Source: Candidatus Shapirobacteria bacterium (GTDB taxonomy: Bacteria; Patescibacteriota; Microgenomatia; UBA12405). From it: a stretch of DNA of 64,000 bases. The notes beneath the pieces were generated by a model, which made no database searches, had not been told where the DNA came from, and worked only from the letters and a program-made list of their open reading frames with translations. A program made the position numbers and the translations under genes. Below, piece by piece: positions 1-64,000 of the stretch (positions within the stretch are counted from its first letter, which is position 1; each line of letters opens with the position of its first letter). The stretch lies in assembly GCA_041659325.1 (NCBI GenBank), contig JBAZYN010000001.1, positions 430,819-494,818 on the forward strand, in the 5' to 3' direction.

Positions 1-39
1 GCAGATTGTCCAAAAGTACCCTGTATTATACCAACAAAA

Positions 40-160
40 ACAAGCATAGCCACGTTTATTTGCAAAGCAAATTTAAGTGGCGTCGCCACGTTGTCCGATG
101 AAAAGTCGGACTTACGCGGCACAGCAACGTTTATTTGCGAAGCAAATATTACGTTGTGGC
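40..160. repeat. Palindromic tRNA-flanking repeat copies, CCACGTTTATTTGC(G/A)AAGCAAAT plus a GTCCGATGAAA(A/G)GTCGGAC hairpin
   Basis: Two units here match four near-identical units at 1852-1995. Both sets lie immediately 3' of minus-strand tRNAs. Each unit is a perfect inverted repeat. Confidence 0.8.
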
Positions 161-229
161 TGTTGAGGGACTCGGACCCCCGACATCTTCGATGTAAACG
201 AAGCGCTCTACCAACTGAGCTAAACAGCC
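157..229 (-). tRNA. tRNA-Val (anticodon TAC)
   Basis: The reverse complement folds as a cloverleaf: acceptor GGCTGTT/AACAGCC, anticodon loop TTTACAT, T-loop GGTCCGAGTCC. CCA is not encoded. Confidence 0.85.
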
Positions 230-278
230 ATCCTGGCCTATTTTACCAAAAAACCCAAAAATATCGCTTCGCAAAACG

Positions 279-1460
279 TTACAATTTGGCTACAGAGACC
301 GAAACATCCTTCTTAAAAAGTTTCCAGTATATAAATACTACCGGAAGTACTATTATTTCTCCAATTATTAATGCCTGGCCCGGGGATAGTTTGTCCGCAA
401 TAAAGCCTAATAAAAATGCAAATAATGCAAAGAACAAATTACCAGCAAGGCTGTTCAGGCTTACCATAGTTGCCCGTTGTTTATCAGTGAACTCCCTTTG
501 GAACATAGTATCTTTAGCTACAGAACCTACACCATACGAAAATGATGAACTAGCCATAAGAACAGGAGAAAATACACTTGGGTAAATGACTGCTATCAAA
601 CTAACAATATGACTGTAAATCTTCCCCGGCATGAATGACTTGAAATAACCAAATTTTTTAATAATTTTCCCACTAATGTTCATTCCGATTGCCGCCAAAA
701 TATTAGACAACATTCTGTATATCCCAATCGCCCATACCGGCCACAACAATGCAATAAAAGCCGAACTGAATTGATACATTGTCTCGCCGACTCCATATTC
801 AAGCACTGATGCGATGCTTAATAATCTTAGTTTTGAATTATCCTTAAATTTTAAAATAGCCTCTTTAAGGTGTGAATAGATATTTGTCCGGTCTGATTTA
901 TTTTGAATCTTTGGTTCAACCATCAAAAAACCTATATACAAACAGATCAATTGAGGTATTAGAGATAGCCACATCACAAAGGCAAATGAAAAATAAGCGA
1001 TTACTCCACCAAATAGTGCTGATCCGGCCAAAGCCCACTGAAACATAGAGCTAACTTTACCGGAATGCTCGGCATAATTCTCCTCTTGGCCATATTCTTT
1101 CAATGAATCATGCAGGAGTGCCTGATTATTACCACTGTAAAAAGACCTGGCTAATCCAGCAAAAATACTCCCCATCGCCAATATTAAAAAATTCGTCCCA
1201 ATTGCATAACATATCAATGTTAGAACTGCCATTAATGCCCCCAAAATAATCGTTTTTCTTCTGCCAATAAAGTCAGAGAAAATCCCGGTTGGTAATTCGA
1301 AAATGCTCGCAGACAACATCTCAATCGAAAGTACGGCTAATCCCAAAGTATAAGATCCGGAAACTTTCGCAAAGTAAATTATTGCCACAGGAGCATACGG
1401 TCTAAAGTCAGTGAAAAAGTTGAACCAAGTTAACAGCTTAATATTTCGATGAAATTCCAT
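279..1460 (-). CDS. Major facilitator superfamily transporter
   Basis: About 12 predicted transmembrane segments. The MFS-like motif GRRKTIILGALMAVL follows TM2. The ORF extends to 1544, but the conserved N-terminus begins at MEFHRN (ATG 1458-1460). Confidence 0.7.
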   Translation of the reverse strand: MEFHRNIKLLTWFNFFTDFRPYAPVAIIYFAKVSGSYTLGLAVLSIEMLSASIFELPTGIFSDFIGRRKTIILGALMAVLTLICYAIGTNFLILAMGSIFAGLARSFYSGNNQALLHDSLKEYGQEENYAEHSGKVSSMFQWALAGSALFGGVIAYFSFAFVMWLSLIPQLICLYIGFLMVEPKIQNKSDRTNIYSHLKEAILKFKDNSKLRLLSIASVLEYGVGETMYQFSSAFIALLWPVWAIGIYRMLSNILAAIGMNISGKIIKKFGYFKSFMPGKIYSHIVSLIAVIYPSVFSPVLMASSSFSYGVGSVAKDTMFQREFTDKQRATMVSLNSLAGNLFFALFAFLLGFIADKLSPGQALIIGEIIVLPVVFIYWKLFKKDVSVSVAKL

Positions 1461-1644
1461 GGTCTTATTATAGTAAAAACAGGGGTGATAAGGCGAATTT
1501 ATATTTTTATGAGAATAGGTCCAACTCTTATCGCCAGTATCCAAGATTTCCGGGCCAACAATAAAACATTATTATTTACTCGTACTCGGTAAAAACTTGA
1601 TTTTAGGAGAATTTTAAACTACGACACAACCATCATCATCTTTG

Positions 1645-1717
1645 AGCGAGAGACGGGACTCGAACCCGCGACCTTCTCCTTGGCAAGGAGACGCTCCACC
1701 AATTGAGCTACTCTCGC
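1645..1717 (-). tRNA. tRNA-Gly (anticodon GCC)
   Basis: Cloverleaf: GCGAGAG acceptor, anticodon stem TCTCC/GGAGA with loop TTGCCAA, T-loop TTCGAGT. Confidence 0.85.
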
Positions 1718-1744
1718 AAAATAATTCAAAAGAACAAAAATAAG

Positions 1745-1817
1745 TGCCGAAGGTTGGACTCGAACCAACATCCCAGGTTTTTCAGACCAGTGCCGTGACC
1801 ATCTTGGCTACTTCGGC
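1745..1817 (-). tRNA. tRNA-Phe (anticodon GAA)
   Basis: Cloverleaf: GCCGAAG acceptor, anticodon loop CTGAAAA with one T-T mismatch in the anticodon stem, T-arm GTTGG/CCAAC. Confidence 0.7.
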
Positions 1818-1851
1818 AAGAAGTATCTGTATTATATCAATTAATTTTTGC

Positions 1852-1995
1852 GCAGCCACGTTTATTTGCGAAGCAAATTTAGGTTGCATAGCAACGTTGT
1901 CCGATGAAAGGTCGGACTTATGTTGCATAGCAACATTTCCACCAAAGCAAATTTAGTTGCGCAGCCACGTTTATTTGCGAAGCAAATATTACGTG
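1852..1995. repeat. Palindromic tRNA-flanking repeat cluster (4 units)
   Basis: Same CCACGTTTATTTGCGAAGCAAAT and GTCCGATGAAAGGTCGGAC units as at 40-160. The cluster lies between tRNA-Phe and tRNA-Leu. Confidence 0.8.
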
Positions 1996-1996
1996 G

Positions 1997-2084
1997 TGCC
2001 ACGGGTGGGAGTCGAACCCACACATCCGGTTTTACGGATACGCCGTTCTGAGCGACGCTTGTCTACCAGTTTCAACACCATGGC
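1997..2084 (-). tRNA. tRNA-Leu (anticodon CAG), class II with long variable arm
   Basis: Acceptor GCCATGG/CCGTGGC, 11-nt D-loop, anticodon loop CTCAGAA, long variable arm. CCA is encoded at 1994-1996. Confidence 0.8.
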
Positions 2085-2274
2085 AAGTACCGATATTTTA
2101 TCATCCCAAAGGCCTAGCGCATAACACTCGCAAATTTGATAAAATATCCTGAAAAGCGCGGGATTAGTTAATCGGTATAACTTCACTTTTCCAAAGTGAA
2201 ATGATGGGTCCGACTCCCATATCCCGCTCAAAAAGAAACAAAAATAATAAATAAAAGTTAAATCAATTACATAT

Positions 2275-2628
2275 ATGAAGCTTTTGCCCATAAAACCAAC
2301 AATAAAATTTGATGATCTTGAGAAAATCGACATTCGTGTAGGAACAATCGAAAAAGTTGAAGACATCGAAAATTCAGATAAGTTGGTCCGGCTGACTGTT
2401 AATTTTGGAGATTTTAAGCGAATTATTTTGGTTGGAATGAAAAAAGAGCGAGAGAACCCAAAAGAAATTGAAGGGAGGCAGTCTTTGTTTGTCGTCAACC
2501 TCGAACCCAAAAAAATGATGGGCGAGTTTTCAGAGGGGATGATATTTGATATCGGATACACAAATGAAATTGTTCCGGTCCTATCTATGCCCGAAAAACA
2601 AGTTCCTGACGGGGTAAATGCAGGTTAG
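2275..2628 (+). CDS. tRNA-binding protein, EMAP/Myf (CsaA/Trbp111-like) domain
   Basis: A 117-aa single-domain protein with the OB-fold tRNA-binding domain signature (DIRVGTI...VNLEPKKMMG). Confidence 0.7.
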   Translation: MKLLPIKPTIKFDDLEKIDIRVGTIEKVEDIENSDKLVRLTVNFGDFKRIILVGMKKERENPKEIEGRQSLFVVNLEPKKMMGEFSEGMIFDIGYTNEIVPVLSMPEKQVPDGVNAG

Positions 2629-2655
2629 TACGGAAGATTAGAATAATTTTCATCG

Positions 2656-3003
2656 TCAAAAGCGAGGGTCCATCAAGGTTACGGATATAAAATAAATTAC
2701 AAGAAATAAAAGGGCAAGGACCGCATACCTCTCGAGTTTTGAGTTTTTCTTATTCATTATGACCTTCGGAATTGCCACTACAAGAAACACCTCAACCCCA
2801 AATGAAATAAATCCAAAACCCGCAATTACTTGCCGTATAAGAGGGGAGAACACTAATAAATCCTCGTTTACATTTCCAAAAAAATCCAAAAAAGTAGGAA
2901 TTTTGAAAATATCCTGGGTAATATCTTTCAAGAGATGAACTAAAACGACCAGGAAAAAAGCAGGAAGACAAAATCGCCAGATTTTATACAAATATTTCAT
3001 CAT
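2656..3003 (-). CDS. Hypothetical small membrane protein
   Basis: ORF with 3 hydrophobic helices. The start is uncertain; the ORF extends to 3051. Confidence 0.35.
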   Translation of the reverse strand: MMKYLYKIWRFCLPAFFLVVLVHLLKDITQDIFKIPTFLDFFGNVNEDLLVFSPLIRQVIAGFGFISFGVEVFLVVAIPKVIMNKKNSKLERYAVLALLFLVIYFISVTLMDPRF

Positions 3004-3153
3004 TAAATAAGCTAATTTTACTCCATTAATTAGCAGACCTCCGCTTCCCAATATTCTTCCAAAATATCGCCACTATTTTTTAACTGTAGTTTTTATCCTG
3101 GAAAATCCCATCCCGGAAACCGGAACCAAACCCAAAAGTAGTAAACTATAAAC

Positions 3154-3948
3154 ATGTTAGATAATTTTAGAATTTACGGGAAACCTCCATTTGCTGTCGT
3201 ATTGGTACACGGGGGTCCTGGCGCCCCGGGTGAGATGAAACCAGTGGCCAAAAATTTATCAAAAAACTTCAGTGTAATCGAGCCCCTCCAAACCAAAAAT
3301 TCCATTGATGGTCAAGTTGAAGAGCTCAAATTAGTAATTGAAAGAGAAACGACCCACCCTGTTTACTTGATTGGTTGGTCTTGGGGAGCTTGGCTTAGTT
3401 ATTTGCTTGCCGCCCATTACCCAAATTTGGTAAAAAAATTAATTTTGGTAAGTAGCGGACCGTTTGAAGCCAGTTACGCCGAGAGGATAATGAAAACAAG
3501 GTTAAAAAGATTGTCAACACCAGAGCAAAAAAGAGTTAATAAGATTATCCAATTACTCCAAACGGGAAAAGCCAATGACATCATTTTCAATGAATTTGGT
3601 AATTTAATGAATAAGGCAGATTCGTACAATCCACTTTCCCATCAGGGCAGGGGAGATATTGAAAAATCAAATTTTCAATCAGAAATTTATGAAAAAGTAT
3701 GGTCAGAAGCCGATGCTCTTCGAAATAGTGGCAAATTACTCAAAAGTGGAATAAAAATAACGTGTCCCGTAGTCGCAATTCATGGCGATTTTGATCCACA
3801 TCCCTCCGCGGGAGTTAAAAAGCCTCTATCGGCAATTTTAAAAAATTTCCGTTTTTATTTGCTAAAACAGTGTGGGCATCACCCCTGGTTTGAAAAAGAA
3901 GCTAAAGATAAATTTTATGAGATTTTATTTCAGGAGTTAAAATCCTAA
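3154..3948 (+). CDS. Alpha/beta-fold hydrolase
   Basis: An HGGPG oxyanion motif and a GWSWG nucleophile elbow (GxSxG). 264 aa. Confidence 0.65.
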   Translation: MLDNFRIYGKPPFAVVLVHGGPGAPGEMKPVAKNLSKNFSVIEPLQTKNSIDGQVEELKLVIERETTHPVYLIGWSWGAWLSYLLAAHYPNLVKKLILVSSGPFEASYAERIMKTRLKRLSTPEQKRVNKIIQLLQTGKANDIIFNEFGNLMNKADSYNPLSHQGRGDIEKSNFQSEIYEKVWSEADALRNSGKLLKSGIKITCPVVAIHGDFDPHPSAGVKKPLSAILKNFRFYLLKQCGHHPWFEKEAKDKFYEILFQELKS

Positions 3949-4119
3949 AATCTCTAACATCCAAGTACTCTTTGAAAATATTTAATTGCAAAATCAAGTC
4001 GGTCGTAAAAATAATGCCAAAGACCATTTATAATCCTGATCAATAAATCCGATTCAATCATAACATCAATCTTGTTAACACACGGGAATTATTATAAATA
4101 TACATAAATTGACAGTAGT

Positions 4120-4539
4120 GTGATAATAAATCAAATGCTAAAAGTTTATGTCGCGCATTCAGGAAATTTTGACTACAAAACAGAACTTTACACCCCCCTA
4201 AGGATCTCCTCCCTAAGCTCACAATATCATTTTGTCCTACCTCACGAAAGTAATGGATTCGTTAATTCCAAAGAAATAATAAAAAAGTCAGATTTAGTTA
4301 TGGCGGAGGTTTCCCATCCATCTACTGGCGTAGGTATTGAGTTGGGTTGGGCCGATAGTTACCACATACCAATCTTATGCTTCTACAAACAGGGAACAAA
4401 GCTCTCTGGTTCACTAAAAGCTATTTCTAGCGCTGTCGTTTCCTATTCTAATCCAACAGACATGCTTAAAAAAATCGAAGACTTTTTATCCGAGAAGTTT
4501 TCGATTAACCAGTTCAACTCTGACAACCCCACTCCATAA
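4120..4539 (+). CDS. Nucleoside 2-deoxyribosyltransferase-like protein
   Basis: A 139-aa protein with the motif STGVGIELGWA, which resembles the DSGTxFExG active-site region of the family. Confidence 0.4.
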   Translation: MIINQMLKVYVAHSGNFDYKTELYTPLRISSLSSQYHFVLPHESNGFVNSKEIIKKSDLVMAEVSHPSTGVGIELGWADSYHIPILCFYKQGTKLSGSLKAISSAVVSYSNPTDMLKKIEDFLSEKFSINQFNSDNPTP

Positions 4540-4559
4540 TATCCAAATACAGTCAAAAG

Positions 4560-5171
4560 ATGAAAGATTTATCTTCAAAAAAACAAACAAAAACCCGTGT
4601 TCACTTAAGCATTCCCGCCATACTGATATTCATCTACTCCCTAATAACAATATATTTCTTTTATTTCAAGTCAACAAGTGAAAGTTACAGCCTGACTCAA
4701 TCATGGAAGGAGTATTATGCTCTTGATGACTGGAACCTTTGCCTACATGCCCAAACAGATATTGACGGCGATGGTCAAAAAGACATTATCACTTGTACCA
4801 GCTGCGCGATTTTGTCCTCAGTTTCACCAAAAAACATCCCCACCAACAAGCAATGCCAGGAGCCGGGAATGTCGTCTATTGTCTTTCCCGACAACACCAC
4901 TACCATAGGCCAAAATTTAACTTCCTCAAAACCTTTTTTATATCAATGGCCCAAAAAATCATATTTTGTAAAAACGCAAAACAATGTTTGGAAGCATTAC
5001 GAAATGAACGGATTACAACTTAAAACCTACGAGTTGGGAGAAAATAATCTATTTATAGAAGTTAAGCCAACTATTTCTGATATAATTGACACGTTTACTT
5101 ATCAGATAAGCCATCTTGGACTACCTCTGGTTTTCTTCATTTTCAGCATCCCAACATGGTTCCATTCATAA
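4560..5171 (+). CDS. Hypothetical membrane-anchored protein
   Basis: ORF with an N-terminal TM helix, then a Cys-containing soluble region. Confidence 0.4.
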   Translation: MKDLSSKKQTKTRVHLSIPAILIFIYSLITIYFFYFKSTSESYSLTQSWKEYYALDDWNLCLHAQTDIDGDGQKDIITCTSCAILSSVSPKNIPTNKQCQEPGMSSIVFPDNTTTIGQNLTSSKPFLYQWPKKSYFVKTQNNVWKHYEMNGLQLKTYELGENNLFIEVKPTISDIIDTFTYQISHLGLPLVFFIFSIPTWFHS

Positions 5172-5231
5172 TAAATTAGTCGTTTTCTACCCATCGGAAC
5201 AGGGGATGAAACCAAAATACATTAACAATCC

Positions 5232-5316
5232 GCCGCTGTGGTGAAATTGGTATACACGCAAGACTTAAAATCTTGTGGTCTCAAAAACCGTGTGGGTTCG
5301 ATTCCCGCCAGCGGCA
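5232..5316 (+). tRNA. tRNA-Leu (anticodon TAA)
   Basis: Acceptor GCCGCTG/CAGCGGC, anticodon loop CTTAAAA, long variable arm, T-loop GGTTCGATTCC. Confidence 0.85.
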
Positions 5317-5553
5317 CTAAGTTATAAATTAAAGAATTATGGCATTAATTGACCGAATTTTAAGTCCATTTGGACTACAAATTACTCCCGTCAGAGAATT
5401 AGTCGTCCGAGACTCCAGGGGGAGAATTATTGATCGACATCCATTAACAATAAGACCTAATGGAACACCAGTGTTCGATGCTTCTGAAGTTGATACCGGA
5501 AATTCCCAATTTCCGGAAACAAGAAAAATTATTACAAGAATAATTTAAATTAT

Positions 5554-5627
5554 CGGGGATTGGCGCAATTGGCTAGCGCGCACGGTTTGGGACCGTGAGG
5601 CTGCAGGTTCGAATCCTGTATCCCCGA
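5554..5627 (+). tRNA. tRNA-Pro (anticodon TGG)
   Basis: Acceptor CGGGGAT/ATCCCCG, anticodon loop TTTGGGA, T-loop GGTTCGAATCC. Confidence 0.85.
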
Positions 5628-5674
5628 CTGAGATCGTCTTGTTTGTCGGATGATAATGGGTTAAATTAGTAAGG

Positions 5675-6499
5675 ATGATAGGATTAATGATCATTTTGGG
5701 GGTGATTTTGCAGTCATGGCTGTTAGTGGGAATACCCAAAAAAACAAATTTGTTGAAAACCTTAATAATATTTTCGATTTCGTTGCTGGTTCTGGGACTA
5801 TTTAAGCAGAAGCTTTTTGAAGATAAATCTGTGTCATTATTGATTTTCTTCTACATTTGCATTTTTAGTGAAGCTTTCCGTAATGAAGCCCTACCTGTAA
5901 TCAACGAAAAGGTGCTGGTGTCGTACCTGACATTATTGGGGTATGTGTTGGTAAAGGTATCAGTCTTGATGATTTTATTATGGGCAGATATTAGTCTAAT
6001 CATGCCGATAGCGGTGGTAATGGGGTTACTTTTTTGGCGAGTTTTTAGCAGTCGACCTTTTGGCGTGGCTGAAAAATTTTTGGCTTACACATTCTTTTTG
6101 GTGCTTTTGGTACTAGTCCAGACAGCTAGTTTTTTAACACAAGAGGCATTAATTGAACAAGATAGGATGCGGGGTGTTTCGAATTGGGAACTAATTTTGT
6201 GGGGGATGTCGATTCTCTATAGTAGTTTCTATATTTATCAGCTGTTAAGCCTTATCCCAATACCGAGTAAAACTCAGTCATTTTATCAAAAGTGGAAAGA
6301 TGTTAAAAGCCAGGTAAAATTATTTGTGAAAAAATATTCCGATAAACAGGCACAAAAGATAGAATTATTGTTTTTGGTTTTGCTGCAGGGGCTAATTTAT
6401 TGGGCCAATGAGAGGTGGCAACTGTATAGTTTTTTGGGTATAACAAGCTTATCAATAGTAGTGATTCCGCAGCTGTCGGCACACCTTGGTAAACATTAA
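5675..6499 (+). CDS. Hypothetical polytopic membrane protein
   Basis: A 274-aa ORF with about 8 hydrophobic helices. No recognisable catalytic motif. Confidence 0.45.
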   Translation: MIGLMIILGVILQSWLLVGIPKKTNLLKTLIIFSISLLVLGLFKQKLFEDKSVSLLIFFYICIFSEAFRNEALPVINEKVLVSYLTLLGYVLVKVSVLMILLWADISLIMPIAVVMGLLFWRVFSSRPFGVAEKFLAYTFFLVLLVLVQTASFLTQEALIEQDRMRGVSNWELILWGMSILYSSFYIYQLLSLIPIPSKTQSFYQKWKDVKSQVKLFVKKYSDKQAQKIELLFLVLLQGLIYWANERWQLYSFLGITSLSIVVIPQLSAHLGKH

Positions 6500-6603
6500 A
6501 AGATAGGTTTTAGTTTTCTACCCATATTTTGTCTGACATAATGTACATCAACATTTTTATATTAGCTAGTTTTAGGATTCAGTTATTAAATTTTTGCGTT
6601 TAG

Positions 6604-6730
6604 AGCCGACAGTTTTGTCCAATCGACCGTGTCTGCCATAGCTTTAGCGTCGGTGAGGCTCCGCCTCTTCGCCGCGCCCCACCCGCAGCATACCGCGCGA
6701 CCTGCCCGTGATAGGTGTCCCCAACTACGT
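6604..6730. ncRNA. GC-rich structured island, candidate small ncRNA (unresolved; weak resemblance to 5S rRNA or SRP RNA segments)
   Basis: About 125 nt at roughly 60% GC embedded in 35-40% GC intergenic DNA. It contains several local hairpins, for example CGGTGAGG...CTTCGCCG. There is no ORF. Confidence 0.25.
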
Positions 6731-6796
6731 TAGTCACAGTAAAAGTCTCCCTTGTCAAAGGGAGATTTAGAGGAATTAAAATATTATTTGTTATAA

Positions 6797-7900
<1,104 letters not shown>

Positions 7901-7902
7901 CT

Positions 7903-8964
7903 ATGGGAAAAACTTTTTTATGTATTAATTTCGGTTGCCGGGTCAACGCTGCCGAAACCAACCAATTCGCCCAAAAGTTAATTAGCGATGGTTATACTCC
8001 CCTCCTTTCTTCAAAGGAGGGGCCGGGGGTAGATTTAATCTTCATCAACACCTGTTCCGTCACCGCCAAAGCCAACATCGAATCTCTTGGCAAAATCCGC
8101 TCTCTTCGTCATCAGTACCCAAACGCAAAAATTGTCGTTTCTGGATGCGCCGATTTAAGAAATATTGAAGTATTACCGAATATTTCCATTATCAACAATG
8201 TTGAAAAAGAAAAAATTCTTGAAAAAATCAATGGCGCCTATCGCCCGCAAATAGGGGACAAGTTTAGTCATACCCACCGCTATATCTTAAAAGTTCAATC
8301 CGGCTGTACCCACAATTGCTCGTATTGTACCGTGCCCCAAAAAAGGCCATATCTGTGGTCTTTACCCATTACCACAGCCATCGATACGGTAAATCAGGCC
8401 ATAAAAAACGGCTATCAGGAAATCATCATCTCCGGCGTAAATCTCGACCAATACAAGTATGGTTTTTCCACCCTAATCGAATCTCTTTTAAAAAACACAT
8501 CCGTTCCCCTTATCTCCTTCGGCTCCATCCCCCTAAATTGCATCGATAGTCGCTTCCTTTCCCTAATGACAGATTACAGGTTACAGATTACCAATTTCCT
8601 CCATATTCCCCTCCAATCCGGCTCCGACAAAATCCTAAAACTCATGCACCGCCCTTACAATGTTAAAAAAATAAAAGAAATCTTTACTTCCTTAAAAAAT
8701 ATCACCCCCCGCCCTGTCAAGGGAGGGGCTGGGGGAGGGTTTAGTTTTGGTACCGACATCATTGTCGGCTTTCCCGGGGAAACCGATGCTGAATTTGAAG
8801 AAACATATAATTTGTGTAAACTTATCGGTTTTTCCAAAATCCACGTCTTTAGATTTTCCCACCGGCCCAATACTCTTATTACAGATTATTACAAATCGTG
8901 CCTTAAACCATCTAAAGTTGACATCAAATCCCGCGCCGAAAAACTCCGAAAACTTTCAACATAA
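7903..8964 (+). CDS. Radical-SAM methylthiotransferase, MiaB/MtaB/RimO family
   Basis: An N-terminal MTTase domain (INTCSVT), radical-SAM CxxxCxxC (CTHNCSYC), and 353 aa with no TRAM domain. Two in-frame Gly-rich insertions derive from the GGGAGGG repeat family. Confidence 0.8.
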   Translation: MGKTFLCINFGCRVNAAETNQFAQKLISDGYTPLLSSKEGPGVDLIFINTCSVTAKANIESLGKIRSLRHQYPNAKIVVSGCADLRNIEVLPNISIINNVEKEKILEKINGAYRPQIGDKFSHTHRYILKVQSGCTHNCSYCTVPQKRPYLWSLPITTAIDTVNQAIKNGYQEIIISGVNLDQYKYGFSTLIESLLKNTSVPLISFGSIPLNCIDSRFLSLMTDYRLQITNFLHIPLQSGSDKILKLMHRPYNVKKIKEIFTSLKNITPRPVKGGAGGGFSFGTDIIVGFPGETDAEFEETYNLCKLIGFSKIHVFRFSHRPNTLITDYYKSCLKPSKVDIKSRAEKLRKLST

Positions 8965-8966
8965 TG

Positions 8967-9004
8967 TTCTCCCTTGTCAAAGGGAGAATTAAAGAGGGAT
9001 TTAT
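8967..9004. repeat. Hairpin repeat element TTCTCCCTTGTCAAAGGGAGAA + TTAAAGAGGGATTTAT (family R1)
   Basis: Near-identical copies are at 6746-6777, 19588-19624, 22911-22957 and 54354-54390. Diverged copies are at 16690-16765, 42697-42749, 44228-44270, 47238-47276, 47419-47458 and 47481-47518. Intragenic copies are at 7998-8040, 8705-8748 and 54995-55034. Confidence 0.85.
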
Positions 9005-9069
9005 ATTGTTATTTCACCCTTTTTCTCCCCATTTACTAATTACTGATTACAAAGCTAATAATTTCTCCA

Positions 9070-10170
9070 TCACCTCCCAAACCACACTTCCATTTCATCA
9101 AAAACCGCATAGTTAAACGACACTTCCTGTCCCGGAAACCGCGCATTTTTACCCCAAATACAGGCTTTATTAACATCATCCCGCATTTGGCTAGAAATCC
9201 GTTTCAAGACATCATCAATAGTCTTTGTTTTTTTCATAATCAGCGGTTCTTTTTTATCACCCTCGGTATTTCTCTCATACCTCAGATATACCCGAACAAG
9301 TCCCAGCTCCCTCCAAATTTTTTCCTTTAATTCTTCCAGGCCAATCTCTTTATCCGCACTTAAAAATAATACTTCCCCGGTTTTTACTTTCGACTTTAGA
9401 CTTTCGACTTTAAAGTTATCAATTTTATTGATAATTCTCACTACCGGCATATATCTTCTGGATTTTGACAAGCCATCAATCAATACATCTACACTTTTGA
9501 TTTTTTCTCCAAACTGAATCAGAGCATTGTTATACCCCATTTCTTCGGCAATTTCCTCCACCAATTCTTTGTCAAAAGAATAATATGGATCAATAATTTG
9601 TATCGCTCCCTTATCAGTCCGGTTAATATGAATTTTGGGTGGTATCTGCCCCAATCTTATCCCCGATTTATAAAGTTCATTGGCCATAATATCCAGCCAC
9701 CCAATCCTTTTTACATCAGTCATTATCACCGCCAAGTCAGATGCTCTGATTACAGAAATCACTTTTTTCCCAAAACCTTTGTTTTCAGCCGCCCCCTCCA
9801 CAATACCGGGAAGATCCAAGATTTGAACTTTAACACCTTTATATTCCATCATTCCGGGGACCACGCCCAACGTAGTAAAATCATAATTTCCCACTTTCGA
9901 CTCAGCATTGGTCAGTTTATTGAGGAGTGTCGACTTTCCCACACTCGGTAGCCCCACCAAAACCACTGAAGCGTCACCGGAGTGTTTAATTGCATACCCT
10001 ACTCCTCCGCCTCCGCCTTTCCCCGACGAGCCCTGCAATTCATCCTGCAATTTAGCCATCTTGGCTTTCAAAAGTCCATGCAAGTGTTCCGTCCCTTTGT
10101 GGTATGGCGTGTCCCGAATCTCCTTCTCGATTCGAGACATCTTCATTTTTATTATTTCTTCTTTGGTCAT
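9070..10170 (-). CDS. DRG/Rbg-type Obg-family GTPase with C-terminal TGS domain
   Basis: An N-terminal helical region (TPYHKGTEHLHGLLKAKMAKL), G1 GLPSVGKST, G3 DLPG, then a TGS-like C-terminus. This architecture is typical of archaeal/eukaryotic DRG. Confidence 0.7.
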   Translation of the reverse strand: MTKEEIIKMKMSRIEKEIRDTPYHKGTEHLHGLLKAKMAKLQDELQGSSGKGGGGGVGYAIKHSGDASVVLVGLPSVGKSTLLNKLTNAESKVGNYDFTTLGVVPGMMEYKGVKVQILDLPGIVEGAAENKGFGKKVISVIRASDLAVIMTDVKRIGWLDIMANELYKSGIRLGQIPPKIHINRTDKGAIQIIDPYYSFDKELVEEIAEEMGYNNALIQFGEKIKSVDVLIDGLSKSRRYMPVVRIINKIDNFKVESLKSKVKTGEVLFLSADKEIGLEELKEKIWRELGLVRVYLRYERNTEGDKKEPLIMKKTKTIDDVLKRISSQMRDDVNKACIWGKNARFPGQEVSFNYAVFDEMEVWFGR

Positions 10171-10193
10171 TCTGATAAAATCACTAGATACAA

Positions 10194-11576
10194 ATGATAT
10201 TCATTCTTTCTCTTTTATTATTGCTTCTCAGCTACAATCAGTCTATTTTAGCATCCGAAAACATTTTTGGGGTGCATTTAACCCAACCACAGGACATTTA
10301 TACCGCAAAAGATATGATCAATAGTTCTGAGGGGGATTGGGGATGGGCCACAATTGTCATCAGAACCGATCAATTAAACCACCAAACTTGGCAGGACTTC
10401 TTTGACAATTGCCGTAAGTTCCACATTCAGCCCATTATCCGGCTAGCAACCGTGATGGAAAAAGAATGTTGGAAGCGGCCGGATTACACCGATATCGACA
10501 ATCTCGCCATATTTCTAAATTCTCTTAACTGGCCGGTCCGGGAACAGCCCGTAATCCTTTTTAACGAAATTAATCATGCCAAGGAGTGGGGTGGGGAAGT
10601 CGACATAAAAAATTACACCGACCTTGCCATTTACGCTTCCAAAAAATTCAAAGAACTTAACCCGAATTTCACTATTCTTACCAACGGTCTTGATCTGGCT
10701 GCCCCCGAAAACCCGCCTCTTAACAAATCGGCTAGCAATGTTTATCGGGAAATTTTTTTATACCGGCCGGAGTTTTTTGATTCAATCGACGCCATTGCCT
10801 CTCACTCCTACCCCAACCACGGCTATATTGGTACACCCAAAGACTCCGGGCAACACAGCATCAGAGGTTATCTGTGGGAGCAGGAATTTATCAAAAATCT
10901 CGGAATCAAAAAAATTTACCCAATATTTATCACCGAAACCGGCTGGCCCCACCGTCAGGGAGTCAAACCCGACAATGGTTTCTTTACCGCCGAAACCGCC
11001 ACCAGCTTTCTAAACCAGGCCTTCTCGATTTGGCAATCAGACCCCAACATCAAGGCCGTTACCCCCTTTATCTATAATTATCCGCATGAACCCTTCGATC
11101 ATTTTTCCTGGCTGAGCTTAGATGAAAAGCTGATGCCCGAATACCAAAAATTACTGGACACGCCAAAAAATCAAAATCAGCCGGAACAAATAACAAAATT
11201 CCATACCCAGGGCATAAAATTACCCTTTATCATTTTTACCGATACCGAATATACCGGAGAGATAGTATTAAAAAATATCGGCCAGTCAATTTGGGGAGAA
11301 AAAGGCAGTTTTTGCCTCAATCCCCAAACAACTCCAAATGTCCAACTAGACGCCATCTGCATCGGCAACGGCTTCATCTACCCAAATCAATCACTTCCCC
11401 TAAGTTTTAAATTCAAGATATTATCCGACAAAGAATTTAAAGGAAAAACTTATATTAGTTGGGAAAACACCGACACCTATCAGATTACCCCTTTTTATAG
11501 CAATGCCACTATCTACCGAAGTGAGCTCAGATTCAAAGACAAGATTATTAATTTTGTCGAAAAACTGATAAAATAG
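10194..11576 (+). CDS. Secreted glycoside hydrolase, clan GH-A (GH5-like TIM barrel)
   Basis: A signal peptide. A candidate acid/base NEINH and nucleophile ITETGW arranged as in clan GH-A. Confidence 0.5.
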   Translation: MIFILSLLLLLLSYNQSILASENIFGVHLTQPQDIYTAKDMINSSEGDWGWATIVIRTDQLNHQTWQDFFDNCRKFHIQPIIRLATVMEKECWKRPDYTDIDNLAIFLNSLNWPVREQPVILFNEINHAKEWGGEVDIKNYTDLAIYASKKFKELNPNFTILTNGLDLAAPENPPLNKSASNVYREIFLYRPEFFDSIDAIASHSYPNHGYIGTPKDSGQHSIRGYLWEQEFIKNLGIKKIYPIFITETGWPHRQGVKPDNGFFTAETATSFLNQAFSIWQSDPNIKAVTPFIYNYPHEPFDHFSWLSLDEKLMPEYQKLLDTPKNQNQPEQITKFHTQGIKLPFIIFTDTEYTGEIVLKNIGQSIWGEKGSFCLNPQTTPNVQLDAICIGNGFIYPNQSLPLSFKFKILSDKEFKGKTYISWENTDTYQITPFYSNATIYRSELRFKDKIINFVEKLIK

Positions 11577-11614
11577 ACCGTATTATTTGACAATTTATAA
11601 GTACTCCGGTGCAG

Positions 11615-11686
11615 GCGCCCATAGCTCAATGGATAGAGTACTAGTCTTCGGAACTAGTGATGTGGGTCCGATTCCCACTGGGCGTA
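11615..11686 (+). tRNA. tRNA-Arg (anticodon TCG)
   Basis: Cloverleaf with a G1-U72 wobble, anticodon loop CTTCGGA, T-loop GGTCCGATTCC. Confidence 0.75.
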
Positions 11687-11694
11687 CTTTACTT

Positions 11695-11768
11695 GTCCTC
11701 GTAGCTCAGTTGGATAGAGCGCTTCCCTTCTAAGGAAGAGGTCACAGGTTCGATCCCTGTCGGGGATA
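11695..11768 (+). tRNA. tRNA-Arg (anticodon TCT)
   Basis: Acceptor GTCCTCG/CGGGGAT, anticodon loop CTTCTAA, T-loop GGTTCGATCC. Confidence 0.8.
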
Positions 11769-11778
11769 CCCATATTTC

Positions 11779-11835
11779 GGGTTGCTAGCTCAGGCCGGTA
11801 GATCCGCCCTCCCGGCGGACTCTTGAGCGATCATA
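11779..11835 (+). pseudogene. Partial tRNA-Lys-like fragment (5' half duplicate, non-functional)
   Basis: Its first 15 nt are identical to tRNA-Lys (GGGTTGCTAGCTCAG). It then diverges, with no T-arm, and ends CTCTTGAGCGATC, resembling the tRNA-Lys anticodon arm. Confidence 0.5.
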
Positions 11836-11852
11836 AAATACTTTAAAAATAT

Positions 11853-11928
11853 GGGTTGCTAGCTCAGTTGGTAGAGCGATCGCCTCTTAAGCGATTGGTC
11901 GTGGGTTCGAGTCCCACGCAACCCACCA
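11853..11928 (+). tRNA. tRNA-Lys (anticodon CTT), CCA encoded
   Basis: Acceptor GGGTTGC/GCAACCC, anticodon loop CTCTTAA, T-loop GGTTCGAGTCC, 3' CCA. Confidence 0.85.
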
Positions 11929-11938
11929 CCAACAATCC

Positions 11939-12013
11939 GCCGCTGTGGTGAAATTGGTATACACGTACGCTTTAGGAGCGTATATCGCAAGATGTGGAGG
12001 TTCGAGTCCTCTC
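11939..12013 (+). tRNA. tRNA-Leu (anticodon TAG), CCA encoded
   Basis: Acceptor GCCGCTG/CAGCGGC, anticodon loop TTTAGGA, variable arm, 3' CCA. Confidence 0.8.
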
Positions 12014-12193
12014 AGCGGCACCAAGGACATTTAAATCCCTTCGGTTTTTTTAAGCTCGACTAAAATATAACTACATATCAAAAAACAAGTAAGACTTATC
12101 ACAAATAAGACTGAAAGATATGATAATTTATATAAAAATGTGATAGAATAGGGCTATTAATGATACTTTTTTTATAAAGCAAGGAAATATAAT

Positions 12194-12373
12194 ATGGAAA
12201 CTATTATTCTAAAGGATAATCCTATTACTACAGATAGTACACTAATCAGGGATAAAACTTATCACCCGCCTGGGTCTATTATTAGTGTTGATCCAACTAC
12301 TGGTCTAAGAAGAGAGGTCGCCTCACCCGCACAAGATACAGAAAATAGAAGAGCGTTTTTTAGAAAAAAATAG
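12194..12373 (+). CDS. Candidate small protein (59 aa), hypothetical
   Basis: An ORF in an AT-rich spacer preceded by AAGGAAA 7 nt upstream of the ATG. It is below the 60-aa cutoff of the ORF track. Confidence 0.25.
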   Translation: METIILKDNPITTDSTLIRDKTYHPPGSIISVDPTTGLRREVASPAQDTENRRAFFRKK

Positions 12374-12525
12374 TCCGATCTTTAAACAGGCTTTAACGAA
12401 ACCTCTCAAACTGCCCCGCCAATAAAGATGGTCTGATATAAACCTGATCTCTTTAGAAAACGTTGTTGAAACGTTTAAATCCTAATTTATTACGTTTCAC
12501 CGCCAAATATTTGCTAAACTGAATC

Positions 12526-13305
12526 ATGTTGTTGTATCTTTTGTTAATTTTCTTCTTTTTCTCTCCCCCAAAATCTTACTCCCAGGAAGCCACTCCCGCC
12601 GCCGGTCTTTTTGACACCTACAAAACCGACTACCTCTATCAGCGAAAAATCTATCAGGAAAACTATCTCGACTATTCCAAAAAAAAGGAAATCCACACCC
12701 AATACGGCACCCTGATTACTCAAGCCGACAAAAACGAAGCTACCACCAAAACTCTCATCGCCAGAAACACCATGCTCAAGGCCTATCTTATGGCCATTAG
12801 AGTAAATATGGACCAATATGAAGACCAAGATCCCATCGAAACCGAAATAATCCAAATAGAATTAGCAAAGCTCGAAGAGTGGCTAGACGAACAAAATTCG
12901 ATAGTATCCTCTATCAACAATGAAAGCGATATCTCCGATTGGGCCGAAACGTTTAGATTCAAGTACATCACGATTCAACAACAAATTTATTCCTCTCTGG
13001 TCCAAAATGAAGTCAACCAGAAAACATTGGTTCTGAGAAAAATCCAAAAACTAGCCTCCGACATCCAAAATTCCCCCCAAGTCAGTCCCGAAAGTCAACA
13101 GTGGTTTTCTAGCCTACCGATAAAATCAGATTTGGTTGTCGCCAGTCTAGACAATGCCGTTAATAAAATGAAAAAAAAGCAGTACTCGGGCAATACTTTC
13201 AACAATTTTTACCCCGAAGCAAAAGCCGACCTCAATAAAGCCAATTTCTATCTATTAGAAATTATCGGTGACCTAAAATCAATTGTTTTAAAATTTACCA
13301 ACTAA
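12526..13305 (+). CDS. Hypothetical secreted protein
   Basis: Signal peptide (LLYLLLIFFFFSPPKSYSQE). A helical, Q/E/K-rich protein. Confidence 0.5.
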   Translation: MLLYLLLIFFFFSPPKSYSQEATPAAGLFDTYKTDYLYQRKIYQENYLDYSKKKEIHTQYGTLITQADKNEATTKTLIARNTMLKAYLMAIRVNMDQYEDQDPIETEIIQIELAKLEEWLDEQNSIVSSINNESDISDWAETFRFKYITIQQQIYSSLVQNEVNQKTLVLRKIQKLASDIQNSPQVSPESQQWFSSLPIKSDLVVASLDNAVNKMKKKQYSGNTFNNFYPEAKADLNKANFYLLEIIGDLKSIVLKFTN

Positions 13306-13306
13306 T

Positions 13307-13681
13307 ATGGCAGACGATCTCACCCAAAATATCGACACCCCACAGGACAATCCGGCCACCCCGGAAACGACCACTTCAAAAACAATTTTACCCAAAGATC
13401 CAAAAATCAAGCTTCTGGTCATTTTGGTCTCAGTCATAGCCATTCTTCTATTCATCGCCCTTATCGTTTCGGCCACAAAAAACGATCGGCCGACCCCCAA
13501 AAAGACCAAAGCTACCCCCACCCCCACAGAGTCTAATTTACCCCCTATTTCTCCCACCACCACCCTCGGTCAGTTTCCGGTAGAATTTCAGGCCCAGTTT
13601 GACGATATAGAAAAAGAAATGAACAGTCTGGAAAACTTACCTCCGCCCCAAATTGATACAAAAGTCGGCATCGAAGAATAA
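13307..13681 (+). CDS. Hypothetical membrane-anchored Pro/Thr-rich protein
   Basis: A central TM helix flanked by PT-rich low-complexity sequence. Its start is 1 nt after the upstream stop. Confidence 0.45.
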   Translation: MADDLTQNIDTPQDNPATPETTTSKTILPKDPKIKLLVILVSVIAILLFIALIVSATKNDRPTPKKTKATPTPTESNLPPISPTTTLGQFPVEFQAQFDDIEKEMNSLENLPPPQIDTKVGIEE

Positions 13682-13727
13682 TTTATTCCAAGACAGCGAA
13701 AACTCCGATCGTAAGATCGTGGATTTT

Positions 13728-14291
13728 TTACTTCCTCGAAAGATACCCACCCGTTTCAGTGCTAATAGAAATCTCATCCCCAACTTTTACAAAAAGCGGG
13801 ACCTGAACTTTCGCCCCCGTATCTACCATCGCCGACTTCATCGCCGAAGTGGCCGTATCGCCCTTAACGGAATTTTCCGTTTCCACCACTTTACAAACAA
13901 TACTTTTGGGCAAAGTTACCCCCACCGGGTTTTCTTCATAAAATTTAATCCTGAAAAGCAAACCTTCCTTCAAATAAACCTTATCATCTCCCATAATCTC
14001 CACCGGCACCATATATTGCTCAAAACTCCGCGGCTCAATAAAAACATAATTTGCTCCGTCAAAATACGAATATTCAGCCTCATGAGTTTCCACCATCACT
14101 TCCTCAACCTTTTCCCCCGATTTATAAGTAAATTCAACCACCCTTCCCGTATACAAGGACTTTAATTTCGTTTTATAAAACGCCGATCCCTTTCCGGGAG
14201 AAACAAAGGAAATATCCACCACCATGTGTGGCTCATCATGAAACATTATGTAAATTCCTTTTTTGAATTGTGCTGTCGAGATTGTCCCCAT
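13728..14291 (-). CDS. efp: Elongation factor P
   Basis: Full-length alignment to EF-P, including the N-terminal STAQFKKG...VSPGKG region containing the conserved modified Lys. Confidence 0.9.
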   Translation of the reverse strand: MGTISTAQFKKGIYIMFHDEPHMVVDISFVSPGKGSAFYKTKLKSLYTGRVVEFTYKSGEKVEEVMVETHEAEYSYFDGANYVFIEPRSFEQYMVPVEIMGDDKVYLKEGLLFRIKFYEENPVGVTLPKSIVCKVVETENSVKGDTATSAMKSAMVDTGAKVQVPLFVKVGDEISISTETGGYLSRK

Positions 14292-14473
14292 GTCTGGTAT
14301 TTTACCTCCAAATTTTGGATTTTGCTAAAGCTGCTTCCCAAGTTTAAACCAAAAAAAATCCCAGAGCATGCTTTTTAGAGGAGCCACCCCGGGATCTGAT
14401 GTGTAATATATCATAATATTATAAATACGTCAATTATACTAATCAGATACACACCCTCGCCGACTATGTCACA

Positions 14474-15094
14474 TTAGTATTCACCCGTTTCCATTTGGCG
14501 GATAAATTGATTTACCCCCCGTGCCCAAGAACCATCAGAGTAAGGGCAATACTTTTTCATAATTAACTCCGCCGTATTCAAGCCCTTTTCAAAATACACC
14601 CTGTTTAGATATTCTGCGTAACTTCTTAGGGCCAAATCATAACTTTCAAACCGCAAAGTTCCTTTAGAATGTATCCCATAACCCCAACAGTTAAATGAAC
14701 CCTCCGGGATTTTTTTGCACAAATTTGACTCCTGTTGGGCAATCGCCGGTATCCAATAATACTCAAAACCATAGGTATCGGACAGCTCACATATCAGCTC
14801 AGCGTAGTCAGCCAGCGGAGATTTATATTTTTCCAGATACCGCCTCACAATCAAGGGCCTGGCATCCGCCACCTCAAACTCCCCATTTCTGACAACATTT
14901 GTGTCTTCTTCATTCGACGCCGAGACAGCCAACCCCTCGTTACTACCCATGTCGTAAACAACGCTATAAGTTGATTTATGGCCGGGTTGATACTTTACAA
15001 AAGTCACTGTTTCCCACAGCAAAAATAATACCGATATTACACCAAACACCGACAAAAAGACCAGTCTTCCCACCACCAATATTGTTCTCTGCAT
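14474..15094 (-). CDS. Lytic transglycosylase (SLT-domain) protein, membrane-anchored
   Basis: An N-terminal TM helix. The SLT catalytic motif AIAQQESN and a downstream aromatic-rich region. Confidence 0.55.
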   Translation of the reverse strand: MQRTILVVGRLVFLSVFGVISVLFLLWETVTFVKYQPGHKSTYSVVYDMGSNEGLAVSASNEEDTNVVRNGEFEVADARPLIVRRYLEKYKSPLADYAELICELSDTYGFEYYWIPAIAQQESNLCKKIPEGSFNCWGYGIHSKGTLRFESYDLALRSYAEYLNRVYFEKGLNTAELIMKKYCPYSDGSWARGVNQFIRQMETGEY

Positions 15095-15123
15095 TCGTAT
15101 TTCATGATATCATACCCCTACTT

Positions 15124-15966
15124 ATGAAAACAAACGTCAACGATATCGAGAAACAAAAAAACAAGACCTTTATCCTGAAAATCGTTCTCACCACAGAGGA
15201 GATAAATAGGGAATATACCTCCTCCCTAAAATCCGTCCAGTCAGGGTTTGAAACCAAAGGTTTTAGAAAAGGAAAAGCCCCTCTTGACCTGGTAGAGCAG
15301 CAAATTTCAAAACCAAAAATTCTCGAAGAAGTTGCCTCTCACCTTATCTCTCAGGCCTACGATCAAAAAATCAAAGAAAACAATCTCAAACCCATTATCC
15401 AACCTCAGATAAAAATTACAAATCCGCCCATCACCCTCGAAAAAGATTGGGAGATCGAAATCATTGGTTGCGAGTTGCCGGAAATTGAAATTGATCCAAA
15501 ATATCAGCCTCAAGTCATCAAAATTAATTCTGCACCAGAAAAAAAAGAGCCCAAGGCCGAAAATGATCATGACCACAAACACGACAAATTGGACGAAATT
15601 TTAAACACGCTAATAAAACACTGCCGCGTCGATCTGCCCCCGATATTAATCAACTCTGATATCGAAAACCGCATGTCTCAGTTAGTCGATCAAACCTCCC
15701 AGGCAGGCATTACCGTTACCCAATATCTCAAAACCAGAAATCAGACTCTTGAACAATATAGGGCCGTCTTAACCCAGCAAATAGTAAACGAGTGGACCGT
15801 AAATCTTGCCATCGACAAAATCTCAAAAGATCAAAAAATGGAAGTCACCAAAGAAGAGACTGAGGCCCTTCTCAAACAAAACCCCAAAATGGCCAATAAC
15901 CCAAATCTGGTTTACTACCTTATCACTCAGCAAAAGGTTTTTGACTACCTTCAACACCTCAGATAA
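15124..15966 (+). CDS. tig: Trigger factor (N-terminal ribosome-binding and C-terminal chaperone domains; no PPIase domain)
   Basis: The GFRKGKAPL signature loop of the ribosome-binding domain. Only 280 aa. The ORF track starts at 14899, but the conserved N-terminus begins at MKTNVN (ATG 15124). Confidence 0.75.
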   Translation: MKTNVNDIEKQKNKTFILKIVLTTEEINREYTSSLKSVQSGFETKGFRKGKAPLDLVEQQISKPKILEEVASHLISQAYDQKIKENNLKPIIQPQIKITNPPITLEKDWEIEIIGCELPEIEIDPKYQPQVIKINSAPEKKEPKAENDHDHKHDKLDEILNTLIKHCRVDLPPILINSDIENRMSQLVDQTSQAGITVTQYLKTRNQTLEQYRAVLTQQIVNEWTVNLAIDKISKDQKMEVTKEETEALLKQNPKMANNPNLVYYLITQQKVFDYLQHLR

Positions 15967-16019
15967 CTAGCTATACCAAAATATATCTTTTCAAGCTAAT
16001 TAGTGTTATAATACTTGCC

Positions 16020-16595
16020 ATGGCAGGTGGGTATTTACTTAAACCAAGTACCAACAAAACCGGTAACTACAAAGTTAACGGTTTTTCAAATGAAATAATT
16101 AAAGGGGACCGTGATGAAGCACCAAAGAAAAAAACTGGTCTAATGGGTATTTTAGGTCTCGGTCAAAGTGTAGAAATCAGCAAACCGAAGCTAAGCTGGG
16201 GAAACGAGTTTTTGGGCGGAGTAAGTCACCTTCAACAGGAAGAAAACCTTTTGCTCAAAAATCAACAAACCGAGCTCAAAAAAACCATCGAGTCCCTCCA
16301 ACAAGAAATCAAAAAGCTCATCAAGGCCACCGATAGCCTAAATACCGATGTCGAAAAAATCGCCCTCGAGCCGATTGTAGAGGTCAGTGAGTATCAGCTT
16401 CACTTCCTTGACCGGGTAAAAATATTTATCGCCAACCTTCGAAAAAATCTATCTCAGGCCTCAACCTGGCTCGAATCATTCCAATCCAAGAAACGCAAAA
16501 AAAATGCCTTCTGGAGTAAGGTAAAAAATAAAAAGGAAGGGGGAGAGCAATATCTTTTTAGCGGTGAGCACTCCGCCGCCCGCTCCACCTCTTAA
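16020..16595 (+). CDS. Hypothetical protein
   Basis: A 191-aa ORF with a coiled-coil-like middle and a basic C-terminus. Confidence 0.4.
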   Translation: MAGGYLLKPSTNKTGNYKVNGFSNEIIKGDRDEAPKKKTGLMGILGLGQSVEISKPKLSWGNEFLGGVSHLQQEENLLLKNQQTELKKTIESLQQEIKKLIKATDSLNTDVEKIALEPIVEVSEYQLHFLDRVKIFIANLRKNLSQASTWLESFQSKKRKKNAFWSKVKNKKEGGEQYLFSGEHSAARSTS

Positions 16596-16795
16596 TTTTT
16601 ACTATTTCACCAACAAATCCTTTTTTAAAACACCCGGTCATTGCTCCCACTCACGCATTACGCCTGTCCGCCTTTGGCGTAAGGGGATTATTCCCGTGGC
16701 AATCTTTCCCACCCCGTCATTGCACCTGCCCGCCTCTGGAGGGGAGGGATTAAGGGTAGATTTCGACAAAAATTATAGATATACTAGGCCATCTC

Positions 16796-16869
16796 GAGTC
16801 TATAGCTCAGTTGGTTAGAGCGCTTCGTTGACATCGAAGAGGTCAGAGGTCCGAGTCCTCTTAGACTCA
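16796..16869 (+). tRNA. tRNA-Val (anticodon GAC)
   Basis: Acceptor GAGTCTA/TAGACTC, anticodon loop TTGACAT, T-loop GGTCCGAGTCC. Confidence 0.85.
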
Positions 16870-16876
16870 CAAACCC

Positions 16877-16940
16877 CCTCAAGCCAAAGAGGTCAGAGGG
16901 GAGTTTATCCTGAGCGAAGTCGAAGGAAGTCCTCTTAGAC
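16877..16940 (+). pseudogene. Duplicated 3' fragment of tRNA-Val split by a 30-nt insertion
   Basis: AGAGGTCAGAGG ... TCCTCTTAGACTCACC repeats the tRNA T-arm and acceptor 3' strand, with GGAGTTTATCCTGAGCGAAGTCGAAGGAAG inserted. Confidence 0.45.
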
Positions 16941-17063
16941 TCACCATGCTATACATAAATCAATACTCAACTACATCGCCCGATCGGGCACAAGATTCTC
17001 GCCTCTGAATCGGGCCTCCTGTCTGTTTTGTTTTTTCCTATTATTTCTTATAAAATACATCAT

Positions 17064-18809
17064 ATGTCAGAACTTAAAGACCTCCGCCATTCCGCGGAAC
17101 ACATTTTAACCCAAACCATGCTCCGGCTTTATCCGGACAAATTTATTATGGCCATGGGTCCCGCCACCGACGACGGTTTTTACTTCGATTTCGAGACAGT
17201 AGGGGATTTCAAAATCAATGAATCCGATTTTCCGGTCATCGAGACCGAAATGAAAAAAATCGTCAAAGAAAACCTTCCCATTATCAAAAAAGAAATTACT
17301 CTCGCCGAGGCCAAAAAACTTTTTTCCGATAATCCCTACAAACTCGAATGGCTAGATAGCATTACTAATCGTGATGAAGCTATCACCATTTATTCCACCG
17401 GTGATGATTTTATTGATCTCTGCGCCGGTCCCCATGTCCGCTATACAAGCCAGGTCAAAGCCTTCAAATTGCTTTCGATAGCCGGCGCCTATTGGCACGG
17501 AGACGAAAAAAACAAAATGCTTACCCGTATTTATGGTACCGCCTTCGAGAACAAAGAAGCTTTAGAAAAGTATCTTCTTAACATCGAAGAAGCCAAAAAA
17601 CGGGACCATCGTAAATTAGGGCCACAACTGGGCTTGTTCTTCTTGGCTGAAACTGCTCCGGGTATGCCCTATTGGCTTCCAAAAGGTACCGTCATTATTA
17701 ATGAATTGCTAAAATTTTGGCGTGAAGAACACCAAAAACGTGGTTATTTTGAAACGATTACTCCTCAACTAAACAAAAAACAACTCTACGAAACTTCTGG
17801 CCATTGGGAGCATTATCGTGAAAACATGTTTATTTGCGACATGGGCGAAGAAGGTACTTACTGCCTCAAACCCATGAATTGCCCCAATGCCATGACCATT
17901 TTTCAACAGACAAAACATAGCTATCGGGAATTACCTCTCCGCCTGTCCGACTGCGATGCTCTTCATCGCCATGAAAAATCCGGGCAACTAAGCGGCCTTC
18001 TGCGCGTTCAAAAATTTGCCCAGGATGATGCTCATATCTTTGTCACCGAGGCACAAATCAAGGATGAATACAAAAGAATTCTGGAAATTGCCCATCTTTT
18101 TTATTCTGTCTTTGACATAAAATTCAAAATTCGACTGGGTACCCGCCCCGATGATTTTATGGGCGACATTGAAACCTGGGACAAGGCCGAAAAAGAGCTT
18201 GAACAAATTCTCATCGACAACAAATTTGACTATTTCATTGGCAAAGGTGAAGGTGCTTTTTATGGTCCCAAACTGGACATCCTCATGGACGACTGTTTAG
18301 ATCGGCAGTGGCAAACCGGGACCATCCAACTTGATTTTCAGTTGCCCCGAAAATTTGATCTCAAATATACCGATTCCGACGGCACCGAAAAAACTCCGGT
18401 TGTCATCCATCGGGTAATCTACGGTTCTTTAGAAAGATTTATGGGTATCTTAATCGAGCAGTTTGCCGGTGCCTTCCCAGTCTGGCTCTCACCAATTCAG
18501 GCCAAAATAATCCCCATCACCGATAATCAACTTGAGTATGCTCAAAAAATCCAAAATATTTTACTTGAAAGCAATCTTCGGGTAGAAATAGACGACCGGG
18601 CCGAAACCATGCAAAACAAAATCCGCTCAGCCGCCATGGAAAAAATCCCATATCTGATCATAGTAGGAGACAGGGAAGCCAAGTCTTCCGACAATCAAAT
18701 CTCGGTCCGCCAACGGGACGGTCAGGATCTGGGTTCCATGCCTCTGGAAAATTTCCTAAAGCAAATTATCGGGCAAATTAGCACAAAGAGCTTAAACCTG
18801 ATAAAATAG
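17064..18809 (+). CDS. thrS: Threonine--tRNA ligase (N-terminally truncated form lacking TGS/N1)
   Basis: The editing-domain HxxxH motif (RHSAEHIL), class II motifs 1-3 and the C-terminal anticodon-binding domain. I chose the start at MSELKDL; the ORF could begin at 17028. Confidence 0.85.
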   Translation: MSELKDLRHSAEHILTQTMLRLYPDKFIMAMGPATDDGFYFDFETVGDFKINESDFPVIETEMKKIVKENLPIIKKEITLAEAKKLFSDNPYKLEWLDSITNRDEAITIYSTGDDFIDLCAGPHVRYTSQVKAFKLLSIAGAYWHGDEKNKMLTRIYGTAFENKEALEKYLLNIEEAKKRDHRKLGPQLGLFFLAETAPGMPYWLPKGTVIINELLKFWREEHQKRGYFETITPQLNKKQLYETSGHWEHYRENMFICDMGEEGTYCLKPMNCPNAMTIFQQTKHSYRELPLRLSDCDALHRHEKSGQLSGLLRVQKFAQDDAHIFVTEAQIKDEYKRILEIAHLFYSVFDIKFKIRLGTRPDDFMGDIETWDKAEKELEQILIDNKFDYFIGKGEGAFYGPKLDILMDDCLDRQWQTGTIQLDFQLPRKFDLKYTDSDGTEKTPVVIHRVIYGSLERFMGILIEQFAGAFPVWLSPIQAKIIPITDNQLEYAQKIQNILLESNLRVEIDDRAETMQNKIRSAAMEKIPYLIIVGDREAKSSDNQISVRQRDGQDLGSMPLENFLKQIIGQISTKSLNLIK

Positions 18810-18814
18810 GCACA

Positions 18815-19387
18815 ATGGCATATCAAAGATCCGACCAAAATTTGCGCTATTACAACACCAACAATCGTATCAGCGCCGCAACTGTCCGGCTTTTGGACGA
18901 AGATGGTAAGCAAATAGGTATTGTTCCTCTTGCTGAAGCTCGTCAAAAGAGCTTCGAAACCGGGCTTGACCTGGTAGAAATTGCCGCCCGCGCCGTCCCG
19001 CCGGTGGTCAAGCTCATCAGTTTTACCAAATTCAGGTATCAGGAGGCCAAAAAGCTAAAATCCGAAAAGAAAGGCATAAAAGGCGGCGGGCTAAAAGAAA
19101 TCCAAATGACACCCTTCATCAGTCAAAACGATTATGAAACCAGAATTAAAAAATCACAAAAATTTTTAACTACTGGAAATAAAGTCAAATTAAGTATAAA
19201 ATTCCAAGGTCGCCAAATTGCCCGAAAAGAATTTGGCTATAACTTGGTTGAAAAATTCAAAAACGACCTCAAGGAATACTCTGTTCCCGAAGGTGAACCA
19301 AAATTAATCGGCAAAAGATTAATGTTTACTCTGTCGCCTTCCACCAAAAAGAAAGCGGCTACAAAAAATGAAGAAAGTCAAAAATAA
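18815..19387 (+). CDS. infC: Translation initiation factor IF-3
   Basis: IF-3 N- and C-domain conservation (INEQIRA-like NNRISAATVRLLDEDGKQIG, KEIQMTP...). Confidence 0.85.
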   Translation: MAYQRSDQNLRYYNTNNRISAATVRLLDEDGKQIGIVPLAEARQKSFETGLDLVEIAARAVPPVVKLISFTKFRYQEAKKLKSEKKGIKGGGLKEIQMTPFISQNDYETRIKKSQKFLTTGNKVKLSIKFQGRQIARKEFGYNLVEKFKNDLKEYSVPEGEPKLIGKRLMFTLSPSTKKKAATKNEESQK

Positions 19388-19577
19388 GCTAAAAACCAGA
19401 AAATCTGTCAGAAACAGGTTTGAAGTCACCAAAAATGGTGTTGTTCTACGTATGTCTTCATTTAACCGGCATCTTCGCCGCAAAAAAAGCAAAAAACAGC
19501 TCCGCCGGCTCAAAGGTAAGCAACCCGTCCTCGGCCGATTCGCCATAAAGGTTAAAAAGCTCCTGGGAAGAGCATAA
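19368..19577 (+). CDS. rpmI: 50S ribosomal protein L35
   Basis: A 69-aa highly basic protein, MKKVKNKLKTRKS..., in the conserved position after infC. Confidence 0.8.
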   Translation: MKKVKNKLKTRKSVRNRFEVTKNGVVLRMSSFNRHLRRKKSKKQLRRLKGKQPVLGRFAIKVKKLLGRA

Positions 19578-19623
19578 CATTATAGTTTTCTCCCTTGTCA
19601 AAGGGAGAATTAAAGAGGGATTT

Positions 19624-19965
19624 ATGAGAGTTAAAACAGGCACAGTCCGCCACGCCGGACATAAAAAAATACTTCAGCAGGCAAAAGGGTTTTGGATGAC
19701 CCGTCACAAAAGGTTCAAAGTCGCCAAAGAAGCTGTTATGCACGCCGGCCAATATGCCTACGAGGGCCGTCGCATTAGAAAAAGAGACATTCGCCAGATT
19801 TGGATTGTCCGTATCAACGCCGCCCTCAAACCATTCGAGATCAGTTACTCCAAATTTATAAAATCTCTAAAAGACAAAAAGGTCGATCTCAATCGCAAAG
19901 TCCTCTCTGATCTTGCCACCAACAATTCGGACGCCTTCAAAGCCATCGTTACCTTTATCAAATAA
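19624..19965 (+). CDS. rplT: 50S ribosomal protein L20
   Basis: The L20 signature region (RAKRGYRNARSR-like HKKILQQAKGFWMTRHK). The ATG lies immediately after an R1 repeat copy whose AGAGGGA provides an SD-like sequence. Confidence 0.9.
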   Translation: MRVKTGTVRHAGHKKILQQAKGFWMTRHKRFKVAKEAVMHAGQYAYEGRRIRKRDIRQIWIVRINAALKPFEISYSKFIKSLKDKKVDLNRKVLSDLATNNSDAFKAIVTFIK

Positions 19966-19976
19966 GCACGGGGGCT

Positions 19977-20010
19977 ACTTTAATATTAAAGCTCCCTCCA
20001 CCGGGAGCTT
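19977..20010 (+). terminator. Rho-independent terminator of the infC-rpmI-rplT unit
   Basis: A GC hairpin AGCTCCC-TCCACC-GGGAGCT followed by TTTTTTAAT. Confidence 0.6.
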
Positions 20011-20041
20011 TTTTAATATAAAATAGACTATAAACTATCAA

Positions 20042-21049
20042 ATGAACCAAGATCTGATCAAAGTGTTGGCCGATTCCAGCACCAAAATTCTTGCCGCAAA
20101 TACCTCCGATGACCTCGAAAAAATTCGCATCGACCTCCTTGGCCGCCACGGCCTGATAAACCAGTTATTTTCTCAAATAAAAGTTGCCTCTGATCCCAAA
20201 CAATACGGTTTTGACCTTAACCATCTCAAAAAACAAATTGAGCAATTACTCTCACAAAAATCAGCCGATATACAGCCAATAATAAGCCCAACAAAGTTAG
20301 AAACCAAAGATTCAATTTTTGCCTTACCAAATGTCGGCCATCTTCATCCCATCACTCAAACCGAACGTCAGATAAACAACCTGTTTCGCAAGTTAGGTTT
20401 TTCTGTTTACGATGGTCCCGAAATAGAAACCGACGAATTTTGTTTTCAACGGCTTAACGTTCCGGCCGATCACCCCGCTCGGGAAATGCAAGACAGCATT
20501 TATATAAAAGAGCCGGATTATTTATTACGCACCCAAACCTCATCTATCGAAGCCCGGCTTTTATCATCCGAAAAACCACCCTTCAAAGCAGCTTTTCCGG
20601 GCAAAACCTATCGCAACGAAAAAGTTACCAAAAGTAACCACTTTATCTTTCACCAATACCAGGGAGTTGCCGTGGACAGGCATATAACCCTAAAAGATCT
20701 TATCGGTACTTTTGACCTCCTGTTCAAAGAGCTATATGGACCCGATGTCAAAGTTCGCTATCGGTGCAAATACTATCCCGAGGTAGAACCTGGTATGGGG
20801 CTAGATCTCCAGTGTTTCAACTGCCACGGTACCGGCTGTCCTATCTGCAAAGGCGCCGGTTGGATGGAAATGGGCGGATCCGGCATCATCCACCCCAAAG
20901 TTCTCCAAATGGCCGGCATTGACCCCAAAGAGTGGCGCGGGTTTGCCTTCGGTCTTGGTCTCGACCGTTGGGTTATGGCCAAATTCAATATCAAGGACAT
21001 CCGCACCCTGCTAGGCGGCAATCTTGCCTACAAACCAAACGAACTATGA
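20042..21049 (+). CDS. pheS: Phenylalanine--tRNA ligase alpha subunit
   Basis: Class II motifs (FPGKTYRNE, GFAFGLGLDR). It also carries an unusual 4-Cys insert, CFNCHGTGCPICKG. Confidence 0.9.
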   Translation: MNQDLIKVLADSSTKILAANTSDDLEKIRIDLLGRHGLINQLFSQIKVASDPKQYGFDLNHLKKQIEQLLSQKSADIQPIISPTKLETKDSIFALPNVGHLHPITQTERQINNLFRKLGFSVYDGPEIETDEFCFQRLNVPADHPAREMQDSIYIKEPDYLLRTQTSSIEARLLSSEKPPFKAAFPGKTYRNEKVTKSNHFIFHQYQGVAVDRHITLKDLIGTFDLLFKELYGPDVKVRYRCKYYPEVEPGMGLDLQCFNCHGTGCPICKGAGWMEMGGSGIIHPKVLQMAGIDPKEWRGFAFGLGLDRWVMAKFNIKDIRTLLGGNLAYKPNEL

Positions 21050-22878
21050 AACTAATTATTTCTGAGTTAAAAAAACTATTACCAAATTTATCCGTAGATC
21101 CGGAAACCCTACGCGACGATTTAACCATGTTGGGCCATTTTGCCTCCGGATTGAAAAAAATTGATGGCGAAATCGTCTTTGATCTGGAAATCCGCCAAAA
21201 CCGAGCCGATTGTCTCGGCTACTACGGCCTCGCTCTCGACCTATCCGTTTTTTATAATATTAATCTAATTTTACCAACACATCCAGTTTTACAGATTACA
21301 GACCTGCCCGCCAGTCAGGCGGGTTACCGATTACCAATTACCATAAACTCCCCCGATGTTAAGAGAATTCAGGCCATCAAAATCTCCGATCTAAAAATTG
21401 CCCCTTCACCAAATTGGTTAATTAAGTTTCTCACTCTTCACGACATCAATCCCATCAACAACCTCGTTGACCTCACCAACTACGCCATGTTGGTTTATGG
21501 CATCCCTTGTCATGCTTTCGATACGGCCAAGACCACCGATAATTTGATTTGGGAAAACAATTCAAAATACAAAAGTCTTGTTTCCCTCGACGGCACTACT
21601 CTGGCATTAAAAGATAACCTCATTATTAGCAATCCCCATGAATGTCTGTCTTTGGGGTTTATTGGAGGTAAGAATTCGGGCATCGAAAATTCAACGGGCG
21701 ATACTATTTTAGAAATGGCCATTTACAACCCCACCCGTATCCGCGCCGATTCCCGTAACTTAAAAACAATTACCGAGGCATCCATTCGTCTTGATAAGTT
21801 TTTAGACACCGAAACCATACCTCAAGCTTTCGCTTTTTTAGTGGACAATGTTTTAAAAATTTGCGGTGGCACTGTTTCTAGCCAATTATTTGAACAATAC
21901 CCCCAAAAACCCAGTCCCATTTTTATCCCTTTTGATCCGTCCAAACCATCCCAATACGCCGGTATAAATATCCCTGTTAATTTTTCGGTTGATATATTAA
22001 CCCGTCTTGGCTGCAAAATTAATGCAAATTTAGTCACTCCGCCGTCTCTCCGAAAAGATATCACCATCGAAGAAGATCTGATCGAAGAAGTCATCCGATT
22101 TTACGGCTACAACAAAATCCCCCTTGATACCCCAATCTCTGCCAATCCTCTAGCGGATATCACCCCAAAAATTCTGCATTTAATCGAATCACTCAAAGAC
22201 AGTTTGGTTTCCCTTGGCTACGACGAAGTCCGTTCCTGGCCTCTCGTTCAAAAACCATTATCCCGAAACGCAATTTATACCCAAAATTCCATAAATTCTG
22301 AATACCCGGTTTTAAGGGAATCAATTGTTCAATCCCTCAAAAACCAACTGGACCAGTTCAATCGATACAAATTACCCCAACCCCGCTTTTTCGAAATCGG
22401 CAAAATATATTATCAACAAGACAAAGAGTACCGCGAAAAATACGCTCTTGGTATTTCCAGTCACGATTCCGACAAGCTGATTTCCGACATCGAAAGCATA
22501 TTTCAAAAAAAGTTTTCCACTTTTAACTCCCAAAAAATGCAAAACCAACTTTTTGTTGAAATTATTCTCGACGATCTAGAAAAACCAATAGCTTATCTCC
22601 CAAAAAACACCACCAATACCGCCATCGAGCTCACTTCTCAGATTATTACTCTCGACGCCAACGTTACATTTGATTCTCGACAGGATCCCATTTCTCTAAT
22701 CCGGCAATACACCAAAACTATTGGTCCTCAATATCTTTGGCAAATTATCGTCACCGACGAATACCAGGACCAACCGACGGGCAAATATCGTTACACTTTT
22801 CGTGTCTCCTATTACAACTGCGACGACAAAACCGCCAAACAGCTCCATCTCAAATCTTTCGACCTGATCAAAATTTAA
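21046..22878 (+). CDS. pheT: Phenylalanine--tRNA ligase beta subunit (short form)
   Basis: The B3/B4 and B5 domains and a C-terminal FDX-ACB-like domain. Its ATG overlaps the pheS TGA (ATGA). Confidence 0.85.
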   Translation: MKLIISELKKLLPNLSVDPETLRDDLTMLGHFASGLKKIDGEIVFDLEIRQNRADCLGYYGLALDLSVFYNINLILPTHPVLQITDLPASQAGYRLPITINSPDVKRIQAIKISDLKIAPSPNWLIKFLTLHDINPINNLVDLTNYAMLVYGIPCHAFDTAKTTDNLIWENNSKYKSLVSLDGTTLALKDNLIISNPHECLSLGFIGGKNSGIENSTGDTILEMAIYNPTRIRADSRNLKTITEASIRLDKFLDTETIPQAFAFLVDNVLKICGGTVSSQLFEQYPQKPSPIFIPFDPSKPSQYAGINIPVNFSVDILTRLGCKINANLVTPPSLRKDITIEEDLIEEVIRFYGYNKIPLDTPISANPLADITPKILHLIESLKDSLVSLGYDEVRSWPLVQKPLSRNAIYTQNSINSEYPVLRESIVQSLKNQLDQFNRYKLPQPRFFEIGKIYYQQDKEYREKYALGISSHDSDKLISDIESIFQKKFSTFNSQKMQNQLFVEIILDDLEKPIAYLPKNTTNTAIELTSQIITLDANVTFDSRQDPISLIRQYTKTIGPQYLWQIIVTDEYQDQPTGKYRYTFRVSYYNCDDKTAKQLHLKSFDLIKI

Positions 22879-22953
22879 AGTCAAAACTCCCCGTCAAATG
22901 ACAAGCTATATTCTCCCTTGTCAAAGGGAGAAACCCCGAAAAGGGGAGAGGGA

Positions 22954-25626
22954 TTATAAACCGGTCGTTCCCACAGTTGGTACCACCGTTGGCACAATAG
23001 TCACCGTCGCCATCATTGTTGGTGTCGGAATAGTTACCGTTGGTGTTGCTGTTGGTGGCACGGGGGTAATTGTAGCAGTAGGGGAGGGGCTCCAATTCCA
23101 GGGCAAATTTACACCGATACTTACGTCAGCCACCCCGAAGCTTCCGTCTTTATCAACCGCCTTAACCTTAATTTTATAAAGCCCATCTTTTAAACTAACC
23201 TTGGTTTCATATGGCTTCTCAGTCCACACTTTCTTTTCCTCATCGTTAATCCACATTTTGACCTCAACAATCTTTTTCAGAGATGAGGTGTGAACCTTCA
23301 CCTCAAAATCATTCCCCACTGTCGTTTCATGGTACGGATTATCAAATCCGATACTCACCATCCCGTCAGTCCGACAATAGTCTTCCGGGGGGTTATATTT
23401 ATTTTTATCAGCTTGTTGACCAATCCACTCGTCTATTCCTTCCTGCCACCTATTTCTCCCATCTTTCGAAACAGGATCTTCTTCGGCCAATTTTATATAT
23501 TCCTTTTCTTCGTAATTATTCGAGGCGATATCCTGAGGCGTCGCCAACCCCGCCTTGTCACCCTTACACACTCTCAGCTTCATATGAATCGGATCCGAAA
23601 TTTTCGGCTGCGTTCCGTCAATAAAATATTCTGTCCTGGAGGGAAAACCGTCATGTGCCGGATATCCGGACAATCTGTCAACTTCCGCCGACACAATCCT
23701 GTCCGGGATGGGAAAATCCTGTTTTGGTCGTGTTGGAACTATCAAAAGCATAATCCTTTTCCAGATGGGGCTAGCTCCGGAAACACCCGAAGCCACTTTC
23801 AGCATTTGGCTGTTATCGTTGTTTCCCACCCAAGTGGCCACCAACAAGTTCGGTGTCCAGCCGATCGCCCAGTTATCACGTTTATCATTAGTCGTTCCGG
23901 TCTTTACCGCCACCTGATAATTTGGAATTATCAGCCCATTTACCGCCCCAAAAGTTATTTCTCTTGCAGAATTATCAGACAAAATATTGGATATAATAAA
24001 TGCCTCTTGCGGCGTCATTACCCTTTTGGAATCAATCTGTCGAAACTCCTCCATCACCCGACCGTTGCTATCCTCCACCCTAAGCACCCCCGTCAGCTCT
24101 TTTTTCCATCCCGTATTGGCAAACGAGCTATAAGCCGCCGCCAATTCAATCATCCGTACTTCCGCCCCACCCAAAGTCACCGCCAGTCCATATCTTGACA
24201 GATTTTCTTTTGTCGGTTCCAAAGTTGTCAAACCCATCTCAAACGCCTGCTGCAGCATCTTCTCCAGTCCCACATTGGCAAGCATTTTGACCGCTGTCGT
24301 GTTTATAGAATTGCCCAGGGCATTTCGCAAAGAGATCGGCCCCAAAAATTTACCGGTATAGTTCTGTGGTTTATAATCTTTCTGTCCCTGCGTACCGGCA
24401 AAAGTTACTGGCGTATCCATAATCAAACTCCCGGCCGTCCACCCCTTTTTAATTGCCGTCAGATAGGTAACCGGTTTAATAGCCGATCCGGGCTGCCTTA
24501 GTCCCTGTGTCACTACATTAAAATTACCGTCTGTTTTATCCGAATTGTACCCCCTCGACCCCACCATCGCCAAAACCTGTCCGGTCACCGGATCAACCAC
24601 CAGAGCCGCCCCGTTACTTATACCCATTTTTTCCGCTTTATCAATTTCCTCCGCCACTATCTTTTGCACTTCGTCCTGCAGCTTCAAATCAAGTGTGGTA
24701 GTAATTTTCAAGCCTCCGCCTTCAACCACATCCTCGCCGTACTTTTTTGCCAATTCCTCTTTAACCCAAAAGATAAAATGGGGCGAGACAATCTGGCTCG
24801 AGTTATCAAAAAACTTATAATCCACAGATTGCTTTATCGCCTCATTGTACTGATCCGTGTTTATGTATTCGTCCTGCAGCATTCGATCCAAAACATGTTT
24901 AGTTCTGGCCACATAGGCCTTGGGCGTCGTCGAAAAAGGACTGTACACACTCGGTCTTTGGGGTAATCCTGCCAAAATCGCGCTTTCCACCAGATTCAAT
25001 TCAGACACCGGCTTGCCAAAATACTGTTCGGATGCCGTTCCCACCCCCCAGGCTGTACCACCATATGGAGCCTCGTTCAGATACATCAAAAGTATCTCGT
25101 CCTTCTTGTATTTGGCCTCAATCTGCATCGCCAAAATCAATTCTTTAATCTTCCGCGTTACGCTCCGCTCCGAAGTCAACAAAACATTTTTAACCAGTTG
25201 CTGAGTTAAAGTCGATCCTCCGGTTAAATGGCCCAGCACAAAATAGTTTTTTACGATTCGAAAAGGGGTTAGCGGGTCAAAACCCTTATGGCTATAAAAT
25301 TCCTTATCCTCCACTGCTACGGTCGCTTTTTTCAAATAATCTGGTATCTCTTCCCACACGATAGGTGTTCTTTTAATATCCTTGTAGACATCATACAAAA
25401 GCTCCCCGTTTCGGTCAAAGATTTTACTGGAAAATCCCTCCCTTCTGACTACTTTGGACGGTGTCGGCAAATCCTTGGCATACCAGGCAAACAGCACAAA
25501 AATTCCTACAAACCCCGCCAAAATCATCACCAACGCAAAAACAAAAAATCCCATCAACAATCGACGCCTATCGATTTTCGGTCTCTTTTTTAACATATCG
25601 CAAATCTTTCTTCTTATTTTATCCAC
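22954..25626 (-). CDS. Class A penicillin-binding protein (PBP1A-type glycosyltransferase/transpeptidase) with long C-terminal extension
   Basis: GT51 motifs (EDKEFYSHKGFD, GGSTLTQQ), transpeptidase motifs SAIKP, SxN and KTGT, and a C-terminal Pro/Thr-rich tail. Confidence 0.9.
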   Translation of the reverse strand: MDKIRRKICDMLKKRPKIDRRRLLMGFFVFALVMILAGFVGIFVLFAWYAKDLPTPSKVVRREGFSSKIFDRNGELLYDVYKDIKRTPIVWEEIPDYLKKATVAVEDKEFYSHKGFDPLTPFRIVKNYFVLGHLTGGSTLTQQLVKNVLLTSERSVTRKIKELILAMQIEAKYKKDEILLMYLNEAPYGGTAWGVGTASEQYFGKPVSELNLVESAILAGLPQRPSVYSPFSTTPKAYVARTKHVLDRMLQDEYINTDQYNEAIKQSVDYKFFDNSSQIVSPHFIFWVKEELAKKYGEDVVEGGGLKITTTLDLKLQDEVQKIVAEEIDKAEKMGISNGAALVVDPVTGQVLAMVGSRGYNSDKTDGNFNVVTQGLRQPGSAIKPVTYLTAIKKGWTAGSLIMDTPVTFAGTQGQKDYKPQNYTGKFLGPISLRNALGNSINTTAVKMLANVGLEKMLQQAFEMGLTTLEPTKENLSRYGLAVTLGGAEVRMIELAAAYSSFANTGWKKELTGVLRVEDSNGRVMEEFRQIDSKRVMTPQEAFIISNILSDNSAREITFGAVNGLIIPNYQVAVKTGTTNDKRDNWAIGWTPNLLVATWVGNNDNSQMLKVASGVSGASPIWKRIMLLIVPTRPKQDFPIPDRIVSAEVDRLSGYPAHDGFPSRTEYFIDGTQPKISDPIHMKLRVCKGDKAGLATPQDIASNNYEEKEYIKLAEEDPVSKDGRNRWQEGIDEWIGQQADKNKYNPPEDYCRTDGMVSIGFDNPYHETTVGNDFEVKVHTSSLKKIVEVKMWINDEEKKVWTEKPYETKVSLKDGLYKIKVKAVDKDGSFGVADVSIGVNLPWNWSPSPTATITPVPPTATPTVTIPTPTMMATVTIVPTVVPTVGTTGL

Positions 25627-25738
25627 ACACTTAAAAAGGGAACCATCCCGGATAATAATAATATCACCATTGCAAAAACCAATACAGCTTTCTTAATGGT
25701 TTTAGCCTTTACTTTCATAAGCAATGATAACATAGCAT

Positions 25739-27745
25739 ATGAATTCTCTGTCCGAAATCCCGCTTCTGGGCCCAAAGACCATCGAGAAACTAAAAAAACT
25801 AAATATCCACACCCCCGCAGATCTGATCAATCACTTTCCAGTTAGATATATAGACTTTTCAAAAATTACCAAAATTTCGGATTTAGAGCTAGACTCTAGC
25901 TCAACTGTTACCGGAAAAATAATTAGTTTTCAAAATATTTATACCCGCTATGGGAAAAATATCCAAAAGGCAGTCGTAGCCGATCAAAGCGGCCAAATCA
26001 ATCTAATCTGGTTTAACCAACCCTACCTTTCAAAAAACCTGCCCATCGGCCAAACTTTTAGTTTCGCCGGCACGGTTTCTCTTTTCCAAAACAAAAAAAC
26101 CATAATAAGTCCGGAATACGGAGCTTACAATACCGGCAAAATTATCGCTGTTTATCCCGAAACCAAAGGTCTGTCGTCAAAATGGTTTCGCAAAATTATT
26201 CAAACCAATATTCTCTCGCTATCCGCCAATATAACCGAAAATTTACCCGCCTTGATCTTAAAAAAATTCCACCTTGTAGATAAAAAACAAGCTTACCTCC
26301 AAATCCACATTCCCTCAGGCGTTGCCCATCTCAACCTGGCCCGAAACCGTCTGGCCGTCGACGAGATTCTCTCTCTGCAAGCGCTCTCTTACTTGAAAAA
26401 ACAAAAATGGTTAACCTATCGGCCCAAAAAGATATTTAAATTATCCAAGATTTTTGACTCCCAAATCACTGACTTTATAAAAACTCTGCCCTTCAAACTC
26501 ACCAAAACTCAGGAAATTGCCTGGGAGGAAATAAGAGGGGACTTAACTTCAAAAACCGCCCCCACTAATCGTTTACTTCAGGGCGACGTCGGCTCCGGAA
26601 AAACTATTGTTGCCATGCTTTCCTGTATTTTAGCCTCTCAAAACAAAAGCGTTTCTCTTTTAATTGCCCCCACCGAGATTCTAGCCAAACAGCATTTTGA
26701 CAATTTTTGCCAATTATTAAATCACCAAAAAATCCCCGTCTATCTTCTTACCGCCCATTCAAAAATCGACCTCAAAAAAATTGAAAATAATTCCGTTCTC
26801 GTTGCCACTCACGCCGCCATCTTCAAAAAATCCGAGTTAAAAAGAAAGATAGGGTTACTCATAATCGACGAACAACACAAATTTGGTGTCGAACAAAGAT
26901 CCTTCCTCTCTTCTTCTTCCAATCCTCCTCATTGTCTCACCATGACTGCCACCCCAATCCCTCGGACCATCAGTCTGACTCTTTTAGGAAATCTTGATCT
27001 CTCGCTTCTCGACAGTCTCCCCCAAAACAGGCTAAAAATAAAAACCTTCCTCGTCCCCAAAGCCAAATCAGTCGACTGTTATCACTGGATTAAAAAAACG
27101 GTTCAAACTACCCATCAACAGGTTTTTTATGTCTGTCCTTTTATCGAACCCTCAGAAACTCTCTCCACCGTCAAATCAGCCATCCACGAGTTTGATCACC
27201 TCAAAAATACTGTCTTTCCCGACCTGAAACTCGATCTGATTCATGGCAAAATGAAAACTCCCGACCGGGAAAAAATCATCAATAAATTTCGGGAAAACAA
27301 AACCAACATTCTCGTCACTACTCCGATCATCGAGGTAGGAATAGATATTCCAAACGCCTCTGTCATCGTCATCCAATCGGCCGACAGATTCGGCCTGGCC
27401 CAACTTCATCAGCTTCGTGGCCGTGTCGGCCGAAGTTCAAATCAAAGTTACTGCTATCTGTTTACCGAGTCAGACAACGAAAAAGCAATTAAGCGCCTAA
27501 ACTATCTTGCCGAAAACCACCACGGCCAAAAAATTGCCGAATATGACCTTAGTCTCCGGGGTCCGGGTGAAGTCTTTTCCACTCTCCAACACGGCTTCCC
27601 CTCACTAAAAATCGCCTCATTTTCCAATGCTTCCCTCATCAACCAATGTCAACAGATTCTCAAATACATTCTCGATACAACTCCTGCCTTTGACTTACAT
27701 CAGTTAGTCAATCACACCTTTTTCAACGATTCTCTCTCCTCATAG
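25739..27745 (+). CDS. recG: ATP-dependent DNA helicase RecG
   Basis: An N-terminal wedge domain, helicase motifs I (GDVGSGKT) and II (DEQH), and the TRG motif region. Confidence 0.85.
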   Translation: MNSLSEIPLLGPKTIEKLKKLNIHTPADLINHFPVRYIDFSKITKISDLELDSSSTVTGKIISFQNIYTRYGKNIQKAVVADQSGQINLIWFNQPYLSKNLPIGQTFSFAGTVSLFQNKKTIISPEYGAYNTGKIIAVYPETKGLSSKWFRKIIQTNILSLSANITENLPALILKKFHLVDKKQAYLQIHIPSGVAHLNLARNRLAVDEILSLQALSYLKKQKWLTYRPKKIFKLSKIFDSQITDFIKTLPFKLTKTQEIAWEEIRGDLTSKTAPTNRLLQGDVGSGKTIVAMLSCILASQNKSVSLLIAPTEILAKQHFDNFCQLLNHQKIPVYLLTAHSKIDLKKIENNSVLVATHAAIFKKSELKRKIGLLIIDEQHKFGVEQRSFLSSSSNPPHCLTMTATPIPRTISLTLLGNLDLSLLDSLPQNRLKIKTFLVPKAKSVDCYHWIKKTVQTTHQQVFYVCPFIEPSETLSTVKSAIHEFDHLKNTVFPDLKLDLIHGKMKTPDREKIINKFRENKTNILVTTPIIEVGIDIPNASVIVIQSADRFGLAQLHQLRGRVGRSSNQSYCYLFTESDNEKAIKRLNYLAENHHGQKIAEYDLSLRGPGEVFSTLQHGFPSLKIASFSNASLINQCQQILKYILDTTPAFDLHQLVNHTFFNDSLSS

Positions 27746-27840
27746 AACTCTATTAAACTTGATTACTTTTTATTGTATTATGATATGGATAATATAAATA
27801 AATACTCTGTACAAATAGTGCTAAACATCTCATATATGTA

Positions 27841-27870
27841 TTGACCAAAAGGTATTTTACAGTGTATACT
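27841..27870 (+). promoter_or_regulatory. Sigma70-like promoter (TTGACC-18-TATACT)
   Basis: Near-consensus -35/-10 hexamers in an AT-rich spacer upstream of the NYN gene. Confidence 0.4.
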
Positions 27871-27892
27871 ATAGTCAATCAACGCTCCGGTC

Positions 27893-28561
27893 ATGCGAAA
27901 GCCCACCGGAGTTTTTTGTGTCATAATACACTCAATGAACAGTAATAAAGTAGCATTATTTATCGATGGAGAGAACCTAAGACACTATGTGGAGCAAGTT
28001 TTGCTAGATGGCGGCTTTAAAAAACACGAATTTTCTATCCTAAACATTGATTTTGAGAAAATGTTTAAAGGTGCTTTGAGTGGTTTAAACATAGTAACCA
28101 AAATATATTATTCTGCAAAACTTCAGGTCACACCCGAAACAGAAAAAACTTCCCGGTTGTTAGTCAACAAACAAAGATTTTTAAAAACAAGGTTAGAAAA
28201 ACAAAAGTATCAGTTTTTAATTGCCGGAAAAGTAAGGCCACAACTTATAGACGACGGCAACAAAAAGAAAATTGTATTCAAAGAAAAAGGTGTTGATGTT
28301 CGCATTGCAGTTGACCTAGTAAAAAGTGCGTTTGATCGTAATTTTAATACCGTTGTTTTGTGTAGTTCAGATTCTGATCTTCAACCGGCAATAAAAGAAG
28401 CCAGAAGTCGGGGGCTAGAAATTATTTACTTAGGATTCGAGTCAATGCCAAACAAGGGGTTAACCTTTACCACCAATAAAACAATTTTACTCAGGAGTTC
28501 TGAGATAATAAACGCCATCGACAAAACCACTCAGCTTGAAGCCTTTGATCTTCAAAAATAA
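27893..28561 (+). CDS. NYN-domain (LabA-like PIN-fold) protein
   Basis: Motifs VALFIDGENL, GVDVRIAVD and SSDSDL. The start could be at 27935 (MNSNKVALF). Confidence 0.7.
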   Translation: MRKPTGVFCVIIHSMNSNKVALFIDGENLRHYVEQVLLDGGFKKHEFSILNIDFEKMFKGALSGLNIVTKIYYSAKLQVTPETEKTSRLLVNKQRFLKTRLEKQKYQFLIAGKVRPQLIDDGNKKKIVFKEKGVDVRIAVDLVKSAFDRNFNTVVLCSSDSDLQPAIKEARSRGLEIIYLGFESMPNKGLTFTTNKTILLRSSEIINAIDKTTQLEAFDLQK

Positions 28562-28612
28562 TCTGTCAACTCTAATCTTGACATCCACTAGATGGGCTTA
28601 TAAAATACAGTT

Positions 28613-28822
28613 ATGTCACCAATAATAGAGATAAAACCGGACCCAGACCAAGGAGAGACATTCAAACCAATATCTGTCCCCGTTTCTCGGAAAACAGTAC
28701 CATCCATAGTAACCGCTTTATGCCTGGCACCGGCAATAGCAAATGATGATGCTTCTAAAGAACAAGTTAGGGAAGCTTTAGTGGATCTAGCTCGAGCGTT
28801 TCGAAGAACTTTTTCGCGATAA
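28613..28822 (+). CDS. Hypothetical small protein
   Basis: A 69-aa ORF between the NYN gene and rpmF. No recognisable motif. Confidence 0.25.
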   Translation: MSPIIEIKPDPDQGETFKPISVPVSRKTVPSIVTALCLAPAIANDDASKEQVREALVDLARAFRRTFSR

Positions 28823-28892
28823 CCATAGTTAGTTAATTGCCAGTCAACTTTCTACTTTCAACTTTCTACTTTCTACTCTATAATACCCCTAT

Positions 28893-29045
28893 ATGACAGC
28901 CTTACCTAAACATTGGCCATCCAGTCGCCGCCAGGGAAAAAGACGTGCCAGTCAAACCGGCCCAAAACTTCAAAAAACCGTTAGCTGCAAACACTGCGGC
29001 CAGCCAAAAATGGCCGGCTATCAATGCTCAAACTGTAAACAGTGA
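28893..29045 (+). CDS. rpmF: 50S ribosomal protein L32
   Basis: A 50-aa protein, MTALPKHWPSSRRQGKRRASQ...CKHCGQ...CSNCKQ, with a basic N-terminus and a Cys4 zinc ribbon. The ORF track missed it because it is under 60 aa. Confidence 0.75.
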   Translation: MTALPKHWPSSRRQGKRRASQTGPKLQKTVSCKHCGQPKMAGYQCSNCKQ

Positions 29046-29440
29046 AAAGTAAATTCGACCCCCGTCATATAAAAAGGATCAAAAACATGCAGGCGCTTTT
29101 TGCTCACGCCTGTAGAAACTCTGAACCGATCACCCAAGATACCGCCGACATTATTGCCCACCTCCCGGAAATCGATACCATAATCCAGGAAAATGCCCCC
29201 AAATGGTCAATCGACAAAATAAATCGAATCGATTTAAGTATCCTAAGATATGCTCTTTGGGAATTAATTTTTCAAAAAAAAGCCCCCCCAAAAGTCGCCA
29301 TCGATGAAGCCATCGAAATGGCAAAAGAATTTGGCACCGAAACCTCCTCCTCTTTCGTCAACGGAGTAATCGGTTCAGCTGCCAACAAATTGGGGCTACT
29401 GGAACAAAATGCCCCACAACCAGAACCAAAATCAGCTTGA
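29042..29440 (+). CDS. nusB: Transcription antitermination factor NusB
   Basis: The NusB fold signature (DLSILRYALWEL...FVNGV). It appears to start at GTG overlapping the rpmF stop. Confidence 0.75.
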   Translation: MKSKFDPRHIKRIKNMQALFAHACRNSEPITQDTADIIAHLPEIDTIIQENAPKWSIDKINRIDLSILRYALWELIFQKKAPPKVAIDEAIEMAKEFGTETSSSFVNGVIGSAANKLGLLEQNAPQPEPKSA

Positions 29441-30107
29441 AAAATTAATCGGCGTAAAATTCAAAGATCCCCAAATCCTCAATCAGGCGTTAATCCATCG
29501 GTCATATCTCAACGAAAACAAAAATCTCATGTTACTTTCAAACGAAAGATACGAATTTTTGGGTGACGCCGTTTTGGAAATGTGGATTTCCGAAACCCTT
29601 TTTAAAATGTTCCCGCACTATAGCGAAGGGGACCTCACCAACCTCCGTGCCCTAATTGTCTGTACCCAAAATTTAGCCCTGGTCTCCGCCTCCTACAACC
29701 TTGGCGACTATATCTATTTGTCAAAAGGAGAGGAAACCCACGGCGGCCGGACCAACACCTCCATCCTGGCCGATACTTTCGAAGCCGTTCTCGGCGCCGT
29801 CTTCCTCGATCGTGGTTACAAAGTCTCCTTTGAGTTTCTAAAAACTGCCCTCTCAAAAAACGTAACCGAAATCGCAAAACAAAAAATTTACAAAGATCCC
29901 AAAAGCATTTTCCAGGAAATTGCCCAGGAGGTTAGGGGAGTCACCCCTCACTACCAAACAATCAGTGAATCCGGTCCCGACCACCAAAAAACTTTCGAAG
30001 TCGGAGTATTTTTAAATGATGAGATGATCGCCTCCGGCACCGGTAATTCCAAACAAAAAGCCGAAGAAAACGCCTCCCAAAAAGCCTCCGAAATCATCTC
30101 CGGCTAA
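29409..30107 (+). CDS. rnc: Ribonuclease III
   Basis: The RNase III signature ERYEFLGDAVLE and a C-terminal dsRBD. Confidence 0.9.
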   Translation: MPHNQNQNQLEKLIGVKFKDPQILNQALIHRSYLNENKNLMLLSNERYEFLGDAVLEMWISETLFKMFPHYSEGDLTNLRALIVCTQNLALVSASYNLGDYIYLSKGEETHGGRTNTSILADTFEAVLGAVFLDRGYKVSFEFLKTALSKNVTEIAKQKIYKDPKSIFQEIAQEVRGVTPHYQTISESGPDHQKTFEVGVFLNDEMIASGTGNSKQKAEENASQKASEIISG

Positions 30108-30154
30108 AACTCCATTACTTTAAACTTTCGACAAATTAGGTTATAATCCCCCAT

Positions 30155-30457
30155 ATGCTAAAAATTAAACTTACTCCAAGAGGGACAAAACATCACCTCA
30201 GTTACCGGATAGTTGTCTCCGAAGCCAGAAGCAAATATAACGGAAATTTTGCCGACGATCTCGGCTTCTATACTCCCCAAACCAAAACCCTGCAAGTCAA
30301 CAAAGAAAAAATCGTTGATTGGCAAAAAAAGGGGGCCATCCTTACTGTCGGCGTAGATAAACTTTTGAACCCCAAAAAAATTCCTAAAAAAACTAAAAAA
30401 ACCACCAAAGATACTAAAGCCGAAACTCCGAAAGTAGAGGAAAAAGTTAAAGAATAA
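30155..30457 (+). CDS. rpsP: 30S ribosomal protein S16
   Basis: An S16 N-terminus (MLKIKLTPRGTKHH.YRIVV) and a basic tail. Confidence 0.85.
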   Translation: MLKIKLTPRGTKHHLSYRIVVSEARSKYNGNFADDLGFYTPQTKTLQVNKEKIVDWQKKGAILTVGVDKLLNPKKIPKKTKKTTKDTKAETPKVEEKVKE

Positions 30458-30459
30458 TT

Positions 30460-30693
30460 ATGGCCAAAATCACCGAAACTCTCGAATATATCGTAAAAGC
30501 CATTACCCCCGCCGATTCAGCTATCACCATCGAAGAAAGGGACGAAAACGGTCTTTTAATTCTCGAAATTGTTGCCCCCACCGAGCTTATCGGGCAAATC
30601 ATCGGGAAAGAAGGCAAAATAATCAAATCAATCCGCACCATCCTTAACCTGACTTATCCAAATACTAAGTTTACTCTCGATATCAGGGGTTAA
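30460..30693 (+). CDS. KH-domain RNA-binding protein (YlqC/UPF0109 family)
   Basis: A 77-aa protein with the GxxG KH loop (IGKEGKII). It sits in the conserved position after rpsP. Confidence 0.75.
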   Translation: MAKITETLEYIVKAITPADSAITIEERDENGLLILEIVAPTELIGQIIGKEGKIIKSIRTILNLTYPNTKFTLDIRG

Positions 30694-31438
30694 ACGGATC
30701 TTTCCTGTCGTATTTTACAAATGTCTTTTTCTCGTCACTTTCCCCCAGTTCGATTTTCGCCCGTGGAGTATCTTCAATCGGGGTAAAGGCGGAAAGTTTT
30801 TTTAGCACATCAGTTTCTTCCTGTTTCATAACCAAATCCGCCAACGAGATGTTGGCTGATTTTTCCACCGTCTTTTCGCTCAAATAGTACGAGGACATAT
30901 CAAGAGTCAGCTCCATTACCTGTCCCACCGACCGGACGTTAAAACTATCTATCGACAAAATCGGCAAATTTCTCTCAATCCCCAAAAGTAGCCCCAGATA
31001 CCCCTCCTTGGGGCCAACAATAACCACTTTAATAGGTAGTTTCGGCTCTACTTCATTCCGACTCACGGTTCCCGGGCTGATCATAAAACTTTCCACCACA
31101 AAACCATGCTTTTCCGATATTCTCCGGATTATATTAACCAGATAGTACGAATCCTTCCCGTTCATCAGCGCGCTTTCCAAACTTTCCGCCTGGCTTTTCA
31201 TTTCCGCCTGATCAACCTGTGTTAAATAGGCAATCTTTTCCCTAAGATCTTTTGTCTTTTGCGCAAATTTACTCGATTCTCCCTTCATCGAATTCATTTG
31301 CTCAATTCTGGGCGTCACCACTACATTTATGCTTATTAGCACAATTATTACCAATATGACCGGCCAAATATAAATAACCAACAAATTACCTTCAATCCCA
31401 AAAACCTTATCAGGGAGATTCATTTTAAAATATTTCAT
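30683..31438 (-). CDS. pilO: Type IV pilus assembly protein PilO-like
   Basis: An N-terminal TM helix plus coiled coil, in the conserved pilMNO order. Confidence 0.55.
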   Translation of the reverse strand: MKYFKMNLPDKVFGIEGNLLVIYIWPVILVIIVLISINVVVTPRIEQMNSMKGESSKFAQKTKDLREKIAYLTQVDQAEMKSQAESLESALMNGKDSYYLVNIIRRISEKHGFVVESFMISPGTVSRNEVEPKLPIKVVIVGPKEGYLGLLLGIERNLPILSIDSFNVRSVGQVMELTLDMSSYYLSEKTVEKSANISLADLVMKQEETDVLKKLSAFTPIEDTPRAKIELGESDEKKTFVKYDRKDPFNP

Positions 31439-31980
31439 TTTATCTTCACCTCCATATCAAAAGTCCATCCTTTTTCAGTTGAATACACCAACGAATTTAG
31501 CTTTGCCGACATAAAACCCTCAGACAAACCGTCGTTAACATCCCGAACAATTTCCTCCAGTGTATCTACCTCTTTCCAATCAGGCACCACCCCCGAAACA
31601 CTAAAAATTTTTTGGCTTTTAAGTTCATATTTGTCCAGGTTAATCACCGATGGAAACAAAGTAGTTACCGTTTGAAAAGCTTTCCCATACTCAAACCTTT
31701 TGTTCAATATTTCTCCCACAATTTTTGCCCGATATTTCAGTTGTTCACTGTTTAATACTGCATCAGAGATTCCCTGAAAATCTGTTACCGCTTTCTTATA
31801 TTTCTTTTCATCTGCCACTAGAGCCATTTTTGCCAAAAACCAAAACAAAAAAACAACCACCAACCCCAAAACCCAGAGCACCGAGATCAAAATCATTACC
31901 CTACTTACCTGGGACTTAACTTTGATTCTCGCCGCCTGAAATTTTGCCTGAGATGGCAACAGGTTTAAATCCGCGCTCAT
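31435..31980 (-). CDS. pilN: Type IV pilus assembly protein PilN
   Basis: The N-terminal DLNLLP signature, then a TM helix. Confidence 0.65.
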   Translation of the reverse strand: MSADLNLLPSQAKFQAARIKVKSQVSRVMILISVLWVLGLVVVFLFWFLAKMALVADEKKYKKAVTDFQGISDAVLNSEQLKYRAKIVGEILNKRFEYGKAFQTVTTLFPSVINLDKYELKSQKIFSVSGVVPDWKEVDTLEEIVRDVNDGLSEGFMSAKLNSLVYSTEKGWTFDMEVKIK

Positions 31981-33005
31981 ACCAACCCCCTTAATCCTAG
32001 CCCCACCGCCAGACTAAATCGACATCCCTCAGACGCCAAATTTATCGGTATCACTAGCTTAGTCGTGTCAATATGCAAAAACGGTTGGATAACCTGCACC
32101 TCCACTCCCAATAATCTGGTTATCTCTTCAGCCAATCCCGGCAAATTAGCCCCACCACCGCTTAAAACTAGCAAATCCACCGGCCGACCCTGCTCTTCCA
32201 GAAAAAGTGACATTGCTTTTCTGATCTCATCCGCCATGTTACTAAACACCGGCGCAATCGCATTTTTAATCTTGCCCTCCAGTTCCATTTCCTTCATCCC
32301 ATATGCTTTTTTGTATTCTTCCGCCGAGGCCATATCCAACCCCAAGTTAACCGAAATTGCCCTGGTTATAGACTCACCCCCCACCGACATTGATCGAGTA
32401 AAGGCAATATTCTTTTTGTTCAAGCTAACAATGTCAGAATACTTTTCTCCCATATCAATTAGCATTATCCCTTGCACGTTCGATACCGAGCTATTCAAAA
32501 CCCTCTTCATCGCCACCGCCGGAGACTCCAGTGCCAAAAGTTCCAATCCCGCAAATTTAAACAATTTAACATACGCCTGAATTAGTTCATTTCGAGCCGC
32601 AATTGCAAATACTGCCAATCTTCCGGCACTATCTTTTTCGACAATTTCATAATCTATCGACACCTGGTCAAGTGGGTAGGGGACAAAGGTCTCCGCCTCA
32701 AACTTCAACGCATCTCTAATTTCACTGTCTTTCAGTGGCGGTAGTCTAATCAATCGGCTGATTACTTCATCTTCCGGCAGACAAGCCACTACATTTCTGG
32801 CTTTTATTTTTAGATCAGACAACAGCAGTCTAATTGCGGCCACCACCTCCTCAACTGGCTTATTTTTAGTTGTACTCTTTATCCAGTCATAGTTGGGGGT
32901 TTTTGTCTCCCCGATAGATTCCAAAGACAACCCTGATTTATCTCCGCTTATCTGGACGACTTTTATCGAACCCATCCCGATATCCAAGCCAAAAAAATCA
33001 CTCAT
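31977..33005 (-). CDS. pilM: Type IV pilus assembly ATPase-fold protein PilM
   Basis: An actin-like fold (FGLDIGMGSIKVV), 342 aa. Confidence 0.8.
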   Translation of the reverse strand: MSDFFGLDIGMGSIKVVQISGDKSGLSLESIGETKTPNYDWIKSTTKNKPVEEVVAAIRLLLSDLKIKARNVVACLPEDEVISRLIRLPPLKDSEIRDALKFEAETFVPYPLDQVSIDYEIVEKDSAGRLAVFAIAARNELIQAYVKLFKFAGLELLALESPAVAMKRVLNSSVSNVQGIMLIDMGEKYSDIVSLNKKNIAFTRSMSVGGESITRAISVNLGLDMASAEEYKKAYGMKEMELEGKIKNAIAPVFSNMADEIRKAMSLFLEEQGRPVDLLVLSGGGANLPGLAEEITRLLGVEVQVIQPFLHIDTTKLVIPINLASEGCRFSLAVGLGLRGLV

Positions 33006-33028
33006 ACTCTAAGTATAGCCATACTTTC

Positions 33029-33859
33029 TCACTTACTCAACACACGGCTGCCAGATGTTATCGCGTCCATCATAAAAAATGGTACTTTATAGCCTCTTAC
33101 GACCGTTACCTTTTTGTTCACACCAACATTGCTTAAATCTCCTGCCCGTCCCACCGATGTAATCTCCTCGCCCTGAGACGGAAAATCATACGCTGCGTTG
33201 CTCATCGATACCCTGGTGTTATTAAACAAAGGTGTCACGGAAACTAAAAGAGTCTTATTCCCCATTCCCAGGGGGAAATTAAAACAGCCCAAAGTCAAAG
33301 CCTGGTCAACAAATCCACTCACGCTATCGCTGCCGCCACCGATATTAAACCCATACCTTCCGACCTTATATTCATCCGTTGCTCCGTCTTTATAAAAATA
33401 ATCAACCTTCAGCGCCCCGACAAAGGCACTGTCAACACATATGTCTACGTCCGTACCGATAAAATGATTCGAGCTGATTGATCCGTCAGTATTATGTTCC
33501 ACCAACCAAAATAACGCCTTCTGATTCTTCAAGGTATAATTCTCAAAGTTCAACTCGTGAACCCCCACTCCACCCAACTGCCTCACCGTTACATCTGCCC
33601 TTTCCTGATTACCAGGATTTGAATAACTGGTTTTAGTCCCTTCAGAGCCAAGATAATAATCAATTCCGGATTCTGCAGCACTAAAAGCTTTCTTTAGCAG
33701 CTCCTCGTCGGTATCAATTCTGGTTTCCACCGTCGTCTTTTTGGAAATTGATAGCCCGAATGTCAATACCACCGCCGACACTATAAGCACGATCAGTGCC
33801 ACCTGGCCACTTTTTCCCTTAATTATAAATTTTAAATTAAGAATTATAAATTTTTTCAC
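33029..33859 (-). CDS. Hypothetical pilus-locus protein with N-terminal hydrophobic anchor
   Basis: An N-terminus KGKSGQVALIVLIVSAVVL that is pilin-like but lacks Glu5. A beta-rich C-terminal part. Confidence 0.4.
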   Translation of the reverse strand: MKKFIILNLKFIIKGKSGQVALIVLIVSAVVLTFGLSISKKTTVETRIDTDEELLKKAFSAAESGIDYYLGSEGTKTSYSNPGNQERADVTVRQLGGVGVHELNFENYTLKNQKALFWLVEHNTDGSISSNHFIGTDVDICVDSAFVGALKVDYFYKDGATDEYKVGRYGFNIGGGSDSVSGFVDQALTLGCFNFPLGMGNKTLLVSVTPLFNNTRVSMSNAAYDFPSQGEEITSVGRAGDLSNVGVNKKVTVVRGYKVPFFMMDAITSGSRVLSK

Positions 33860-36526
33860 TTATCTTCCCTCCTTCCAGCCCGACAATACTTTTGTCAATT
33901 CTGCTGGCAAATTAAACATTAAATCCGATCGGTAGTTAACCAAAACTGCCGGTTTTGTGTTGTTTATTATCTTATCAGTATATCCTCTTGTTAAACTAAT
34001 ATCTCCGCCGGGAGTATAAATCACCCCGTTTATCACCAATTGCTCTGCCGAGACTCCTGGTGTCTCAAAGCCACCGTTTGCCAGAAATATCCCGTCCACC
34101 TGATTCACCGTCTCTTGGACTGTAATTTTACCCGAAACTACCACCATCAAAAACCCCACAGGATTTCTCACGATGTCCTCGTCAATCGAAAGATTCCCAT
34201 TCACAAACACCACCCCTGTTACTCCGGCTCCCAAATTACTCCAGACAGTGTTCCCCTCAGATACCACTGCCGGCCTCATTATCTTTCTAAAATAATCATA
34301 ATCGTATTTTTCTCCTATAACATTGGATTCCAGCCCCCAGTCGTGCACCTCACCATACTTACACAAACTGCCGCAACCCGAGCTGTTAGAAATAATCGGC
34401 GCCGCCACCAATCCATTACTACCGCCCAAGCCACCAATAGCGATTGCCGGAATACAAGTGGTGTCAATTGCGCAAGTCACCGGGATATTATCAAGAATGG
34501 ACACCATTGCCCCGATACCACCCGATGTCACCTGAAACCACGGCCCCTGGTCTGCTGCCGTCACATAGTCTACCTTTATCTTTGGCTCTGTTTGGTAAGG
34601 GTTAACCACCTGATTAGTTATGTTTAGCCTGGTTGCTGCCGGGCAATTTTCCAAAACCCTTTCCCCGTCATTCACATCCGTAATCTTTAGCAGTCCGCTC
34701 AATACCGGATCCGTCCCAAGTAGCTCAGGGTCAAAATCAGGTGCATATTGTTGCCCAAAAATTAAATGATTTGCATTATCACTGTGATAATCAGAATCAT
34801 TGTCCGCAGTCATTGTTCTGTTAGAAAATTTGTACAGGGAAGAAACATCTTCATACATCAGTCCGCCAAATCCTACACTGTCCGCAATCGGAATCGAATA
34901 TCCGGTATGAGGACAGACCGCCAATAGATCGGCGCTACTGTCATAAACAGTTCCGACTACCTCCACCACACAATCCCACACCTTAAATTGTCTATTCATT
35001 TCCATCCAACCGCCAACACCTGTACTCAACAGACCTCCCCAGGTATCCTCAGCATAAACAAAAAGATCATAGCCGTCAGTCGCGGCCGGCCAACCACTCA
35101 AATCATTAAAGGTTACTGCAAATGTCACTGTCTTATCACTTCCGTTGGTTGTAGCCGTCGATCCAACCGTTACGTTACCACTACGCAAACCGGTCACGCT
35201 TATCCCCGCCGTCATATCATAGTGCAAACTCAAATCAGTACCATCACCAAATCTTAGCTCTACTATCTGAATCTCATCATGAACCGGAGAGGTAGAGTTA
35301 TCAGGGTCGGTCACTGTCACATTAAATTTCACGATTCTCTCACCGGTTGCGGTAAAAAAAACGGGATCACATACATGGTTTCTAATTCCGGTAACAGGAA
35401 TCTCCGTCGGCGTCGGCGCCAGGGTAACCACTGCCGTCGGCTCTGCTGTTGGCACAACCACCGGATCCATACAGATAGCATATGTTTTCAAATCGGTTGG
35501 CCATTCCCTCATCCAATACAACTGCCTGTCAGCCAAATTTTGTTTACACCTCAATTGATAATTTGTCCCCCCCGTCAAGCTAAATTCCGCCGACTGAAAA
35601 GACATTGCCTTCCAACCCTCACCGGCGTCAATGTTAAAATCTACCGAACTACCTTCCGTCGAGATATCTACTGTTCCCATAGAATCGGTTACCTTACAGT
35701 CCAAATGGTTCGTAAACGATCCGCCCCTCTGGCTACCCGCCTTGACTAAAACTCCGTTAACAGTTCCGCTAAAAGAAGGAGTAAACGACATTGTCATCCA
35801 ATCATTCGATATAAAATTTACAGGACTCAAAGAAGCACTATCAAAAGAAACTCCCTGTGGATAAAATCCGGCATCCCCACAGGACGCGACAGTCGGTATC
35901 ACTGCCCCTGTCGGAGTTGGGGGTGGAGCACAGGCAGCGCAGCTATAACTTCCGCCACCATGTACATATTGACAACTAGCCGGCGACCCGGCACAACCCA
36001 TATGACAGCAATTTAATTCATATATCTCATTTCCCCAATCCTGAACACAGGTCGACGGGTCCGTTCTTACACCGCAGACACCACATGTACTGTCACACCC
36101 CGGATAAGTAGTCACCGGAAGGATACTGGTAGGTGTCGGAACGACTGTCGGCGGCGGTGCCGACGCCGAATACAGACAAGCGATAGAGCCATCTTGGTGA
36201 TTGTGGTAGACATAATGGTATCCGCCTCCGTCAAGTGTCACCACGTATCCATCGGTAAACATCAGTCCACATACCCCCGCACTTGGACACCCGCAGCATG
36301 TATCGTCAAACGTCTTTGCTACAGCCGCCCCAGTAATTGAAGCAATACTTACTCCCGTCCTACTGGCCATATTTGCCTTATCAGTCGCCAAAGCTGTCGC
36401 CGCACTAGCCAATACGGATCTAGGTGTGTACCAAAAAACCACAGAAAAAAACAAAACTGCCAATAAAGCTATAAAACCTCTCGAAAAATTCATTCCAACA
36501 TCAGAATACCATACGGAAATTTTCAC
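33860..36526 (-). CDS. Large secreted cysteine-rich modular protein (paralog family member A; putative pilus-associated adhesin)
   Basis: Signal peptide, CCGC module, CGVCGV...NCCHMGC...CAACAPP module, Ig-like middle, and a roughly 250-aa C-terminal domain ending WKEGR that is shared with the 37300-38562 gene. Confidence 0.6.
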   Translation of the reverse strand: MKISVWYSDVGMNFSRGFIALLAVLFFSVVFWYTPRSVLASAATALATDKANMASRTGVSIASITGAAVAKTFDDTCCGCPSAGVCGLMFTDGYVVTLDGGGYHYVYHNHQDGSIACLYSASAPPPTVVPTPTSILPVTTYPGCDSTCGVCGVRTDPSTCVQDWGNEIYELNCCHMGCAGSPASCQYVHGGGSYSCAACAPPPTPTGAVIPTVASCGDAGFYPQGVSFDSASLSPVNFISNDWMTMSFTPSFSGTVNGVLVKAGSQRGGSFTNHLDCKVTDSMGTVDISTEGSSVDFNIDAGEGWKAMSFQSAEFSLTGGTNYQLRCKQNLADRQLYWMREWPTDLKTYAICMDPVVVPTAEPTAVVTLAPTPTEIPVTGIRNHVCDPVFFTATGERIVKFNVTVTDPDNSTSPVHDEIQIVELRFGDGTDLSLHYDMTAGISVTGLRSGNVTVGSTATTNGSDKTVTFAVTFNDLSGWPAATDGYDLFVYAEDTWGGLLSTGVGGWMEMNRQFKVWDCVVEVVGTVYDSSADLLAVCPHTGYSIPIADSVGFGGLMYEDVSSLYKFSNRTMTADNDSDYHSDNANHLIFGQQYAPDFDPELLGTDPVLSGLLKITDVNDGERVLENCPAATRLNITNQVVNPYQTEPKIKVDYVTAADQGPWFQVTSGGIGAMVSILDNIPVTCAIDTTCIPAIAIGGLGGSNGLVAAPIISNSSGCGSLCKYGEVHDWGLESNVIGEKYDYDYFRKIMRPAVVSEGNTVWSNLGAGVTGVVFVNGNLSIDEDIVRNPVGFLMVVVSGKITVQETVNQVDGIFLANGGFETPGVSAEQLVINGVIYTPGGDISLTRGYTDKIINNTKPAVLVNYRSDLMFNLPAELTKVLSGWKEGR

Positions 36527-36557
36527 TTCAAACGGCCAATGAGATTTTTACCCGTCC

Positions 36558-37232
36558 CTACTTTGAGTCAAAAAAGGTCAGTCCGGCAAACACCGACTTG
36601 CCCAATATACTTTTGTAGCAAACAGTATTTTTGTCCCAAACCGAGCCGCCGGTTACTTGCGGGTTAAAATCAAGTGGATATCCCACCGGATTTGTCTCCT
36701 TCACATATATACTTCTCATCGGATAGCCGGAACAAACAGCCGTCCATTTTCCTGTTGAGTCTGTAGTGACCGTACCGCAAGTCCAATGCCTCCCCGAACA
36801 TGAACCCATGTCAACCCGATGGACCAAAACCTTTGCCGAGGCCAACATTTTACCGGTCTTGTAGTTCTTGACATACCCGGAAACTGTTTTTCTCACCAAC
36901 TCTTGTCGGGCAAGACATCTTACTAGTCCTGAATTATCAGTATTATAGGTATATTTCATCCCTGCCCCTTCCAAAGCAATTATATAACCGCCCGTTTGCA
37001 CCTGTGCACAAACCTTACTTGTATTACAACCACAACAACTATCAGAAAAAGTGACACTCTTTGTACTTAATACATAAATTTCACTCGCAGAAAGCCCCAA
37101 CTTAGAAGACATATTGGCAATACTATTTTTAATTGCCACTCCCTCATCCGCTCTCACATTCTCAGCCGGCTTCAGGCAAAAAACAAATAATGCCAAACAT
37201 AAAACAGTTGCTACTTTTTTTATTGTCTTCAT
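36558..37232 (-). CDS. Secreted cysteine-rich protein (paralog family member B)
   Basis: Signal peptide plus the module SCCGCN..KVC..GGY..L.G.G.KY.Y, shared with the 33860 gene. Confidence 0.55.
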   Translation of the reverse strand: MKTIKKVATVLCLALFVFCLKPAENVRADEGVAIKNSIANMSSKLGLSASEIYVLSTKSVTFSDSCCGCNTSKVCAQVQTGGYIIALEGAGMKYTYNTDNSGLVRCLARQELVRKTVSGYVKNYKTGKMLASAKVLVHRVDMGSCSGRHWTCGTVTTDSTGKWTAVCSGYPMRSIYVKETNPVGYPLDFNPQVTGGSVWDKNTVCYKSILGKSVFAGLTFFDSK

Positions 37233-37299
37233 AATTTTGTACCAGATTATAACTCAACCACCAGACATTGTAAAGTATTATAAGATTAGCAAAATCCGT

Positions 37300-38562
37300 C
37301 TATCTCCCTTCCTTCCACTTCGACACGGAACTGGCCGATACTGAAGGCATTTTAAACATCATATCCGGCCGGTATCGGACCACTACTGCCGGACTGGTAT
37401 TATTTTTTGCTCCATTACTATATCCTCTTGATAATCTTATATCCCCACCGGGGGAATAGAGTACGCCGTTAATCACCAGTTGATTAGGCGACTTTCCATC
37501 TGCCTCAAAACCCAAATCGGCCACATACACCCCATTTATTTCTTTCACCTCTGTATCAACACTAATTTTTCCCGAAACTACCATCATAAAAAAACCTGAT
37601 TTCGGCATCATTTCTTCGGTAATATCCTCATCAATCACCAAATTCCCCTGAACGTATACAATTTCCTCTCCTTCGCTATATGGTCCAATATCATCTTCAT
37701 AACTAAGGCTACTTCCCCTAAAAACCTTCCCCACAGAATACTTTTGATAATAATTATCCAGAAAATACTGGTATCCATATCTCTCACCGATTATATATAG
37801 CTCCTCCCCCCAGTCTTTGGGAAACCCGTATTTACACTCACTTCCACAGTCAGTGTCATTGTCGATGTTTGGCGCTGCCACCAGTCCATTATCTCCACTT
37901 ACATCCCTTATTGTCATCGCAGCGACACATCCCATGCTCTTATCGTCAGCACACGTCTCGGGGATACTGTTTACAATTTCTATTCCGGCCGCTATGCCGC
38001 CGGCTGTCACTTGAAACCATGCCTCTTGATCTTCCGGTGTCGGAGTTGTTGGCACTCCGGGTACGAAGGTAGTCGCAGGGGAGGGGATTAAAGTTGGAAA
38101 GCCTCCCATCGGCGCCACCAACAAACAATATTCTCGACACTCCTCCGAATACAAGGCAACATTTTTACTGAAAGGCGGATTAGGGGCAGTTGCCTCCGGG
38201 AGTTCACTCTTACATCCGCCGTTTGAAATCCACAATCCGGCCGATGCGTTCATCAAACTTGTTGGTACCACCACCCTTCCTCTGCTCAAACAATCATATA
38301 TCGCCACTCTCCAGTCACATCTGCATCTAAAGACTTCGCTATTATAATAATCACTCGCTATCTCCCCCCCGGGATCACACTCCGTCCGTGGTGGTCTTAC
38401 ATCCGTCCAAAAGTCTTCGCATCCGATAGTGCTGGTCTCCCGGTAAACACAATCTGCAGTAAAAGGCCCCACCCCGGCCGGATAAGGGTAGCAAGAGCCG
38501 GCATAGGCATCTTTCAAAAAGCCACTAAACATCGACATCAAAATCAAGATAAAACCAATCAC
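37300..38562 (-). CDS. Secreted cysteine-rich protein (paralog family member C)
   Basis: Signal peptide. The C-terminal 250 aa align with the C-terminus of the 33860-36526 product (...LVINGVLYSPGGDIRLSRGY...WKEGR). Confidence 0.6.
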   Translation of the reverse strand: MIGFILILMSMFSGFLKDAYAGSCYPYPAGVGPFTADCVYRETSTIGCEDFWTDVRPPRTECDPGGEIASDYYNSEVFRCRCDWRVAIYDCLSRGRVVVPTSLMNASAGLWISNGGCKSELPEATAPNPPFSKNVALYSEECREYCLLVAPMGGFPTLIPSPATTFVPGVPTTPTPEDQEAWFQVTAGGIAAGIEIVNSIPETCADDKSMGCVAAMTIRDVSGDNGLVAAPNIDNDTDCGSECKYGFPKDWGEELYIIGERYGYQYFLDNYYQKYSVGKVFRGSSLSYEDDIGPYSEGEEIVYVQGNLVIDEDITEEMMPKSGFFMMVVSGKISVDTEVKEINGVYVADLGFEADGKSPNQLVINGVLYSPGGDIRLSRGYSNGAKNNTSPAVVVRYRPDMMFKMPSVSASSVSKWKEGR

Positions 38563-38580
38563 ATATCCATTCTACAACAC

Positions 38581-39936
38581 TTACTCAGTTCCTATTGTCA
38601 TCCCCACACTATTTGCCACTGTCAACCGTGCCATCGAGGGCGGACCATTTGGACCGACACATGTAATTCTATTTATTGCCCCAACACCCCAACTGCCGTC
38701 ACATGCGCTAATCGCGTGTACCCAAATATCATACGTCCCTCCCGGTTCAAAAGTATAATATTTGTAAGTCGTACTCACATCCTCACAAACATCTCCCGGG
38801 TTGGTTGGGGTACATGCACTGTTAAAAGAACTTGGCGAATCATCAACCCTCAAAGGATAATAGTCAGCCCCGGCCACCGGATTCCAGGATATTCTATTTC
38901 CGGCCACATCACAGACTAGTCCGGCCGGATTGGCAACCGGCTCACAGGCTGAATCAGGGATTGGTGTCGCCGACGGGGCACAAGCCGCGCAATTCCACGA
39001 CCCCCCTCCGTCTACATACATACAGACCAAGGGTGAATTCAGGCATTCCATGTGGCAACAATTTAATCCATAAACAGAATTCCCCCAATCTACATAACAA
39101 GACGATGCCGACACTTTTACCCCACAAACGCCACATGAAGCATCACATAGGGGATAGCCTGGTCCGGGAGTATTGGTGGGAGTAGGGGCTATTGTCCTCG
39201 TTGCTGTTGGCGCTCCCGGTACCGGAGTCCGGGTTGCCGTTGGCGTCGGAGTCCGGGTTGCTGTTGGCACTCCCGGTACCGGTGTCCGCGTTGCCGTTGG
39301 CGTCGGTGTCCGGGTTGCTGTTGGCACTCCCGGTACCGGTGTCCGCGTTGCCGTTGGCGTCGGTGTCCGGGTTGCTGCTAGCGTCGGTGTCCGGGTCGGA
39401 GTCGGAGTCACACAGGAAGCAGACGATATACAGCTCACCGTCCCGCTAAAGCTTTTCTTTCCGTCCCATCGGCTGCAATAAGTCCCATCATTCCTCAAAA
39501 TTTGATTTGAAGGACAGCTCAAACTCACGCTAGGGCCCGATACCCAACCCGTATTGCAAGCCCCCAATCCACACCAATTTAATCCTGACCACCCGCACGA
39601 TTCATTCCAAACACTGGTTTGGCAGGCAGGTGCGGGAGTCGACGTCGGCACCGCAACCGGGGTAGAAGTAGGCGGAGTTCCACAGCTTGTATTCTCTCCA
39701 TTACACTGATCACTTCCTTCACCGGAAACTGTTTTACAAACATAACTGCTGTTACAAGTCCGCCGGCAACAAGAATCGCTATTTGTATAATTACACCCCC
39801 CCGCAGGGGTACAACACGACATATTACAAACTCCATGACTACTGTCGCAATTACAAGCCCCCTGGGCAAAAGTAGGACGTGGCGAAAACAAAACGGTACT
39901 CAACAAAAACAATAAATACAAAAAAACTATTTTCAT
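38581..39936 (-). CDS. Secreted cysteine-rich protein with Thr/Pro tandem repeats (paralog family member D)
   Basis: Signal peptide. The module CDASCGVCGV...NCCHMEC...CAACAPS is shared with the 33860 gene. There are 3.5 copies of a 19-aa TRTPTPTATRTPVPGVPTA repeat. Confidence 0.6.
   Translation of the reverse strand: MKIVFLYLLFLLSTVLFSPRPTFAQGACNCDSSHGVCNMSCCTPAGGCNYTNSDSCCRRTCNSSYVCKTVSGEGSDQCNGENTSCGTPPTSTPVAVPTSTPAPACQTSVWNESCGWSGLNWCGLGACNTGWVSGPSVSLSCPSNQILRNDGTYCSRWDGKKSFSGTVSCISSASCVTPTPTRTPTLAATRTPTPTATRTPVPGVPTATRTPTPTATRTPVPGVPTATRTPTPTATRTPVPGAPTATRTIAPTPTNTPGPGYPLCDASCGVCGVKVSASSCYVDWGNSVYGLNCCHMECLNSPLVCMYVDGGGSWNCAACAPSATPIPDSACEPVANPAGLVCDVAGNRISWNPVAGADYYPLRVDDSPSSFNSACTPTNPGDVCEDVSTTYKYYTFEPGGTYDIWVHAISACDGSWGVGAINRITCVGPNGPPSMARLTVANSVGMTIGTE
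39186..39410. repeat. 57-bp tandem repeat (about 3.5 units) inside the CDS
   Basis: A direct repetition of GTTGCTGTTGGCACTCCCGGTACCGGTGTCCGCGTTGCCGTTGGCGTCGGTGTCCGG with a few substitutions. Confidence 0.85.
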
Positions 39937-39955
39937 ATGTTAGGGGCTATCCGAT

Positions 39956-40432
39956 TTATTTCTTAATTACTTTAACTTTATAATTATATTCTTTTGCTAG
40001 ACCTTTGACTGAATAAGGAAACTCCCCTAGCTGCTCAAAACTCCTGGTCCACTCCTCCCCGGGCAATATCGTCCTCGGCCCCATAAGTTCAAACTCTACC
40101 GCCACCATGCTATCGGTTCCGTTTCTAAAGGTAACAAAATCATGAAATCCCAAAATTCTGGACTGATCTTCGGCCGAAAGGCCGTTTTCGCCGATAACAA
40201 ACTCAAAAGTTTCCGCTTTTTTCGCCATCTCTTCTTGTTCTGGGGTATAAGTAGGTACTATCGCCTCCTTTTCTTTTGGGATAACTTGATTTCGGCTTTT
40301 ATTACCGATTCCACCCTCTGCAACATATCTCATCCCCACCGATCCGACCAACACCAACACGCCCAAGATAAAAAATACCAATCCCAACGAAACCTTCGCC
40401 GTAGCTCCTCTTTTAAACAAATTATCAATCAC
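39956..40432 (-). CDS. Hypothetical membrane-anchored protein
   Basis: An N-terminal TM helix. 158 aa. Confidence 0.4.
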   Translation of the reverse strand: MIDNLFKRGATAKVSLGLVFFILGVLVLVGSVGMRYVAEGGIGNKSRNQVIPKEKEAIVPTYTPEQEEMAKKAETFEFVIGENGLSAEDQSRILGFHDFVTFRNGTDSMVAVEFELMGPRTILPGEEWTRSFEQLGEFPYSVKGLAKEYNYKVKVIKK

Positions 40433-40466
40433 AACTAAAGATTAAAGTATCCCCGCACCTATGTCA

Positions 40467-40498
40467 ATCGAGGCGGGATCTTTCGATTCCCGCCTCGA
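40467..40498 (-). terminator. Perfect 11-bp-stem hairpin TCGAGGCGGGA-N10-TCCCGCCTCGA downstream of the 40524 gene
   Basis: It lies 26 nt after the stop. A near-identical copy (one mismatch) follows the 41528 gene at 41453-41482. Confidence 0.45.
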
Positions 40499-40523
40499 TT
40501 ATCTACTTTAAATTCAACTTATC

Positions 40524-41123
40524 TTACGGACGCCTTCGTCTTGGCGCTCTGACAACCGGTTTGGCTGGAGGATTTTCTACCATAGAATCCCCTACAAACG
40601 ATTCAGCTGCTCCACAGGATGGTTTTCCTCGCCACAGAGGAGTATCAAGCGGATATTCGGTCACTATCAGAAAAGTGCCGTCATCTAGCCTACCTAAAAT
40701 TGTCTCTGTCGGGAAGACTCCAGGTCCGTCACCAATCTTAACTGTCTCTGTCGCCGAGGATCTAGGATCACCGCCAACCCAACTGAGTCCGGGTCTTGGT
40801 TGCCACGGAGCAGATGGATATGTATCGTCGATTCTACTCACTCTCACGGCTACCCCGCACCTATTAATAGTCCAATCACCAGAACCATTGACACTATAAT
40901 TTTCCTGTATCGCTAGCTGTCTCTCTATGGGCAGTACCGGCAATACCACTCTGTTTTCCGTATCTCTGGACACACCCCCCTCTTCTGCCTTAGCAACACC
41001 ACTAACTGCAGCCCCACCAGCACCAAGTAATAATGTCGCCAACCCCACCCTGGCAACATATTCTACAAACCCAACATGTCTTTTAGCAGATCCTTCATTA
41101 TTTCTTCTAATATTTCTTTCCAT
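40524..41123 (-). CDS. Secreted protein, tandem paralog 1 (conserved 45-aa N-terminus, unique C-terminal domain)
   Basis: The N-terminus MERNIRRNNEGSAKRHVGFVEYVARVGLATLLLGAGGAAVSGVAKA is about 80% identical to the N-terminus of the 41528 gene product. The upstream region is duplicated. Confidence 0.55.
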   Translation of the reverse strand: MERNIRRNNEGSAKRHVGFVEYVARVGLATLLLGAGGAAVSGVAKAEEGGVSRDTENRVVLPVLPIERQLAIQENYSVNGSGDWTINRCGVAVRVSRIDDTYPSAPWQPRPGLSWVGGDPRSSATETVKIGDGPGVFPTETILGRLDDGTFLIVTEYPLDTPLWRGKPSCGAAESFVGDSMVENPPAKPVVRAPRRRRP

Positions 41124-41300
41124 TTATTTTTATTTAAAAAATAATTAATTAGCGAACAGACGTAATATAACAAATATTCTAGGACATGTCAATATCATAT
41201 TTACTCTATCCTTGCATACAATCAATTATATCAAAAAATTTAAAATATTCATTATAAAATATTATACACACCAATTACACACGCCAAAAATCACTCCTCC
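41124..41300. repeat. About 180-bp direct repeat (promoter/5'UTR), copy 1
   Basis: More than 90% identical to 42029-42205. Confidence 0.85.
41164..41192 (-). promoter_or_regulatory. Consensus sigma70-type promoter TTGACA-17-TATATT
   Basis: Read on the minus strand, about 45 nt upstream of the ATG. It lies inside the 180-bp direct repeat. Confidence 0.5.
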
Positions 41301-41527
41301 CATTCTAAAAAAATCAACCCTAAAGAAATTTTCGCCTCCCCCCTATCTCTTTTTTTATCAACACCGCCGCCCCCGTCCGAAAAACATAAAGATTAACTCC
41401 TAGTCACAAATAAAGACTAATGAATTACTTCTCGTATGTCAATCGAGGCGGGATCTTTCGATTCCCGCCTCAATTAATTACTTAAATTCAAACCTACTCT
41501 GCAAACCCCACTTGCATTGCAAACGAT

Positions 41528-42028
41528 TTACCTTGGTCCGCAAGTTGGTTCTCCCTGCGATAAATCAGTCCCACCCCTATATTCGATCACATATAATACG
41601 CCATCCTTTGTCATTGTCCCTACAGGTCTCCACTCATTGCCAAGGCGGCTCTTTCCTCCTGTAGCTTGCCACGGAGCATCCGGATAGTCGGGTGTTCTTG
41701 GGCCTTCACCTGGGACGGGAATCGGAGTCATTTGGGTACCTGTTCCACACTCGTCAACAAAAAAACGACCGGCATTACCATCTCTGGCTCTGACCATATA
41801 GTCTATTATTATTCCTAATCGTTCACCGAGAGATACTCTCGGCAATACCACTCCACTTTCCTTACCGGTTCTATACGCTTCACTAACCTCTGCCTGAGTA
41901 ACGCGACCAATAGCAGCCCCACCAGCACCAAGTAATAATGTCGCCAACCCCACCCTGGCAACATTTTCTACAAGCCCAACATGTCTTTTAACGGGTTCTT
42001 CATTATTTCTTACAATATTTCTTTCCAT
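41528..42028 (-). CDS. Secreted protein, tandem paralog 2
   Basis: The N-terminus MERNIVRNNEEPVKRHVGLVENVARVGLATLLLGAGGAAIGRVTQA, followed by a divergent C-terminal domain. Confidence 0.55.
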   Translation of the reverse strand: MERNIVRNNEEPVKRHVGLVENVARVGLATLLLGAGGAAIGRVTQAEVSEAYRTGKESGVVLPRVSLGERLGIIIDYMVRARDGNAGRFFVDECGTGTQMTPIPVPGEGPRTPDYPDAPWQATGGKSRLGNEWRPVGTMTKDGVLYVIEYRGGTDLSQGEPTCGPR

Positions 42029-42205
42029 TTATTTACTATTTAAAAAATAATTAATTAGCGAGCAACCGTAATATAACATATATTCTAGGACATATCAATA
42101 TCATATTTACTCTATCCTTGCATACAATCAATTATATCAAAAATATTAAAATATTCATTATAAAATATTATACACACCAATTACACACGCCAAAAATCAA
42201 TTTCT
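42029..42205. repeat. About 180-bp direct repeat, copy 2
   Basis: See 41124-41300. Confidence 0.85.
42070..42098 (-). promoter_or_regulatory. Sigma70-type promoter TTGATA-17-TATATT (duplicate)
   Basis: The same architecture as 41164-41192, in the second copy of the 180-bp repeat. Confidence 0.45.
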
Positions 42206-42772
42206 TATCTTTATTTCCGAGGAAAAGTATTTCGAAACAAAGTCACTCGGGCCACCGCCCGATAGGCCGGAGCTCAAATAAAATCCCACGCTCAAATCGA
42301 CCACTTTTCCTGTCGATGGGGAAGTCGTCCCGCTGATAAAATTCCCGCAACCGCTCACCTCCACTTCTTCGCCGCTCAGCCGAACGGTATTCGCCGACAC
42401 CGATGCAATTTGGCTATCTGCCGACTCCACACATTGAATTGTCGTCCCTATGCTCGACAAGGAAACCCAAGATTTATCCGCCGGGTCCAATTCGATTGTC
42501 TCTCCCGGAGCATTTATCACGTTTTTTCTGATTTCCGACAATACCCAAGCCCCATTCTGCTCCACCTTATCCGCCCAATTGATCCTGTTTTTCGCCTTAA
42601 AAGAATTAACCAAAACGGTAGTTATAGAAGTCAGGATAAACCCCATCACTGATACCACCACCACTATTTCAATCAAACTAAAACCCATCCTTTTAATCTC
42701 CCTTTCGTCAAAGGGAGATACCCCCACAATAGTGGGGGAGAGGGATTTTGCTTTTGACTCTTTTCTTCTCAT
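42197..42772 (-). CDS. Prepilin-like protein (class III signal, G|FSLIE)
   Basis: KRMGFSLIEIVVVVSVMGF. An R1 repeat copy lies in the putative leader-coding region, so the start could instead be the M directly before G. Confidence 0.65.
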   Translation of the reverse strand: MRRKESKAKSLSPTIVGVSPFDEREIKRMGFSLIEIVVVVSVMGFILTSITTVLVNSFKAKNRINWADKVEQNGAWVLSEIRKNVINAPGETIELDPADKSWVSLSSIGTTIQCVESADSQIASVSANTVRLSGEEVEVSGCGNFISGTTSPSTGKVVDLSVGFYLSSGLSGGGPSDFVSKYFSSEIKIRN

Positions 42773-43176
42773 ATCCTCGAAAATACCCTATTTAACTTAA
42801 GTATCTGCATTTCCTTTGCCGTCCATTGAACTGTTACCGTTACAAGAACACAAGACGGACACTCCACAATAGAGCTATCAGAATTGTTGAAAACAATTGT
42901 ATATGTATATCCCGGAAACTCTGTCAGTGTTTGCCATGTTGTCGTCGCATACACAAAGGGCGATTCAAAAAATCCCTCCGGGTCAGCTTCTCTGGCTTTC
43001 ATCATTTTCTCCATTACCACCTCCGCCATCCGGCCTGCCGTCTTTCGGTCAAAACTTCTTGTCTTTGTAGAAACCGAAGACACCAACAGCACCACCACCC
43101 CCGAAAGCACCAGTACCACTATTGCTACCGAAAATATTAAATCAACCAGACTTTGACCAAAATTTTTATTATTCAT
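42769..43176 (-). CDS. Minor pilin/pseudopilin-like protein (G|QSLVDL)
   Basis: MNNKNFGQSLVDLIFSVAIVVLVL, a class III-like signal with Asp in place of Glu5. Confidence 0.55.
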   Translation of the reverse strand: MNNKNFGQSLVDLIFSVAIVVLVLSGVVVLLVSSVSTKTRSFDRKTAGRMAEVVMEKMMKAREADPEGFFESPFVYATTTWQTLTEFPGYTYTIVFNNSDSSIVECPSCVLVTVTVQWTAKEMQILKLNRVFSRI

Positions 43177-43669
43177 TTATCAATCCCGAAGCAGAAACTC
43201 TAACCATCAACCCGCCTCCGCCGGGATCTTCCATCCGGCTCACATCACCGGCAAAAACAGTAAAACCCACTCCCGAATTTACCGGGCTACCGGAAGAATC
43301 CACCAGTTTTCCTTCATAAGAAGCAAACCTCAAACTTGTCCCGACCCCAATCATCACCCCCTCGGGAGAAATATCTTTACTAAAATATTGAGCCGCGCCA
43401 GCATCGTTTGGAAAAACCGAAACGTTTCCCTCGCTGTCAACAGAAAATGTTACATATTTCAAGTCCGCCACTCCGCTCATACTCTGCCCTGTCATGGCAT
43501 AATTTCTTGCCATCCTCAGGCTGGTTATCAGCCCCTCCCGGGCTTCTTCAATTTTTTGAGTTGATCCGAATTTGTTCAAAGATACCACCCCCACCGTTAT
43601 CACCAACCCCATTATTGTTATCGCCACCACTAACTCCACCAAAGTAAATCCCCGTGACCTCACGTTCAT
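43169..43669 (-). CDS. Prepilin-like protein (G|FTLVEL)
   Basis: MNVRSRGFTLVELVVAITIMGL. Confidence 0.7.
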   Translation of the reverse strand: MNVRSRGFTLVELVVAITIMGLVITVGVVSLNKFGSTQKIEEAREGLITSLRMARNYAMTGQSMSGVADLKYVTFSVDSEGNVSVFPNDAGAAQYFSKDISPEGVMIGVGTSLRFASYEGKLVDSSGSPVNSGVGFTVFAGDVSRMEDPGGGGLMVRVSASGLINE

Positions 43670-43834
43670 ATATATAAATCTACCATATTACGTCATTACG
43701 ATCCTGAGCCCGTCGAAGGAGTGACAATCTTTAAACCTGCGACTTTGTAGGAAAATCACCACAACCTTCGGTCTCGAAATAACGAGCAGTGTTCTCCTTA
43801 CAGATTACAGATTACCAATTACTGATTACCAAAT

Positions 43835-44275
43835 TTACGGCTGTGTCACCCGATAGTTACAATTTCCGGTCGTACACGATACCGCAGTCGCAATCGTTGT
43901 TCCTGTCTCCATCCTGGCATATAGAAAATAGGTGTAATTAGTCTGCCGGTCATAAACATAGGTATCGCTACTCGGCCCAACCGGGTAAGCCGACAAAAAC
44001 CCTCCCGAAGTCAATACTGATATGCTTGAGTCATCAGGATATGTCGTCCCCACCTGTCTCACCACTTCCAGTGCCATTCTGATTCTCTCCAAATCGGCCT
44101 GCCTTCTCCCGTCCCTTGCCTTTCTATTCGTCGTTCCGAAACTCACCGTCGCAATCGCCGTAATTATTGCAATTATAGTTATCACCACAATCAATTCAAT
44201 CAAACTGAAACCTAGTTTTTTTGTAGTGCCCCTCCTTTCGTCAAAGGAGGGGGTAGGGGTAGATTTAATTCTCAT
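43835..44275 (-). CDS. Prepilin-like protein (G|FSLIEL) with 22-aa leader
   Basis: KKLGFSLIELIVVITIIAI. Part of the leader is encoded by an R1 repeat copy (PSFDERRG). Confidence 0.65.
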   Translation of the reverse strand: MRIKSTPTPSFDERRGTTKKLGFSLIELIVVITIIAIITAIATVSFGTTNRKARDGRRQADLERIRMALEVVRQVGTTYPDDSSISVLTSGGFLSAYPVGPSSDTYVYDRQTNYTYFLYARMETGTTIATAVSCTTGNCNYRVTQP

Positions 44276-44733
44276 TGTTGATTCTTAACACAATAATGAG
44301 TCTTATTGCCAACCCCCGTAAAATTACAGCTAGCATTAATAGAATTTCCTGCAGTCGTATTTTCAAGCTGTGCGCATACGCAATAATCCGGTACACCAAC
44401 AACAAAACCTCCGGTAACCGTATATGGTGTCACATTCTTGGGATCAACAGGCCAAGCCTGCAAAAAACCTCCGCTGATTAAACCACTACTAAAAGCAGCA
44501 ACTGTTCCCACTGGTGGATACACTGAATTATTCATCAAATAATACTGCTCCGCCGCCGTCTGAATATTTTTCATATCCTGCATCCTTCTCGCATCCCGCC
44601 CTTTCTTTTGCGCGTTCGAATAAGACACCGTCGCAATCGCCGTAATTATTGCGATTATGGAAATTGTTATCAAAAGTTCAAACAAAGTAAAGCCTGTCTG
44701 CCGAAAGGCATGGCCATTTTTTATTTTTTTCAT
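44272..44733 (-). CDS. Prepilin (G|FTLFELL)
   Basis: MKKIKNGHAFRQTGFTLFELLITISIIAI. The ORF extends to 44754. Confidence 0.7.
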   Translation of the reverse strand: MKKIKNGHAFRQTGFTLFELLITISIIAIITAIATVSYSNAQKKGRDARRMQDMKNIQTAAEQYYLMNNSVYPPVGTVAAFSSGLISGGFLQAWPVDPKNVTPYTVTGGFVVGVPDYCVCAQLENTTAGNSINASCNFTGVGNKTHYCVKNQQ

Positions 44734-44734
44734 T

Positions 44735-45172
44735 TTATTTTGCGCACACAACAAATAATTTGTCTGTAGTTCCGGCAGCCAATCCGCATACTCCCGTATT
44801 CGCTCCGCAATCTATCTGGGATTTTATATCCTCATCGCCGCTTCCCGCGTCCAAACCCACACACAAATCAAAAGTCTCACCGGCCGCATCAACTGTATAA
44901 GTGCACCCAATCCCGCTCATCCCCGGAAGATAGCTAGCCAACGTGGCCGACAAACCTGCACAGGTAGAAAACCCAACCGGATACGATTGATGCTCGTTGT
45001 AGTACATTCTCAGGGCATTTTTAACTGCATTGAGATCAGAAATCCGCTGGGTATCTTTGGCCCTCTCTCTGGCTCCCATAAAATTCGGCAACAATATCGC
45101 CGTCAGGGTAGCAATAATCGAAATCGCCACCAAAAGCTCAATCAGGGTAAATCCAAGTTTTCCGTTTTTCAT
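44735..45172 (-). CDS. Prepilin (G|FTLIELL)
   Basis: MKNGKLGFTLIELLVAISIIA. Confidence 0.75.
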   Translation of the reverse strand: MKNGKLGFTLIELLVAISIIATLTAILLPNFMGARERAKDTQRISDLNAVKNALRMYYNEHQSYPVGFSTCAGLSATLASYLPGMSGIGCTYTVDAAGETFDLCVGLDAGSGDEDIKSQIDCGANTGVCGLAAGTTDKLFVVCAK

Positions 45173-45181
45173 AATTAAATG

Positions 45182-45700
45182 TTAATAGATAGTTAAATCC
45201 GGATCCAACGGATCATTATTAACACTGGATATCGCAAAACAAAAAGCATTATTTCTCCCGCACGCAGTGTAAAGCAAGTCTCCGCTTCCGTCTTTAAGAC
45301 ACTCCGGATCATTGGTGTTTTCCAGGATTGTATACAAAGAAAACTTTTTTTGGTCAGGAGACACTACATAGCAATACTGAGTTGGGGATGGCAGTATATT
45401 TTCTTTTGGTACCACCTTCATATATGTATACCCGGTAAGATCTTTCAATTCCAATCCCCACAATACATTTAAGCCCCTCCCTCCCTCCAAATCAGTCGCT
45501 ATCGGATATTTCCCATAATCGGCATAATACATCTGCAGGGCCTTGGCCACCGAGCTGATATCGGTCTTCCTTTGTGAATCGGCCGCCCTTTTCCTGGCCA
45601 AAGTAAACTGTGATGCCGTGATTATCGTCAATATCCCCATAATGGTTATTACCACCAAAAGCTCAATCAGGGTAAATCCATTTTTACTTATTTTTATCAT
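45182..45700 (-). CDS. Prepilin (G|FTLIELL)
   Basis: MIKISKNGFTLIELLVVITIMG. Confidence 0.75.
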   Translation of the reverse strand: MIKISKNGFTLIELLVVITIMGILTIITASQFTLARKRAADSQRKTDISSVAKALQMYYADYGKYPIATDLEGGRGLNVLWGLELKDLTGYTYMKVVPKENILPSPTQYCYVVSPDQKKFSLYTILENTNDPECLKDGSGDLLYTACGRNNAFCFAISSVNNDPLDPDLTIY

Positions 45701-45729
45701 TGCTACTTAATCATAACAGATTTGTTAAC

Positions 45730-46419
45730 TCACTCTCGACAACCCAACGCCCCCCACCATTCCAGTCCTCCTCCGGGGCAAAGATCAATCTGGCAGTCAG
45801 TACTTGGCGCCCAATAACAATTTGCCCCCGAGCAATTGGCCTGTTTCCAATTGCCTTCGTCCAGAACCCTACAGGCGTAGTTACAGATATCACCACAGGA
45901 TTCGGGATATACAGTTGTATCATACCAATTGGCATTTGGACTGGAAACTCCATAATTTACCGGCGAAGAGGTATATGCCCCTGCTCCCGATATACCCCCC
46001 CAGCCAACAGGAATATCCCGATCGGCCAAAAACTCTAAGTAAGCATACGCTCTATATTCATCCGGGCAGCTGCTACTGGAATCCACAATTATTTCATACG
46101 GGTCACCATCCGGATCGCACGGCCACGGAGTCAACCAGGGAGAAAATATAATTCCGCTATCACAATTTACCGGATTCTGTAATTCATCAACTTTCGCCTG
46201 GTTGGGATAGCATCCCTTGTCGTTGTAATATTCCTCAAACGCAGTCTTAATCCTCGACAAATCTTTTTTTCTCCTGGCATCCTTACCCTTATTAACCAGA
46301 GCAATTGGGTTAATAATCCCGATTATAATCACCGACATCAGGGCAATTATTGACATCACTATCAACAATTCCGTCAATGTAAAACCCGCAGACCAAATAG
46401 CATTCCCCTTCCTTCCCAT
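45730..46419 (-). CDS. Prepilin (G|FTLTELL)
   Basis: MGRKGNAIWSAGFTLTELLIVMSIIA. Confidence 0.75.
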   Translation of the reverse strand: MGRKGNAIWSAGFTLTELLIVMSIIALMSVIIIGIINPIALVNKGKDARRKKDLSRIKTAFEEYYNDKGCYPNQAKVDELQNPVNCDSGIIFSPWLTPWPCDPDGDPYEIIVDSSSSCPDEYRAYAYLEFLADRDIPVGWGGISGAGAYTSSPVNYGVSSPNANWYDTTVYPESCGDICNYACRVLDEGNWKQANCSGANCYWAPSTDCQIDLCPGGGLEWWGALGCRE

Positions 46420-46422
46420 AAA

Positions 46423-47220
46423 TTACTCTAACATTTTTTGGACATAGAAACCAACGCTCCCGCTCCACCACCAGGCCACCAATGTCCCCAATATCAGAAA
46501 CGGACCAAATGGTATGACTGATTTTCTTTTTACCTTTTTTACCGCCATCAATACCAATCCCACTATCGCTCCCGACACAAACGCCACATAAAAAGCCAGT
46601 ACTGTCTTTTCGGGGCCTAGCAACAATCCCATAAACACCGCATACTTTACATCTCCCATCCCCATCCCTTTCCCCTTAGTTATCACGTGTAAAAACAGTA
46701 AAAATCCTGCCGCTCCAACCGCCGCTAATAAATAAGGGACTACATTTTTCTCATCAAAAAACACCCCGGCAAAGGCGATAACAATCAGTATTATCGTAGA
46801 AAAATCCGGCAATATCATGTATCTAAAATCAAACACCGCACTAAACACCAACATCGTGATTATTACCAACTCCAAAACAAAAAAAACGTTAAATTCGTAA
46901 TTTGAAATTCGTAATTCGTAGTTAATTAAAAATAATATCCCCATTGTAATTTCTACAATAGGGTAGGAGACCGGTAAACTTTTGGCACAACATCTGGTTT
47001 TTCCGCCCTGCGTCAGCCACGAAATTATTGGCACATTCTCAAACCACCTCAACTGTCTTCCGCAATAATCACAATAACTCCTTTCTTGAGACTTTAGGAC
47101 TTTTGGACTTTTAGACTTTAAGACTTTATATCGAACAGCAGTTCGATAAACTACCATATTCACAAAACTCCCAAAGCACGCCCCCAAGACAAAAATCGTT
47201 ATCAAAAGCAACATTTCCAT
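46423..47220 (-). CDS. pilD: Prepilin peptidase (A24 family)
   Basis: An N-terminal Cys tetrad (CFGSF...CDYC) and the conserved Asp-containing TM core. It contains in-frame octamer and heptamer repeat insertions. Confidence 0.8.
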   Translation of the reverse strand: MEMLLLITIFVLGACFGSFVNMVVYRTAVRYKVLKSKSPKVLKSQERSYCDYCGRQLRWFENVPIISWLTQGGKTRCCAKSLPVSYPIVEITMGILFLINYELRISNYEFNVFFVLELVIITMLVFSAVFDFRYMILPDFSTIILIVIAFAGVFFDEKNVVPYLLAAVGAAGFLLFLHVITKGKGMGMGDVKYAVFMGLLLGPEKTVLAFYVAFVSGAIVGLVLMAVKKVKRKSVIPFGPFLILGTLVAWWWSGSVGFYVQKMLE

Positions 47221-47224
47221 AATC

Positions 47225-47580
47225 TATTGTACTAATACCCCTCCTTTCCTCAAGGGAGGGATTAAGGGTGGATTTTTGCCCCTCCGTCATTACGAGGAGC
47301 AGTTATATAAGCGACGTGGTAATCGTTACAGAATTAAAATAGTCGAGTTGTTTCAGGATTACGAAGCCTGTCCCGAGAAACGAGGTATCGTTTCTCCTCG
47401 CAATGACAAACATTCTAACCCTCCCTTCGTCGAGGGAGGGAATAAAAGGGTGGGTTTGGCTTGAGGGTAGATTTAGATTTATCCCTCCCTTTTCAAGGGA
47501 GGGAAGGGTGGGTTTAACCTAAAACCCCGCCTTTCGGCGGGGTTAAATTCGTAATTCGTAATTACTAATTCCTGCCTGCC
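47225..47580. repeat. Repeat-dense intergenic region: four R1-family hairpins, AATTCGT heptamer repeats and a roughly 130-nt closed stem-loop element
   Basis: Hairpins CCCTCC(C)-loop-GGGAGGG at 47238, 47419 and 47481, and CCCCGCC-TTTCG-GCGGGG at 47523. GTCATTACGAGGAG at 47289 pairs with CTCCTCGCAATGAC at 47393. Confidence 0.7.
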
Positions 47581-47605
47581 GGCAGGCATGGCGTAATTAA
47601 CCTCA

Positions 47606-48328
47606 CTACGGCACACACTTAAATAAGGATGTTGCCGGTGCAAGAAACGTCCACACCGCCGGATCAGGGTACCCAGCTACAAAGTCGGCAGGTACCACCG
47701 GAACCAAGCTAAAACCTACCATGTTATTTGCCGAATCAACAGCAGCTTCCGGTTTATAAAGGACCGTCGCACTGGTTCTATTCGATTTCGCTTTCGGTAT
47801 ATAACAAACATAAATAGAATTATGCCCTGATGCTGCATCTTTTTTGTCAACATAAAGCAAGTTCATTCCCGCCAGGTTAAAATTAGGATTTCCGGGAGCC
47901 AGTGACGTATAGCCCTTGCTTAAAAATGAGTCTTTCAGTTCGTCAGTACTTATCAACAGCCCGGCATTATTGTACAAAGTACAATCATCATTTGGAGTCG
48001 ACGCGGCACCGCCGGTACAAAGGGCTGCCCCGGCCATAGTACTCCTTCCGAACCAGGCCGCATCTGAGGTGGTAATTGTCGCCGCACTATCAATATCAAC
48101 CCACGGATAAGTCTGCTTAACAGTGTAGTACCTCTCATAAGCGTTCATTACTTCTGCCGCATCATTTTGCACTGTCGAATCTTTGGCTTTGTTTGATTGC
48201 TCAATCGGGTTAATGGTCGCTAATACTGCCACCGACAAAATGGCAATCAAGGCAATCACTATCAAAAGTTCCACCAGAGTAAAACCTCCCTGCCCGGGGC
48301 TTTTTCTTATCATATTTTTCGCTATCAT
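47606..48328 (-). CDS. pilA: Type IV major pilin-like protein (G|FTLVELL)
   Basis: MIRKSPGQGGFTLVELLIVIALIAIL. It sits directly downstream of pilC. Confidence 0.75.
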   Translation of the reverse strand: MIAKNMIRKSPGQGGFTLVELLIVIALIAILSVAVLATINPIEQSNKAKDSTVQNDAAEVMNAYERYYTVKQTYPWVDIDSAATITTSDAAWFGRSTMAGAALCTGGAASTPNDDCTLYNNAGLLISTDELKDSFLSKGYTSLAPGNPNFNLAGMNLLYVDKKDAASGHNSIYVCYIPKAKSNRTSATVLYKPEAAVDSANNMVGFSLVPVVPADFVAGYPDPAVWTFLAPATSLFKCVP

Positions 48329-48417
48329 TTTTTTATTAACTTTTTAACTTTATTCAGCCACAGGCTGATCCGCCTTTGGCGGAAACTTTATTAACTTTCT
48401 ACATTCATTATTTACCA

Positions 48418-49629
48418 CTAGAAAGATGATGTCAAGTTATAGATAGGCATAATCACGGCAATTACCAAAAATCCCACCCCGACTCCTAGCACTATCATAA
48501 TCAACGGCTCAATTGCCGCCGTCAGGGACTTCACTGATTGCTCCGCCTCGGTGGAAAAATATTCTGCCACCCGAATCAACACTTCATCTAGCTTTCCGGT
48601 TGCTTCGCCTGTTGCCACCATTTGATTAACAATCATCGGAAATACCCCCGCGTCCTCAAAAGAATTGGAGATACTAAATCCTTTCTGCACTCTTTCCGAA
48701 ATGTCAATATACGCCCGGTTGTACACCTCGTTTCCTGCCACCTTGGCCACAATCTTTAGCGCATCGACCAGTGATATACCTGCCGACAACAGCATCGACA
48801 AAGTCCTTATCGTATCCGCCAAAATTGTCTTTTCAATCAACGGTCCCATAATCGGTGCTTTCAATTTCAAGGTATCCAGTTTGAAACGGAATTCTGCGTT
48901 TTTCATTCCGACTCTGTATGCCGACACCGCCCCCACGGCAATTATGGGAAAAAGATACCAATTTTTTGCCATCCCATTCGACACTGCCATCAAAATCTGT
49001 GTAACCATCGGCAGCTTTGATCCCATATCCGCATATAACCCCAAAAGTTTGGGGATAACAAAAATCATCATAATAAAAGCCACAATAATCATGCCTATTA
49101 CCACGATAATCGGATAAATCATTGCCCCTTTCACTTTTCCCTGAAACTCGTTTTGGTCCTCCAGTCCGTCCGCCAACTTGGTCAATATTTCCTGCAACAC
49201 TCCTCCCGACTCACCGGCATCAATCGAGGCCACATAAGCCTCACCAAAAACATCCTGATATTTCTTTAACGAATCACCCAAAGACTGCCCGCCCCGCACC
49301 ATCCCCAAGGTATATTCCAAAATATCAAACATCATCCCGTTTCCCGCCGTCTGATTTTTTAGAAGCGACAGGGCATCGGTCAGTGGTAAACCTGCCGTCA
49401 TCATCGTCGACAGTTGCCGGGTAAAAGTAGACACTTGTTTTAGCCCCACTTTCCCCAAAAATTTTTTTGAATATTCATTTAAAATGTTTGGTCTGTCCAT
49501 CTCCACCGACAGGGGAATTAGACCCGATCCTTTTACCGATTCGATCACTTGCACCCGATCATTTAATTCCAAAAACCCCTTGATTGTCTTGCCGCTCCAG
49601 TCTTTTGCCCTGTATAAAAACTTTGGCAT
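48418..49629 (-). CDS. pilC: Type IV pilus platform protein PilC (GspF family)
   Basis: Two GspF repeats and three TM segments. Confidence 0.85.
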   Translation of the reverse strand: MPKFLYRAKDWSGKTIKGFLELNDRVQVIESVKGSGLIPLSVEMDRPNILNEYSKKFLGKVGLKQVSTFTRQLSTMMTAGLPLTDALSLLKNQTAGNGMMFDILEYTLGMVRGGQSLGDSLKKYQDVFGEAYVASIDAGESGGVLQEILTKLADGLEDQNEFQGKVKGAMIYPIIVVIGMIIVAFIMMIFVIPKLLGLYADMGSKLPMVTQILMAVSNGMAKNWYLFPIIAVGAVSAYRVGMKNAEFRFKLDTLKLKAPIMGPLIEKTILADTIRTLSMLLSAGISLVDALKIVAKVAGNEVYNRAYIDISERVQKGFSISNSFEDAGVFPMIVNQMVATGEATGKLDEVLIRVAEYFSTEAEQSVKSLTAAIEPLIMIVLGVGVGFLVIAVIMPIYNLTSSF

Positions 49630-49631
49630 AT

Positions 49632-50693
49632 TTATGATTTCCTCAATCTGGTCTGCAATTCATCCGGTCGTAAACTATAACTCATCGCCACTTCCTCGGT
49701 CACCTTGCCCGTTTTTACCAATATAGCAAGTGATTGTTCCAGCGTTACCATCCCCAAATCCGATCCGGTCTGAATAATATTGTCGATCATAAAATTTTTC
49801 GACTCGCGGACAATATTTCTCACCGCCGGAGTAGCCACCAATATTTCAAACGCCGGAATCCGCCCGCCGTCAATTCCCGGAATCAGCCTCTCCGAAACCA
49901 CGGCTGAAATAACCGATGCCAACTGAACCCTAATTTGATCTTTTGATCCCTCCGGGAACACATCAATAATTCTGTCCATGCTTTGGGCTGCCGAATTAGT
50001 GTGCAGAGTAGAAAACACCAAATGGCCGGTTTCCGCAATTGTCAGGGCCGATGAAATAGACTCCAGGTCCCTCATTTCGCCGGCAAATACCACGTTTGGA
50101 TCCTGCCGAAGACAAGACTTTAGCGCCGCCTCAAAGCTCGAGGTGTCCGATCCCACTTCCCGCTGCGATATGGTTGCCTTGTCAGGCTTTATCAAATATT
50201 CTATCGGATCCTCGATGGTCACAATATGGCAATTTTTCTGGTGGTTAATTTCGTTCAAAATCGCTGCCACCGACGTTGACTTACCATGTCCTGTCGGTCC
50301 GGTCATCAAAACAAATCCCTGTTTCATATCGATAAAATTCCGGAAAAACATCGGTAGATTAAGTTTTTCAAAACTCGGAATTTCCGAAGACACCACCCGC
50401 AGGGAACAGGCAAGCGACCCCCTCTGATAATAAGCATTTACTCTAAACCTGGCCTCAACCGCGGCTAGCGAAAAATCAAGCTCTTTTTCCCGTACCAAAC
50501 GCTCGAATTGGCTTTCGGTCATTATCGACCGGATTAGCTCGTTCATTAACTTATCGTCGGAAATATCAAAGTTCCCGATATTGGTCAGCTCTCCGTCAAT
50601 CCTCAGCTTCGGGTGAGTCCCCACCAACAAATGGATATCCGATGCCTTATTAGCCACCGCCAAACTCAACAATTCTTTTAATTTTATATTCAT
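49632..50693 (-). CDS. pilT: Twitching-motility retraction ATPase PilT
   Basis: Walker A GPTGHGKST, the Asp box and the His box. 353 aa. Confidence 0.85.
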   Translation of the reverse strand: MNIKLKELLSLAVANKASDIHLLVGTHPKLRIDGELTNIGNFDISDDKLMNELIRSIMTESQFERLVREKELDFSLAAVEARFRVNAYYQRGSLACSLRVVSSEIPSFEKLNLPMFFRNFIDMKQGFVLMTGPTGHGKSTSVAAILNEINHQKNCHIVTIEDPIEYLIKPDKATISQREVGSDTSSFEAALKSCLRQDPNVVFAGEMRDLESISSALTIAETGHLVFSTLHTNSAAQSMDRIIDVFPEGSKDQIRVQLASVISAVVSERLIPGIDGGRIPAFEILVATPAVRNIVRESKNFMIDNIIQTGSDLGMVTLEQSLAILVKTGKVTEEVAMSYSLRPDELQTRLRKS

Positions 50694-50699
50694 ATTTTT

Positions 50700-52445
50700 T
50701 TAGTATTGAGCCACTCTCAATACCTCCTCTATTGTAGTCACTTTTTCCAACACTTTCACATACCCATCCTGTTTCATCCTAAGCATTCCCTCCGCCATTG
50801 CCTGCTTTTGAATTTCTGCTGCCGATGCCCTCTCCACTACCAGTTTGGCTATTTTTTCCGAAATCGGCATCACTTCATACAAAGCAATCCTTCCAAAATA
50901 TCCGGTATTATTGCACTTCTCACATCCCACAATTTTTGGTATTTTCATCTGCTTTCCGTCCTTTTTCCACTTCTCTCCAATCATGTCATAAATCGGGCCC
51001 AAAGTTTCTTTCAACTCCGGATCCACGTCTGCCGGAATATCCACCTCCGAGGCACAATATTTACAAACCCTTCTTACTACCCGCTGGCCCACCACACAAT
51101 TCAAAGACGATACCAACAAAAACGGCTCCACTCCCATATCCAACATCCGCGGCGGTACTCCCGCGGCATCATTGGTATGCAGGGTGGAAAATACCAAATG
51201 TCCTGTCAGCGAAGCGTTAATCGCCAAATCCGCTGTCTCGGCATCACGGATTTCTCCCACCATCATAATATTAGGATCCTGGCGCAAAAAAGATCGTAGC
51301 GCCGAGGCAAAAGTCAGCCCTGCCTGTGAATTTACCTGCACCTGATTTACCCCTTTCATCTGATATTCCACCGGGTCCTCGATGGTCACCACATTCACCT
51401 TTGACGTAGCCACAATATCCAAAACCGAATATAGGGTGGTGGTTTTACCCGAGCCTGTTGGTCCGCACACAATAATTATTCCGTGAGGCCGCTCAATTGC
51501 GTTCATCAGGTTTTTCAAGGCCAAGCCCCGCAGCCCCAAGTCCGGCAAAGTCGGTACTTTCTGCGATTTTTTCAAAAGCCGCATCACAATTTTTTCTCCA
51601 TAAGTAGTCGGCAAGGTAGAAACGCGCAAATCAACATCGTTTCCGTCGGCCGAAAAGAAAAACCTACCGTCCTGGGGCACTCTTTTTTCATCAATTTTCA
51701 GATTCGACAATATCTTGATTCTCGAGGCCACTGCGTCCTGAACATTCCGCGGTAAGACATATTTTTCCTGCAAAATACCATCAATTCTATATCGAATTCT
51801 CACGTTGTCCTCTTGTGGTTCAATATGGATATCCGACGCCCTGGCTTTAACGGCATATTCCAAAATAGTTGATACAATTTTGGCCACCGGCGCTTCCGCC
51901 GATACCTTTCCCGCCCCCTTATCCAGACTTGCTTCCTTTTCTTCTTTCTTACGCTCGTCCAGGGCTTTCCCCACCTCCGAGGTTATCCCTTTTTCCCTCT
52001 CGTATTTCTCATTAACATAGCTAATGATTTGCTTTTCCAAAGCCATGGAGGCCGACACTTTTACCCCTGATTTCTTCTCGATAAATTCAATAGTCTCCAA
52101 ATCGAGTGGATTTGCCATCGCCACATATAAAAGTTTATTTTTGGCGTCCAGTTTGTAGGGGACAATTTTATATTTCCTTGAAACGCTTTCCGGCACCAGT
52201 GCCAACGCCTCGGGTGAAAAACCGATTGTGTCCAAGTCGACGTACAAAACCTTCAAAAAATCTGCCTTCGCTTTGGCAAAATCTTCATCAGAGACCAACC
52301 TTTGCGATCTTATAATCGCTTCTTCCGGCTCACCACTTTTTAGCTGCAACAGCCCAATCTCGTCCGACTTCACCTGATCGATCAGGTTTCGGGCCACCAA
52401 AACCTCCCGGATATTCTTGTATATTTTCTGGGCAGCATCATTCAT
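50700..52445 (-). CDS. pilB: Type IV pilus assembly ATPase PilB (GspE family)
   Basis: An N-terminal GSPII domain, Walker A GPTGSGKTT, and the tetracysteine motif CxxC...CxxC. Confidence 0.85.
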   Translation of the reverse strand: MNDAAQKIYKNIREVLVARNLIDQVKSDEIGLLQLKSGEPEEAIIRSQRLVSDEDFAKAKADFLKVLYVDLDTIGFSPEALALVPESVSRKYKIVPYKLDAKNKLLYVAMANPLDLETIEFIEKKSGVKVSASMALEKQIISYVNEKYEREKGITSEVGKALDERKKEEKEASLDKGAGKVSAEAPVAKIVSTILEYAVKARASDIHIEPQEDNVRIRYRIDGILQEKYVLPRNVQDAVASRIKILSNLKIDEKRVPQDGRFFFSADGNDVDLRVSTLPTTYGEKIVMRLLKKSQKVPTLPDLGLRGLALKNLMNAIERPHGIIIVCGPTGSGKTTTLYSVLDIVATSKVNVVTIEDPVEYQMKGVNQVQVNSQAGLTFASALRSFLRQDPNIMMVGEIRDAETADLAINASLTGHLVFSTLHTNDAAGVPPRMLDMGVEPFLLVSSLNCVVGQRVVRRVCKYCASEVDIPADVDPELKETLGPIYDMIGEKWKKDGKQMKIPKIVGCEKCNNTGYFGRIALYEVMPISEKIAKLVVERASAAEIQKQAMAEGMLRMKQDGYVKVLEKVTTIEEVLRVAQY

Positions 52446-52490
52446 AATACATCTACATAATAAACATTTTCCCCAACCTTTACAATTACA

Positions 52491-53126
52491 ATGATCTTTC
52501 CCTCAACCATAATTGTCTCCTCCGACCCTACCCTTTTATCTAAAAAATTAAACGAGCTTTGCAAAAAGCTAAATAATAAAATCTCAGCCAACAACCCCGA
52601 CATTTTTACTATCGGGCCACTTTCGGGGTGGGGGATAGACACCGTTCGGGCCATCAATTCCTTTTTATCCAAAAAACCGTTTCAACACCTCAACAAAATA
52701 GTTTTAATCCGGGACGCCCAAAATCTCCAAACCGAAGCTCAAAACGCTCTTCTCAAAAATCTTGAGGAGCCGGGGGCAGATAACTTCATTATTCTGACTA
52801 CCAACAATAGTGCCTCTCTGCTTCCCACCATAATTTCCCGATGCGAGGTAATAAAAATCCGATCCTTCTCATTGTCGGCCCCCCCGCAAGCTCTGGTTAT
52901 CACCGGCTTTCCCGCTACAGATTTTTTAACCTCAGACCAAATCGCCCAACACAAAGAAGACGTTCTGTCCTATTTAGAAGGCCAAATTTCTCTCTTCCAA
53001 AAAAAATTAATCAAAAACCCGTCCAAAGAAACTGGGCTCCAAATTAAAAAAATAATCAAAGCTATTCAAATGATCAAATCCAACGTTGATCCAAAATCGG
53101 CTCTTGACTATATTATGCTTGCCTGA
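52491..53126 (+). CDS. holB: DNA polymerase III delta-prime subunit-like (short)
   Basis: The AAA+ clamp-loader sensor motifs NALLKNLEEP and SRC. Confidence 0.6.
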   Translation: MIFPSTIIVSSDPTLLSKKLNELCKKLNNKISANNPDIFTIGPLSGWGIDTVRAINSFLSKKPFQHLNKIVLIRDAQNLQTEAQNALLKNLEEPGADNFIILTTNNSASLLPTIISRCEVIKIRSFSLSAPPQALVITGFPATDFLTSDQIAQHKEDVLSYLEGQISLFQKKLIKNPSKETGLQIKKIIKAIQMIKSNVDPKSALDYIMLA

Positions 53127-53183
53127 CTTTAACCGCATTTTTACCTCAGTCACTTTTTAAAACAATGATATAATCTACTCAAG

Positions 53184-54317
53184 ATGTTTTCTCCCATCTT
53201 TTCAATCAATAACAAAATTCTAAAAACCATCGGGGTTATAGAAGGGGCAAAAGCTGTTATCGATGATGCTCCGTTAATTCCTGCCTACGAAAAACAGTTT
53301 CAGCAAGAGGCTGTTGTCCGCACTGTCCACTATGGCACCAGAATCGAAGGTAATGACCTAACCTTCCAAGAGGTTTCCCGCCTTGTCGAAGGTCAGCAAA
53401 TTACCGCCGGCGAAAGAGATATCCAGGAGGTCATCAACTACCGAAACGTTGTTTCCTACCTCGAAGAGCTCTGGTCTCTATACGATGCCAACCTGCCGCT
53501 TCCCGAAGAAAGAAATATAGCTTCAGCCGGCACCGAAGAAAAACGGCCGTTTTTTTACAGCGAAACCATTGTCAAAAGAATCCATCAGCTCACCACCACC
53601 AAAGTCATTCCCGAGACAGAGCTTGGGAAATACCGCCACCAACAGGTAGTTCTAAAAAACACCCGTACTGGCGAAATCGCCCACCGTCCGCCACCCGCCA
53701 TCGAAGTCCCGTATCTGATGACCGATTTAATAGACTGGCTCAACGATCCCTCCGGCCGGGAGATCCACTCCGCCATTCGGTCGGCTATCTGTCAATACCT
53801 TCTGGTTGCTATCCATCCATTCATCGAAGGCAACGGCCGTGTCAGTCGGGCTTTTGGCATGCTTCCTCTTTATGTCGAAGGTTACGACATCCGCCGTCTT
53901 TTCTCCCTCGAAGAATATTTTGACCGCAATGCCGAAGAATACTACGGTACTATTCAGGAAACTCACAATCTCTCCTCCGACATTTTCAAAAGAGACCTCA
54001 CCCTGTGGATTGAATACTTTGTTCTGGCTCTGAGTATCGAATTAAGCCGGGTAAGAGAAAAAGTTCAGACTCTCTCTCGCGATATCAAGTTAAAACAAAA
54101 ACTCGGCGGCAAACAGCTCCACCTTACCGAACGTCAGATTAAATTGGTTGAATACATGCAACAATTCGGCGGTCTTCGTATGCCCGACGCCCAAAGCCTC
54201 CTTCCCATGGTCTCCGACGACACCATCTGGCGAGATCTCAAAAAACTAGTCGACTCCGGCGCCATCGAGAAGCGCGGTTCCACCAAAGGCGCCTACTATT
54301 GCCTGGTTGATGTCTAA
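53184..54317 (+). CDS. Fic family protein
   Basis: The canonical Fic motif HPFIEGNGRVSR, plus a C-terminal winged-helix region. Confidence 0.85.
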   Translation: MFSPIFSINNKILKTIGVIEGAKAVIDDAPLIPAYEKQFQQEAVVRTVHYGTRIEGNDLTFQEVSRLVEGQQITAGERDIQEVINYRNVVSYLEELWSLYDANLPLPEERNIASAGTEEKRPFFYSETIVKRIHQLTTTKVIPETELGKYRHQQVVLKNTRTGEIAHRPPPAIEVPYLMTDLIDWLNDPSGREIHSAIRSAICQYLLVAIHPFIEGNGRVSRAFGMLPLYVEGYDIRRLFSLEEYFDRNAEEYYGTIQETHNLSSDIFKRDLTLWIEYFVLALSIELSRVREKVQTLSRDIKLKQKLGGKQLHLTERQIKLVEYMQQFGGLRMPDAQSLLPMVSDDTIWRDLKKLVDSGAIEKRGSTKGAYYCLVDV

Positions 54318-54419
54318 CATCATTGCCACTCGGTTTAGCAGGAGCAACAAGTGTTCTCCCTTGTCAAAGGGAGAATTAAAGAGGGATTTTGGCTGTAAGG
54401 TTTAAGCTATAATCACTCA

Positions 54420-56411
54420 ATGATCACCCTCGACACCCTCGATCTCCAACACTTGTCCCCGCAGGACTTAGGCGAGCTTCTTATCTCCGCCAAAAACGCC
54501 TATTACACCACCGGCAAGCCCATCATGGATGACCACACCTACGATACCCTTGAGGAAATTCTTCGTCAAAAAAATCCGCATCATCGGATTTTTCAAAAAG
54601 TCGGCAACAAAAATTTTGATACCGGCTTTCTCAAAAAATCCCATTCCATGCCCATGGGCTCCCAAAACAAAGTCACCACCGCCGCCGAGTTAGTCCACTA
54701 CTTCGAGCTAAAAAAAATCGCCGGAGGCAACGTTGATATGCAAAGCATATCTTACGTTGTTCAACCAAAAATCGATGGAATTTCCCTCGAAATCGAATAT
54801 AAAGACGGCAACCTAATCGATGCCATTACTAGGGGAGACGGTTTTATCGGTGACGTTATCACTCAAAATGTCGTCCGTATGCAAAATTTCCGTGAAAGAT
54901 TAAATGAGGATTTTACTGGTACCATCCGCTGCGAAATCGTCGTTACCTACAAAGATTTTAAAAAACTAAACAAAATTGTTGAAAAAAATAATACTCCCTC
55001 CCATTTTCAAGGGGAGGGTGGGGGAGGGGTTTCATACTCCAATCCCCGCAATGCCGTCTCCGGCATTTCTCAACGGTTAGACGGAAAATTTTCCGAATTA
55101 TGCAGTCTGATAGCCGTCGACATTTCCCCGGAACCGGCTTTGGAATCAGAAAAAATCACTAAACTTAAATCGCTGGGTTTCATTCCCGTCGAAACTCATC
55201 TCTGTCAAAATTTTAACCAAATCGAACAAATCTACCAACAATTTCTCACCAAAACCCGCAAAACTTATCCCTTTGAAATTGACGGCTTAATAGTCAAAAT
55301 AAATAATCTGAAAATTGCCCATCATCTTGGTTCCAAAAATAATCGGCCAAAATTTCAAATCGCATACAAATTCCCGGCCGAAAGCAATCAAACTCAAATC
55401 AAGAAAATTGAATGGCAGGTCGGTCCTTTGGGTACTATTACCCCGGTTGGTCAAGTTGAGCCAATTGAGTTGACCGGCGCTGTCATTACCTTCGCCTCCC
55501 TGGGTAATTACGATTTGGTTATTCAAAAAAACATCAATATTGGCGATATTGTAGAAATATCCCGTCGCGGCGATGTTATTCCCCATGTCGAAAAAATCAT
55601 CACCAAGGTCAACCCGGGCCATGTTGATATCCCCATCCTCTGTCCCAGCTGTCAAACTAAATTGATCAAAGAAGACAAATTCCTCCGCTGCCCCAATCCA
55701 AAAAATTGTTTAGCCCAAATATTAGGGTCTCTGCGCCTTTTTTGTGATACCCTTGGCATCCTTGGTCTTTCCGACAAAACCATCGCCAAACTCTATCAAG
55801 CCGACAAAATTCGTCTCCCGGGAGATTTCTACAAACTAACCATCGGCGACATTAGTAATCTTGTTAATCTTGGAGAAAAATCAGGCAAAAATATTATTTA
55901 CCAAATCCAAACCAAAAAAAACCTGACCCTCAAGCAAGTTTTTGATGCCGCTATCATTCCCAATTTCAGCGCCGCCCGTATTCAACAATTAATTACAGCC
56001 GGTTTCAATACCCCGGAGAAACTTTTAAATATTTCCAAAGTCGAAATTGAATCTCTCCCCGGTTTTCAAAAAACCCTGGCCGAAAAAATTCAGGCGGGAA
56101 TAGAGTTACGAAAAGAATGGTTAAAATCCATCCTCTCCCAAGTTCAGATTACCAACCACCAATTACCAGTTACCAATTACAGATTACAAGGCCTAGCCTT
56201 CGCTATCACCGGCGATCTTTCCCAACCCCGAAAAAAAATTGAAGATCTGATCGAACAAAACGGGGGATCAGTCAGTTCTTCGGTTTCCAAAAATACTTCT
56301 TACCTCATAACAAACGAAACTAAGTCAAATTCTTCAAAATTTCTCGCCGCCAAAAAATTCGGTACCAAAATCATCACCGAAACTAAGTTTCTAGAACTCA
56401 TTAACTCGTAA
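54420..56411 (+). CDS. ligA: NAD-dependent DNA ligase
   Basis: The adenylation motif KIDGIS, OB-fold, Zn finger (CPSCQ...C..C), HhH and C-terminal BRCT. It contains in-frame R1 and ATTACNN repeat insertions. Confidence 0.9.
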   Translation: MITLDTLDLQHLSPQDLGELLISAKNAYYTTGKPIMDDHTYDTLEEILRQKNPHHRIFQKVGNKNFDTGFLKKSHSMPMGSQNKVTTAAELVHYFELKKIAGGNVDMQSISYVVQPKIDGISLEIEYKDGNLIDAITRGDGFIGDVITQNVVRMQNFRERLNEDFTGTIRCEIVVTYKDFKKLNKIVEKNNTPSHFQGEGGGGVSYSNPRNAVSGISQRLDGKFSELCSLIAVDISPEPALESEKITKLKSLGFIPVETHLCQNFNQIEQIYQQFLTKTRKTYPFEIDGLIVKINNLKIAHHLGSKNNRPKFQIAYKFPAESNQTQIKKIEWQVGPLGTITPVGQVEPIELTGAVITFASLGNYDLVIQKNINIGDIVEISRRGDVIPHVEKIITKVNPGHVDIPILCPSCQTKLIKEDKFLRCPNPKNCLAQILGSLRLFCDTLGILGLSDKTIAKLYQADKIRLPGDFYKLTIGDISNLVNLGEKSGKNIIYQIQTKKNLTLKQVFDAAIIPNFSAARIQQLITAGFNTPEKLLNISKVEIESLPGFQKTLAEKIQAGIELRKEWLKSILSQVQITNHQLPVTNYRLQGLAFAITGDLSQPRKKIEDLIEQNGGSVSSSVSKNTSYLITNETKSNSSKFLAAKKFGTKIITETKFLELINS

Positions 56412-56492
56412 ACTTTGTAACTTTCAGACTTTGAGACTTTTAGACCTTCGGCTTTTTGACTTTCAGACTTTGAGACTTTAGACTCTTTCATC

Positions 56493-56912
56493 ATGATCTT
56501 CAAAAACCCTTCCCAATCCGCCTCGCTCTTAGCCCAAAAAATAATTGAAGAGGGGATAGCCCAATCTTCTCTTATCACCTATATCGATTCTGATGATAAA
56601 AATTATTGCCAACAAATTGCCGATAACTTGTCCCTCAAATTAGAATATCTCCCCAACCTAATAAGGGACAAATTCACCTTTGCCCTCCCGAATTTAATTA
56701 TTGCCGACTCCGGTCAAACCCGGGGACAAGAGTACAACGAGTTCACCGACCTCATCCGAAAAATTTATCCAACAATTAGGATTTATCTGGCAATTCCTGT
56801 TATCCCCTTATCCGAAGAAGAAGTTCTAAAACAAGCCTGTGATTCCCTCATCACTCTTCATGTCGAACCCCTCTTCTTTTCCCTCGATCAGTTCTACGAA
56901 ATCTCCCCGTAG
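56493..56912 (+). CDS. Hypothetical protein
   Basis: A 139-aa ORF with no recognisable motif. Confidence 0.35.
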   Translation: MIFKNPSQSASLLAQKIIEEGIAQSSLITYIDSDDKNYCQQIADNLSLKLEYLPNLIRDKFTFALPNLIIADSGQTRGQEYNEFTDLIRKIYPTIRIYLAIPVIPLSEEEVLKQACDSLITLHVEPLFFSLDQFYEISP

Positions 56913-57023
56913 TATACACAACCAATACACACTAGCAATCACACGCCCCGAGTGCTAATCAGCACATAAATTTACCTTTATCCTATCCTTAGGGAATAAG
57001 TAAACTTGTTCTATACTACACAC

Positions 57024-57548
57024 ATGAAGTTATTCGTCGGTCTCGGTAATCCGGGAGAAAAATATCGGCTCACCCGCCACAACCTGGGACAAATGGTTGT
57101 CAATCAATTTGTAGCAACGCATCACAATGCGTTCCTCTCCAATAAAAAATTATCTGCCAAAATCGCCGAGTATCAAAATTCAAAATTTGCCACCCTTAAC
57201 TCCTTTATGAACGAGTCTGGTTTTCCGGTCAGCAAAATCGTCAATTACTTCAAAATTAGCCCACAGGATCTCTACATAATTCACGATGATCTTGATTTGC
57301 CGATAGGGGAGTACCGTTTCCAGTGCGACCGCGGCCCGGCCGGGCACAAAGGGGTTTCCTCCATCATCGAACAGCTCGGCACCCAAGCCTTCCACCGCAT
57401 CCGTATTGGTATCGGTAAACCCACCACTCCCATTGCGGTCGAAGACTATGTCCTCCAGCCATTTTCAAAAGAAGAACAGGTGCTAATAAACCAAACTATT
57501 GATAAAATAATTACCGAGACAAAAACAATAACGGATTTTAATTCGTAA
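57024..57548 (+). CDS. pth: Peptidyl-tRNA hydrolase
   Basis: The N-terminus MKLFVGLGNPGEKY..TRHN. 175 aa. Confidence 0.85.
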   Translation: MKLFVGLGNPGEKYRLTRHNLGQMVVNQFVATHHNAFLSNKKLSAKIAEYQNSKFATLNSFMNESGFPVSKIVNYFKISPQDLYIIHDDLDLPIGEYRFQCDRGPAGHKGVSSIIEQLGTQAFHRIRIGIGKPTTPIAVEDYVLQPFSKEEQVLINQTIDKIITETKTITDFNS

Positions 57549-57577
57549 TTAATAATTCGTAATTCGTAATTGATTTC

Positions 57578-57648
57578 GGGCCCATAGTCTAATGGTAAAA
57601 CGTCTCAGTCGCACTGAGTTGTTGGCGGTTCGAGTCCGCCTGGGTCCA
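57578..57648 (+). tRNA. tRNA-Ala (anticodon CGC), compact, non-canonical
   Basis: Acceptor GGGCCCA/TGGGTCC with the G3-U70 Ala identity pair. Short D-arm. An anticodon stem CTCA/TGAG with loop GTCGCAC. Confidence 0.55.
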
Positions 57649-57656
57649 CCGCAACT

Positions 57657-58661
57657 TTATTTCCTAGGTCGACCAAGAAAATCTCTTCCCCGGGGAGCAA
57701 GTTGAGCTTCTGTTTCTCTTATTTCTTTCCTATCTTTATTTTTATGACCCACCCCAATGATTTTAGGAAAATCTCTATGTGAATATCGGGAATAAATATC
57801 TTGCCTTTCATGTAATCTAATTTTAGATATTTGTTCGGCATCACCGGTCATCAATACTTCAGCCACCGATTTTTCAGTTCCGTCAACATCAACCATAGTC
57901 GTCTCACACCAAGAACAACCACCCCCATATGTCTCTTTTGCCGATCGAATGATTTTTGACAATAAATGGTCTACCGTACCGAAGTGTATCTCCCCGGTAA
58001 TATCAGCCGAATCGACTAAGTTACTACACTCAACAAACACTCCGGATGCAATCGAAACTGCTACTCTAGCCTCAGCTAATGTCGCTACTTGACCGGTCTC
58101 AACCAAATCTCTTGCCAAGGCAGCCTTATATTTTGGATAATTACTTAGTTTTTCTTTTACCCCGGAATCAACCGCCTCTCCCTGCTGTTTTAATCTTAGC
58201 TGAAATCCCTCTTTTCTCTGTGGATCAACCTCACATAAATCCCTAACAATAACCGCGGCAATAGCTGGAACTGGATAATTTTCACATACCGCACTGAGAT
58301 CAGCACCGTCAACACTACTAGCCCCATCATAATAATTTAGACCTTTTTCTATCATGTAAAATGGTTCTTGCTTTAAACCAGCCAACACATTTACCAACAC
58401 AGCCAAACGTGTCATTCTTATCCAATCATCGTATGGGACACCCTCGGGAGAATCAATAAGATAACTACGAGAACCATACTCACCTTCTGGTGGAGTCGGT
58501 ATTCTTCTTTCGAGTTTATAACCAAATTCATCTCTCATAGCGTCCGCCACCTGTCTTCGCGTTGCTTCATAACCTGAGTTTCGTTGGGCCAAATCATCTA
58601 TTGTCATAACCAACATATTATCACAACTTTTAATCCCGATAAAGATTTCCTCCCTCCCCAA
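57657..58661 (-). CDS. Hypothetical protein (no recognised family), adjacent to tRNA-Ala
   Basis: A continuous 334-aa ORF. The Cys motif GGGCSWCE appears near the C-terminal third. Its composition is slightly GC-richer than neighbouring genes. Confidence 0.4.
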   Translation of the reverse strand: MGREEIFIGIKSCDNMLVMTIDDLAQRNSGYEATRRQVADAMRDEFGYKLERRIPTPPEGEYGSRSYLIDSPEGVPYDDWIRMTRLAVLVNVLAGLKQEPFYMIEKGLNYYDGASSVDGADLSAVCENYPVPAIAAVIVRDLCEVDPQRKEGFQLRLKQQGEAVDSGVKEKLSNYPKYKAALARDLVETGQVATLAEARVAVSIASGVFVECSNLVDSADITGEIHFGTVDHLLSKIIRSAKETYGGGCSWCETTMVDVDGTEKSVAEVLMTGDAEQISKIRLHERQDIYSRYSHRDFPKIIGVGHKNKDRKEIRETEAQLAPRGRDFLGRPRK

Positions 58662-58784
58662 TCCACCTTCCCCTCCTCTTGTTATCTAATTCTAGTGTGA
58701 TGCTTCACCTAATCCCAACTGACGAACATCCATAAAAAATTCTCTAACTGCATATGCTCACTTTATCATTAGAGGAAAGACCAC

Positions 58785-60377
58785 TTAGTTCACCTCATAA
58801 ATCAAAAACTGCACTTCTCCGCCCGGTTTTTTGATTTCTTCCAATAGGCTCAGTTTACCTCCCGCCTCCCCCGCTATTGGGTTAATTACCGACACCACAT
58901 ACAAGCTTTTCGGTTTTAGTTCTTCTCTGTTCCAGTCAACCTCTTTAAACCAATATTTCCCAATCCTTGTTCCGTCTCCATCAGTTCTTTTCTGCATAGC
59001 CTCAACCGGAAATGCTCCAAAATACCCAAAATACAAATGTGCCACCCCCACAAATTGCCCATATCTGCCAAACTTTGGCTCCACCACCACCAGGTCATAA
59101 TTTTCAGCCCTGGGTTTAATAAACTCCCACGCTTGTTTATACCCGTACTGAAACCCATCGGCGCTAAATTTTGGAAACTGAATATAGTAAGCCACTACAA
59201 ATACTCCAAAATTAAAGACCAGAAAGGGTATTAATCCCAAAAACCATTTTCTCTTATTTTCAAACAGCCATTTAGCCCCTCCCGCCATAATAATTATCGC
59301 CGGCACCAGCATCGAAATATTTCTAACCGAGGTAATTCCACCTACAGTCAAGGCAGGCACTATGGGGCACAATAACAACCAAACTAACAACCACTTAAAA
59401 TCATTTCCAAAAATTATTTTCCCCTTCCACAATCCGAGTACCACTAATGGTAAGCAACCCAACAAAAACCATCCCTGTTCCAATGGGTAACTGCCCTCAA
59501 ACAAATCAATCCCATTTCCAAACATTCCCGCCAAATCAATTTGCCCCAAATAATTATTAATCGGACCCGTCCCTGCCGTCCAAGTTTTCCTCAACCAACT
59601 ATCATGGTTGTTTTTTAAATAATCCTGCAACTGACCGTCAGACAACCACAATTGCGAGCTAGCCCGATTGTTTACATCCCTTCTTTGCACCATCAAAAAA
59701 TTCAAAAACATTGGCAAAGCAATTATCACCACCAAAACCCACATCGTCCACCATTTTTTAAAAGAAATTTCCTTTTTCCAGATAAAAGGAAGTATCACCG
59801 CCAAAAGGGGAGTCAATCCCCATTGAGTGTGATAACCCCAAATTGAAAATCCCAACAACACCCCGGCTAAAACCAAATAAATATTAGTTTTCAAATTTTT
59901 ATATCGATACATCATCCACACCCCCATCGTCATTACCAGTACCGCTAAGTTCGATTCAAAAGCCATCCGCGACACCGTAATTGCCTTAGGGTTAAGGGCC
60001 ATCAGCAGTGCCGAGATTATTCCCACCCATGGGTTTACCGACTCTCTGGCCATAAGCCCCACAACCAATACCAAAATCGAGCCTGACAACGCCGATAAAA
60101 ATCTTACCCCAAGCTCATTATTGCCAAACAAAAAGTTGAAAGGCATATTCAAATACCCATAAAGCGGGGCCTTATAAGTCTGGTGTGACTTAAACGATAG
60201 GGGATAAGCCACTCCATGTTCGTCCCTGCCGATCGTCCGCACCGAATAAGAATCAAAAGCAATCGAAATCTCATCATTCCCCAAATGTGGCGGATTAGAG
60301 CTCAAATTAACCGTTCTCAATAATAACCCCGCCAAAAATATTAACAATAGTCCGACCCCAAAATACTTATTTTTCAT
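58785..60377 (-). CDS. GT-C fold glycosyltransferase (ArnT/PMT, GT39/GT83-like), polytopic membrane protein
   Basis: An N-terminal signature around LGNDEISIAFDSYSV. More than 10 TM helices. 530 aa. Confidence 0.6.
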   Translation of the reverse strand: MKNKYFGVGLLLIFLAGLLLRTVNLSSNPPHLGNDEISIAFDSYSVRTIGRDEHGVAYPLSFKSHQTYKAPLYGYLNMPFNFLFGNNELGVRFLSALSGSILVLVVGLMARESVNPWVGIISALLMALNPKAITVSRMAFESNLAVLVMTMGVWMMYRYKNLKTNIYLVLAGVLLGFSIWGYHTQWGLTPLLAVILPFIWKKEISFKKWWTMWVLVVIIALPMFLNFLMVQRRDVNNRASSQLWLSDGQLQDYLKNNHDSWLRKTWTAGTGPINNYLGQIDLAGMFGNGIDLFEGSYPLEQGWFLLGCLPLVVLGLWKGKIIFGNDFKWLLVWLLLCPIVPALTVGGITSVRNISMLVPAIIIMAGGAKWLFENKRKWFLGLIPFLVFNFGVFVVAYYIQFPKFSADGFQYGYKQAWEFIKPRAENYDLVVVEPKFGRYGQFVGVAHLYFGYFGAFPVEAMQKRTDGDGTRIGKYWFKEVDWNREELKPKSLYVVSVINPIAGEAGGKLSLLEEIKKPGGEVQFLIYEVN

Positions 60378-61017
60378 GTCTTATCCCTCTTTGCCACCAA
60401 AATATAAGTGCCGGCAATGCCCCTACCAGCGACATATTGCTATCCACCAGTATCCCCAAAGCCGAAGACACCACCACTGTCGCGATCCAAAAAAACTCTT
60501 CTTTTTTTGGTTTAGTCAAAAACAACATTCCAAAACCCAAAAATCCGATTGTTCTAACCAAATACACCGGCGACATAATTTTCAAAATATTCATTACCCA
60601 TAACCTCAAAACCAGCCAATCTCCATAAAATATATTTCGAACCCGATAGGGGACAACCACATCATTTTTCCAATAGGTTTCCACCACTTCCAAATTCCCC
60701 GGATTTGTAATCACCATTTTTTCCAAATTAAAACTATATTCAAATGGTCTTAAATTTATGGTAAAAAAATGGTTAATATTTAGATTAATTAAAAACACAA
60801 TCGGCATTACCAATACCAAAAAATATTTATTTCTTTGAGCCACCAACCACAAAACAATCACCGCCAACCCCACTTTCCAATCCATTTCAAAAAATTTCCA
60901 AAAAATTGGCGCCCCACCCAATACCACCATCATCAACCCCGTCCAAAACACGTTTTTTGCATCAATCCTTCTTTTATTCCCCACCACATATATTACCTCG
61001 TAAACGGCCTCACCCAA
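60367..61017 (-). CDS. Hypothetical membrane protein
   Basis: A 216-aa ORF with 4-5 TM helices. It overlaps the downstream glycosyltransferase gene start by 11 nt, which suggests an operon. Confidence 0.4.
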   Translation of the reverse strand: MGEAVYEVIYVVGNKRRIDAKNVFWTGLMMVVLGGAPIFWKFFEMDWKVGLAVIVLWLVAQRNKYFLVLVMPIVFLINLNINHFFTINLRPFEYSFNLEKMVITNPGNLEVVETYWKNDVVVPYRVRNIFYGDWLVLRLWVMNILKIMSPVYLVRTIGFLGFGMLFLTKPKKEEFFWIATVVVSSALGILVDSNMSLVGALPALIFWWQRGIRHEK

Positions 61018-61091
61018 AGGATTTCTTGAGATATACCAGATAGTATCACACTACCCTATAAAATTTTTCAAAACGAGTTATAATCTGTCTC

Positions 61092-62579
61092 ATGAAAAGA
61101 AATCTCTCACTACCTCTGTTAGTTGCAATTTTTACCTTCGTTTTTTTGCAAGCCCCTCTCAAAGTCTCCGCCCAGAGCCGCCCCGCATTTTCCGGCCTCA
61201 ATTTTTATTACGGTGATCTCCACGCCCACAGCGGCTATTCTTCCGACGGCGTCGGCCGGCCAGAAACTGCCTACGACAACGCCATAAACAACAGAAACGA
61301 CTTTTTTGCCCTCACCGAACACGACGAAGCCTTTGTTACCAATCCCGACCTCTGTCTCAAGGCCGTCGACAGCTCCAAAATCGGTACCCCTCAGTTTCAG
61401 TGCGCTCAAAGAGAAACCGTTGGCACTACCCAATAATGGCAAAATCTAAAAAGCATTGCCCAAGATAAAAATATTTCCGACCAATTTGTTGCCCTCTACG
61501 GTTTTGAGTGGACCCACACCGGCGGCCATATCAACGTCCTTGAAGCCCCAAACTTTACCACCCCTCCCTATACTCTGGATAACTTTTACACCTACCTCAG
61601 CCAACATCCGGACAAAAACACCCTCTTTGCCATGTTCAACCACCCCTTCAATGGTTCCGATTTCAGACTTCCGGTCAACAGCACCGATCTGTCAACTATA
61701 TTCACTTACCGTTCTACCATTGCCCCCTATACCTATATGGTCGAAACCAACGCTTTTGCCTCTCATTTTCCCAAAGCTCTAAAGAAAGGTTACAAGCTTG
61801 GTGCCACCGGTTATGGCGATAACCACAATGTCGCCAACGCCGGTTCCCGTCGCTACGGAGTTCTTACTTCATCTCTGACCAAGGACTCGGTTGTCGCTGC
61901 TTTCAAAAACCGCCAAACCTTCGGGGTTCTCGACGGACGCGCCGGCTCCTCCTATTTTCCCCTTGCCATCGCCCTAATAGTCAACAATCAACTCATGGGC
62001 GGTACTGTTAATTTCAATGGCTCAATTTCTTACGAACTTTACGCCCGGGATGATCAAAAATTACTCGACTCCCTCGAGATTAGATATGGTGGTTTCGATT
62101 ACAGCTCCGATTATTATCTTGCCGCTACTTTTACAAACAATGGTAACGAGGTAACCAGAACCGGAACCTTTTCAAACTTTGCCTATGCCATGCCCAAACG
62201 GGCAAAATTTGTCTACGCTGTTGCCAAACAAAAAGACTCCAAAAACAATTTGGTCGAAGTCGCCTGGTCTTCTCCGGTCTTTCTAAACTACAATCCCTCA
62301 TATGTCACCACTCCAACCGCCACCCCCCCGCAACCCACCAGCCCTCCTGTTTCAACCATCACTTCCACCCCCACCCCAATTCTTACTCCCACCGCCACTC
62401 CGACCAAAATTATCACTCCCACTCCGACCACCTCAGCCATTACCTGTTCCGGCGGGTGTTACGGCAGTAGTCCCAATTGTACTAGAAACTGCGGCACTAC
62501 TTGCACCAAACTTTCAGTCTCCCAAACTCTCTCCCAGTGTGGTTGGGCAAACGCCCGGGCTTATCGGTGCTGTAAATAA
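61092..62579 (+). pseudogene. Secreted PHP-domain metal-dependent phosphoesterase with a Cys-rich C-terminal tail, interrupted by one in-frame TAA (61437-61439)
   Basis: The ORFs 61092-61436 and 61632-62579 are in the same frame. The 195-nt gap translates without further stops (WQNLKSIAQDK...YGFEWTHTGGHINVL). PHP motifs GDLHAHSGYSSDG, EHD, HTGGH and GYGDNHN are present. Confidence 0.55.
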
Positions 62580-62612
62580 AAAATATTTCTCACAAATCCG
62601 CTAAAATAACTT

Positions 62613-62903
62613 GTGGGTAATCCGCCGACATCAATCAAAGACCAGCTCAAAAAATTTCAACAAACTCTTTTTGGGCGCCAAAAATATGTCAAAAATGAAT
62701 ATCAGTCCTACGGTCTGGAATTAGCCAAAGAATTGGGTGATTGGAAAAACCGTGCCCTCTATATCCGGATGGCCAAAAATATGGACCGAAAAATCCTCGA
62801 ACAAGCCCGCTACTTTATAAAGGACCAAACTCGCGGTACAATTCAATCGCCATATAAACTTTTTATGTGGAAAGTTAAGGAATTACGGAGTAGTCAAAAA
62901 TGA
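62613..62903 (+). CDS. Hypothetical protein
   Basis: A 96-aa ORF that overlaps the start of the downstream gene by 4 nt. Confidence 0.3.
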   Translation: MGNPPTSIKDQLKKFQQTLFGRQKYVKNEYQSYGLELAKELGDWKNRALYIRMAKNMDRKILEQARYFIKDQTRGTIQSPYKLFMWKVKELRSSQK

Positions 62904-63955
62904 ATTTTTTCGAAAAAAATATTCTAAAAATTTTTATTGGCATTATTCTGGCAACCGCCGTTTTTGTCGGCTTTAATCAGGTCCAAGCTCAAAATTCCAA
63001 AGATCAAACCCAAAAATTCAACCCAAAAAAAGACATCGTTTACACTCCCAAATTTGAAAATATAAAAGAAGAACTGATTATCACCGGCTCGATTAGCGCC
63101 GACAAAATTGCTTCACTCCGCTTCCAAAATTCCGGCAGATTAGTTTGGGTTGGCGTCAAAGTAGGGGACAGGGTCAAAAAATGGCAGGCTCTGGCTAGTC
63201 TCGACCGAAAAGAATTAGAGAAAAATCTTTCTACCCAATTTAACAACTATCTTACCACCTTTTCCGAATTCCACGACACCGAATTCGATTACAAAACCAC
63301 CCGGGAAAACGCCCTGGTCACCGACACTGTTCAACGGATTCTTGATCGCACCCAATATTCTCTCAACAACGCCGTTATCAAATACGAAATCGCCGATATG
63401 GCTCTCAAAGAGTCAGTCCTGTCTACCCCCATCGAAGGAGTGGTCGTCGGTATCGATCAACCAATCCCCGGTACCAACATTACCCCCGCCACCGCCACCT
63501 TTACCGTTATCGACCCCGGCAGTATTTTTTTCAAATCAGAAATTGATCAGCAGGATGTTACCAAAATCACTACTGGGCAACTTGCCACCATCAAAATCGA
63601 CGCCTTCCCCGGACAGGAGATAGCTTCGGAAATTTCTTATCTGTCTTTTATCCCTGTTTCTGGTCAAACCTCCACCGTCTATGAGGTCCGGTTTAATCTG
63701 CCCCTGGAAAACAACGATTTGCTATATCGTCTGGGCATGGATGGTGATGCGACTTTAGTTCTTTCGGAATCCGCCAATGCTCTCACCATTCCCACCGACG
63801 CCGTTTATGACGACAATGGCCAAAGTTATGTTTACAAAAAAAATGACAACCTTCTGGTCCGTCAGGATATAAAAATCGGCATCGAAACTGATACCACTAC
63901 CGAGGTTAAAGAAGGCCTTACCCAAAATGACCAAGTCGTTCTCACCTCAAAATAA
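62900..63955 (+). CDS. Efflux transporter periplasmic adaptor (HlyD/MacA membrane-fusion family)
   Basis: An N-terminal TM anchor, coiled-coil/lipoyl hairpin and beta-barrel (IKIDAFPGQEIASEISYLS). Confidence 0.65.
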   Translation: MNFFEKNILKIFIGIILATAVFVGFNQVQAQNSKDQTQKFNPKKDIVYTPKFENIKEELIITGSISADKIASLRFQNSGRLVWVGVKVGDRVKKWQALASLDRKELEKNLSTQFNNYLTTFSEFHDTEFDYKTTRENALVTDTVQRILDRTQYSLNNAVIKYEIADMALKESVLSTPIEGVVVGIDQPIPGTNITPATATFTVIDPGSIFFKSEIDQQDVTKITTGQLATIKIDAFPGQEIASEISYLSFIPVSGQTSTVYEVRFNLPLENNDLLYRLGMDGDATLVLSESANALTIPTDAVYDDNGQSYVYKKNDNLLVRQDIKIGIETDTTTEVKEGLTQNDQVVLTSK

Positions 63956-64000
63956 ATCAAAAATCGTCCTCGAGTTAAAAGACGTAGTCAAAACCTATAC

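Follow-up and report, generated by a model that had tools for sequence, protein, structure and literature searches.

The region examined here contains four tRNA genes, Val(TAC), Phe, Gly(GCC) and Leu(CAG), all on the minus strand. It belongs to a 64 kb stretch of Candidatus Shapirobacteria (CPR) DNA, the whole of which is referred to as the window (GCA_041659325.1, JBAZYN010000001.1:430,819-494,818). As listed in Table 1, seven hairpin units of 31-36 nt each, all on the tRNA-sense (minus) strand, form two arrays among these genes. Array A (49-156, minus strand) consists of three hairpins 3' of tRNA-Val(TAC), two with the tip ATTTGC and one with GTCCGA. Array B (1855-1996, minus strand) consists of four hairpins 3' of tRNA-Leu(CAG), i.e. 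5' of tRNA-Phe, three with ATTTGC tips (one of them degenerate) and one with GTCCGA. The original prediction had placed at least two units after tRNA-Val(TAC), where we count three, and four between tRNA-Phe and tRNA-Leu(CAG); that number is right, but on the minus strand the units follow Leu(CAG) and precede Phe. Each array starts at the first base past the discriminator and ends just before the extended -10 promoter of the next tRNA, and within both arrays all units are in direct orientation, with CAC upstream and variable linkers (CUGU, CUGC, UAU, GAC). The two arrays are homologous as entire blocks, with 80-82% identity over about 110 nt and 60 nt and one more unit in B, and these blocks stand behind unrelated tRNAs. 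The CCA after tRNA-Leu(CAG) is encoded at 1996-1994, within the stem of unit B1, whose foot differs from that of A1 by a compensatory change from A-U to C-G.

Table 1. Genes, promoter-like boxes and hairpin units of the window
Feature	Position	Strand	Sequence or remark	Basis
Extended -10 promoter-like box	21..34	-	TTGGTATAATACAG; would drive tRNA-Leu(GAG)	read from sequence; L006 has same box and context
Unit A3	49..81	-	GCCAC-UUAA-AUUUGC-UUU-GCAAAU-AAAC-GUGGC; AUUUGC tip, foot shifted	sequence, fold, R1 34.5 bits
Unit A2	85..120	-	GCCGCGUAA-GUCCGA-CUUUUCA-UCGGAC-AACGUGGC; GUCCGA tip	sequence, fold, R1 29.8 bits
Unit A1	125..156	-	CAACGUAA-UAUUUGC-UUC-GCAAAUA-AACGUUG; from first base past discriminator	sequence, fold, R1 51.4 bits
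tRNA-Val(TAC)	157..229	-	discriminator A at 157	ARAGORN, Rfam tRNA 68 bits
tRNA-Phe(GAA)	1744..1817	-	downstream of array B	ARAGORN, comparison
Extended -10 promoter-like box	1827..1840	-	TTGATATAATACAG; 13 nt upstream of tRNA-Phe; retained in empty orthologous spacers	sequence
Unit B4	1855..1887	-	AUUUGC tip; counterpart of A3	sequence, alignment; R1 24.6 bits
Unit B3	1891..1926	-	GUCCGA tip	sequence, fold; R1 30.5 bits
Unit B2	1930..1960	-	degenerate AUUUGC type; no array A counterpart (alignment gap)	R1 13.3 bits, E ~1; weak fold, -6.1 kcal/mol
Unit B1	1965..1996	-	CCACGUAA-UAUUUGC-UUC-GCAAAUA-AACGUGG	sequence, alignment, fold, R1 49.7 bits
tRNA-Leu(CAG)	1997..2084	-	discriminator at 1997	ARAGORN, sequence
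Truncated two-hairpin doublet	12459..12500	+	AACGTTG-TT-GAAACGTT...TTACGTTTCAC	regex match, sequence; R1 30.1 bits (copy in training set)
Palindrome in ligA CDS, antisense strand	54726..54761	-	CAACGTAA-GATATGC-TTT-GCATATC-AACGTTG	regex match; R1 46.4 bits (copy in training set)

Most of the span from 40 to 1995, which includes an MFS transporter gene (279-1460) and two tRNAs, is unrelated to the repeats. A query with the MFS protein returned a 1.5 kb Logan contig whose ends fall inside the flanking tRNAs. The first 2 nt of tRNA-Leu(GAG) are window positions 2-1, and its putative -10 box was not reported by a -35/-10 promoter scan. tRNA-Phe and tRNA-Gly(GCC) of the source genome have no units on their own 3' sides.

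The sequence TTTATTTGCGAAGCAAAT, with up to 3 mismatches, occurs four times in the 64 kb, always within arrays A and B, against 0.12 occurrences expected, and none of 100 shuffles matched this count; GTCCGATGAAARGTCGGAC occurs twice against 0.05 expected. The motif lies where it had been claimed to lie, and does so beyond chance. It is not equally frequent away from tRNAs, yet two family-like copies in the window stand off tRNA ends. The first, the doublet at 12459-12500, is intergenic and 436 nt downstream of tRNA-Leu(TAG), and abuts no tRNA. The second lies inside ligA and covers the codons directly upstream of the KxDG motif, where LigA has a loop that exceeds its E. faecalis counterpart by 4 aa. 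Repetitive extragenic palindromes (REPs) are occasionally found within genes, a DNA ligase gene among them (PMC3733652). Both copies were part of the training set of R1, our model of the repeat family. Standard tools passed the family over: a gapless palindrome scan missed it because of the asymmetric loop in the units, and a tandem-repeat finder reported neither array because the tips are too dissimilar. A 38-nt sliding RNA-fold scan was over-permissive and did not discriminate the units, and an Rfam search at the gathering score and at E up to 10 gave the arrays no match except spill-over from the adjacent tRNAs.

Each unit has a conserved foot, N-ACGU-AA...A-ACGU-N, an asymmetric A-rich internal loop and a variable tip. 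The loop between foot and tip is kept in every unit, and the description of the units as perfect nested inverted repeats has to be dropped. Of the cells that make up the foot, 98.9% are paired, and three of the five pairs show changes on both sides; neither the percentage paired nor the covariation score was reached by any of 500 shuffles. The tips are wholly different in sequence and always paired (AUUUGC, GUCCGA, UCCGCC, GAAUUAC/GAAUUAU, AAAUUG). Folding of the arrays exceeds that of shuffles (z = -4.2 to -4.5). The sense strand and its complement have nearly equal folding energies (mean difference +0.7 kcal/mol), and wobble-type mismatches occur on both strands; this would be expected of DNA palindromes rather than of a strand-specific RNA constraint. 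Folding of the predicted tRNA precursor, which the original prediction had proposed as a check, leaves the cloverleaf intact, followed by one unpaired base and then the hairpin.

Metagenomes were scanned with a 21-mer motif that contains no tRNA sequence. Six loci were obtained, and five of them are tRNA clusters in which a unit begins right behind the discriminator of tRNA-Phe, Val, Leu(GAG) or Leu(CAG). The sixth (L004) was rejected as a family member, being a chance match in unrelated GC-rich DNA. The same 21-mer gave 0 matches in GTDB representative contigs, which indicates that the GTDB representatives do not include the source species, and viral contigs yielded nothing or chance matches only. 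When R1 was run on 145.6 kb of related loci, significant matches were confined to tRNA trailers. The association with tRNA 3' ends is thus real and holds in related genomes as well.

Units were present in two (L022, L023) of 18 GTDB loci, all of which have an identical tRNA-Val core and most of which are labelled Shapirobacteria. In most related MAG contigs the orthologous spacers are empty, with clean insertion boundaries and the same promoters present. An empty site reads GGCAC|AAAATTGATATAAT (L010 and L016), and a filled one GGCAC[AACGTAA...71 nt...ACGTTTCAC]AAAATTGATATAA (L005). The trailer of tRNA-Phe(GAA), empty in the window, is filled in L002, L005, L007 and L022. Unit number also varies at near-identical sites, with one unit after Val in L006 versus three in the window, and two after Leu(CAG) in L003 versus four in the window. 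In L002, L005, L022 and L023 the insert is a doublet of two units in inverted orientation, bearing 7-nt terminal inverted repeats (AACGTAA) with CAC at each side. The suggestion of an element aimed at tRNA 3' ends fits the finding that orthologous sites are filled in some genomes and empty in others, that doublets are inverted and that copy number varies.

The reading that we favour, and to which we would give an even chance, is that the units are a lineage-specific family of palindromic DNA repeats of Candidatus Shapirobacteria, REP/REPIN- or MITE-like and strictly positioned in tRNA 3' flanks. The unit would be a hairpin of 30-36 nt in which a foot of two self-complementary ACGT boxes and an A-rich internal loop are conserved, whereas the tip is free to vary. 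Such units, for which we infer mobility and an enzyme responsible for it, would come and go as discrete cassettes; tandem arrays would grow locally through unequal recombination between similar feet, and cassettes would be copied from one tRNA flank to another, always landing with the first base pair at the nucleotide behind the discriminator. Because the next promoter lies beyond the cassette, the latter would be transcribed with the preceding tRNA as its 3' trailer. Its hairpins would then stack beneath the acceptor stem, and an endonuclease, for instance RNase Z, would have to remove them. They may also impede or halt transcription that runs on into the following unit. The units may plausibly act in processing, termination or insulation.

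Several points count against a mobile repeat. Copy number is low, with 9 units in 64 kb. The sequence covered, namely the 64 kb window and GTDB contig fragments of relatives of up to 8 kb each, yielded neither a transposase nor a RAYT gene; among the window ORFs, inspected by eye, no transposase-like product and no tnpA or tnpB were recognised. The CAC target is too short to explain by itself insertion exclusively at tRNA ends, and the CAC direct repeat may be borne by the element rather than result from target-site duplication, two origins that look alike here because the same CAC is found at every target.

It is possible, if somewhat doubtful, that the hairpins are instead dedicated RNA signals in the 3' trailers of tRNA precursors, kept by selection. 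They would set the 3' end by blocking 3' exonucleases, by guiding an endonuclease or by acting as U-tract-independent terminators or insulators that separate tRNA transcription units. At four tRNAs the first hairpin begins at the first post-discriminator base with its A-rich loop always in the tRNA sense. This exact position would be more simply explained by a functional requirement, and the constant orientation is also compatible with a role at the RNA level. The same reading agrees with arrays that lie in the spacer from a tRNA to the following extended -10 promoter, the expected place for a terminator, with folding beyond that of shuffles, and with a predicted precursor that retains its cloverleaf ahead of the hairpin. 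Covariation that preserves pairing speaks for it too, and such compensatory changes fit any model that requires a hairpin. The units, however, have no U-tract, and the lineage uses ordinary terminators, since U-tract terminators are found at equivalent positions in relatives (after Gly-GCC in L006, Leu-GAG in L008 and Gln in L002). The hairpins are also dispensable, because most related MAG contigs are without them at orthologous sites where the same promoters are kept. In L002 and L005, the doublet lies 9 nt before tRNA-Gln with no promoter visible between them, and an efficient terminator would silence that tRNA. Finally, the second hairpin of the doublet is inverted, and the sense strand has no energy advantage.

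The mobile-repeat reading could also take a more definite form, which we consider unlikely: a non-autonomous mobile hairpin element, or an enzyme-copied cassette, that recognises the structured tRNA 3' end and integrates precisely one base past the discriminator, in some copies also supplying the encoded CCA. This would be a tRNA-end-homing repeat of ultra-small CPR genomes, and it might have come to serve as a trailer or insulator module and so alter the maturation of those tRNAs.

There is very little to recommend double-stranded DNA operators, at which a dimeric regulator would control the neighbouring tRNA promoters downstream. In each window array the last unit does end about 20 nt upstream of the -10 box and overlaps the -35 position, a spacing conserved in the window, L003 and L006. 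Against this, tips that vary freely with pairing retained are the opposite of a sequence-specific operator, a conserved mismatch loop is meaningless in duplex DNA, the units after Leu(GAG) in L002 and L005 have no downstream promoter, and the spacing between unit and promoter differs among loci. Just as improbable are att-site remnants of integrative elements. Integrases are well known to target tRNA 3' ends, in L006 part of the tRNA-Leu(GAG) 5' end is duplicated beside the array, and the MFS gene breaks an otherwise conserved tRNA cluster in the window. The units, however, contain no duplicated tRNA 3' segment, neither integrase nor cargo adjoins them, and inserts of just 32-150 nt with hairpin architecture and tandem amplification argue against such scars. 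We also rejected a CRISPR-like array (its repeats would measure 23 nt or more and its spacers would be unique, but the feet that recur here have about 13 nt, and the stretches in the place of spacers are palindromes that recur too; by-eye inspection recognised no cas-like product among the window ORFs), tRNA pseudogenes and small ORFs, terminators of convergent genes (none are convergent at either array) and restriction sites (ACGT and AACGTT occur in the window as often as expected).

The genomes of CPR/Patescibacteria are tiny, and the usual description credits them with few repeats and little mobile DNA; our literature search turned up no account of such hairpin elements in CPR bacteria. 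We know of no described bacterial repeat family with the same placement rule, directly after certain tRNA genes. If the units are confined to the first trailer base while turning over between strains, they could reveal an undescribed targeting mechanism for small palindromic elements, or alternatively an unrecognised step in how tRNA 3' ends are made by organisms whose RNA-processing enzymes are reduced to a minimal set. The family is in addition a marker of strain-level variation in Shapirobacteria tRNA clusters, and it calls for caution in annotation, as some encoded CCA ends here belong to the repeat.

Among known systems, the REPs of E. coli are thought to stabilise or terminate transcripts. 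Like REP, BIME and REPIN sequences, the Shapirobacteria units are imperfect palindromes of 20-40 nt that occur as singletons, as clusters and, in L002, L005, L022 and L023 rather than in the window arrays, as inverted dimers, vary in stem sequence within the family, are patchy among related genomes and have an occasional intragenic copy. REP families comprise the GTAG- and CGTC-tagged palindromic repeats of Proteobacteria, with the unpaired tetranucleotide at one end (PMC3733652). Our units have no conserved tag of this kind (CGTC occurs in two linkers only, in the window and L003), and their stem combines a conserved ACGT foot with an A-rich internal loop. Whereas REPs are scattered through intergenic regions, the units stand strictly behind the tRNA discriminator; their copy number is very low, no RAYT was seen in the sequence covered, and the host is a CPR bacterium. 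Bacterial MITEs such as Correia elements and Rickettsia palindromic elements may be likened to the doublet of about 71-75 nt with its short AACGTAA terminal inverted repeats, the possible 3-bp direct repeat (CAC), the clean filled versus empty sites and possibly the in-gene copy. Unlike MITEs, however, the Shapirobacteria element is far shorter than most, has no known parent IS, amplifies as tandem single hairpins and is restricted to tRNA flanks.

GC-rich PstI palindromes reportedly flank tRNA genes in the mitochondria of Neurospora (Yin, Heckman and RajBhandary, 1981). They are likewise conserved and tRNA-adjacent in a compact genome, include double-hairpin forms and have been debated as processing signals or selfish hairpin elements; they differ in being organellar, GC-rich, unrelated in sequence and present on both sides of tRNAs and elsewhere. 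Mitochondrial repetitive and double-hairpin elements are among the subjects of one further study (PMC2800124). The units share with intrinsic (Rho-independent) terminators after tRNA genes a hairpin between the tRNA 3' end and the next promoter, but they are tandem and AT-rich at the tip, have no U-tract and begin at the first trailer base. On the tRNA-sense strand, a terminator scan found no terminator-like site that coincides with a whole unit, and its sole minus-strand call in the arrays is a 5-bp mini-hairpin between units (89-77). Elements of the IS200/IS605 type have subterminal hairpins with extrahelical bases and insert 3' of a specific tetra- or pentanucleotide without duplicating it. 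The two hairpins of the doublet, by comparison, point in opposite instead of the same orientation, and neither tnpA nor tnpB was seen in the sequence covered; a possible likeness lies in hairpins with a conserved asymmetric loop and in a doublet that stands 3' of NCAC and ends in (T/C)CAC.

Four tRNA genes, all on the minus strand, were found at the left end of the window by ARAGORN and Rfam, and hairpin units of 31–36 nt on the tRNA-sense strand follow two of them, three units (A1–A3, array A) lying 3' of tRNA-Val and four (B1–B4, array B) 3' of tRNA-Leu(CAG). The original prediction had described palindromic repeats at tRNA 3' ends, which were confirmed here; its two motifs were significantly over-represented (4 matches against 0.12 expected, and 2 against 0.05). 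Arrays A and B are homologous blocks with 80–82% identity, B having one extra unit, and an extended -10 box is located about 20 nt beyond the end of each. Window positions 2–1 are the first two bases of tRNA-Leu(GAG), as judged by comparison with the related loci L002 and L006. The units matched no Rfam family, and no U-tract was present on the sense strand of the arrays; a CRISPR array, a tRNA fragment and coding sequence were each rejected as their identity. In all related loci in which tRNA-Gly(GCC) and tRNA-Val(TAC) were both found, the two are neighbours with about 20–50 nt between them; in the window an MFS transporter gene (279–1460) separates them, and a conserved tRNA cluster is therefore split.

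Coordinates of features in the window
Feature	Position	Strand	Remarks
tRNA-Val(TAC)	157-229	minus	ARAGORN, Rfam
tRNA-Gly(GCC)	1644-1717	minus	ARAGORN, Rfam
tRNA-Phe(GAA)	1744-1817	minus	ARAGORN, Rfam
tRNA-Leu(CAG)	1997-2084	minus	ARAGORN, Rfam; encoded CCA at 1996-1994
Unit A1	125-156	tRNA-sense (minus)	directly 3' of tRNA-Val
Unit A2	85-120	tRNA-sense (minus)	array after tRNA-Val
Unit A3	49-81	tRNA-sense (minus)	array after tRNA-Val
Unit B1	1965-1996	tRNA-sense (minus)	directly 3' of tRNA-Leu(CAG)
Unit B2, degenerate	1930-1960	tRNA-sense (minus)	array after tRNA-Leu(CAG)
Unit B3	1891-1926	tRNA-sense (minus)	array after tRNA-Leu(CAG)
Unit B4	1855-1887	tRNA-sense (minus)	array after tRNA-Leu(CAG)
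Extended -10 box TGGTATAAT	25-33		beyond array A; would drive tRNA-Leu(GAG)
Extended -10 box TGATATAAT	1831-1839		beyond array B; would drive tRNA-Phe
5'-truncated doublet (AACGTTG-TT-GAAACGTT...TTACGTTTCAC)	12459-12500		intergenic; regex, R1
32-nt palindrome, ACGT-AA foot as in tRNA-flank units	54726-54761	antisense in ligA	regex, R1
TTCTCCCTTGTCAAAGGGAGAATTAAAGAGGG repeat	6748-6764, 8970-8986, 19591-19607, 22914-22930, 54357-54373		
TTCTCCCTTGTCAAAGGGAGAATTAAAGAGGG repeat variants	42699-42717, 47422-47501		

A typical unit reads 5'-C(A/C)ACGU-AA-[6–8 bp tip helix, U-rich loop of 3–7 nt]-A-ACGU(U/G)G-3'. Its foot, the conserved stem base, consists of two self-complementary ACGU boxes and is followed by a conserved, A-rich 2x1 internal loop, and the sequence of the upper helix, or tip, is free (AUUUGC, GUCCGA, UCCGCC, GAAUUAC/GAAUUAU, AAAUUG and GAUAUGC were observed). 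The nucleotide directly 3' of the discriminator takes part in the first base pair; in B1, L006 and L022 the foot is CCACG, so that the encoded CCA belongs to the stem. In an alignment of 18 units, foot pairing was 98.9% over five variable-register pairs, three of which showed two-sided changes, and none of 500 shuffles reached the observed percent-paired or covariation score. Neighbouring feet are complementary to one another (GUUGC-UAU-GCAAC), and alternative re-pairing within the arrays is thus possible. Both arrays folded far beyond shuffled controls (z = -4.2 to -4.5), and the centroid fold of the precursor, a check proposed with the original prediction, retained the cloverleaf, with the B1 hairpin following after one unpaired base. 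An encoded CCA is absent from most tRNA genes of the window and of the related loci (L002–L025), and the base after the discriminator is nearly always C (GGCAC, GCCAC) in the Phe/Val/Leu cluster, at empty and filled sites.

The association with tRNAs was then followed in relatives. The 21-mer ATTTGCTTYGCAAATAAACGT was not found in GTDB representative genomes and matched six metagenome contigs, one by chance; the remaining contigs, five in all, carry tRNA clusters in conserved synteny, Leu(CAG)-Phe-Gly(GCC)-Val(TAC)-Leu(GAG)-Gln, with repeats at tRNA 3' ends. Since the scan contained no tRNA sequence, it is a fair test of this association. A unit begins directly after the discriminator of Phe in L002, L005 and L007, of Leu(GAG) in L002 and L005, of Val in L006, and of Leu(CAG) in L003. 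With the tRNA-Val core as query, 18 GTDB loci were retrieved, titled Candidatus Shapirobacteria in 10 cases and otherwise Parcubacteria, Patescibacteria-group or "uncultured Gammaproteobacteria"; we took the lineage to be Shapirobacteria. Units were present in only two of the 18, L022 (after Phe, with an additional compensatory foot variant CAGCG/CGCUG, and after Leu(GAG)) and L023 (after Val). The predicted restriction to tRNA flanks held across 145.6 kb of related loci, where significant matches to R1, a covariance model of the unit, were confined to tRNA trailers. In the window, R1 with filters off recovered the seven units and two further copies away from tRNA ends, both originally detected by a plain regex and included in its training set.

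One of these copies is a truncated doublet, a two-hairpin insert of a type known from relatives, which lies 436 nt downstream of tRNA-Leu(TAG) and abuts no tRNA. The other lies in ligA (NAD-dependent DNA ligase, 54420–56411), shortly before the KxDG adenylation motif, where it encodes the strand preceding KxDG; its site is a loop that exceeds that of E. faecalis LigA by 4 aa, with no clean 32-nt insertion, and it may be an in-gene repeat copy or a coincidence.

Several further features were also observed in the window. A second, unrelated hairpin-forming repeat, the ~30-nt motif TTCTCCCTTGTCAAAGGGAGAATTAAAGAGGG, occurs at several intergenic sites, of which those at 6748, 19591 and 54357 lie about 20–50 nt before an ORF start; it could serve as a common leader, promoter or terminator. 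A second copy of the tRNA-Lys 5' part (GGGTTGCTAGCTCAG) lies at 11781–11830, about 70 nt before the real tRNA-Lys(CTT), with a GC hairpin (TCCGCCCTCCCGGCGGA) after it; this copy is apparently a truncated tRNA pseudogene. A 57-nt tandem repeat (39193–39409, 3.2 copies, 94% matches) encodes TPTPTATRTPVPG-type Thr/Pro units within a minus-strand ORF (38581–39936) with a Cys-rich product; next to this ORF is a large group of ORFs judged by eye to encode proteins similar to pilins and type IV pilus assembly proteins. From 8001 to 64000 the GC skew is strongly and evenly negative, with values of about -0.2 to -0.3 for most of the 4-kb windows (-0.10 at 16–20 kb; near -0.05 in the first 8 kb), both in stretches of mainly plus-strand ORFs and in those of minus-strand ORFs.

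Several comparisons indicate that the units turn over as cassettes of DNA. Orthologous spacers comprise filled and empty sites with sharp edges. The Phe-to-Gly spacer reads GGCAC|AA(A)ATTGATATAAT in L010, L012 and L016, and GGCAC[AACGTAAT...ACGTTTCAC]AAAATTGATATAA in L005. The insert is a doublet in L002, L005, L022 and L023, with 7-nt terminal inverted repeats (AACGTAA), CAC at both sides, and the same foot, inverted, in the second hairpin. At very similar sites, unit number was 1 in L006 versus 3 in the window after Val, and 2 in L003 versus 4 in the window after Leu(CAG). Both bases of one tip pair differ between L002 and L005 (C-G to U-A), and copies at different tRNAs of one genome are nearly identical. 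Relatives carry ordinary U-tract terminators at equivalent positions, and in most of them the same promoters are retained where no hairpin is present, which shows the units to be dispensable. In L006, the 5' end of tRNA-Leu(GAG) is partly duplicated (GCCGATGTGG, 930–1005) beyond the Val hairpin and promoter, with unrelated GC-rich sequence between the duplicate and the real gene, which suggests a rearranged spacer. Short tandem motifs, of ATAAAGTT type in L007, L016, L017 and L023 and of TAGAT type in L002, L005, L018 and L025, fill orthologous trailers in relatives without hairpins, and the tRNA spacers of this clade therefore gather several kinds of repeat.

The best-supported reading, with about even confidence, is that the units form a family of REP/REPIN- or MITE-like palindromic repeats that strictly prefer the base immediately following the tRNA discriminator. 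Such a family would amplify in tandem and be copied from one tRNA flank to another, and its preference could come from either targeting or selection; units in the trailer would be transcribed and then need endonucleolytic removal. The original interpretation was partly supported. An element targeting tRNA ends, one of its two proposals, fits the filled and empty sites, the doublets and the differences in unit number. The other, processing or termination signals, falls under the main rival, an RNA signal dedicated to processing, termination or insulation, which appears doubtful though possible: the exact position at the tRNA end speaks for it, as does a first hairpin that always has one orientation, but the units are dispensable, lack a U-tract and include an inverted second hairpin. 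Moreover, sense and antisense folding was equal (mean difference +0.7 kcal/mol), and wobble-type mismatches were located on either strand, as expected of decaying DNA palindromes and not from selection on the transcribed strand alone. The two readings are compatible, since E. coli REPs are both a palindromic repeat family and an RNA signal. Operator DNA and scars of an integrase are each very unlikely as explanations of the units.

The literature searched gave no account of elements of this kind from CPR bacteria. The REP features used for comparison were size, organization in dimers and clusters, variable stems, patchy distribution, intragenic copies and a GTAG/CGTC tag (PMC3733652). The units are like REPs in the first five, their dimers being the inverted doublets of relatives, as against window arrays in direct orientation throughout, and the ligA palindrome being a possible example of the occasional intragenic copies; they are without the defining GTAG or CGTC tag and without a known RAYT in the 64 kb of the source genome and up to 8 kb of each related GTDB contig (PMC3733652). 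They resemble MITEs in their inverted termini and filled versus empty sites, with an ambiguous target duplication and no known parent IS. In placement they come closest, by analogy only, to palindromes that flank tRNA genes in Neurospora mitochondria and to hairpin elements of mitochondria (PMC2800124 and its reference list).

Follow-up and report, generated by a model that had tools for sequence, protein, structure and literature searches.

Candidatus Shapirobacteria probably carry a dispersed family of class II purine-motif triplex repeats, here termed R1, which sit in intergenic spacers as well as in permissive loops of housekeeping genes. The evidence for this reading comprises a constant repeat anatomy with three-way covariation, polymorphic in-frame occupancy of genes, siting of the translated copies in loops, nucleotide conservation well above that of neighbouring synonymous sites, and a pronounced strand bias. 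The window, i.e. the whole 64-kb stretch of DNA that was analysed, contains 13 R1 copies, all 13 on the + strand, and five of them lie inside intact open reading frames (ORFs): two in mtaB, one in ligA and two antisense in prepilin leaders (Table 1). All five had already been located, to within 1-2 nt and with the correct peptides, by a sequence-only reading of the same DNA. Short-spacer R1 elements occur 10 times in the window compared to a mean of 0.05 in 40 dinucleotide shuffles, which places the family far beyond chance. An Rfam scan of the window at the gathering threshold returned tRNAs only, and R1 matches no curated covariance model. The copies are not an assembly artefact, because an independent Logan assembly (2.2-kb contig L103) is identical to the window at 6744-8991, both mtaB copies included. 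This contig ends precisely at two other R1 copies, one of which is that at 6747..6777.

Table 1. R1 copies in the window and the two genes that carry sense copies. Structures are given as pyrimidine arm-loop-purine arm-spacer-tail.
Feature	Positions	Strand	Location	Structure or product	Peptide
R1, degenerate	6747..6777	+	intergenic, 5' of tgt	CTCCCTT-GTCA-AAGGGAG, tail weak	
mtaB	7903..8964	+		MiaB/RimO/MtaB-family radical-SAM methylthiotransferase, 353 aa, no TRAM domain; Pfam UPF0004 + Radical_SAM	
R1, mtaB site 1	7999..8035	+	sense	CCCCTCCTTT-CTTC-AAAGGAGGGG-ccg-GGGGTAGATT	PLLSSKEGPGVDL
R1, mtaB site 2	8707..8740	+	sense	CCCCGCCCT-GTCA-AGGGAGGGG-ctg-GGGGAGGGT	PRPVKGGAGGGF
R1	8967..9000	+	intergenic, 3 nt past mtaB stop	TTCTCCCTT-GTCA-AAGGGAGAA-tta-AAGAGGGAT	
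R1	19588..19621	+	intergenic, infC/rplT	tail GAGGGATTT adjoins rplT ATG (19624)	
R1	22911..22954	+	intergenic	loop 2 = second hairpin CCCC-gaaaa-GGGG	
R1 with second hairpin	42696..42747	+	antisense, 5' end of pilin ORF 42197-42772(-)		
R1	44229..44265	+	antisense, leader of prepilin ORF 43835-44275(-)		STPTPSFDERRG
R1	47239..47274	+	intergenic, repeat-rich spacer 47221-47605		
R1, 13th copy, absent from the sequence-only list	47419..47456	+	intergenic		
R1 without spacer	47482..47514	+	intergenic	TCCCTCCCTT-TTC-AAGGGAGGGA-AGGGTGGGTT	
R1	54354..54387	+	intergenic, 5' of ligA		
ligA	54420..56411	+		NAD-dependent DNA ligase LigA, 663 aa	
R1 in ligA	54996..55031	+	sense	CCCTCCCATT-TTC-AAGGGGAGGG-tgg-GGGAGGGGTT	PSHFQGEGGGGV

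A hairpin with a mirror-image tail

R1 is a repeat of 34 bases, with copies ranging from 34 to 52 nt. Read along one strand, it consists of a pyrimidine arm, a loop (usually GTCA) and a purine arm, then either a 3-nt spacer or a GC hairpin, and finally a tail of G, A and T in mirror symmetry to the purine arm. The order of pyrimidine arm, purine arm and 3' G/A/T tail is the same in 12 of the 12 well-formed window copies and in about 50 copies in related loci, and in every window copy the tail matches the arm at 8-10 of 9-10 positions when scored as G*G-C, A*A-T and T*A-T. R1 had been described as simply palindromic; its defining feature is this mirror-image purine tail. When hairpins were picked blind to the tail, the mirror match was 0.80 versus 0.71 for the direct match, and none of 1000 permutations reached the mirror score (null 0.714 +/- 0.008). 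The mirror match exceeded the direct match in 64 hairpins versus 7 (p = 1e-12), which rules out that the tail is a direct repeat or that it offers the 5' arm an alternative partner for pairing. The tail also covaries with the arm: about 100 loci contain 30 distinct purine arms, each with its own mirror tail (for example AAGAAGGGG with GGGGAAGAT, and AAGGGGAGA with AGAGGGGTT), and at orthologous R1 sites compensatory variation is three-way.

Folding of eight copies as single-stranded DNA predicted hairpins with z = -3.4 to -6.7 and a free tail in six of them. The copies at mtaB site 2 and in ligA were weaker (z = -0.9 and -1.8), and at mtaB site 2 the tail is not free in the minimum-energy fold. 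All R1 stems have the 6-15 nt with at most one mismatch of the ITxF criterion, and the loops have its 1-6 nt in 8 of the 12 well-formed window copies; outside this range, the second loop is a hairpin at 22911 and 42696, measures 7 nt at 47419 and is missing at 47482. In about one-third of the R1 copies of relatives, the second loop is a GC hairpin of 11-37 nt. As judged from sequence, this architecture is that of the published class II purine-motif intrastrand triplex known from BoxC/PIT/TM_ECO of E. coli, and its symmetry by itself suggests that R1 may form a triplex in the cell. In single-stranded R1, the two arms would pair as a hairpin and the tail would then lie antiparallel in the major groove of that hairpin, forming the three triplets named above.

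A G-quadruplex (G4), or a switch of purine arm and tail between triplex and quadruplex, is an improbable description of the same sequences. Several copies contain four G-runs, for example those at 8707 (GGGAGGGGctGGGGGAGGG), 54996 and 47482, and switching from triplex to G4 and back is known in vitro for archaeal repeats built in a similar way (PMC8044849), but the commonest subtype (AAGGGAGAA-tta-AAGAGGGAT) has just two G3 runs, so that an intramolecular G4 is impossible, and we rejected the quadruplex as the general R1 fold. Moreover, the position-by-position mirror, A and T included, is conserved in all subtypes, which a G4 does not require. Two further roles, promoter and intrinsic terminator, were dropped from a reading of the sequence rather than a formal scan: the spacing from TTGTCA to TATATT is wrong, the stem is not followed by a U-run, and copies are antisense to the pilin genes.

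Translated copies in mtaB, ligA and pilin leaders

The gene with two sense copies had been named miaB. Its product, of 353 aa and devoid of a TRAM domain, belongs to the MiaB/RimO/MtaB family of methylthiotransferases (E=4e-23 against the MiaB structure 7mjz) and carries the JGI name MtaB. R1 encodes 11-17 aa, namely PLLSSKEGPGVDLIF at 7999-8035 and PRPVKGGAGGGFSFG at 8707-8740 of the mtaB ORF and PSHFQGEGGGGVSY at 54996-55031 of ligA. Both ORFs are intact, and PDB alignments extend homology over both sides of each copy, in agreement with the earlier view that the copies are in-frame. Site 1 of mtaB comprises 33 residues versus an ortholog baseline of 28, a net gain of only about 3-5 residues, which implies that R1 partly overwrites native codons. 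Site 2 corresponds to a 9-residue gap in 7mjz and 4jc0 and measures 33-49 aa in orthologs with R1 versus a baseline of 26-28 aa, the R1 hairpin being intact at the DNA level in about 18 loci. The LigA segment falls into an 11-residue gap in the structures 1dgs and 2owo. Counted on the alignment columns of 120 LigA orthologs, R1-like peptides are found in 29 and no insert in 57, and the closest ortholog (P0122, 77% identity) is without the segment. These alignments bear out the proposal that the Gly-rich segments were inserted: they are repeat-derived, vary between lineages and are gapped in the MiaB/RimO and LigA structures.

Their suggested position in surface loops also agrees with an AlphaFold2 model of MtaB, in which site 1 is predicted as coil between H13-28 and E45-50 (block pLDDT 70) and site 2 as coil between H254-265 and E281-288 (block pLDDT 62). 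Both are thus modelled as helix-to-strand loops of low confidence, and the two R1 segments have the lowest values in a model with a pLDDT of 88.6 otherwise.

The prepilin leaders had likewise been considered to be partly encoded by R1. This is the case for ORF 43835-44275(-), in which the antisense copy at 44229-44265 encodes PSFDERRGTT and no alternative in-frame start was found ahead of the G|F cleavage motif. For ORF 42197-42772(-), in which the antisense copy at 42696-42747 reads SPFDEREIKR, it depends on the start codon. R1 encodes KSLSPTIVGVSPFDEREI if translation starts from the ATG at 42772. The true start could instead be an internal ATG immediately 3' of R1, which would make R1 part of the non-coding 5'-UTR.

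Survival of R1 in genes is probably a matter of read-through. Homopurine/homopyrimidine tracts have almost no stop codons and would code for Gly, Pro, Ser, Lys, Glu and Arg; because they are nearly free of stops, an R1 copy that adds, on balance, a multiple of three nucleotides could be read through in any frame and orientation as a flexible surface loop. Insertions of any other length would be removed by selection, and the peptides would be by-products. The opposite view, which takes the Gly-rich segments for ancestral or adaptive traits of the enzymes and the similarity at the DNA level for secondary, could draw on the presence of the same peptide class at the same loop in many orthologs. 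We consider it effectively refuted, since the same DNA element is also found in intergenic and antisense positions, since the three sense frames yield unrelated peptides, since solved homologs and roughly half of the orthologs do without the segments, and since selection at the protein level leaves the invariant third codon positions unexplained; hardly any probability remains for it. With R1 copies being read in each of the three sense frames as well as in antisense, to give peptides as unrelated as VKGG, LSSKEG and FQGEGG, nothing suggests selection for a protein motif, and the Gly-rich peptides would follow simply from translating homopurine/homopyrimidine DNA.

Conservation is seen at the level of nucleotides. 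The arms of mtaB site 2 are identical in three relatives (L003, L004 and L028), and over four genomes R1 arms are identical at 31 of 31 nt, compared to an identity of only 40-63% at the third codon positions of neighbouring residues that are themselves identical; arm nucleotides are thus 100% conserved while synonymous sites nearby are saturated. Similarly, the ligA copy shares 35 of 36 nt with that of L099, whose LigA protein is only 67% identical. The constraint would act on the nucleic acid, either as purifying selection or through repeated copying from conserved masters.

Site occupancy, orientation and spread

The intragenic inserts are not confined to this genome. At the two MtaB sites and the LigA site, R1 variants are present in many orthologs of 55-79% identity, many other Shapirobacteria orthologs are without these segments, and elsewhere the same sites are filled by other, unrelated repeat families. 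In relatives, R1 is also found within the genes of an Obg-like GTPase, RnpA and a membrane protein. Judged by these alignments, the intragenic sites appear to be recurrent, polymorphic hot-spots and not the outcome of one recent expansion. The 19 R1 carriers on the MtaB tree require 16 changes, versus 17.1 expected at random. Patchy occupancy of this kind is compatible both with recurrent insertion and with ancient insertion followed by frequent loss or by exchange of alleles; in LigA, the upstream 'IVKNS' extension that alleles with R1 have in common and a tail-only R1 remnant retained in L102 favour common ancestry plus deletion. Pairs of the L101/L102 type suggest that 42 nt, the hairpin alone, were deleted.

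R1 loci were sampled from the window and related loci, with a bias towards mtaB neighbourhoods and one 22-mer, and among the unique copies 57 are oriented on the C-rich strand versus 6. The excess persists if mtaB copies are left out (38 versus 6, p = 9e-7) and if both mtaB copies and the window are left out (29 versus 6, p = 1e-4), and the strand rule is obeyed by eight of nine antisense intragenic copies. GC skew is negative throughout the window regardless of gene direction. R1 orientation therefore tracks strand composition and not gene direction, which points to a DNA-level process at the replication fork. The C-rich strand would be the lagging strand according to the general bacterial rule, as opposed to a mapped origin. 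From such patterns we infer both the link of R1 to replication and the mode in which its copies spread.

One candidate for this process is transposition. R1 might be a non-autonomous REP/REPIN- or IS200/IS605-like element whose copies are inserted at the fork by a trans-acting single-stranded DNA transposase, encoded elsewhere and recognising hairpin and tail, which would give both strand bias and repeated hits at the same sites. We regard this as possible, if rather doubtful. The strong orientation bias by strand composition, independent of gene direction, fits such an element, as do the near-random phylogenetic distribution at fixed junctions and arms that are identical between diverged genomes. 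The profile of the flanks of 64 R1 copies revealed no target-site duplication, as in HUH/Y1 elements, but equally no target motif beyond A/T richness and the terminal 3' T of the tail itself. The first loop is GTCA in 36 of 64 copies, a conservation that a triplex alone does not need, and the two copies of L053 have a private loop, GTTA, in common. On the other hand, none of 20 small window ORFs matched a transposase, Y1/RAYT included, net insert sizes of +15 to +33 nt are untidy for cut-and-paste of an element of 34-37 nt, and the BoxC/TM_ECO counterparts are not associated with mobile elements and have no known transposase (PMC4666352). The GTAG motif occurs in some R1 tails only (7999 and 44229).

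Selection on a DNA element useful to the host, such as a programmed polymerase pause, a recombination/repair hot-spot or a strand-specific signal, with the protein loops as the price paid, seems unlikely to us. Apart from the strand polarity, it would account for arms that are 100% identical next to saturated synonymous sites, for the three-way compensatory variation at orthologous sites, and for intergenic positions kept in a relative with 77-81% DNA identity. It would also suit the infC/rplT copy (19588..19621), which is found at the same place in two relatives (L086 and L090) and whose tail provides the Shine-Dalgarno sequence of rplT. Yet many orthologs have no R1 at the same sites, the unrelated repeat families found there fit tolerance better than function, and functional tests of the E. 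coli counterparts showed no promoter, terminator or replication effect in vivo (PMC4666352).

If R1 is, as we think probable, a dispersed triplex repeat tolerated in permissive loops, Shapirobacteria turn the BoxC/PIT anecdote into a comparative data set of hundreds of public genomes, in which R1 is repeatedly gained or lost at identical positions, so that its movement and role become directly testable. For the annotation and modelling of CPR proteins, many length differences between orthologs would reflect repeat-derived loops and not functional domains; the repeats also break metagenome assemblies, as seen for the Logan contig that stops at two copies. A bolder proposal, to which we give a low probability, is that R1, rather than being a passive relic, is actively placed or maintained in one fork orientation at defined positions, the interiors of essential genes included, via a reader of the folded single-stranded DNA structure. 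If true, it would offer the first biological handle on BoxC/PIT, be it a mobilising or recognising protein or a function in replication or recombination, and would represent selection for a DNA triple-helix motif overlapping protein-coding sequence.

Relation to known repeat systems

A literature search on intragenic repeats in CPR/Patescibacteria returned nothing relevant, and we compared R1 to repeats of other organisms. Intragenic MITEs (ERIC, Correia/NEMIS, BOX and cyanobacterial elements) are small non-autonomous repeats like R1 and sometimes form in-frame ORF fusions, but they have terminal inverted repeats and target-site duplications, neither of which is a feature of R1, and measure at least 100 bp. 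REPs are extragenic, carry a 5' GTAG, usually occur as inverted doublets and are mobilised by RAYT (Y1 HUH) transposases, and IS200/IS605 insertion depends on single-stranded DNA of one replication strand. REP/REPIN and IS200/IS605 elements resemble R1 in being short and built on a hairpin, in having a conserved motif at the flank and in lacking a target-site duplication. The mirror-repeat tail of R1, however, is without counterpart in REPs, and no RAYT gene was seen among the window ORFs scanned. The C-rich/G-rich repeats of methanogenic archaea and Deinococcus combine a GC hairpin with a G-rich third strand and form triplex or G4 in vitro (PMC8044849). Unlike R1, they are reported as intergenic only, in orientations uncorrelated with genes, and the archaeal repeats have their C-rich and G-rich parts in another order than R1 (PMC8044849).

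The spread of a palindromic repeat in-frame through housekeeping genes had been called unusual, but the Rickettsia palindromic elements (RPEs) provide a well-known precedent, as they lie in-frame within a wide range of unrelated housekeeping genes while their host genome is reduced (Ogata et al. 2000, 2002; PMC10969869). R1 has the same traits: its copies keep the frame in several housekeeping genes that are unrelated to each other, are translated into segments that the protein fold can accommodate, and differ between lineages. They also match RPEs in their siting in loops or at the surface, as seen from the structure gaps and the coil of pLDDT 62-70. RPEs differ in measuring about 100-150 bp and encoding a conserved peptide of 30-50 aa, compared to 34-52 nt read in several frames and orientations for R1. 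R1 in addition carries a mirror tail and has no sequence relationship to the Rickettsia RPE families.

The BoxC/PIT/TM elements (Hoyne & Maher 2000, 2002) have been known since the 1990s; to our knowledge, neither a function nor a means of spread is known for them. TM_ECO single strands form the triplex by CD and NMR, whereas in vivo DMS footprinting in E. coli did not detect it (Holder et al. 2015; PMC4666352). R1 shares with TM_ECO the succession of pyrimidine arm (9-10 nt), first loop (3-6 nt), purine arm, second loop (3 nt, with TTA and CCG as examples) and mirror tail, and the total length of 34-37 nt. In both, A is replaced by T at some positions of the tail, one subtype has a G.A mismatch in the stem, inverted pairs occur occasionally, and there are many near-identical copies with no associated transposase. 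The sequences themselves differ, the TM_ECO consensus CCCTCNCCC-N3-6-GGGNGAGGG-N3-GGGNGAGGG having 0 matches in the window, and R1 has arms that end in A/T, mostly GTCA as first loop and, in about one-third of copies, the 11-37 nt GC hairpin as second loop. The hosts differ as well, a CPR bacterium for R1 and a proteobacterium for TM_ECO. TM_ECO is always intergenic and without strand bias (13 versus 10; PMC4666352), whereas R1 is translated inside genes and strongly strand-biased. R1 departs from the BoxC/PIT class in three respects: translation in housekeeping genes at recurrent sites, nucleotide conservation and strand bias.

Anatomy and census of the R1 repeat

In a structure-based alignment of copies, the dispersed repeat R1 opens with an 8-11-nt pyrimidine arm, joined through a 3-4-nt loop (GTCA in 36 of 64 copies) to a complementary purine arm; these are followed by a spacer ("loop 2") usually of 3 nt (most commonly TTA, also CCG and others) and a tail of G, A and T. 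The tail is the purine arm read backwards, being neither its reverse complement nor a direct repeat; Ts replace the terminal As of the arm, and a T always follows next after the tail. Tail and arm covary (AGGGAGGGG with GGGGAGGGT, AAGAAGGGG with GGGGAAGAT, AAGAGGGGG with GGGGGAGAT, AAGGGGAGA with AGAGGGGTT, AAGGGAGAA with AAGAGGGAT), and 30 different purine arms have matching tails. For hairpins picked blind to the tail and oriented by the GC skew of the locus alone, the mirror match averaged 0.80 and the direct match 0.71, the mirror match being the higher in 64 hairpins and the lower in seven (p = 1e-12). Swapping downstream regions among hairpins gave a null of 0.714 +/- 0.008, and the observed value was reached in none of 1,000 permutations.

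This anatomy, with its three-way covariation, is compatible with a fold. In about one-third of the copies an unrelated GC hairpin of 11-37 nt takes the place of the 3-nt spacer, a modularity typical of folded nucleic acid. Single-strand DNA folding of eight copies returned the first hairpin with an unpaired tail in seven, whereas in the mtaB site-2 copy the 5' arm pairs with the tail instead. Folding z-scores were -3.4 to -6.7 for six of the eight; the mismatch-containing copies in mtaB site 2 and ligA gave -0.9 and -1.8.

A scan for the core CAARGGRRG combined with a structural hairpin search found 13 copies in the window, all on the + strand (Table), which is C-rich over the entire window (GC skew about -0.1 to -0.39, irrespective of gene direction). 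Base composition of the window is 40-45% G+C. Its MtaB-like protein and LigA are 100% identical to proteins encoded on a 573,898-bp contig of a Candidatus Shapirobacteria MAG. Ten short-spacer elements were found and 0.05 were expected from dinucleotide shuffles. An assembly artefact is ruled out because a Logan assembly from a public run is identical to the window over 6744-8991; both ends of that contig fall in R1 copies, which thus break assembly graphs.

Several other repeats were seen in the window. The spacer between a prepilin-peptidase-like gene and a pilin gene (47221-47605) is packed with them and also contains a GC hairpin; its palindrome CCTGCCTGCCGGCAGGCATGG recurs as loop 2 of the mtaB R1 in one relative (L046). 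Each copy of a ~300-nt duplication has a conserved hairpin nearby (AATCGAGGCGGGATC-TTTC-GATTCCCGCCTCGATT), one 8-nt unit array starts at the ligA stop codon, and two similar segments adjoin tRNA-Val and tRNA-Leu, two of the 13 tRNA genes.

Table. R1 copies and other repeats in the window, and R1 copies in genes of relatives (L numbers, genomic loci)
Position	Strand	Feature	Context
6747	+	R1	
7999	+	R1	mtaB, site 1
8707	+	R1	mtaB, site 2
8967	+	R1	
19588	+	R1	upstream of rplT
22911	+	R1	GC hairpin as loop 2
42696	+	R1	pilin ORF 42197-42772(-); GC hairpin as loop 2
44229	+	R1	pilin ORF 43835-44275(-)
47239	+	R1	spacer 47221-47605
47419	+	R1	spacer 47221-47605
47482	+	R1	spacer 47221-47605
54354	+	R1	
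54996	+	R1	ligA
L046:6820, L001:7430		R1	Obg/DRG-like GTPase; antisense, in-frame, same site in both genomes
L092:5979		R1	RNase P protein RnpA; antisense, in-frame
L004:12502		R1	large membrane protein; antisense, in-frame
47463-47474		R1 tail-only remnant GAGGGTAGATTT	spacer 47221-47605
47285-47301 / 47395-47409		inverted ends GTCATTACGAGGAG of ~125-nt element	spacer 47221-47605
47572-47592		palindrome CCTGCCTGCCGGCAGGCATGG	spacer 47221-47605
8566-8591, 56141-56187, 43804-43829, 9040-9056		D16, tandem ~7-nt units, GATTACA/GATTACC type	
47078-47127, 56407-56479		8-nt unit arrays (GACTTTNR)	
46884-46917, 47538-47571, 57532-57565		AATTCGT-type arrays	
40984-41293 / 41889-42199, 40429-40521 / 41404-41496		~300-nt duplication, 905 nt apart, 87-96% identity	repeat families D2, D3, D5, D6, D12, including 57-nt repeats
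39158-39405		57-nt tandem repeats	inside ORF 38581-39936(-), upstream of pilus gene cluster
21-179 / 1827-2019		~110-nt segments, ~80% identity, including GCGCAGCCACGTTTATTTGCGAAGCAAATATTACGT	tRNA-Val and tRNA-Leu

R1 copies translated as protein loops

All five intragenic copies listed in the sequence-only reading lie in intact ORFs and code exactly for the peptides it quoted. The two in mtaB (a methylthiotransferase gene of the MiaB/RimO/MtaB family) and the one in ligA (NAD-dependent DNA ligase) are in sense orientation and use three different reading frames; the two pilin copies are antisense to their genes. R1 encodes part of the leader of the pilin at 43835-44275, since its start codon shares bases with the stop of the gene upstream (ATGA) and no further in-frame start lies between it and the G|FSLIE cleavage motif. 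The pilin at 42197-42772 has an ATGA start too, and a Shine-Dalgarno-like purine arm lies nine bases ahead of an ATG inside the ORF; its R1 may therefore be leader or 5'-UTR. At 19610-19626 an R1 tail (GAGGGATTT) ends directly at the rplT ATG (19624) and thereby provides the Shine-Dalgarno sequence; this copy is kept at the same position in two relatives (L086/L090).

MtaB site 2 corresponds to a 9-residue gap in solved MiaB (7mjz) and RimO (4jc0), site 1 is just 3 residues longer than these structures, and 1dgs, 1v9p and 2owo lack the LigA segment, leaving a gap of 11 residues. Across 32 aligned MtaB orthologs and 80 genomic loci of other Shapirobacteria, site 2 (QSGSDKIL to GTDII) spans 26-28 residues in most and 33-49 where R1 is present, with hairpin and tail intact in the DNA at about 18 loci; site 1 has a baseline of 28 residues and reaches 32-34 with R1 (for example "PLLSSKEGPGVDLIF" and "PLVKEGQGRLDLIL"). 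Among 120 LigA orthologs, R1-like peptides, read in various frames, occur in 29; another repeat peptide, of 24 aa, is found in 12 and a third family in five, 13 have a near-baseline segment of 9-12 aa, and 57 have no insert. The insert is missing from the closest ortholog (77% identity); in L099 (67%) the R1 is the same, matching at 35 of 36 bases. An AlphaFold2 model of MtaB (mean pLDDT 88.6) dips markedly only over the two R1 peptides, residues 31-40 (70) and 271-280 (62), each modelled as coil between a helix and the next strand. From structure gaps, ortholog lengths and model together, we conclude that the R1 segments are repeat-derived, dispensable loops. In-frame insertion, as first proposed, is borne out by the structures and by the orthologs lacking an insert; the insertions are not private to this genome, occupancy being recurrent and polymorphic across the class.

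R1 also lies within genes of relatives (Table), at a site in an Obg/DRG-like GTPase among others; the Obg-like ortholog of the window (9070-10170) has none. An element leaves on average 4.2 of six frames open. The TTA spacer, the common intergenic type, closes one frame per strand, and the intragenic copies of the window have CCG, CTG, TGG or GTA rather than TTA. At the MtaB and LigA sites, different lineages hold different R1 variants or unrelated repeat families, and in MtaB the position of the 3' junction is exact to the nucleotide: the GGN-TTY tail is followed by one codon, F/L and GTD.

Further translated repeats were observed in these genes. The D16 units, which also occur between genes, are read in-frame as MTDYRLQITN (mtaB) and QITNHQLPVTNYRLQ (ligA). 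Where orthologs lack R1, mtaB site 2 is occupied by short A/T-rich tandem units resembling the 8-nt and AATTCGT-type arrays (KNLKLKIKNL, IYDLQSTINDL). A palindromic family (GTCATTGCGAG...) is translated as "SPRNDVIASEARQS" at mtaB site 2 of L013, L018 (three tandem copies) and L067, and as "VIARSETTKQSPVDRHEPSALAMT" in 12 of the 120 LigA orthologs (P0166, P0183, P0187 and others). Members of the third family (ETHRMRLNN..RDVFNTSL / NCRDVINHVST) are found both in LigA and at MtaB site 1. In L099 ligA (3580-3720), about 30 nt coding YSNPRNAAAG directly 3' of R1 are duplicated around a GC hairpin (GGCGGGC-TTG-CCCGCC), which resembles the outcome of a second insertion with a long duplication of its flank.

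Nucleotide-level constraint, strand polarity and origin

R1 is conserved and polarised at the level of DNA. At site 2, the window shares all 31 arm nucleotides, every third codon position included, with L003, L004 and L028, and the four spacers all differ; where residues of the adjacent GTDIIVGFPGET region are the same, only 40-63% of third positions agree. The purine-motif strand is on the C-rich strand of the locus in 57 of 63 unique elements, in 38 versus six without the orthologous mtaB copies (p = 9e-7), and in 29 versus six when the window is left out as well (p = 1e-4); several exceptions are partners of inverted pairs, an arrangement shared with the E. coli elements. The strand rule also holds for eight of the nine antisense intragenic copies; polarity thus tracks the chromosome strand rather than transcription. 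Among G-rich tails the commonest, GGGGAGGG (8729-8740 and others), would fit GGGNAGGG, the consensus of the FtsK-orienting KOPS of E. coli, which are enriched on the strand opposite to the C-rich one; the R1 tail sits on the C-rich strand, and the resemblance may be coincidence.

Because purine-motif triplexes are reported not to form in RNA and orientation is independent of gene direction, the relevant R1 molecule would be single-stranded DNA. Persistence in genes may be due to homopurine and homopyrimidine arms that cannot hold stop codons and code for small or charged residues; selection would retain a change solely where its net length is 3n and it lies in a tolerant loop between helix and strand or in a leader peptide that is cleaved off. 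The leading strand is usually the G-rich one. If this holds here, the stable purine-motif strand would be on the leading-strand template, and the single-stranded lagging-strand template would bear solely the acid-dependent pyrimidine-motif complement; the bias could then reflect selection against fork-blocking triplexes or strand-specific insertion.

Present occupancy may go back to ancient insertions, followed often by precise loss or by exchange of alleles. Common ancestry with deletion is suggested by the "IVKNS" extension shared upstream of LigA R1 alleles and by two ligA alleles: L101 has the full element, CCCCTCTT-GTCA-AAGAGGGG plus 16 nt plus GGGGAGATT, and L102 the tail alone (agt GGGGAGATT tat, read as SGEI), the 42-nt difference taking out exactly hairpin and loop 2. 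The form seen in L102, "EIVKNSGEI", is common to six LigA orthologs. Recurrent insertion by ongoing copying may equally account for occupancy, and is favoured by identical arms in distant genomes, by a private GTTA loop common to the two copies of L053 and by a near-random distribution over 79 MtaB sequences: on their neighbour-joining tree the 19 site-2 carriers call for at least 16 changes (17.1 under random placement) and the 16 site-1 carriers for at least 12 (14.8). Twenty small ORFs of the window yielded no mobilising enzyme, and the flanks of 64 copies showed neither a target motif nor a target-site duplication.

Relation to known repeat systems

In a class II purine-motif intrastrand triplex, a single strand carries pyrimidine and purine arms together with an antiparallel mirror segment of purines and T, giving the triplets G·G-C, A·A-T and T·A-T (PMC4666352). 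R1 shares this architecture with the BoxC repeats of E. coli, which were found again as PIT elements and afterwards named TM_ECO (Holder et al. 2015, PMC4666352). Set against a published example, CCCTCGCCCC-TTT-GGGGAGAGGG-TTA-GGGTGAGGGG (PMC4666352), length, the 3-nt second loop usual in R1 (TTA or CCG) and the A-to-T change in the tail are common to both, and a TM_ECO subtype with a G.A stem mismatch corresponds to R1 CCCCGCCCT/AGGGAGGGG. Neither the TM_ECO consensus nor any Rfam family matches R1; by sequence it is hence a separate family, and by structure it is of one kind with TM_ECO. R1 thus belongs to a known structural class, the BoxC/PIT-type intrastrand triplex motifs, its fold being predicted from sequence; the initial interpretation was right about repeat-derived in-frame loops and missed that the repeat is a triplex motif, not simply a palindrome.

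Triplex formation by TM_ECO single strands was demonstrated with CD and NMR; as duplex TM_ECO forms no triplex, in vivo DMS footprinting was negative, and effects on promoters, terminators or replication were not found; its E. coli copies are always intergenic, without strand bias (13 versus 10) and tied to local instability (PMC4666352). Similar repeats of methanogens and Deinococcus are likewise reported as intergenic (PMC8044849). The classic precedent for palindromic repeats spreading in-frame through housekeeping genes is the Rickettsia palindromic elements (RPEs; PMC10969869), which are 3-4 times longer than R1 and code one conserved peptide. Gene colonisation by R1 is hence a known, RPE-like kind of phenomenon, and calling intragenic expansion unusual overstated the case. 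In the literature searched, we found nothing on elements of the R1 type in CPR bacteria. What appears new is the combination of a CPR host, translated triplex motifs, recurrent hot-spots, synonymous-site invariance and strong strand polarity, which offers a way into studying an old, unexplained class of repeats.

Follow-up and report, generated by a model that had tools for sequence, protein, structure and literature searches.

Heptanucleotide repeats of the STRR type have been described as intergenic in cyanobacteria, and the SDRs of Nostoc are reportedly dispersed, hairpin-forming elements of 21-27 nt inserted within tandem heptamer repeats. The paper in which the STRRs of Calothrix PCC 7601 are cited (Rehm 2015, PMC4692102) reported heptamers as an over-represented class of long SSRs, exemplified by GGGAATC in Xanthomonas and GGGGA(T/C)T in Nostoc, and hypothesised that they arise by polymerase slippage. 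Direct repeats of the heptamer TAACTGA are known from Beggiatoaceae, Cyanobacteria and Bacteroidetes; the orientation and stop-codon logic of these arrays and their translated LSVISYQ repeats have been described, and a role as regulator binding sites was proposed (MacGregor 2015, PMC4679880). A review covers repeats that have become in-frame parts of genes, the Rickettsia palindromic elements (RPEs) among them (Ogata 2000, reviewed in PMC3184786).

The DNA analysed here (the window) is a stretch of 64 kb from a Candidatus Shapirobacteria (CPR) genome. Gene identities were assigned via Pfam and are backed by 100 % identical database proteins carrying the name Candidatus Shapirobacteria. An earlier note had reported ATTAC(A/C/T)(A/G) heptamer arrays at five sites, and arrays were present at all five, far in excess of chance: TTACNNNTTACNNNTTAC (TTACNNN x3) was found eight times, always on the + strand, against 0.01 expected, and ATTACNNATTAC eight times against 0.21. 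Nine period-7 arrays were observed in comparison to 0.1 in shuffled sequences, and no comparable excess was found in the window at other periods. The ATTAC-family arrays at four window loci have a common mixture of ACAG and ACCA units. The ATTAC sites of the earlier listing thus stood, but the listing was incomplete, since the window contains further families, ACTTT(C/A)(G/T) and AATTCGT (which is ATTACGA on the - strand), as well as arrays of an 8-nt unit, AGACTTTN, at 47089-47129 and 56412-56484. Three arrays outside the ATTAC family lie within genes, those of a GTPase and a prepilin peptidase (Table 1).

Table 1. Repeat arrays and hairpin elements in the 64-kb window
Feature	Position	Strand	Context
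ATTACAG-family array, ATGACAG ATTACAG GTTACAG ATTACCA ATTTC	8566-8596	+	Inside MiaB/MtaB-like gene
Array TTTACTA ATTACTG ATTACAA	9032-9052	+	Intergenic, between convergent MiaB-like and GTPase genes
ACTTTCG/ACTTTAG array	9386-9412	+	Antisense to GTPase gene; read as KVESLKSKV
PheT linker array, 5' part, TTTACAG ATTACAG A	21288-21302	+	
GC-rich 21-nt hairpin mini-element CCTGCCCGCCAGTCAGGCGGG	21303-21323	+	In phase within PheT array; 7 codons
PheT linker array, 3' part, TTACCG ATTACCA ATTACCA	21324-21343	+	Encodes YRLPIT; overlaps clade-conserved NYxLPI motif
ACTTTCT/ACTTTCA array	28844-28877	+	TATAAT box directly 3', then small ORF from 28894
Array CTTACAG ATTACAG ATTACCA ATTACTG ATTACCA (five units)	43797-43831	+	Intergenic; abuts stop codon of - strand pilin-like gene
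AATTCGT array (sense orientation ACGAATT)	46892-46920	+	Within prepilin peptidase gene; encodes NYELRISNYEF
8-nt AGACTTTN array	47089-47129	+	Within prepilin peptidase gene; KVLKSKSPKVLKSQ
AATTCGT array split in phase by 21-nt hairpin	47546-47601	+	Intergenic; 5' part of array 47546-47570
Second 21-nt hairpin element CCTGCCTGCCGGCAGGCATGG	47571-47591	+	Inside intergenic AATTCGT array
ATTACCA/ATTACAG array, about 6 units	56145-56189	+	LigA HhH-BRCT linker; QVQITNHQLPVTNYRLQ, QITNHQLPVTNYRLQ
8-nt ACTTTNAG array	56412-56484	+	Upstream of ORF at 56493
AATTCGT array	57539-57574	+	tRNA-Ala begins few bases downstream

In a comparison set of 1.02 Mb of related loci, 7 was likewise the commonest repeat period, with 60 arrays. 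Of 62 arrays, 28 fell in the roughly 7 % of this DNA without ORF cover; array density is about 10-fold higher there than within ORFs. Among the matches listed, arrays of ATTACCA, ATTACCG and ATTACTG, the longest with 22 units, occur in cyanobacteria and in scattered other phyla; ATTACCA/ATTACCC arrays of 5-12 units were found among them at Calothrix, Fischerella, Nostocaceae and Microcoleus loci. One Calothrix locus (L085) carries an AATTTGT/AATTCGT array split by a 23-nt GC-rich insert.

Since 7 and 3 are coprime, every frame of a heptamer array yields the same cyclic seven-residue peptide. ATTACAG and ATTACCA are free of stop codons in all frames, and their complement contains TAA. The shared YRLQITN-like peptide, its sense orientation and its independence of frame follow from this arithmetic and from the strand-specific stops; the peptide is a by-product of the DNA repeat and not an inserted protein module. 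The same peptide, always in frame, was indeed seen as the earlier note had said, but it carries no weight as evidence for a shared module. Translation of DNA-level heptamer repeats within housekeeping genes is supported, and so is selection there, as far as the reading frame must be kept. In the relatives, 15 of the 34 coding arrays are built from stop-containing motifs, and mutation has altered the unit read in frame; in the PheS array AAATTAG becomes AAATTTG or AAATTCG at each third unit. The proposal that coding unit numbers are multiples of three failed: MiaB, PheT and LigA have about 4.5, 5 and 6 units, and in the 1.02 Mb of relatives the unit numbers modulo 3 did not differ between coding (11/14/9, n = 34) and non-coding arrays (8/13/7).

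The core MiaB units, ATTACAG GTTACAG ATTACCA (8573-8593), lie within the radical-SAM MiaB/MtaB-like ORF 7903-8964, and the array encodes MTDYRLQITNF. It had been regarded as an insertion, but the array occupies native positions: the site is equally long in 59 orthologs, and the solved MiaB of B. uniformis differs by just 1 aa, the window protein being the longer. At this one site four different families occur among five MiaB orthologs of identical length, with ATTACAG in the window, ACTTTCG in L204, ACTTTCA in L207, ATTAARA in L123 and AGAAATT in L208 (lag-7 identity 0.5-0.75 in these five DNA sequences). The array block is the most diverged part of the gene, with 39-45 % nucleotide identity against 78 % overall (a ~3-sd outlier). 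In the predicted structure the segment comprises a helix end, a loop and a strand start, modelled with high confidence (pLDDT about 90), so it is no floppy linker. At the GTPase array L204 has an orthologous perfect array of five TCGAAAG units.

The PheT linker is 42 aa long in the window, in comparison to a near-constant 34-37 aa in orthologs with or without arrays, and the extra 7 aa correspond exactly to the 21-nt hairpin. When the hairpin was excised in silico, five in-phase units and a linker of 35 aa remained. Thus the hairpin at 21303-21323, and not the array as had been claimed, is the sole net insertion in PheT; its residues are predicted to form a low-confidence coil (pLDDT 53). Removal of this hairpin and of that at 47571-47591 restores the exact heptamer phase at both places. 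The 21-nt element leaves the frame intact by virtue of its own length, and only about three related copies occur in the window. PheT orthologs carry arrays of ATTACCA x8 (L121) and ATTACCG x8 (L122), and also of ATCGACA, AGATATG and CGATCTA.

In LigA, where the confirmed site spans 56148-56189, the array region is only 3 aa (9 nt) longer than in L206, a close ortholog with about 72-75 % sequence identity, and it lies in a hypervariable HhH-BRCT linker whose length differs by several residues among orthologs; insertion of an array is not borne out there either. The orthologous site carries an AAATTAR array in L205 and no array in L206. L206 has only ~3 units in its counterpart of the array at 56412-56484.

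These observations are probably best explained if the ATTAC tracts are one of several dispersed STRR-like heptanucleotide families, translated in tolerant segments and not net insertions. That the repeats belong to the DNA level follows from units identical at all three codon positions, from the occurrence of the families in non-coding DNA and from the ~10-fold higher density outside ORFs. The arrays would originate and stay homogeneous through replication slippage and slipped-strand conversion between adjacent units, and in genes they would persist only where length is constrained and sequence free: in the inter-domain linkers of PheT and PheS, the HhH-BRCT linker of LigA and the variable helix-to-strand connection of MiaB. 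Purifying selection would keep the frame and purge in-frame stop codons. The only true insertion would be the separate, SDR-like, GC-rich 21-nt hairpin mini-element, which presumably lands within heptamer arrays. Against this, coding arrays are homogeneous at the 7-nt level, as in the five perfect units of the L204 GTPase or ATTACCG x4 in the L122 PheT, although simple slippage by +/-7 nt would put essential genes out of frame; local slippage alone does not predict a few families that recur at unlinked loci and swap at constant length, and the high-confidence model of the MiaB segment counts against a simple tolerant-linker picture.

Overwriting of tolerant segments from a template, by ectopic gene conversion between arrays or by gap filling with genome-specific heptamers during repair or reverse transcription, would leave length unchanged and could account for the family exchange and the outlying divergence at the MiaB site, for the 7-nt homogeneity within ORFs and for the ACAG and ACCA mixture shared by four window loci, in contrast to the pure CCA or CCG arrays in the PheT genes of L121 and L122. 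We regard it as unlikely: donor, template and enzyme are all hypothetical, the loci share no flanking homology able to drive conversion, the MiaB sample consists of five DNA sequences, and concerted evolution, acting slowly while the proteins diverged by about 20 %, may be an alternative. The arrays might instead, by analogy with the TAACTGA repeats (PMC4679880), be cis-acting sites in DNA or mRNA that a regulator binds, the coding copies being functional or tolerated extras. Arrays of the ACTTT type (28844-28877 and 56412-56484) end 8-12 nt before start codons, the latter including the promoter-like site TTGACT-17-TAGACT; an AATTCGT array abuts tRNA-Ala, and in L121 and L122 arrays lie directly upstream of thrS. 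Such a role is rather improbable: the intergenic ATTACMR copies lie next to the 3' end of a gene or separate two convergent ones, and orthologous sites carry different motifs in different genomes.

A model built on the earlier note, in which pre-formed arrays are a mobile insert and only those with multiples of three units survive in genes, has a frame logic that is right in principle, and one family does occupy five loci in 64 kb; the LigA array of ~6 units, missing from its close ortholog, also fits. It appears very unlikely, and MiaB and PheT contradict it: MiaB has no net insertion, and without the hairpin the PheT linker is back at its native length with 5 units. The excess in LigA amounts to 9 nt and not to 21 or 42, coding unit numbers show no excess divisible by three, and neither terminal repeats nor target duplications were seen. 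Selection for a functional YRLQITN-like peptide, with the DNA periodicity secondary, is harder still to credit. PheT orthologs whose DNA lacks heptamer periodicity and varies in synonymous codons do conserve NY(Q/S/N)LPI(T/K), a result that the note itself had named as one speaking against its proposal; but identical units are found in non-coding DNA, repeated residues share identical codons, the peptide is independent of frame by arithmetic, and orthologs have unrelated peptides at the same sites (e.g. STFDFRLSDF, KNYRLRIKNF, RNWKFRFRNF). For MiaB and LigA a selected peptide module is largely refuted.

Like the window arrays, the TAACTGA repeats are dispersed 7-nt tandem arrays of two to many copies, mostly intergenic, often closely 5' of start codons and phylogenetically patchy, in which stops bar one orientation from ORFs and the other gives a fixed heptapeptide (LSVISYQ). 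The window differs in motif (the nearest unit is TTACTGA), in phylum (CPR) and in that here it is the ATTACNN strand that is free of stops. Its arrays are internal in conserved housekeeping enzymes and are found again at orthologous sites, where other families take their place at constant length, whereas most coding copies of TAACTGA belong to hypothetical proteins or lie at the ends of proteins (PMC4679880). The SSRs of Rehm 2015 (PMC4692102) share the specific enrichment of the 7-nt class, the proposed slippage and the variation of length and sequence at the same intergenic sites among related genomes; they are G-rich, quadruplex-forming and intergenic, while the window arrays are AT-rich, without predicted structure and translated. 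RPEs, as far as the review describes them, are similarly selfish or neutral DNA repeats translated at permissive positions of essential genes, but they are palindromic insertions of 100-150 bp with filled and empty sites, whereas the tandem arrays of the window lack palindromic form and are no net insertions. The 21-nt hairpin, and not the heptamer arrays themselves, resembles the Nostoc SDRs in size, hairpin form, dispersal and location, as compared by description. As with the cyanobacterial STRRs, as far as these are summarised in the citing paper, there are several heptamer families per genome, common to related genera, and among the matches listed the very motif ATTACCA/ATTACCC is arrayed in cyanobacterial genomes; the window arrays differ in that they are short, with 3-8 units, imperfect and in many cases coding. 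The repeats are of a kind known from cyanobacteria, seen here in a variant in which some are translated inside housekeeping enzymes.

The ATTAC-type heptamer tracts described in the window by the earlier note were all found where it had placed them, but its list was incomplete, and TRF together with a period scan detected further families (see table). The ATTAC-type family could be written as ATTAC[A/C/T][A/G], with G, C or T occasionally replacing the first base. According to TRF the window tracts comprised 3-6 imperfect units with 76-92 % matches. The ATTACNNATTAC pattern was matched 8 times in the window in comparison to 0.21 expected, and three TTAC spaced by 7 nt were matched 8 times, always on the + strand, in comparison to 0.01 expected. 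In the period scan of the window (GC content 43 %) strong excess was seen at period 7 alone, with 9 arrays in comparison to 0.1 in shuffled sequences. Within 64 kb ATTAC[ACT][AG] occupied 5 loci, three of them coding, ATTACGA 3 loci and ACTTTNN 2 loci, plus two 8-nt relatives. The 7-nt units stand head to tail in at least about three copies, a single unit family may be found at many unlinked loci of this one genome, and the same few families recur at unlinked loci; many of them have an RGA core in common, e.g. AGATTAC, AGACTTT and AGAAATT. Three of the additional arrays are coding, one in a GTPase gene (translated as KVESLKSKV) and two in the prepilin peptidase gene (NYELRISNYEF and KVLKSKSPKVLKSQ). 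The LigA, PheT and MiaB-like proteins of the window, which stems from a Microgenomates (CPR) MAG, were 100 % identical to Candidatus Shapirobacteria database entries in a homology search, and their 90 %-identity clusters had one member each.

Coordinates and repeat units of the features discussed; L-numbers denote loci of other genomes used for comparison
Feature	Source	Position	Unit or description	Basis
MiaB-like gene	window	7903-8964	UPF0004 + radical-SAM methylthiotransferase	Pfam
PheT B3_4/B5 core	window	20932/21049-22878		Pfam
LigA	window	54420-56411	NAD-dependent ligase	Pfam
Period-7 call	window	8569-8591		TRF, regex
Period-7 call	window	21324-21343		TRF, regex
Period-7 call	window	43798-43829		TRF, regex
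Period-7 call	window	56148-56180		TRF, regex
Heptamer array	window	9386-9412	ACTTT(C/A)(G/T)	TRF + period scan
Heptamer array	window	28844-28877	ACTTT(C/A)(G/T)	TRF + period scan
Heptamer array	window	46892-46920	AATTCGT (ATTACGA on opposite strand)	TRF + period scan
Heptamer array	window	47546-47570	AATTCGT	TRF + period scan
Heptamer array	window	57539-57574	AATTCGT	TRF + period scan
8-nt array	window	47089-47129	AGACTTTN	TRF + period scan
8-nt array	window	56412-56484	AGACTTTN	TRF + period scan
21-nt hairpin, PheT	window	21303-21323	CCTGCCCGCCAGTCAGGCGGG	
21-nt hairpin	window	47571-47591	CCTGCCTGCCGGCAGGCATGG	
21-nt hairpin, weaker copy	window	44693-44713		
MiaB site	window		ATTACAG	
MiaB site	L204 (79 % aa identity)		ACTTTCG x4	
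MiaB site	L207		ACTTTCA	
MiaB site	L123		ATTATAG/ATTAAGA/ATTAAAA	
MiaB site	L208		AATTAGA/AATTGGA	
PheT linker	L121		eight ATTACCA/GTTACCA units	
PheT linker	L122		eight ATTACCG/ATTACCA units, same place as L121	
PheT linker	L151		ATCGACA	
PheT linker	L154		AGATATG	
PheT linker	L197		CGATCTA	
PheS linker array	L193	9235-9269		
PheS linker array	L163	1380-1425		
PheS linker array	L135	5555-5591		
Dispersed hairpin, exact copy	window	6746-6765	TCTCCCTTGTCAAAGGGAGA	
Dispersed hairpin, exact copy	window	8968-8987	TCTCCCTTGTCAAAGGGAGA	
Dispersed hairpin, exact copy	window	19589-19608	TCTCCCTTGTCAAAGGGAGA	
Dispersed hairpin, exact copy	window	22912-22931	TCTCCCTTGTCAAAGGGAGA	
Dispersed hairpin, exact copy	window	54355-54374	TCTCCCTTGTCAAAGGGAGA	
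Hairpin variant, coding (MiaB-like)	window	8001-8020	CCTCCC...GGGAGG	
Hairpin variant, coding (MiaB-like)	window	~8715-8747	CCTCCC...GGGAGG	
Hairpin variant, coding (LigA)	window	54997-55017	CCTCCC...GGGAGG	
Hairpin variant, coding	window	42698-42717	CCTCCC...GGGAGG	
Hairpin variant, coding	window	44231-44250	CCTCCC...GGGAGG	
Hairpin variant, coding	window	47420-47503	CCTCCC...GGGAGG	

That the arrays in three genes are always in frame and encode the same peptide does not speak for a module, as the arithmetic of 7 versus 3 is sufficient. Since the two numbers are coprime, 21 nt of an array run through all three frames and yield an identical cyclic peptide whatever the frame, ITDYRLQ for (ATTACAG)n and ITNYQLP for (ATTACCA)n. 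Both units are free of stop codons in all frames and their complements, CTGTAAT and TGGTAAT, contain TAA, so arrays of at least three units can survive in genes only in the sense orientation; the same reasoning about orientation and stop codons was already given for TAACTGA repeats by MacGregor (PMC4679880). The arrays described here show this limit on orientation and the fixed translated heptapeptide. Among 34 coding arrays detected in 1.02 Mb of related loci scanned for tandem repeats, the sense consensus contained no stop in 19; in the other 15 the motif has a stop in one frame and precisely the in-frame unit is altered, as in PheS, where AAATTAG is changed at every third unit to AAATTTG, AAATTCG or AAATTCT and the in-frame TAG is thereby lost. 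Repeated residues use identical codons, identical units occur in all three codon phases, and the families of the coding arrays are also present in non-coding DNA. A coiled-coil heptad as the origin of the period was rejected, because the DNA is identical even at third codon positions and arrays lie in non-coding DNA too. The arrays are periodic tracts at the DNA level, in which selection purges stop codons and maintains length.

The reading of the tracts as frame-neutral insertions was not borne out by the length of the host genes. The alignment of 59 Shapirobacteria orthologs of the MiaB-like protein was gap-free at MTDYRLQITNF, and the array segment, which in the AlphaFold model (pLDDT ~90) runs from a helix end through a loop into the FLH strand, differed by one residue from the solved MiaB of B. 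uniformis. In PheT, the stretch linking the conserved anchors DCLGYYG and DVxRI is 42 aa long in the window, compared with 34-37 aa in nearly all of 39 orthologs; the surplus of seven codons, present in the window genome only among the orthologs compared, is exactly the CCTGCCCGCCAGTCAGGCGGG hairpin. With the hairpin removed, TTTACAG ATTACAG A + TTACCG ATTACCA ATTACCA are joined in perfect phase to give five units and a 35-aa linker, i.e. the native length, to which the heptamers add nothing. PheT residues 70-98 were modelled as coil, with a pLDDT of 53 over the part encoded by the hairpin. The LigA array lies in the HhH-BRCT linker, the length of which differs by several residues across orthologs; L206, a close relative, lacks the array and is 9 nt shorter at this tract, and the closest LigA ortholog was compared at the protein level only. 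These comparisons demonstrate that the arrays are not net insertions. Neither are they built of unit numbers in multiples of three: the MiaB, PheT and LigA arrays contain about 4.5, 5 and 6 units, and the tract lengths of the 34 coding arrays of the 1.02-Mb set did not favour multiples of 21 nt (units modulo 3 of 11/14/9, in comparison to 8/13/7 in 28 non-coding arrays). The observation made in the earlier note was thus confirmed and extended, and its interpretation was supported in part only.

Several known types of repeat were weighed against these data. In insertions of the MITE or Rickettsia-palindromic-element type, some orthologs have the site filled and others empty, and the element carries inverted repeats at its ends or is a palindrome of ~100-150 bp. 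The arrays do not fit this type: they consist of direct repeats spanning 21-45 nt and are associated with no length difference of MiaB or PheT relative to orthologs. A phase-variable contingency locus consists of a long perfect tract in which changes of +/-1 unit switch a gene for surface structures, restriction-modification or virulence on and off. The tracts do not fit this type either, as they are short, imperfect and situated in the MiaB-like, PheT, LigA, GTPase and PilD genes, and a frameshift would inactivate housekeeping genes. CRISPR was dismissed since there are no spacers, and an assembly artefact since arrays recur in independent assemblies and the ORFs are intact.

The 21-nt hairpin is a separate and genuine insertion, frame-neutral due to its own length of 21 nt. 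The PheT copy is GC-rich with a 6-bp stem, and its relative CCTGCCTGCCGGCAGGCATGG comprises a 16-nt palindrome and interrupts an AATTCGT array without disturbing its phase (AATTACT AATT/CGT AATTAAC, the slash marking the point of interruption). The PheT copy likewise keeps the exact phase of the array that it splits, and with the weaker copy there are three related hairpins in 64 kb. Related copies were found in L135, L155 and L189/L190, the last adjoining an AAAATTA array. At the protein level, a 7-aa insertion (LPAGRHG) was seen in the LigA of another Shapirobacterium (P0014), with residues of a kind that the hairpin family could encode. Short GC-rich inserts interrupting heptamer arrays were observed in Calothrix (L085, a 23-nt insert, array at 3916-3982), a planctomycete (L033, 1886-1956) and a Caldilineales MAG (L100, 4729-4785), with inverted flanking arrays in two of the three cases.

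The array sites were compared in DNA of orthologs and of 80 metagenomic PheS-PheT loci. At the MiaB site four families were found among five genomes with an equal codon count, and identity at lag 7 was 0.5-0.75 in comparison to roughly 0.15-0.5 at lags 5, 6, 8 and 9. Between the window and L204 the array block is the least conserved stretch of the gene (39-45 % nucleotide identity versus 78 % overall, sd 0.12). The PheT linker carries arrays of various families in some orthologs and none in most of the remaining ones. A dozen PheT orthologs keep the motif NY(Q/S/N)LPI(T/K), the translation of (AATTACC)3, encoded by non-periodic DNA with mixed synonymous codons. The motif may be an old array fixed into the protein. 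By a refuting condition of the earlier note, conservation of the peptides in orthologs without the nucleotide repeat, it also speaks against a recent insertion. Of the heptamer-type codons at the conserved NYxLPI, TTA alone was enriched (8/12 versus 30 % background) and no enrichment was found for TAC and ATT, which at most hints at a DNA-level trace of the heptamers.

The PheS linker directly before GHLHP contains AAATTAG- or AAAATTG-type arrays in ~15/63 orthologs, with peptides such as EIRNLKLEIRNS and KIENSKIENS (PheS genes of L121-L203); in other orthologs hairpin-element peptides take their place, and the PheS linker of the window has neither. An AAATTAR array is present in the HhH-BRCT linker of L205 LigA. 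Orthologous counterparts of the window's GTPase array are found in L204, with five perfect units, and in L123; L207 and L208 have none. Arrays of ATTACCA/ATTACCG were present in L121, L122 and L193. Total length is held constant across orthologs in the coding arrays; an intergenic 8-nt array has ~8 units in the window versus ~3 in L206.

In the 1.02-Mb set period 7 was the commonest, with 60 arrays in comparison to 2-36 for other periods, except for its harmonic, period 14 (48 arrays). The arrays are enriched outside ORFs: 28 of 62 fell within the ~7 % of the set that is non-ORF, an enrichment of ~10-fold. A scan of species-representative genomes for ATTACHR x2.7 gave at least 120 loci. Among the matches listed, about half came from filamentous cyanobacteria (ATTACCA/ATTACCC arrays of 5-12 units), one Microcystis ATTACTG array had 22 units, and the others were scattered over Bacteroidales, Chloroflexota, Planctomycetota, Pseudoalteromonas and three CPR genomes; Shapirobacteria were absent among the matches listed. 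The family is therefore common to related and unrelated genomes. All ATTAC-type arrays of the window lie on the + strand. GC skew is negative throughout, from ~-0.03 to -0.07 at the 5' end and from -0.2 to -0.37 over most of the window, so that the + strand is C-rich independently of gene direction and apparently a single replichore is covered. A replication-strand bias of the arrays is thus possible, with one replichore in view.

Slipped-strand events in replication would generate and homogenise the arrays, and within ORFs length-neutral events would be needed, either conversion between neighbouring units or gain and loss in 21-nt steps. A more far-reaching proposal is that Shapirobacteria, and perhaps other heptamer-rich lineages, actively write or convert genome-specific heptamers into tolerant DNA in a length-neutral way, with ectopic conversion between arrays or templated gap repair as candidate routes and the 21-nt hairpin targeting the arrays. 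We consider it improbable. If it were true, the linkers of essential proteins would be continually re-coded, and the array-targeting hairpin would form a second, parasitic layer. Some intergenic arrays could plausibly be regulatory: only 8-12 nt separate the ends of two ACTTT-type arrays from start codons, and a TTGACT-17-TAGACT is formed by one of the two, with no promoter-like site called in the array at 28844. Such a role leaves the coding copies unexplained.

Other repeats were noted in the window. The TCTCCCTTGTCAAAGGGAGA hairpin, usually with ATTAA following it, occurs in five exact copies. Most of them stand just 3' of gene ends (behind the MiaB-like gene and PheT, and ahead of LigA), and the hairpin has the look of a dispersed element of the REP or terminator kind. 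Its variants within coding sequence are translated as PRPVKGGAGGG in MiaB and PSHFQGEGGGG in LigA, and orthologs carry hairpin-type peptides (SPLxKGG..., VETHRMRL, RDVARNVST, VIASEARQS) in variable loops; the MiaB hairpin insert was modelled as a loop with low confidence (pLDDT 52) and is missing from the solved MiaB. The 8-nt ACTTTNAG array at 56412-56484 lies 5' of a 139-aa ORF and holds a promoter-like TTGACT-17-TAGACT; its L206 counterpart is in the orthologous spacer (~8050-8090), the length differing between the relatives. A GC-rich 57-nt tandem repeat (39193-39409; 3.2 copies, 94 % matches, 24-nt sub-repeats) is situated in a 451-aa ORF (38581-39936, - strand) with no Pfam match, adjoining type IV pilus genes. 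A tandem duplication of ~905 nt (40429-41293 and 41404-42199, 81-96 % identity) spans pilin-like ORFs and contains the conserved hairpin TCGAGGCGGGATCTTTCGATTCCCGCCTCGA and the 13-mer ATTACACACACCA twice. Near-identical hairpins GTCCGATGAAA(A/G)GTCGGAC at 93-111 and 1899-1917, preceded by ACGTT, adjoin the genes for tRNA-Val and tRNA-Leu in a region rich in tRNAs, of which the whole window has 13.

Cyanobacteria have been known since 1990 to carry dispersed heptamer repeats, with Beggiatoaceae, Xanthomonas and Bacteroidetes added later, and to our knowledge the origin and function of the repeats still have no explanation. A literature search for repeats of this type in Shapirobacteria, Microgenomates or CPR found nothing. 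The main value of the arrays described here is that they make this old question tractable. Coding copies inside essential, well-aligned enzymes of a minimal CPR genome are in a setting unlike that of intergenic copies: as the flanks are conserved and the segment length does not vary, array birth, homogenisation and family replacement can be placed on fixed coordinates, and array history may be traced over hundreds of metagenomic orthologs. Since simple +/-7 slippage is forbidden in coding sites, the constant-length swaps at MiaB, PheT, PheS and LigA constrain any mechanism, and the spread of heptamer repeats thereby becomes testable. Heptamer tracts also create lineage-specific peptides in conserved proteins, which can mislead alignments, annotation and calls of insertions.

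The 21-nt hairpin resembles the small dispersed repeats (SDR) of Nostoc, which Elhai is said to have found in 2008 inside heptamer arrays; like these it falls within 21-27 nt, forms a hairpin and lies inside heptamer arrays, the PheT site being empty in the orthologs compared. Heptamers are an over-represented class of long SSRs for which a link to polymerase slippage was proposed (PMC4692102), and that paper reports three heptamer families in Calothrix. The TAACTGA arrays of Beggiatoaceae, Cyanobacteria and Bacteroidetes have a patchy distribution and sit just upstream of start codons, with occasional translated copies (PMC4679880). In view of this literature and of the motif arrays in cyanobacteria, the window arrays are repeats of a known kind; new here are the CPR host, the frequent location in conserved housekeeping enzymes and the swap of families at a fixed site and length.
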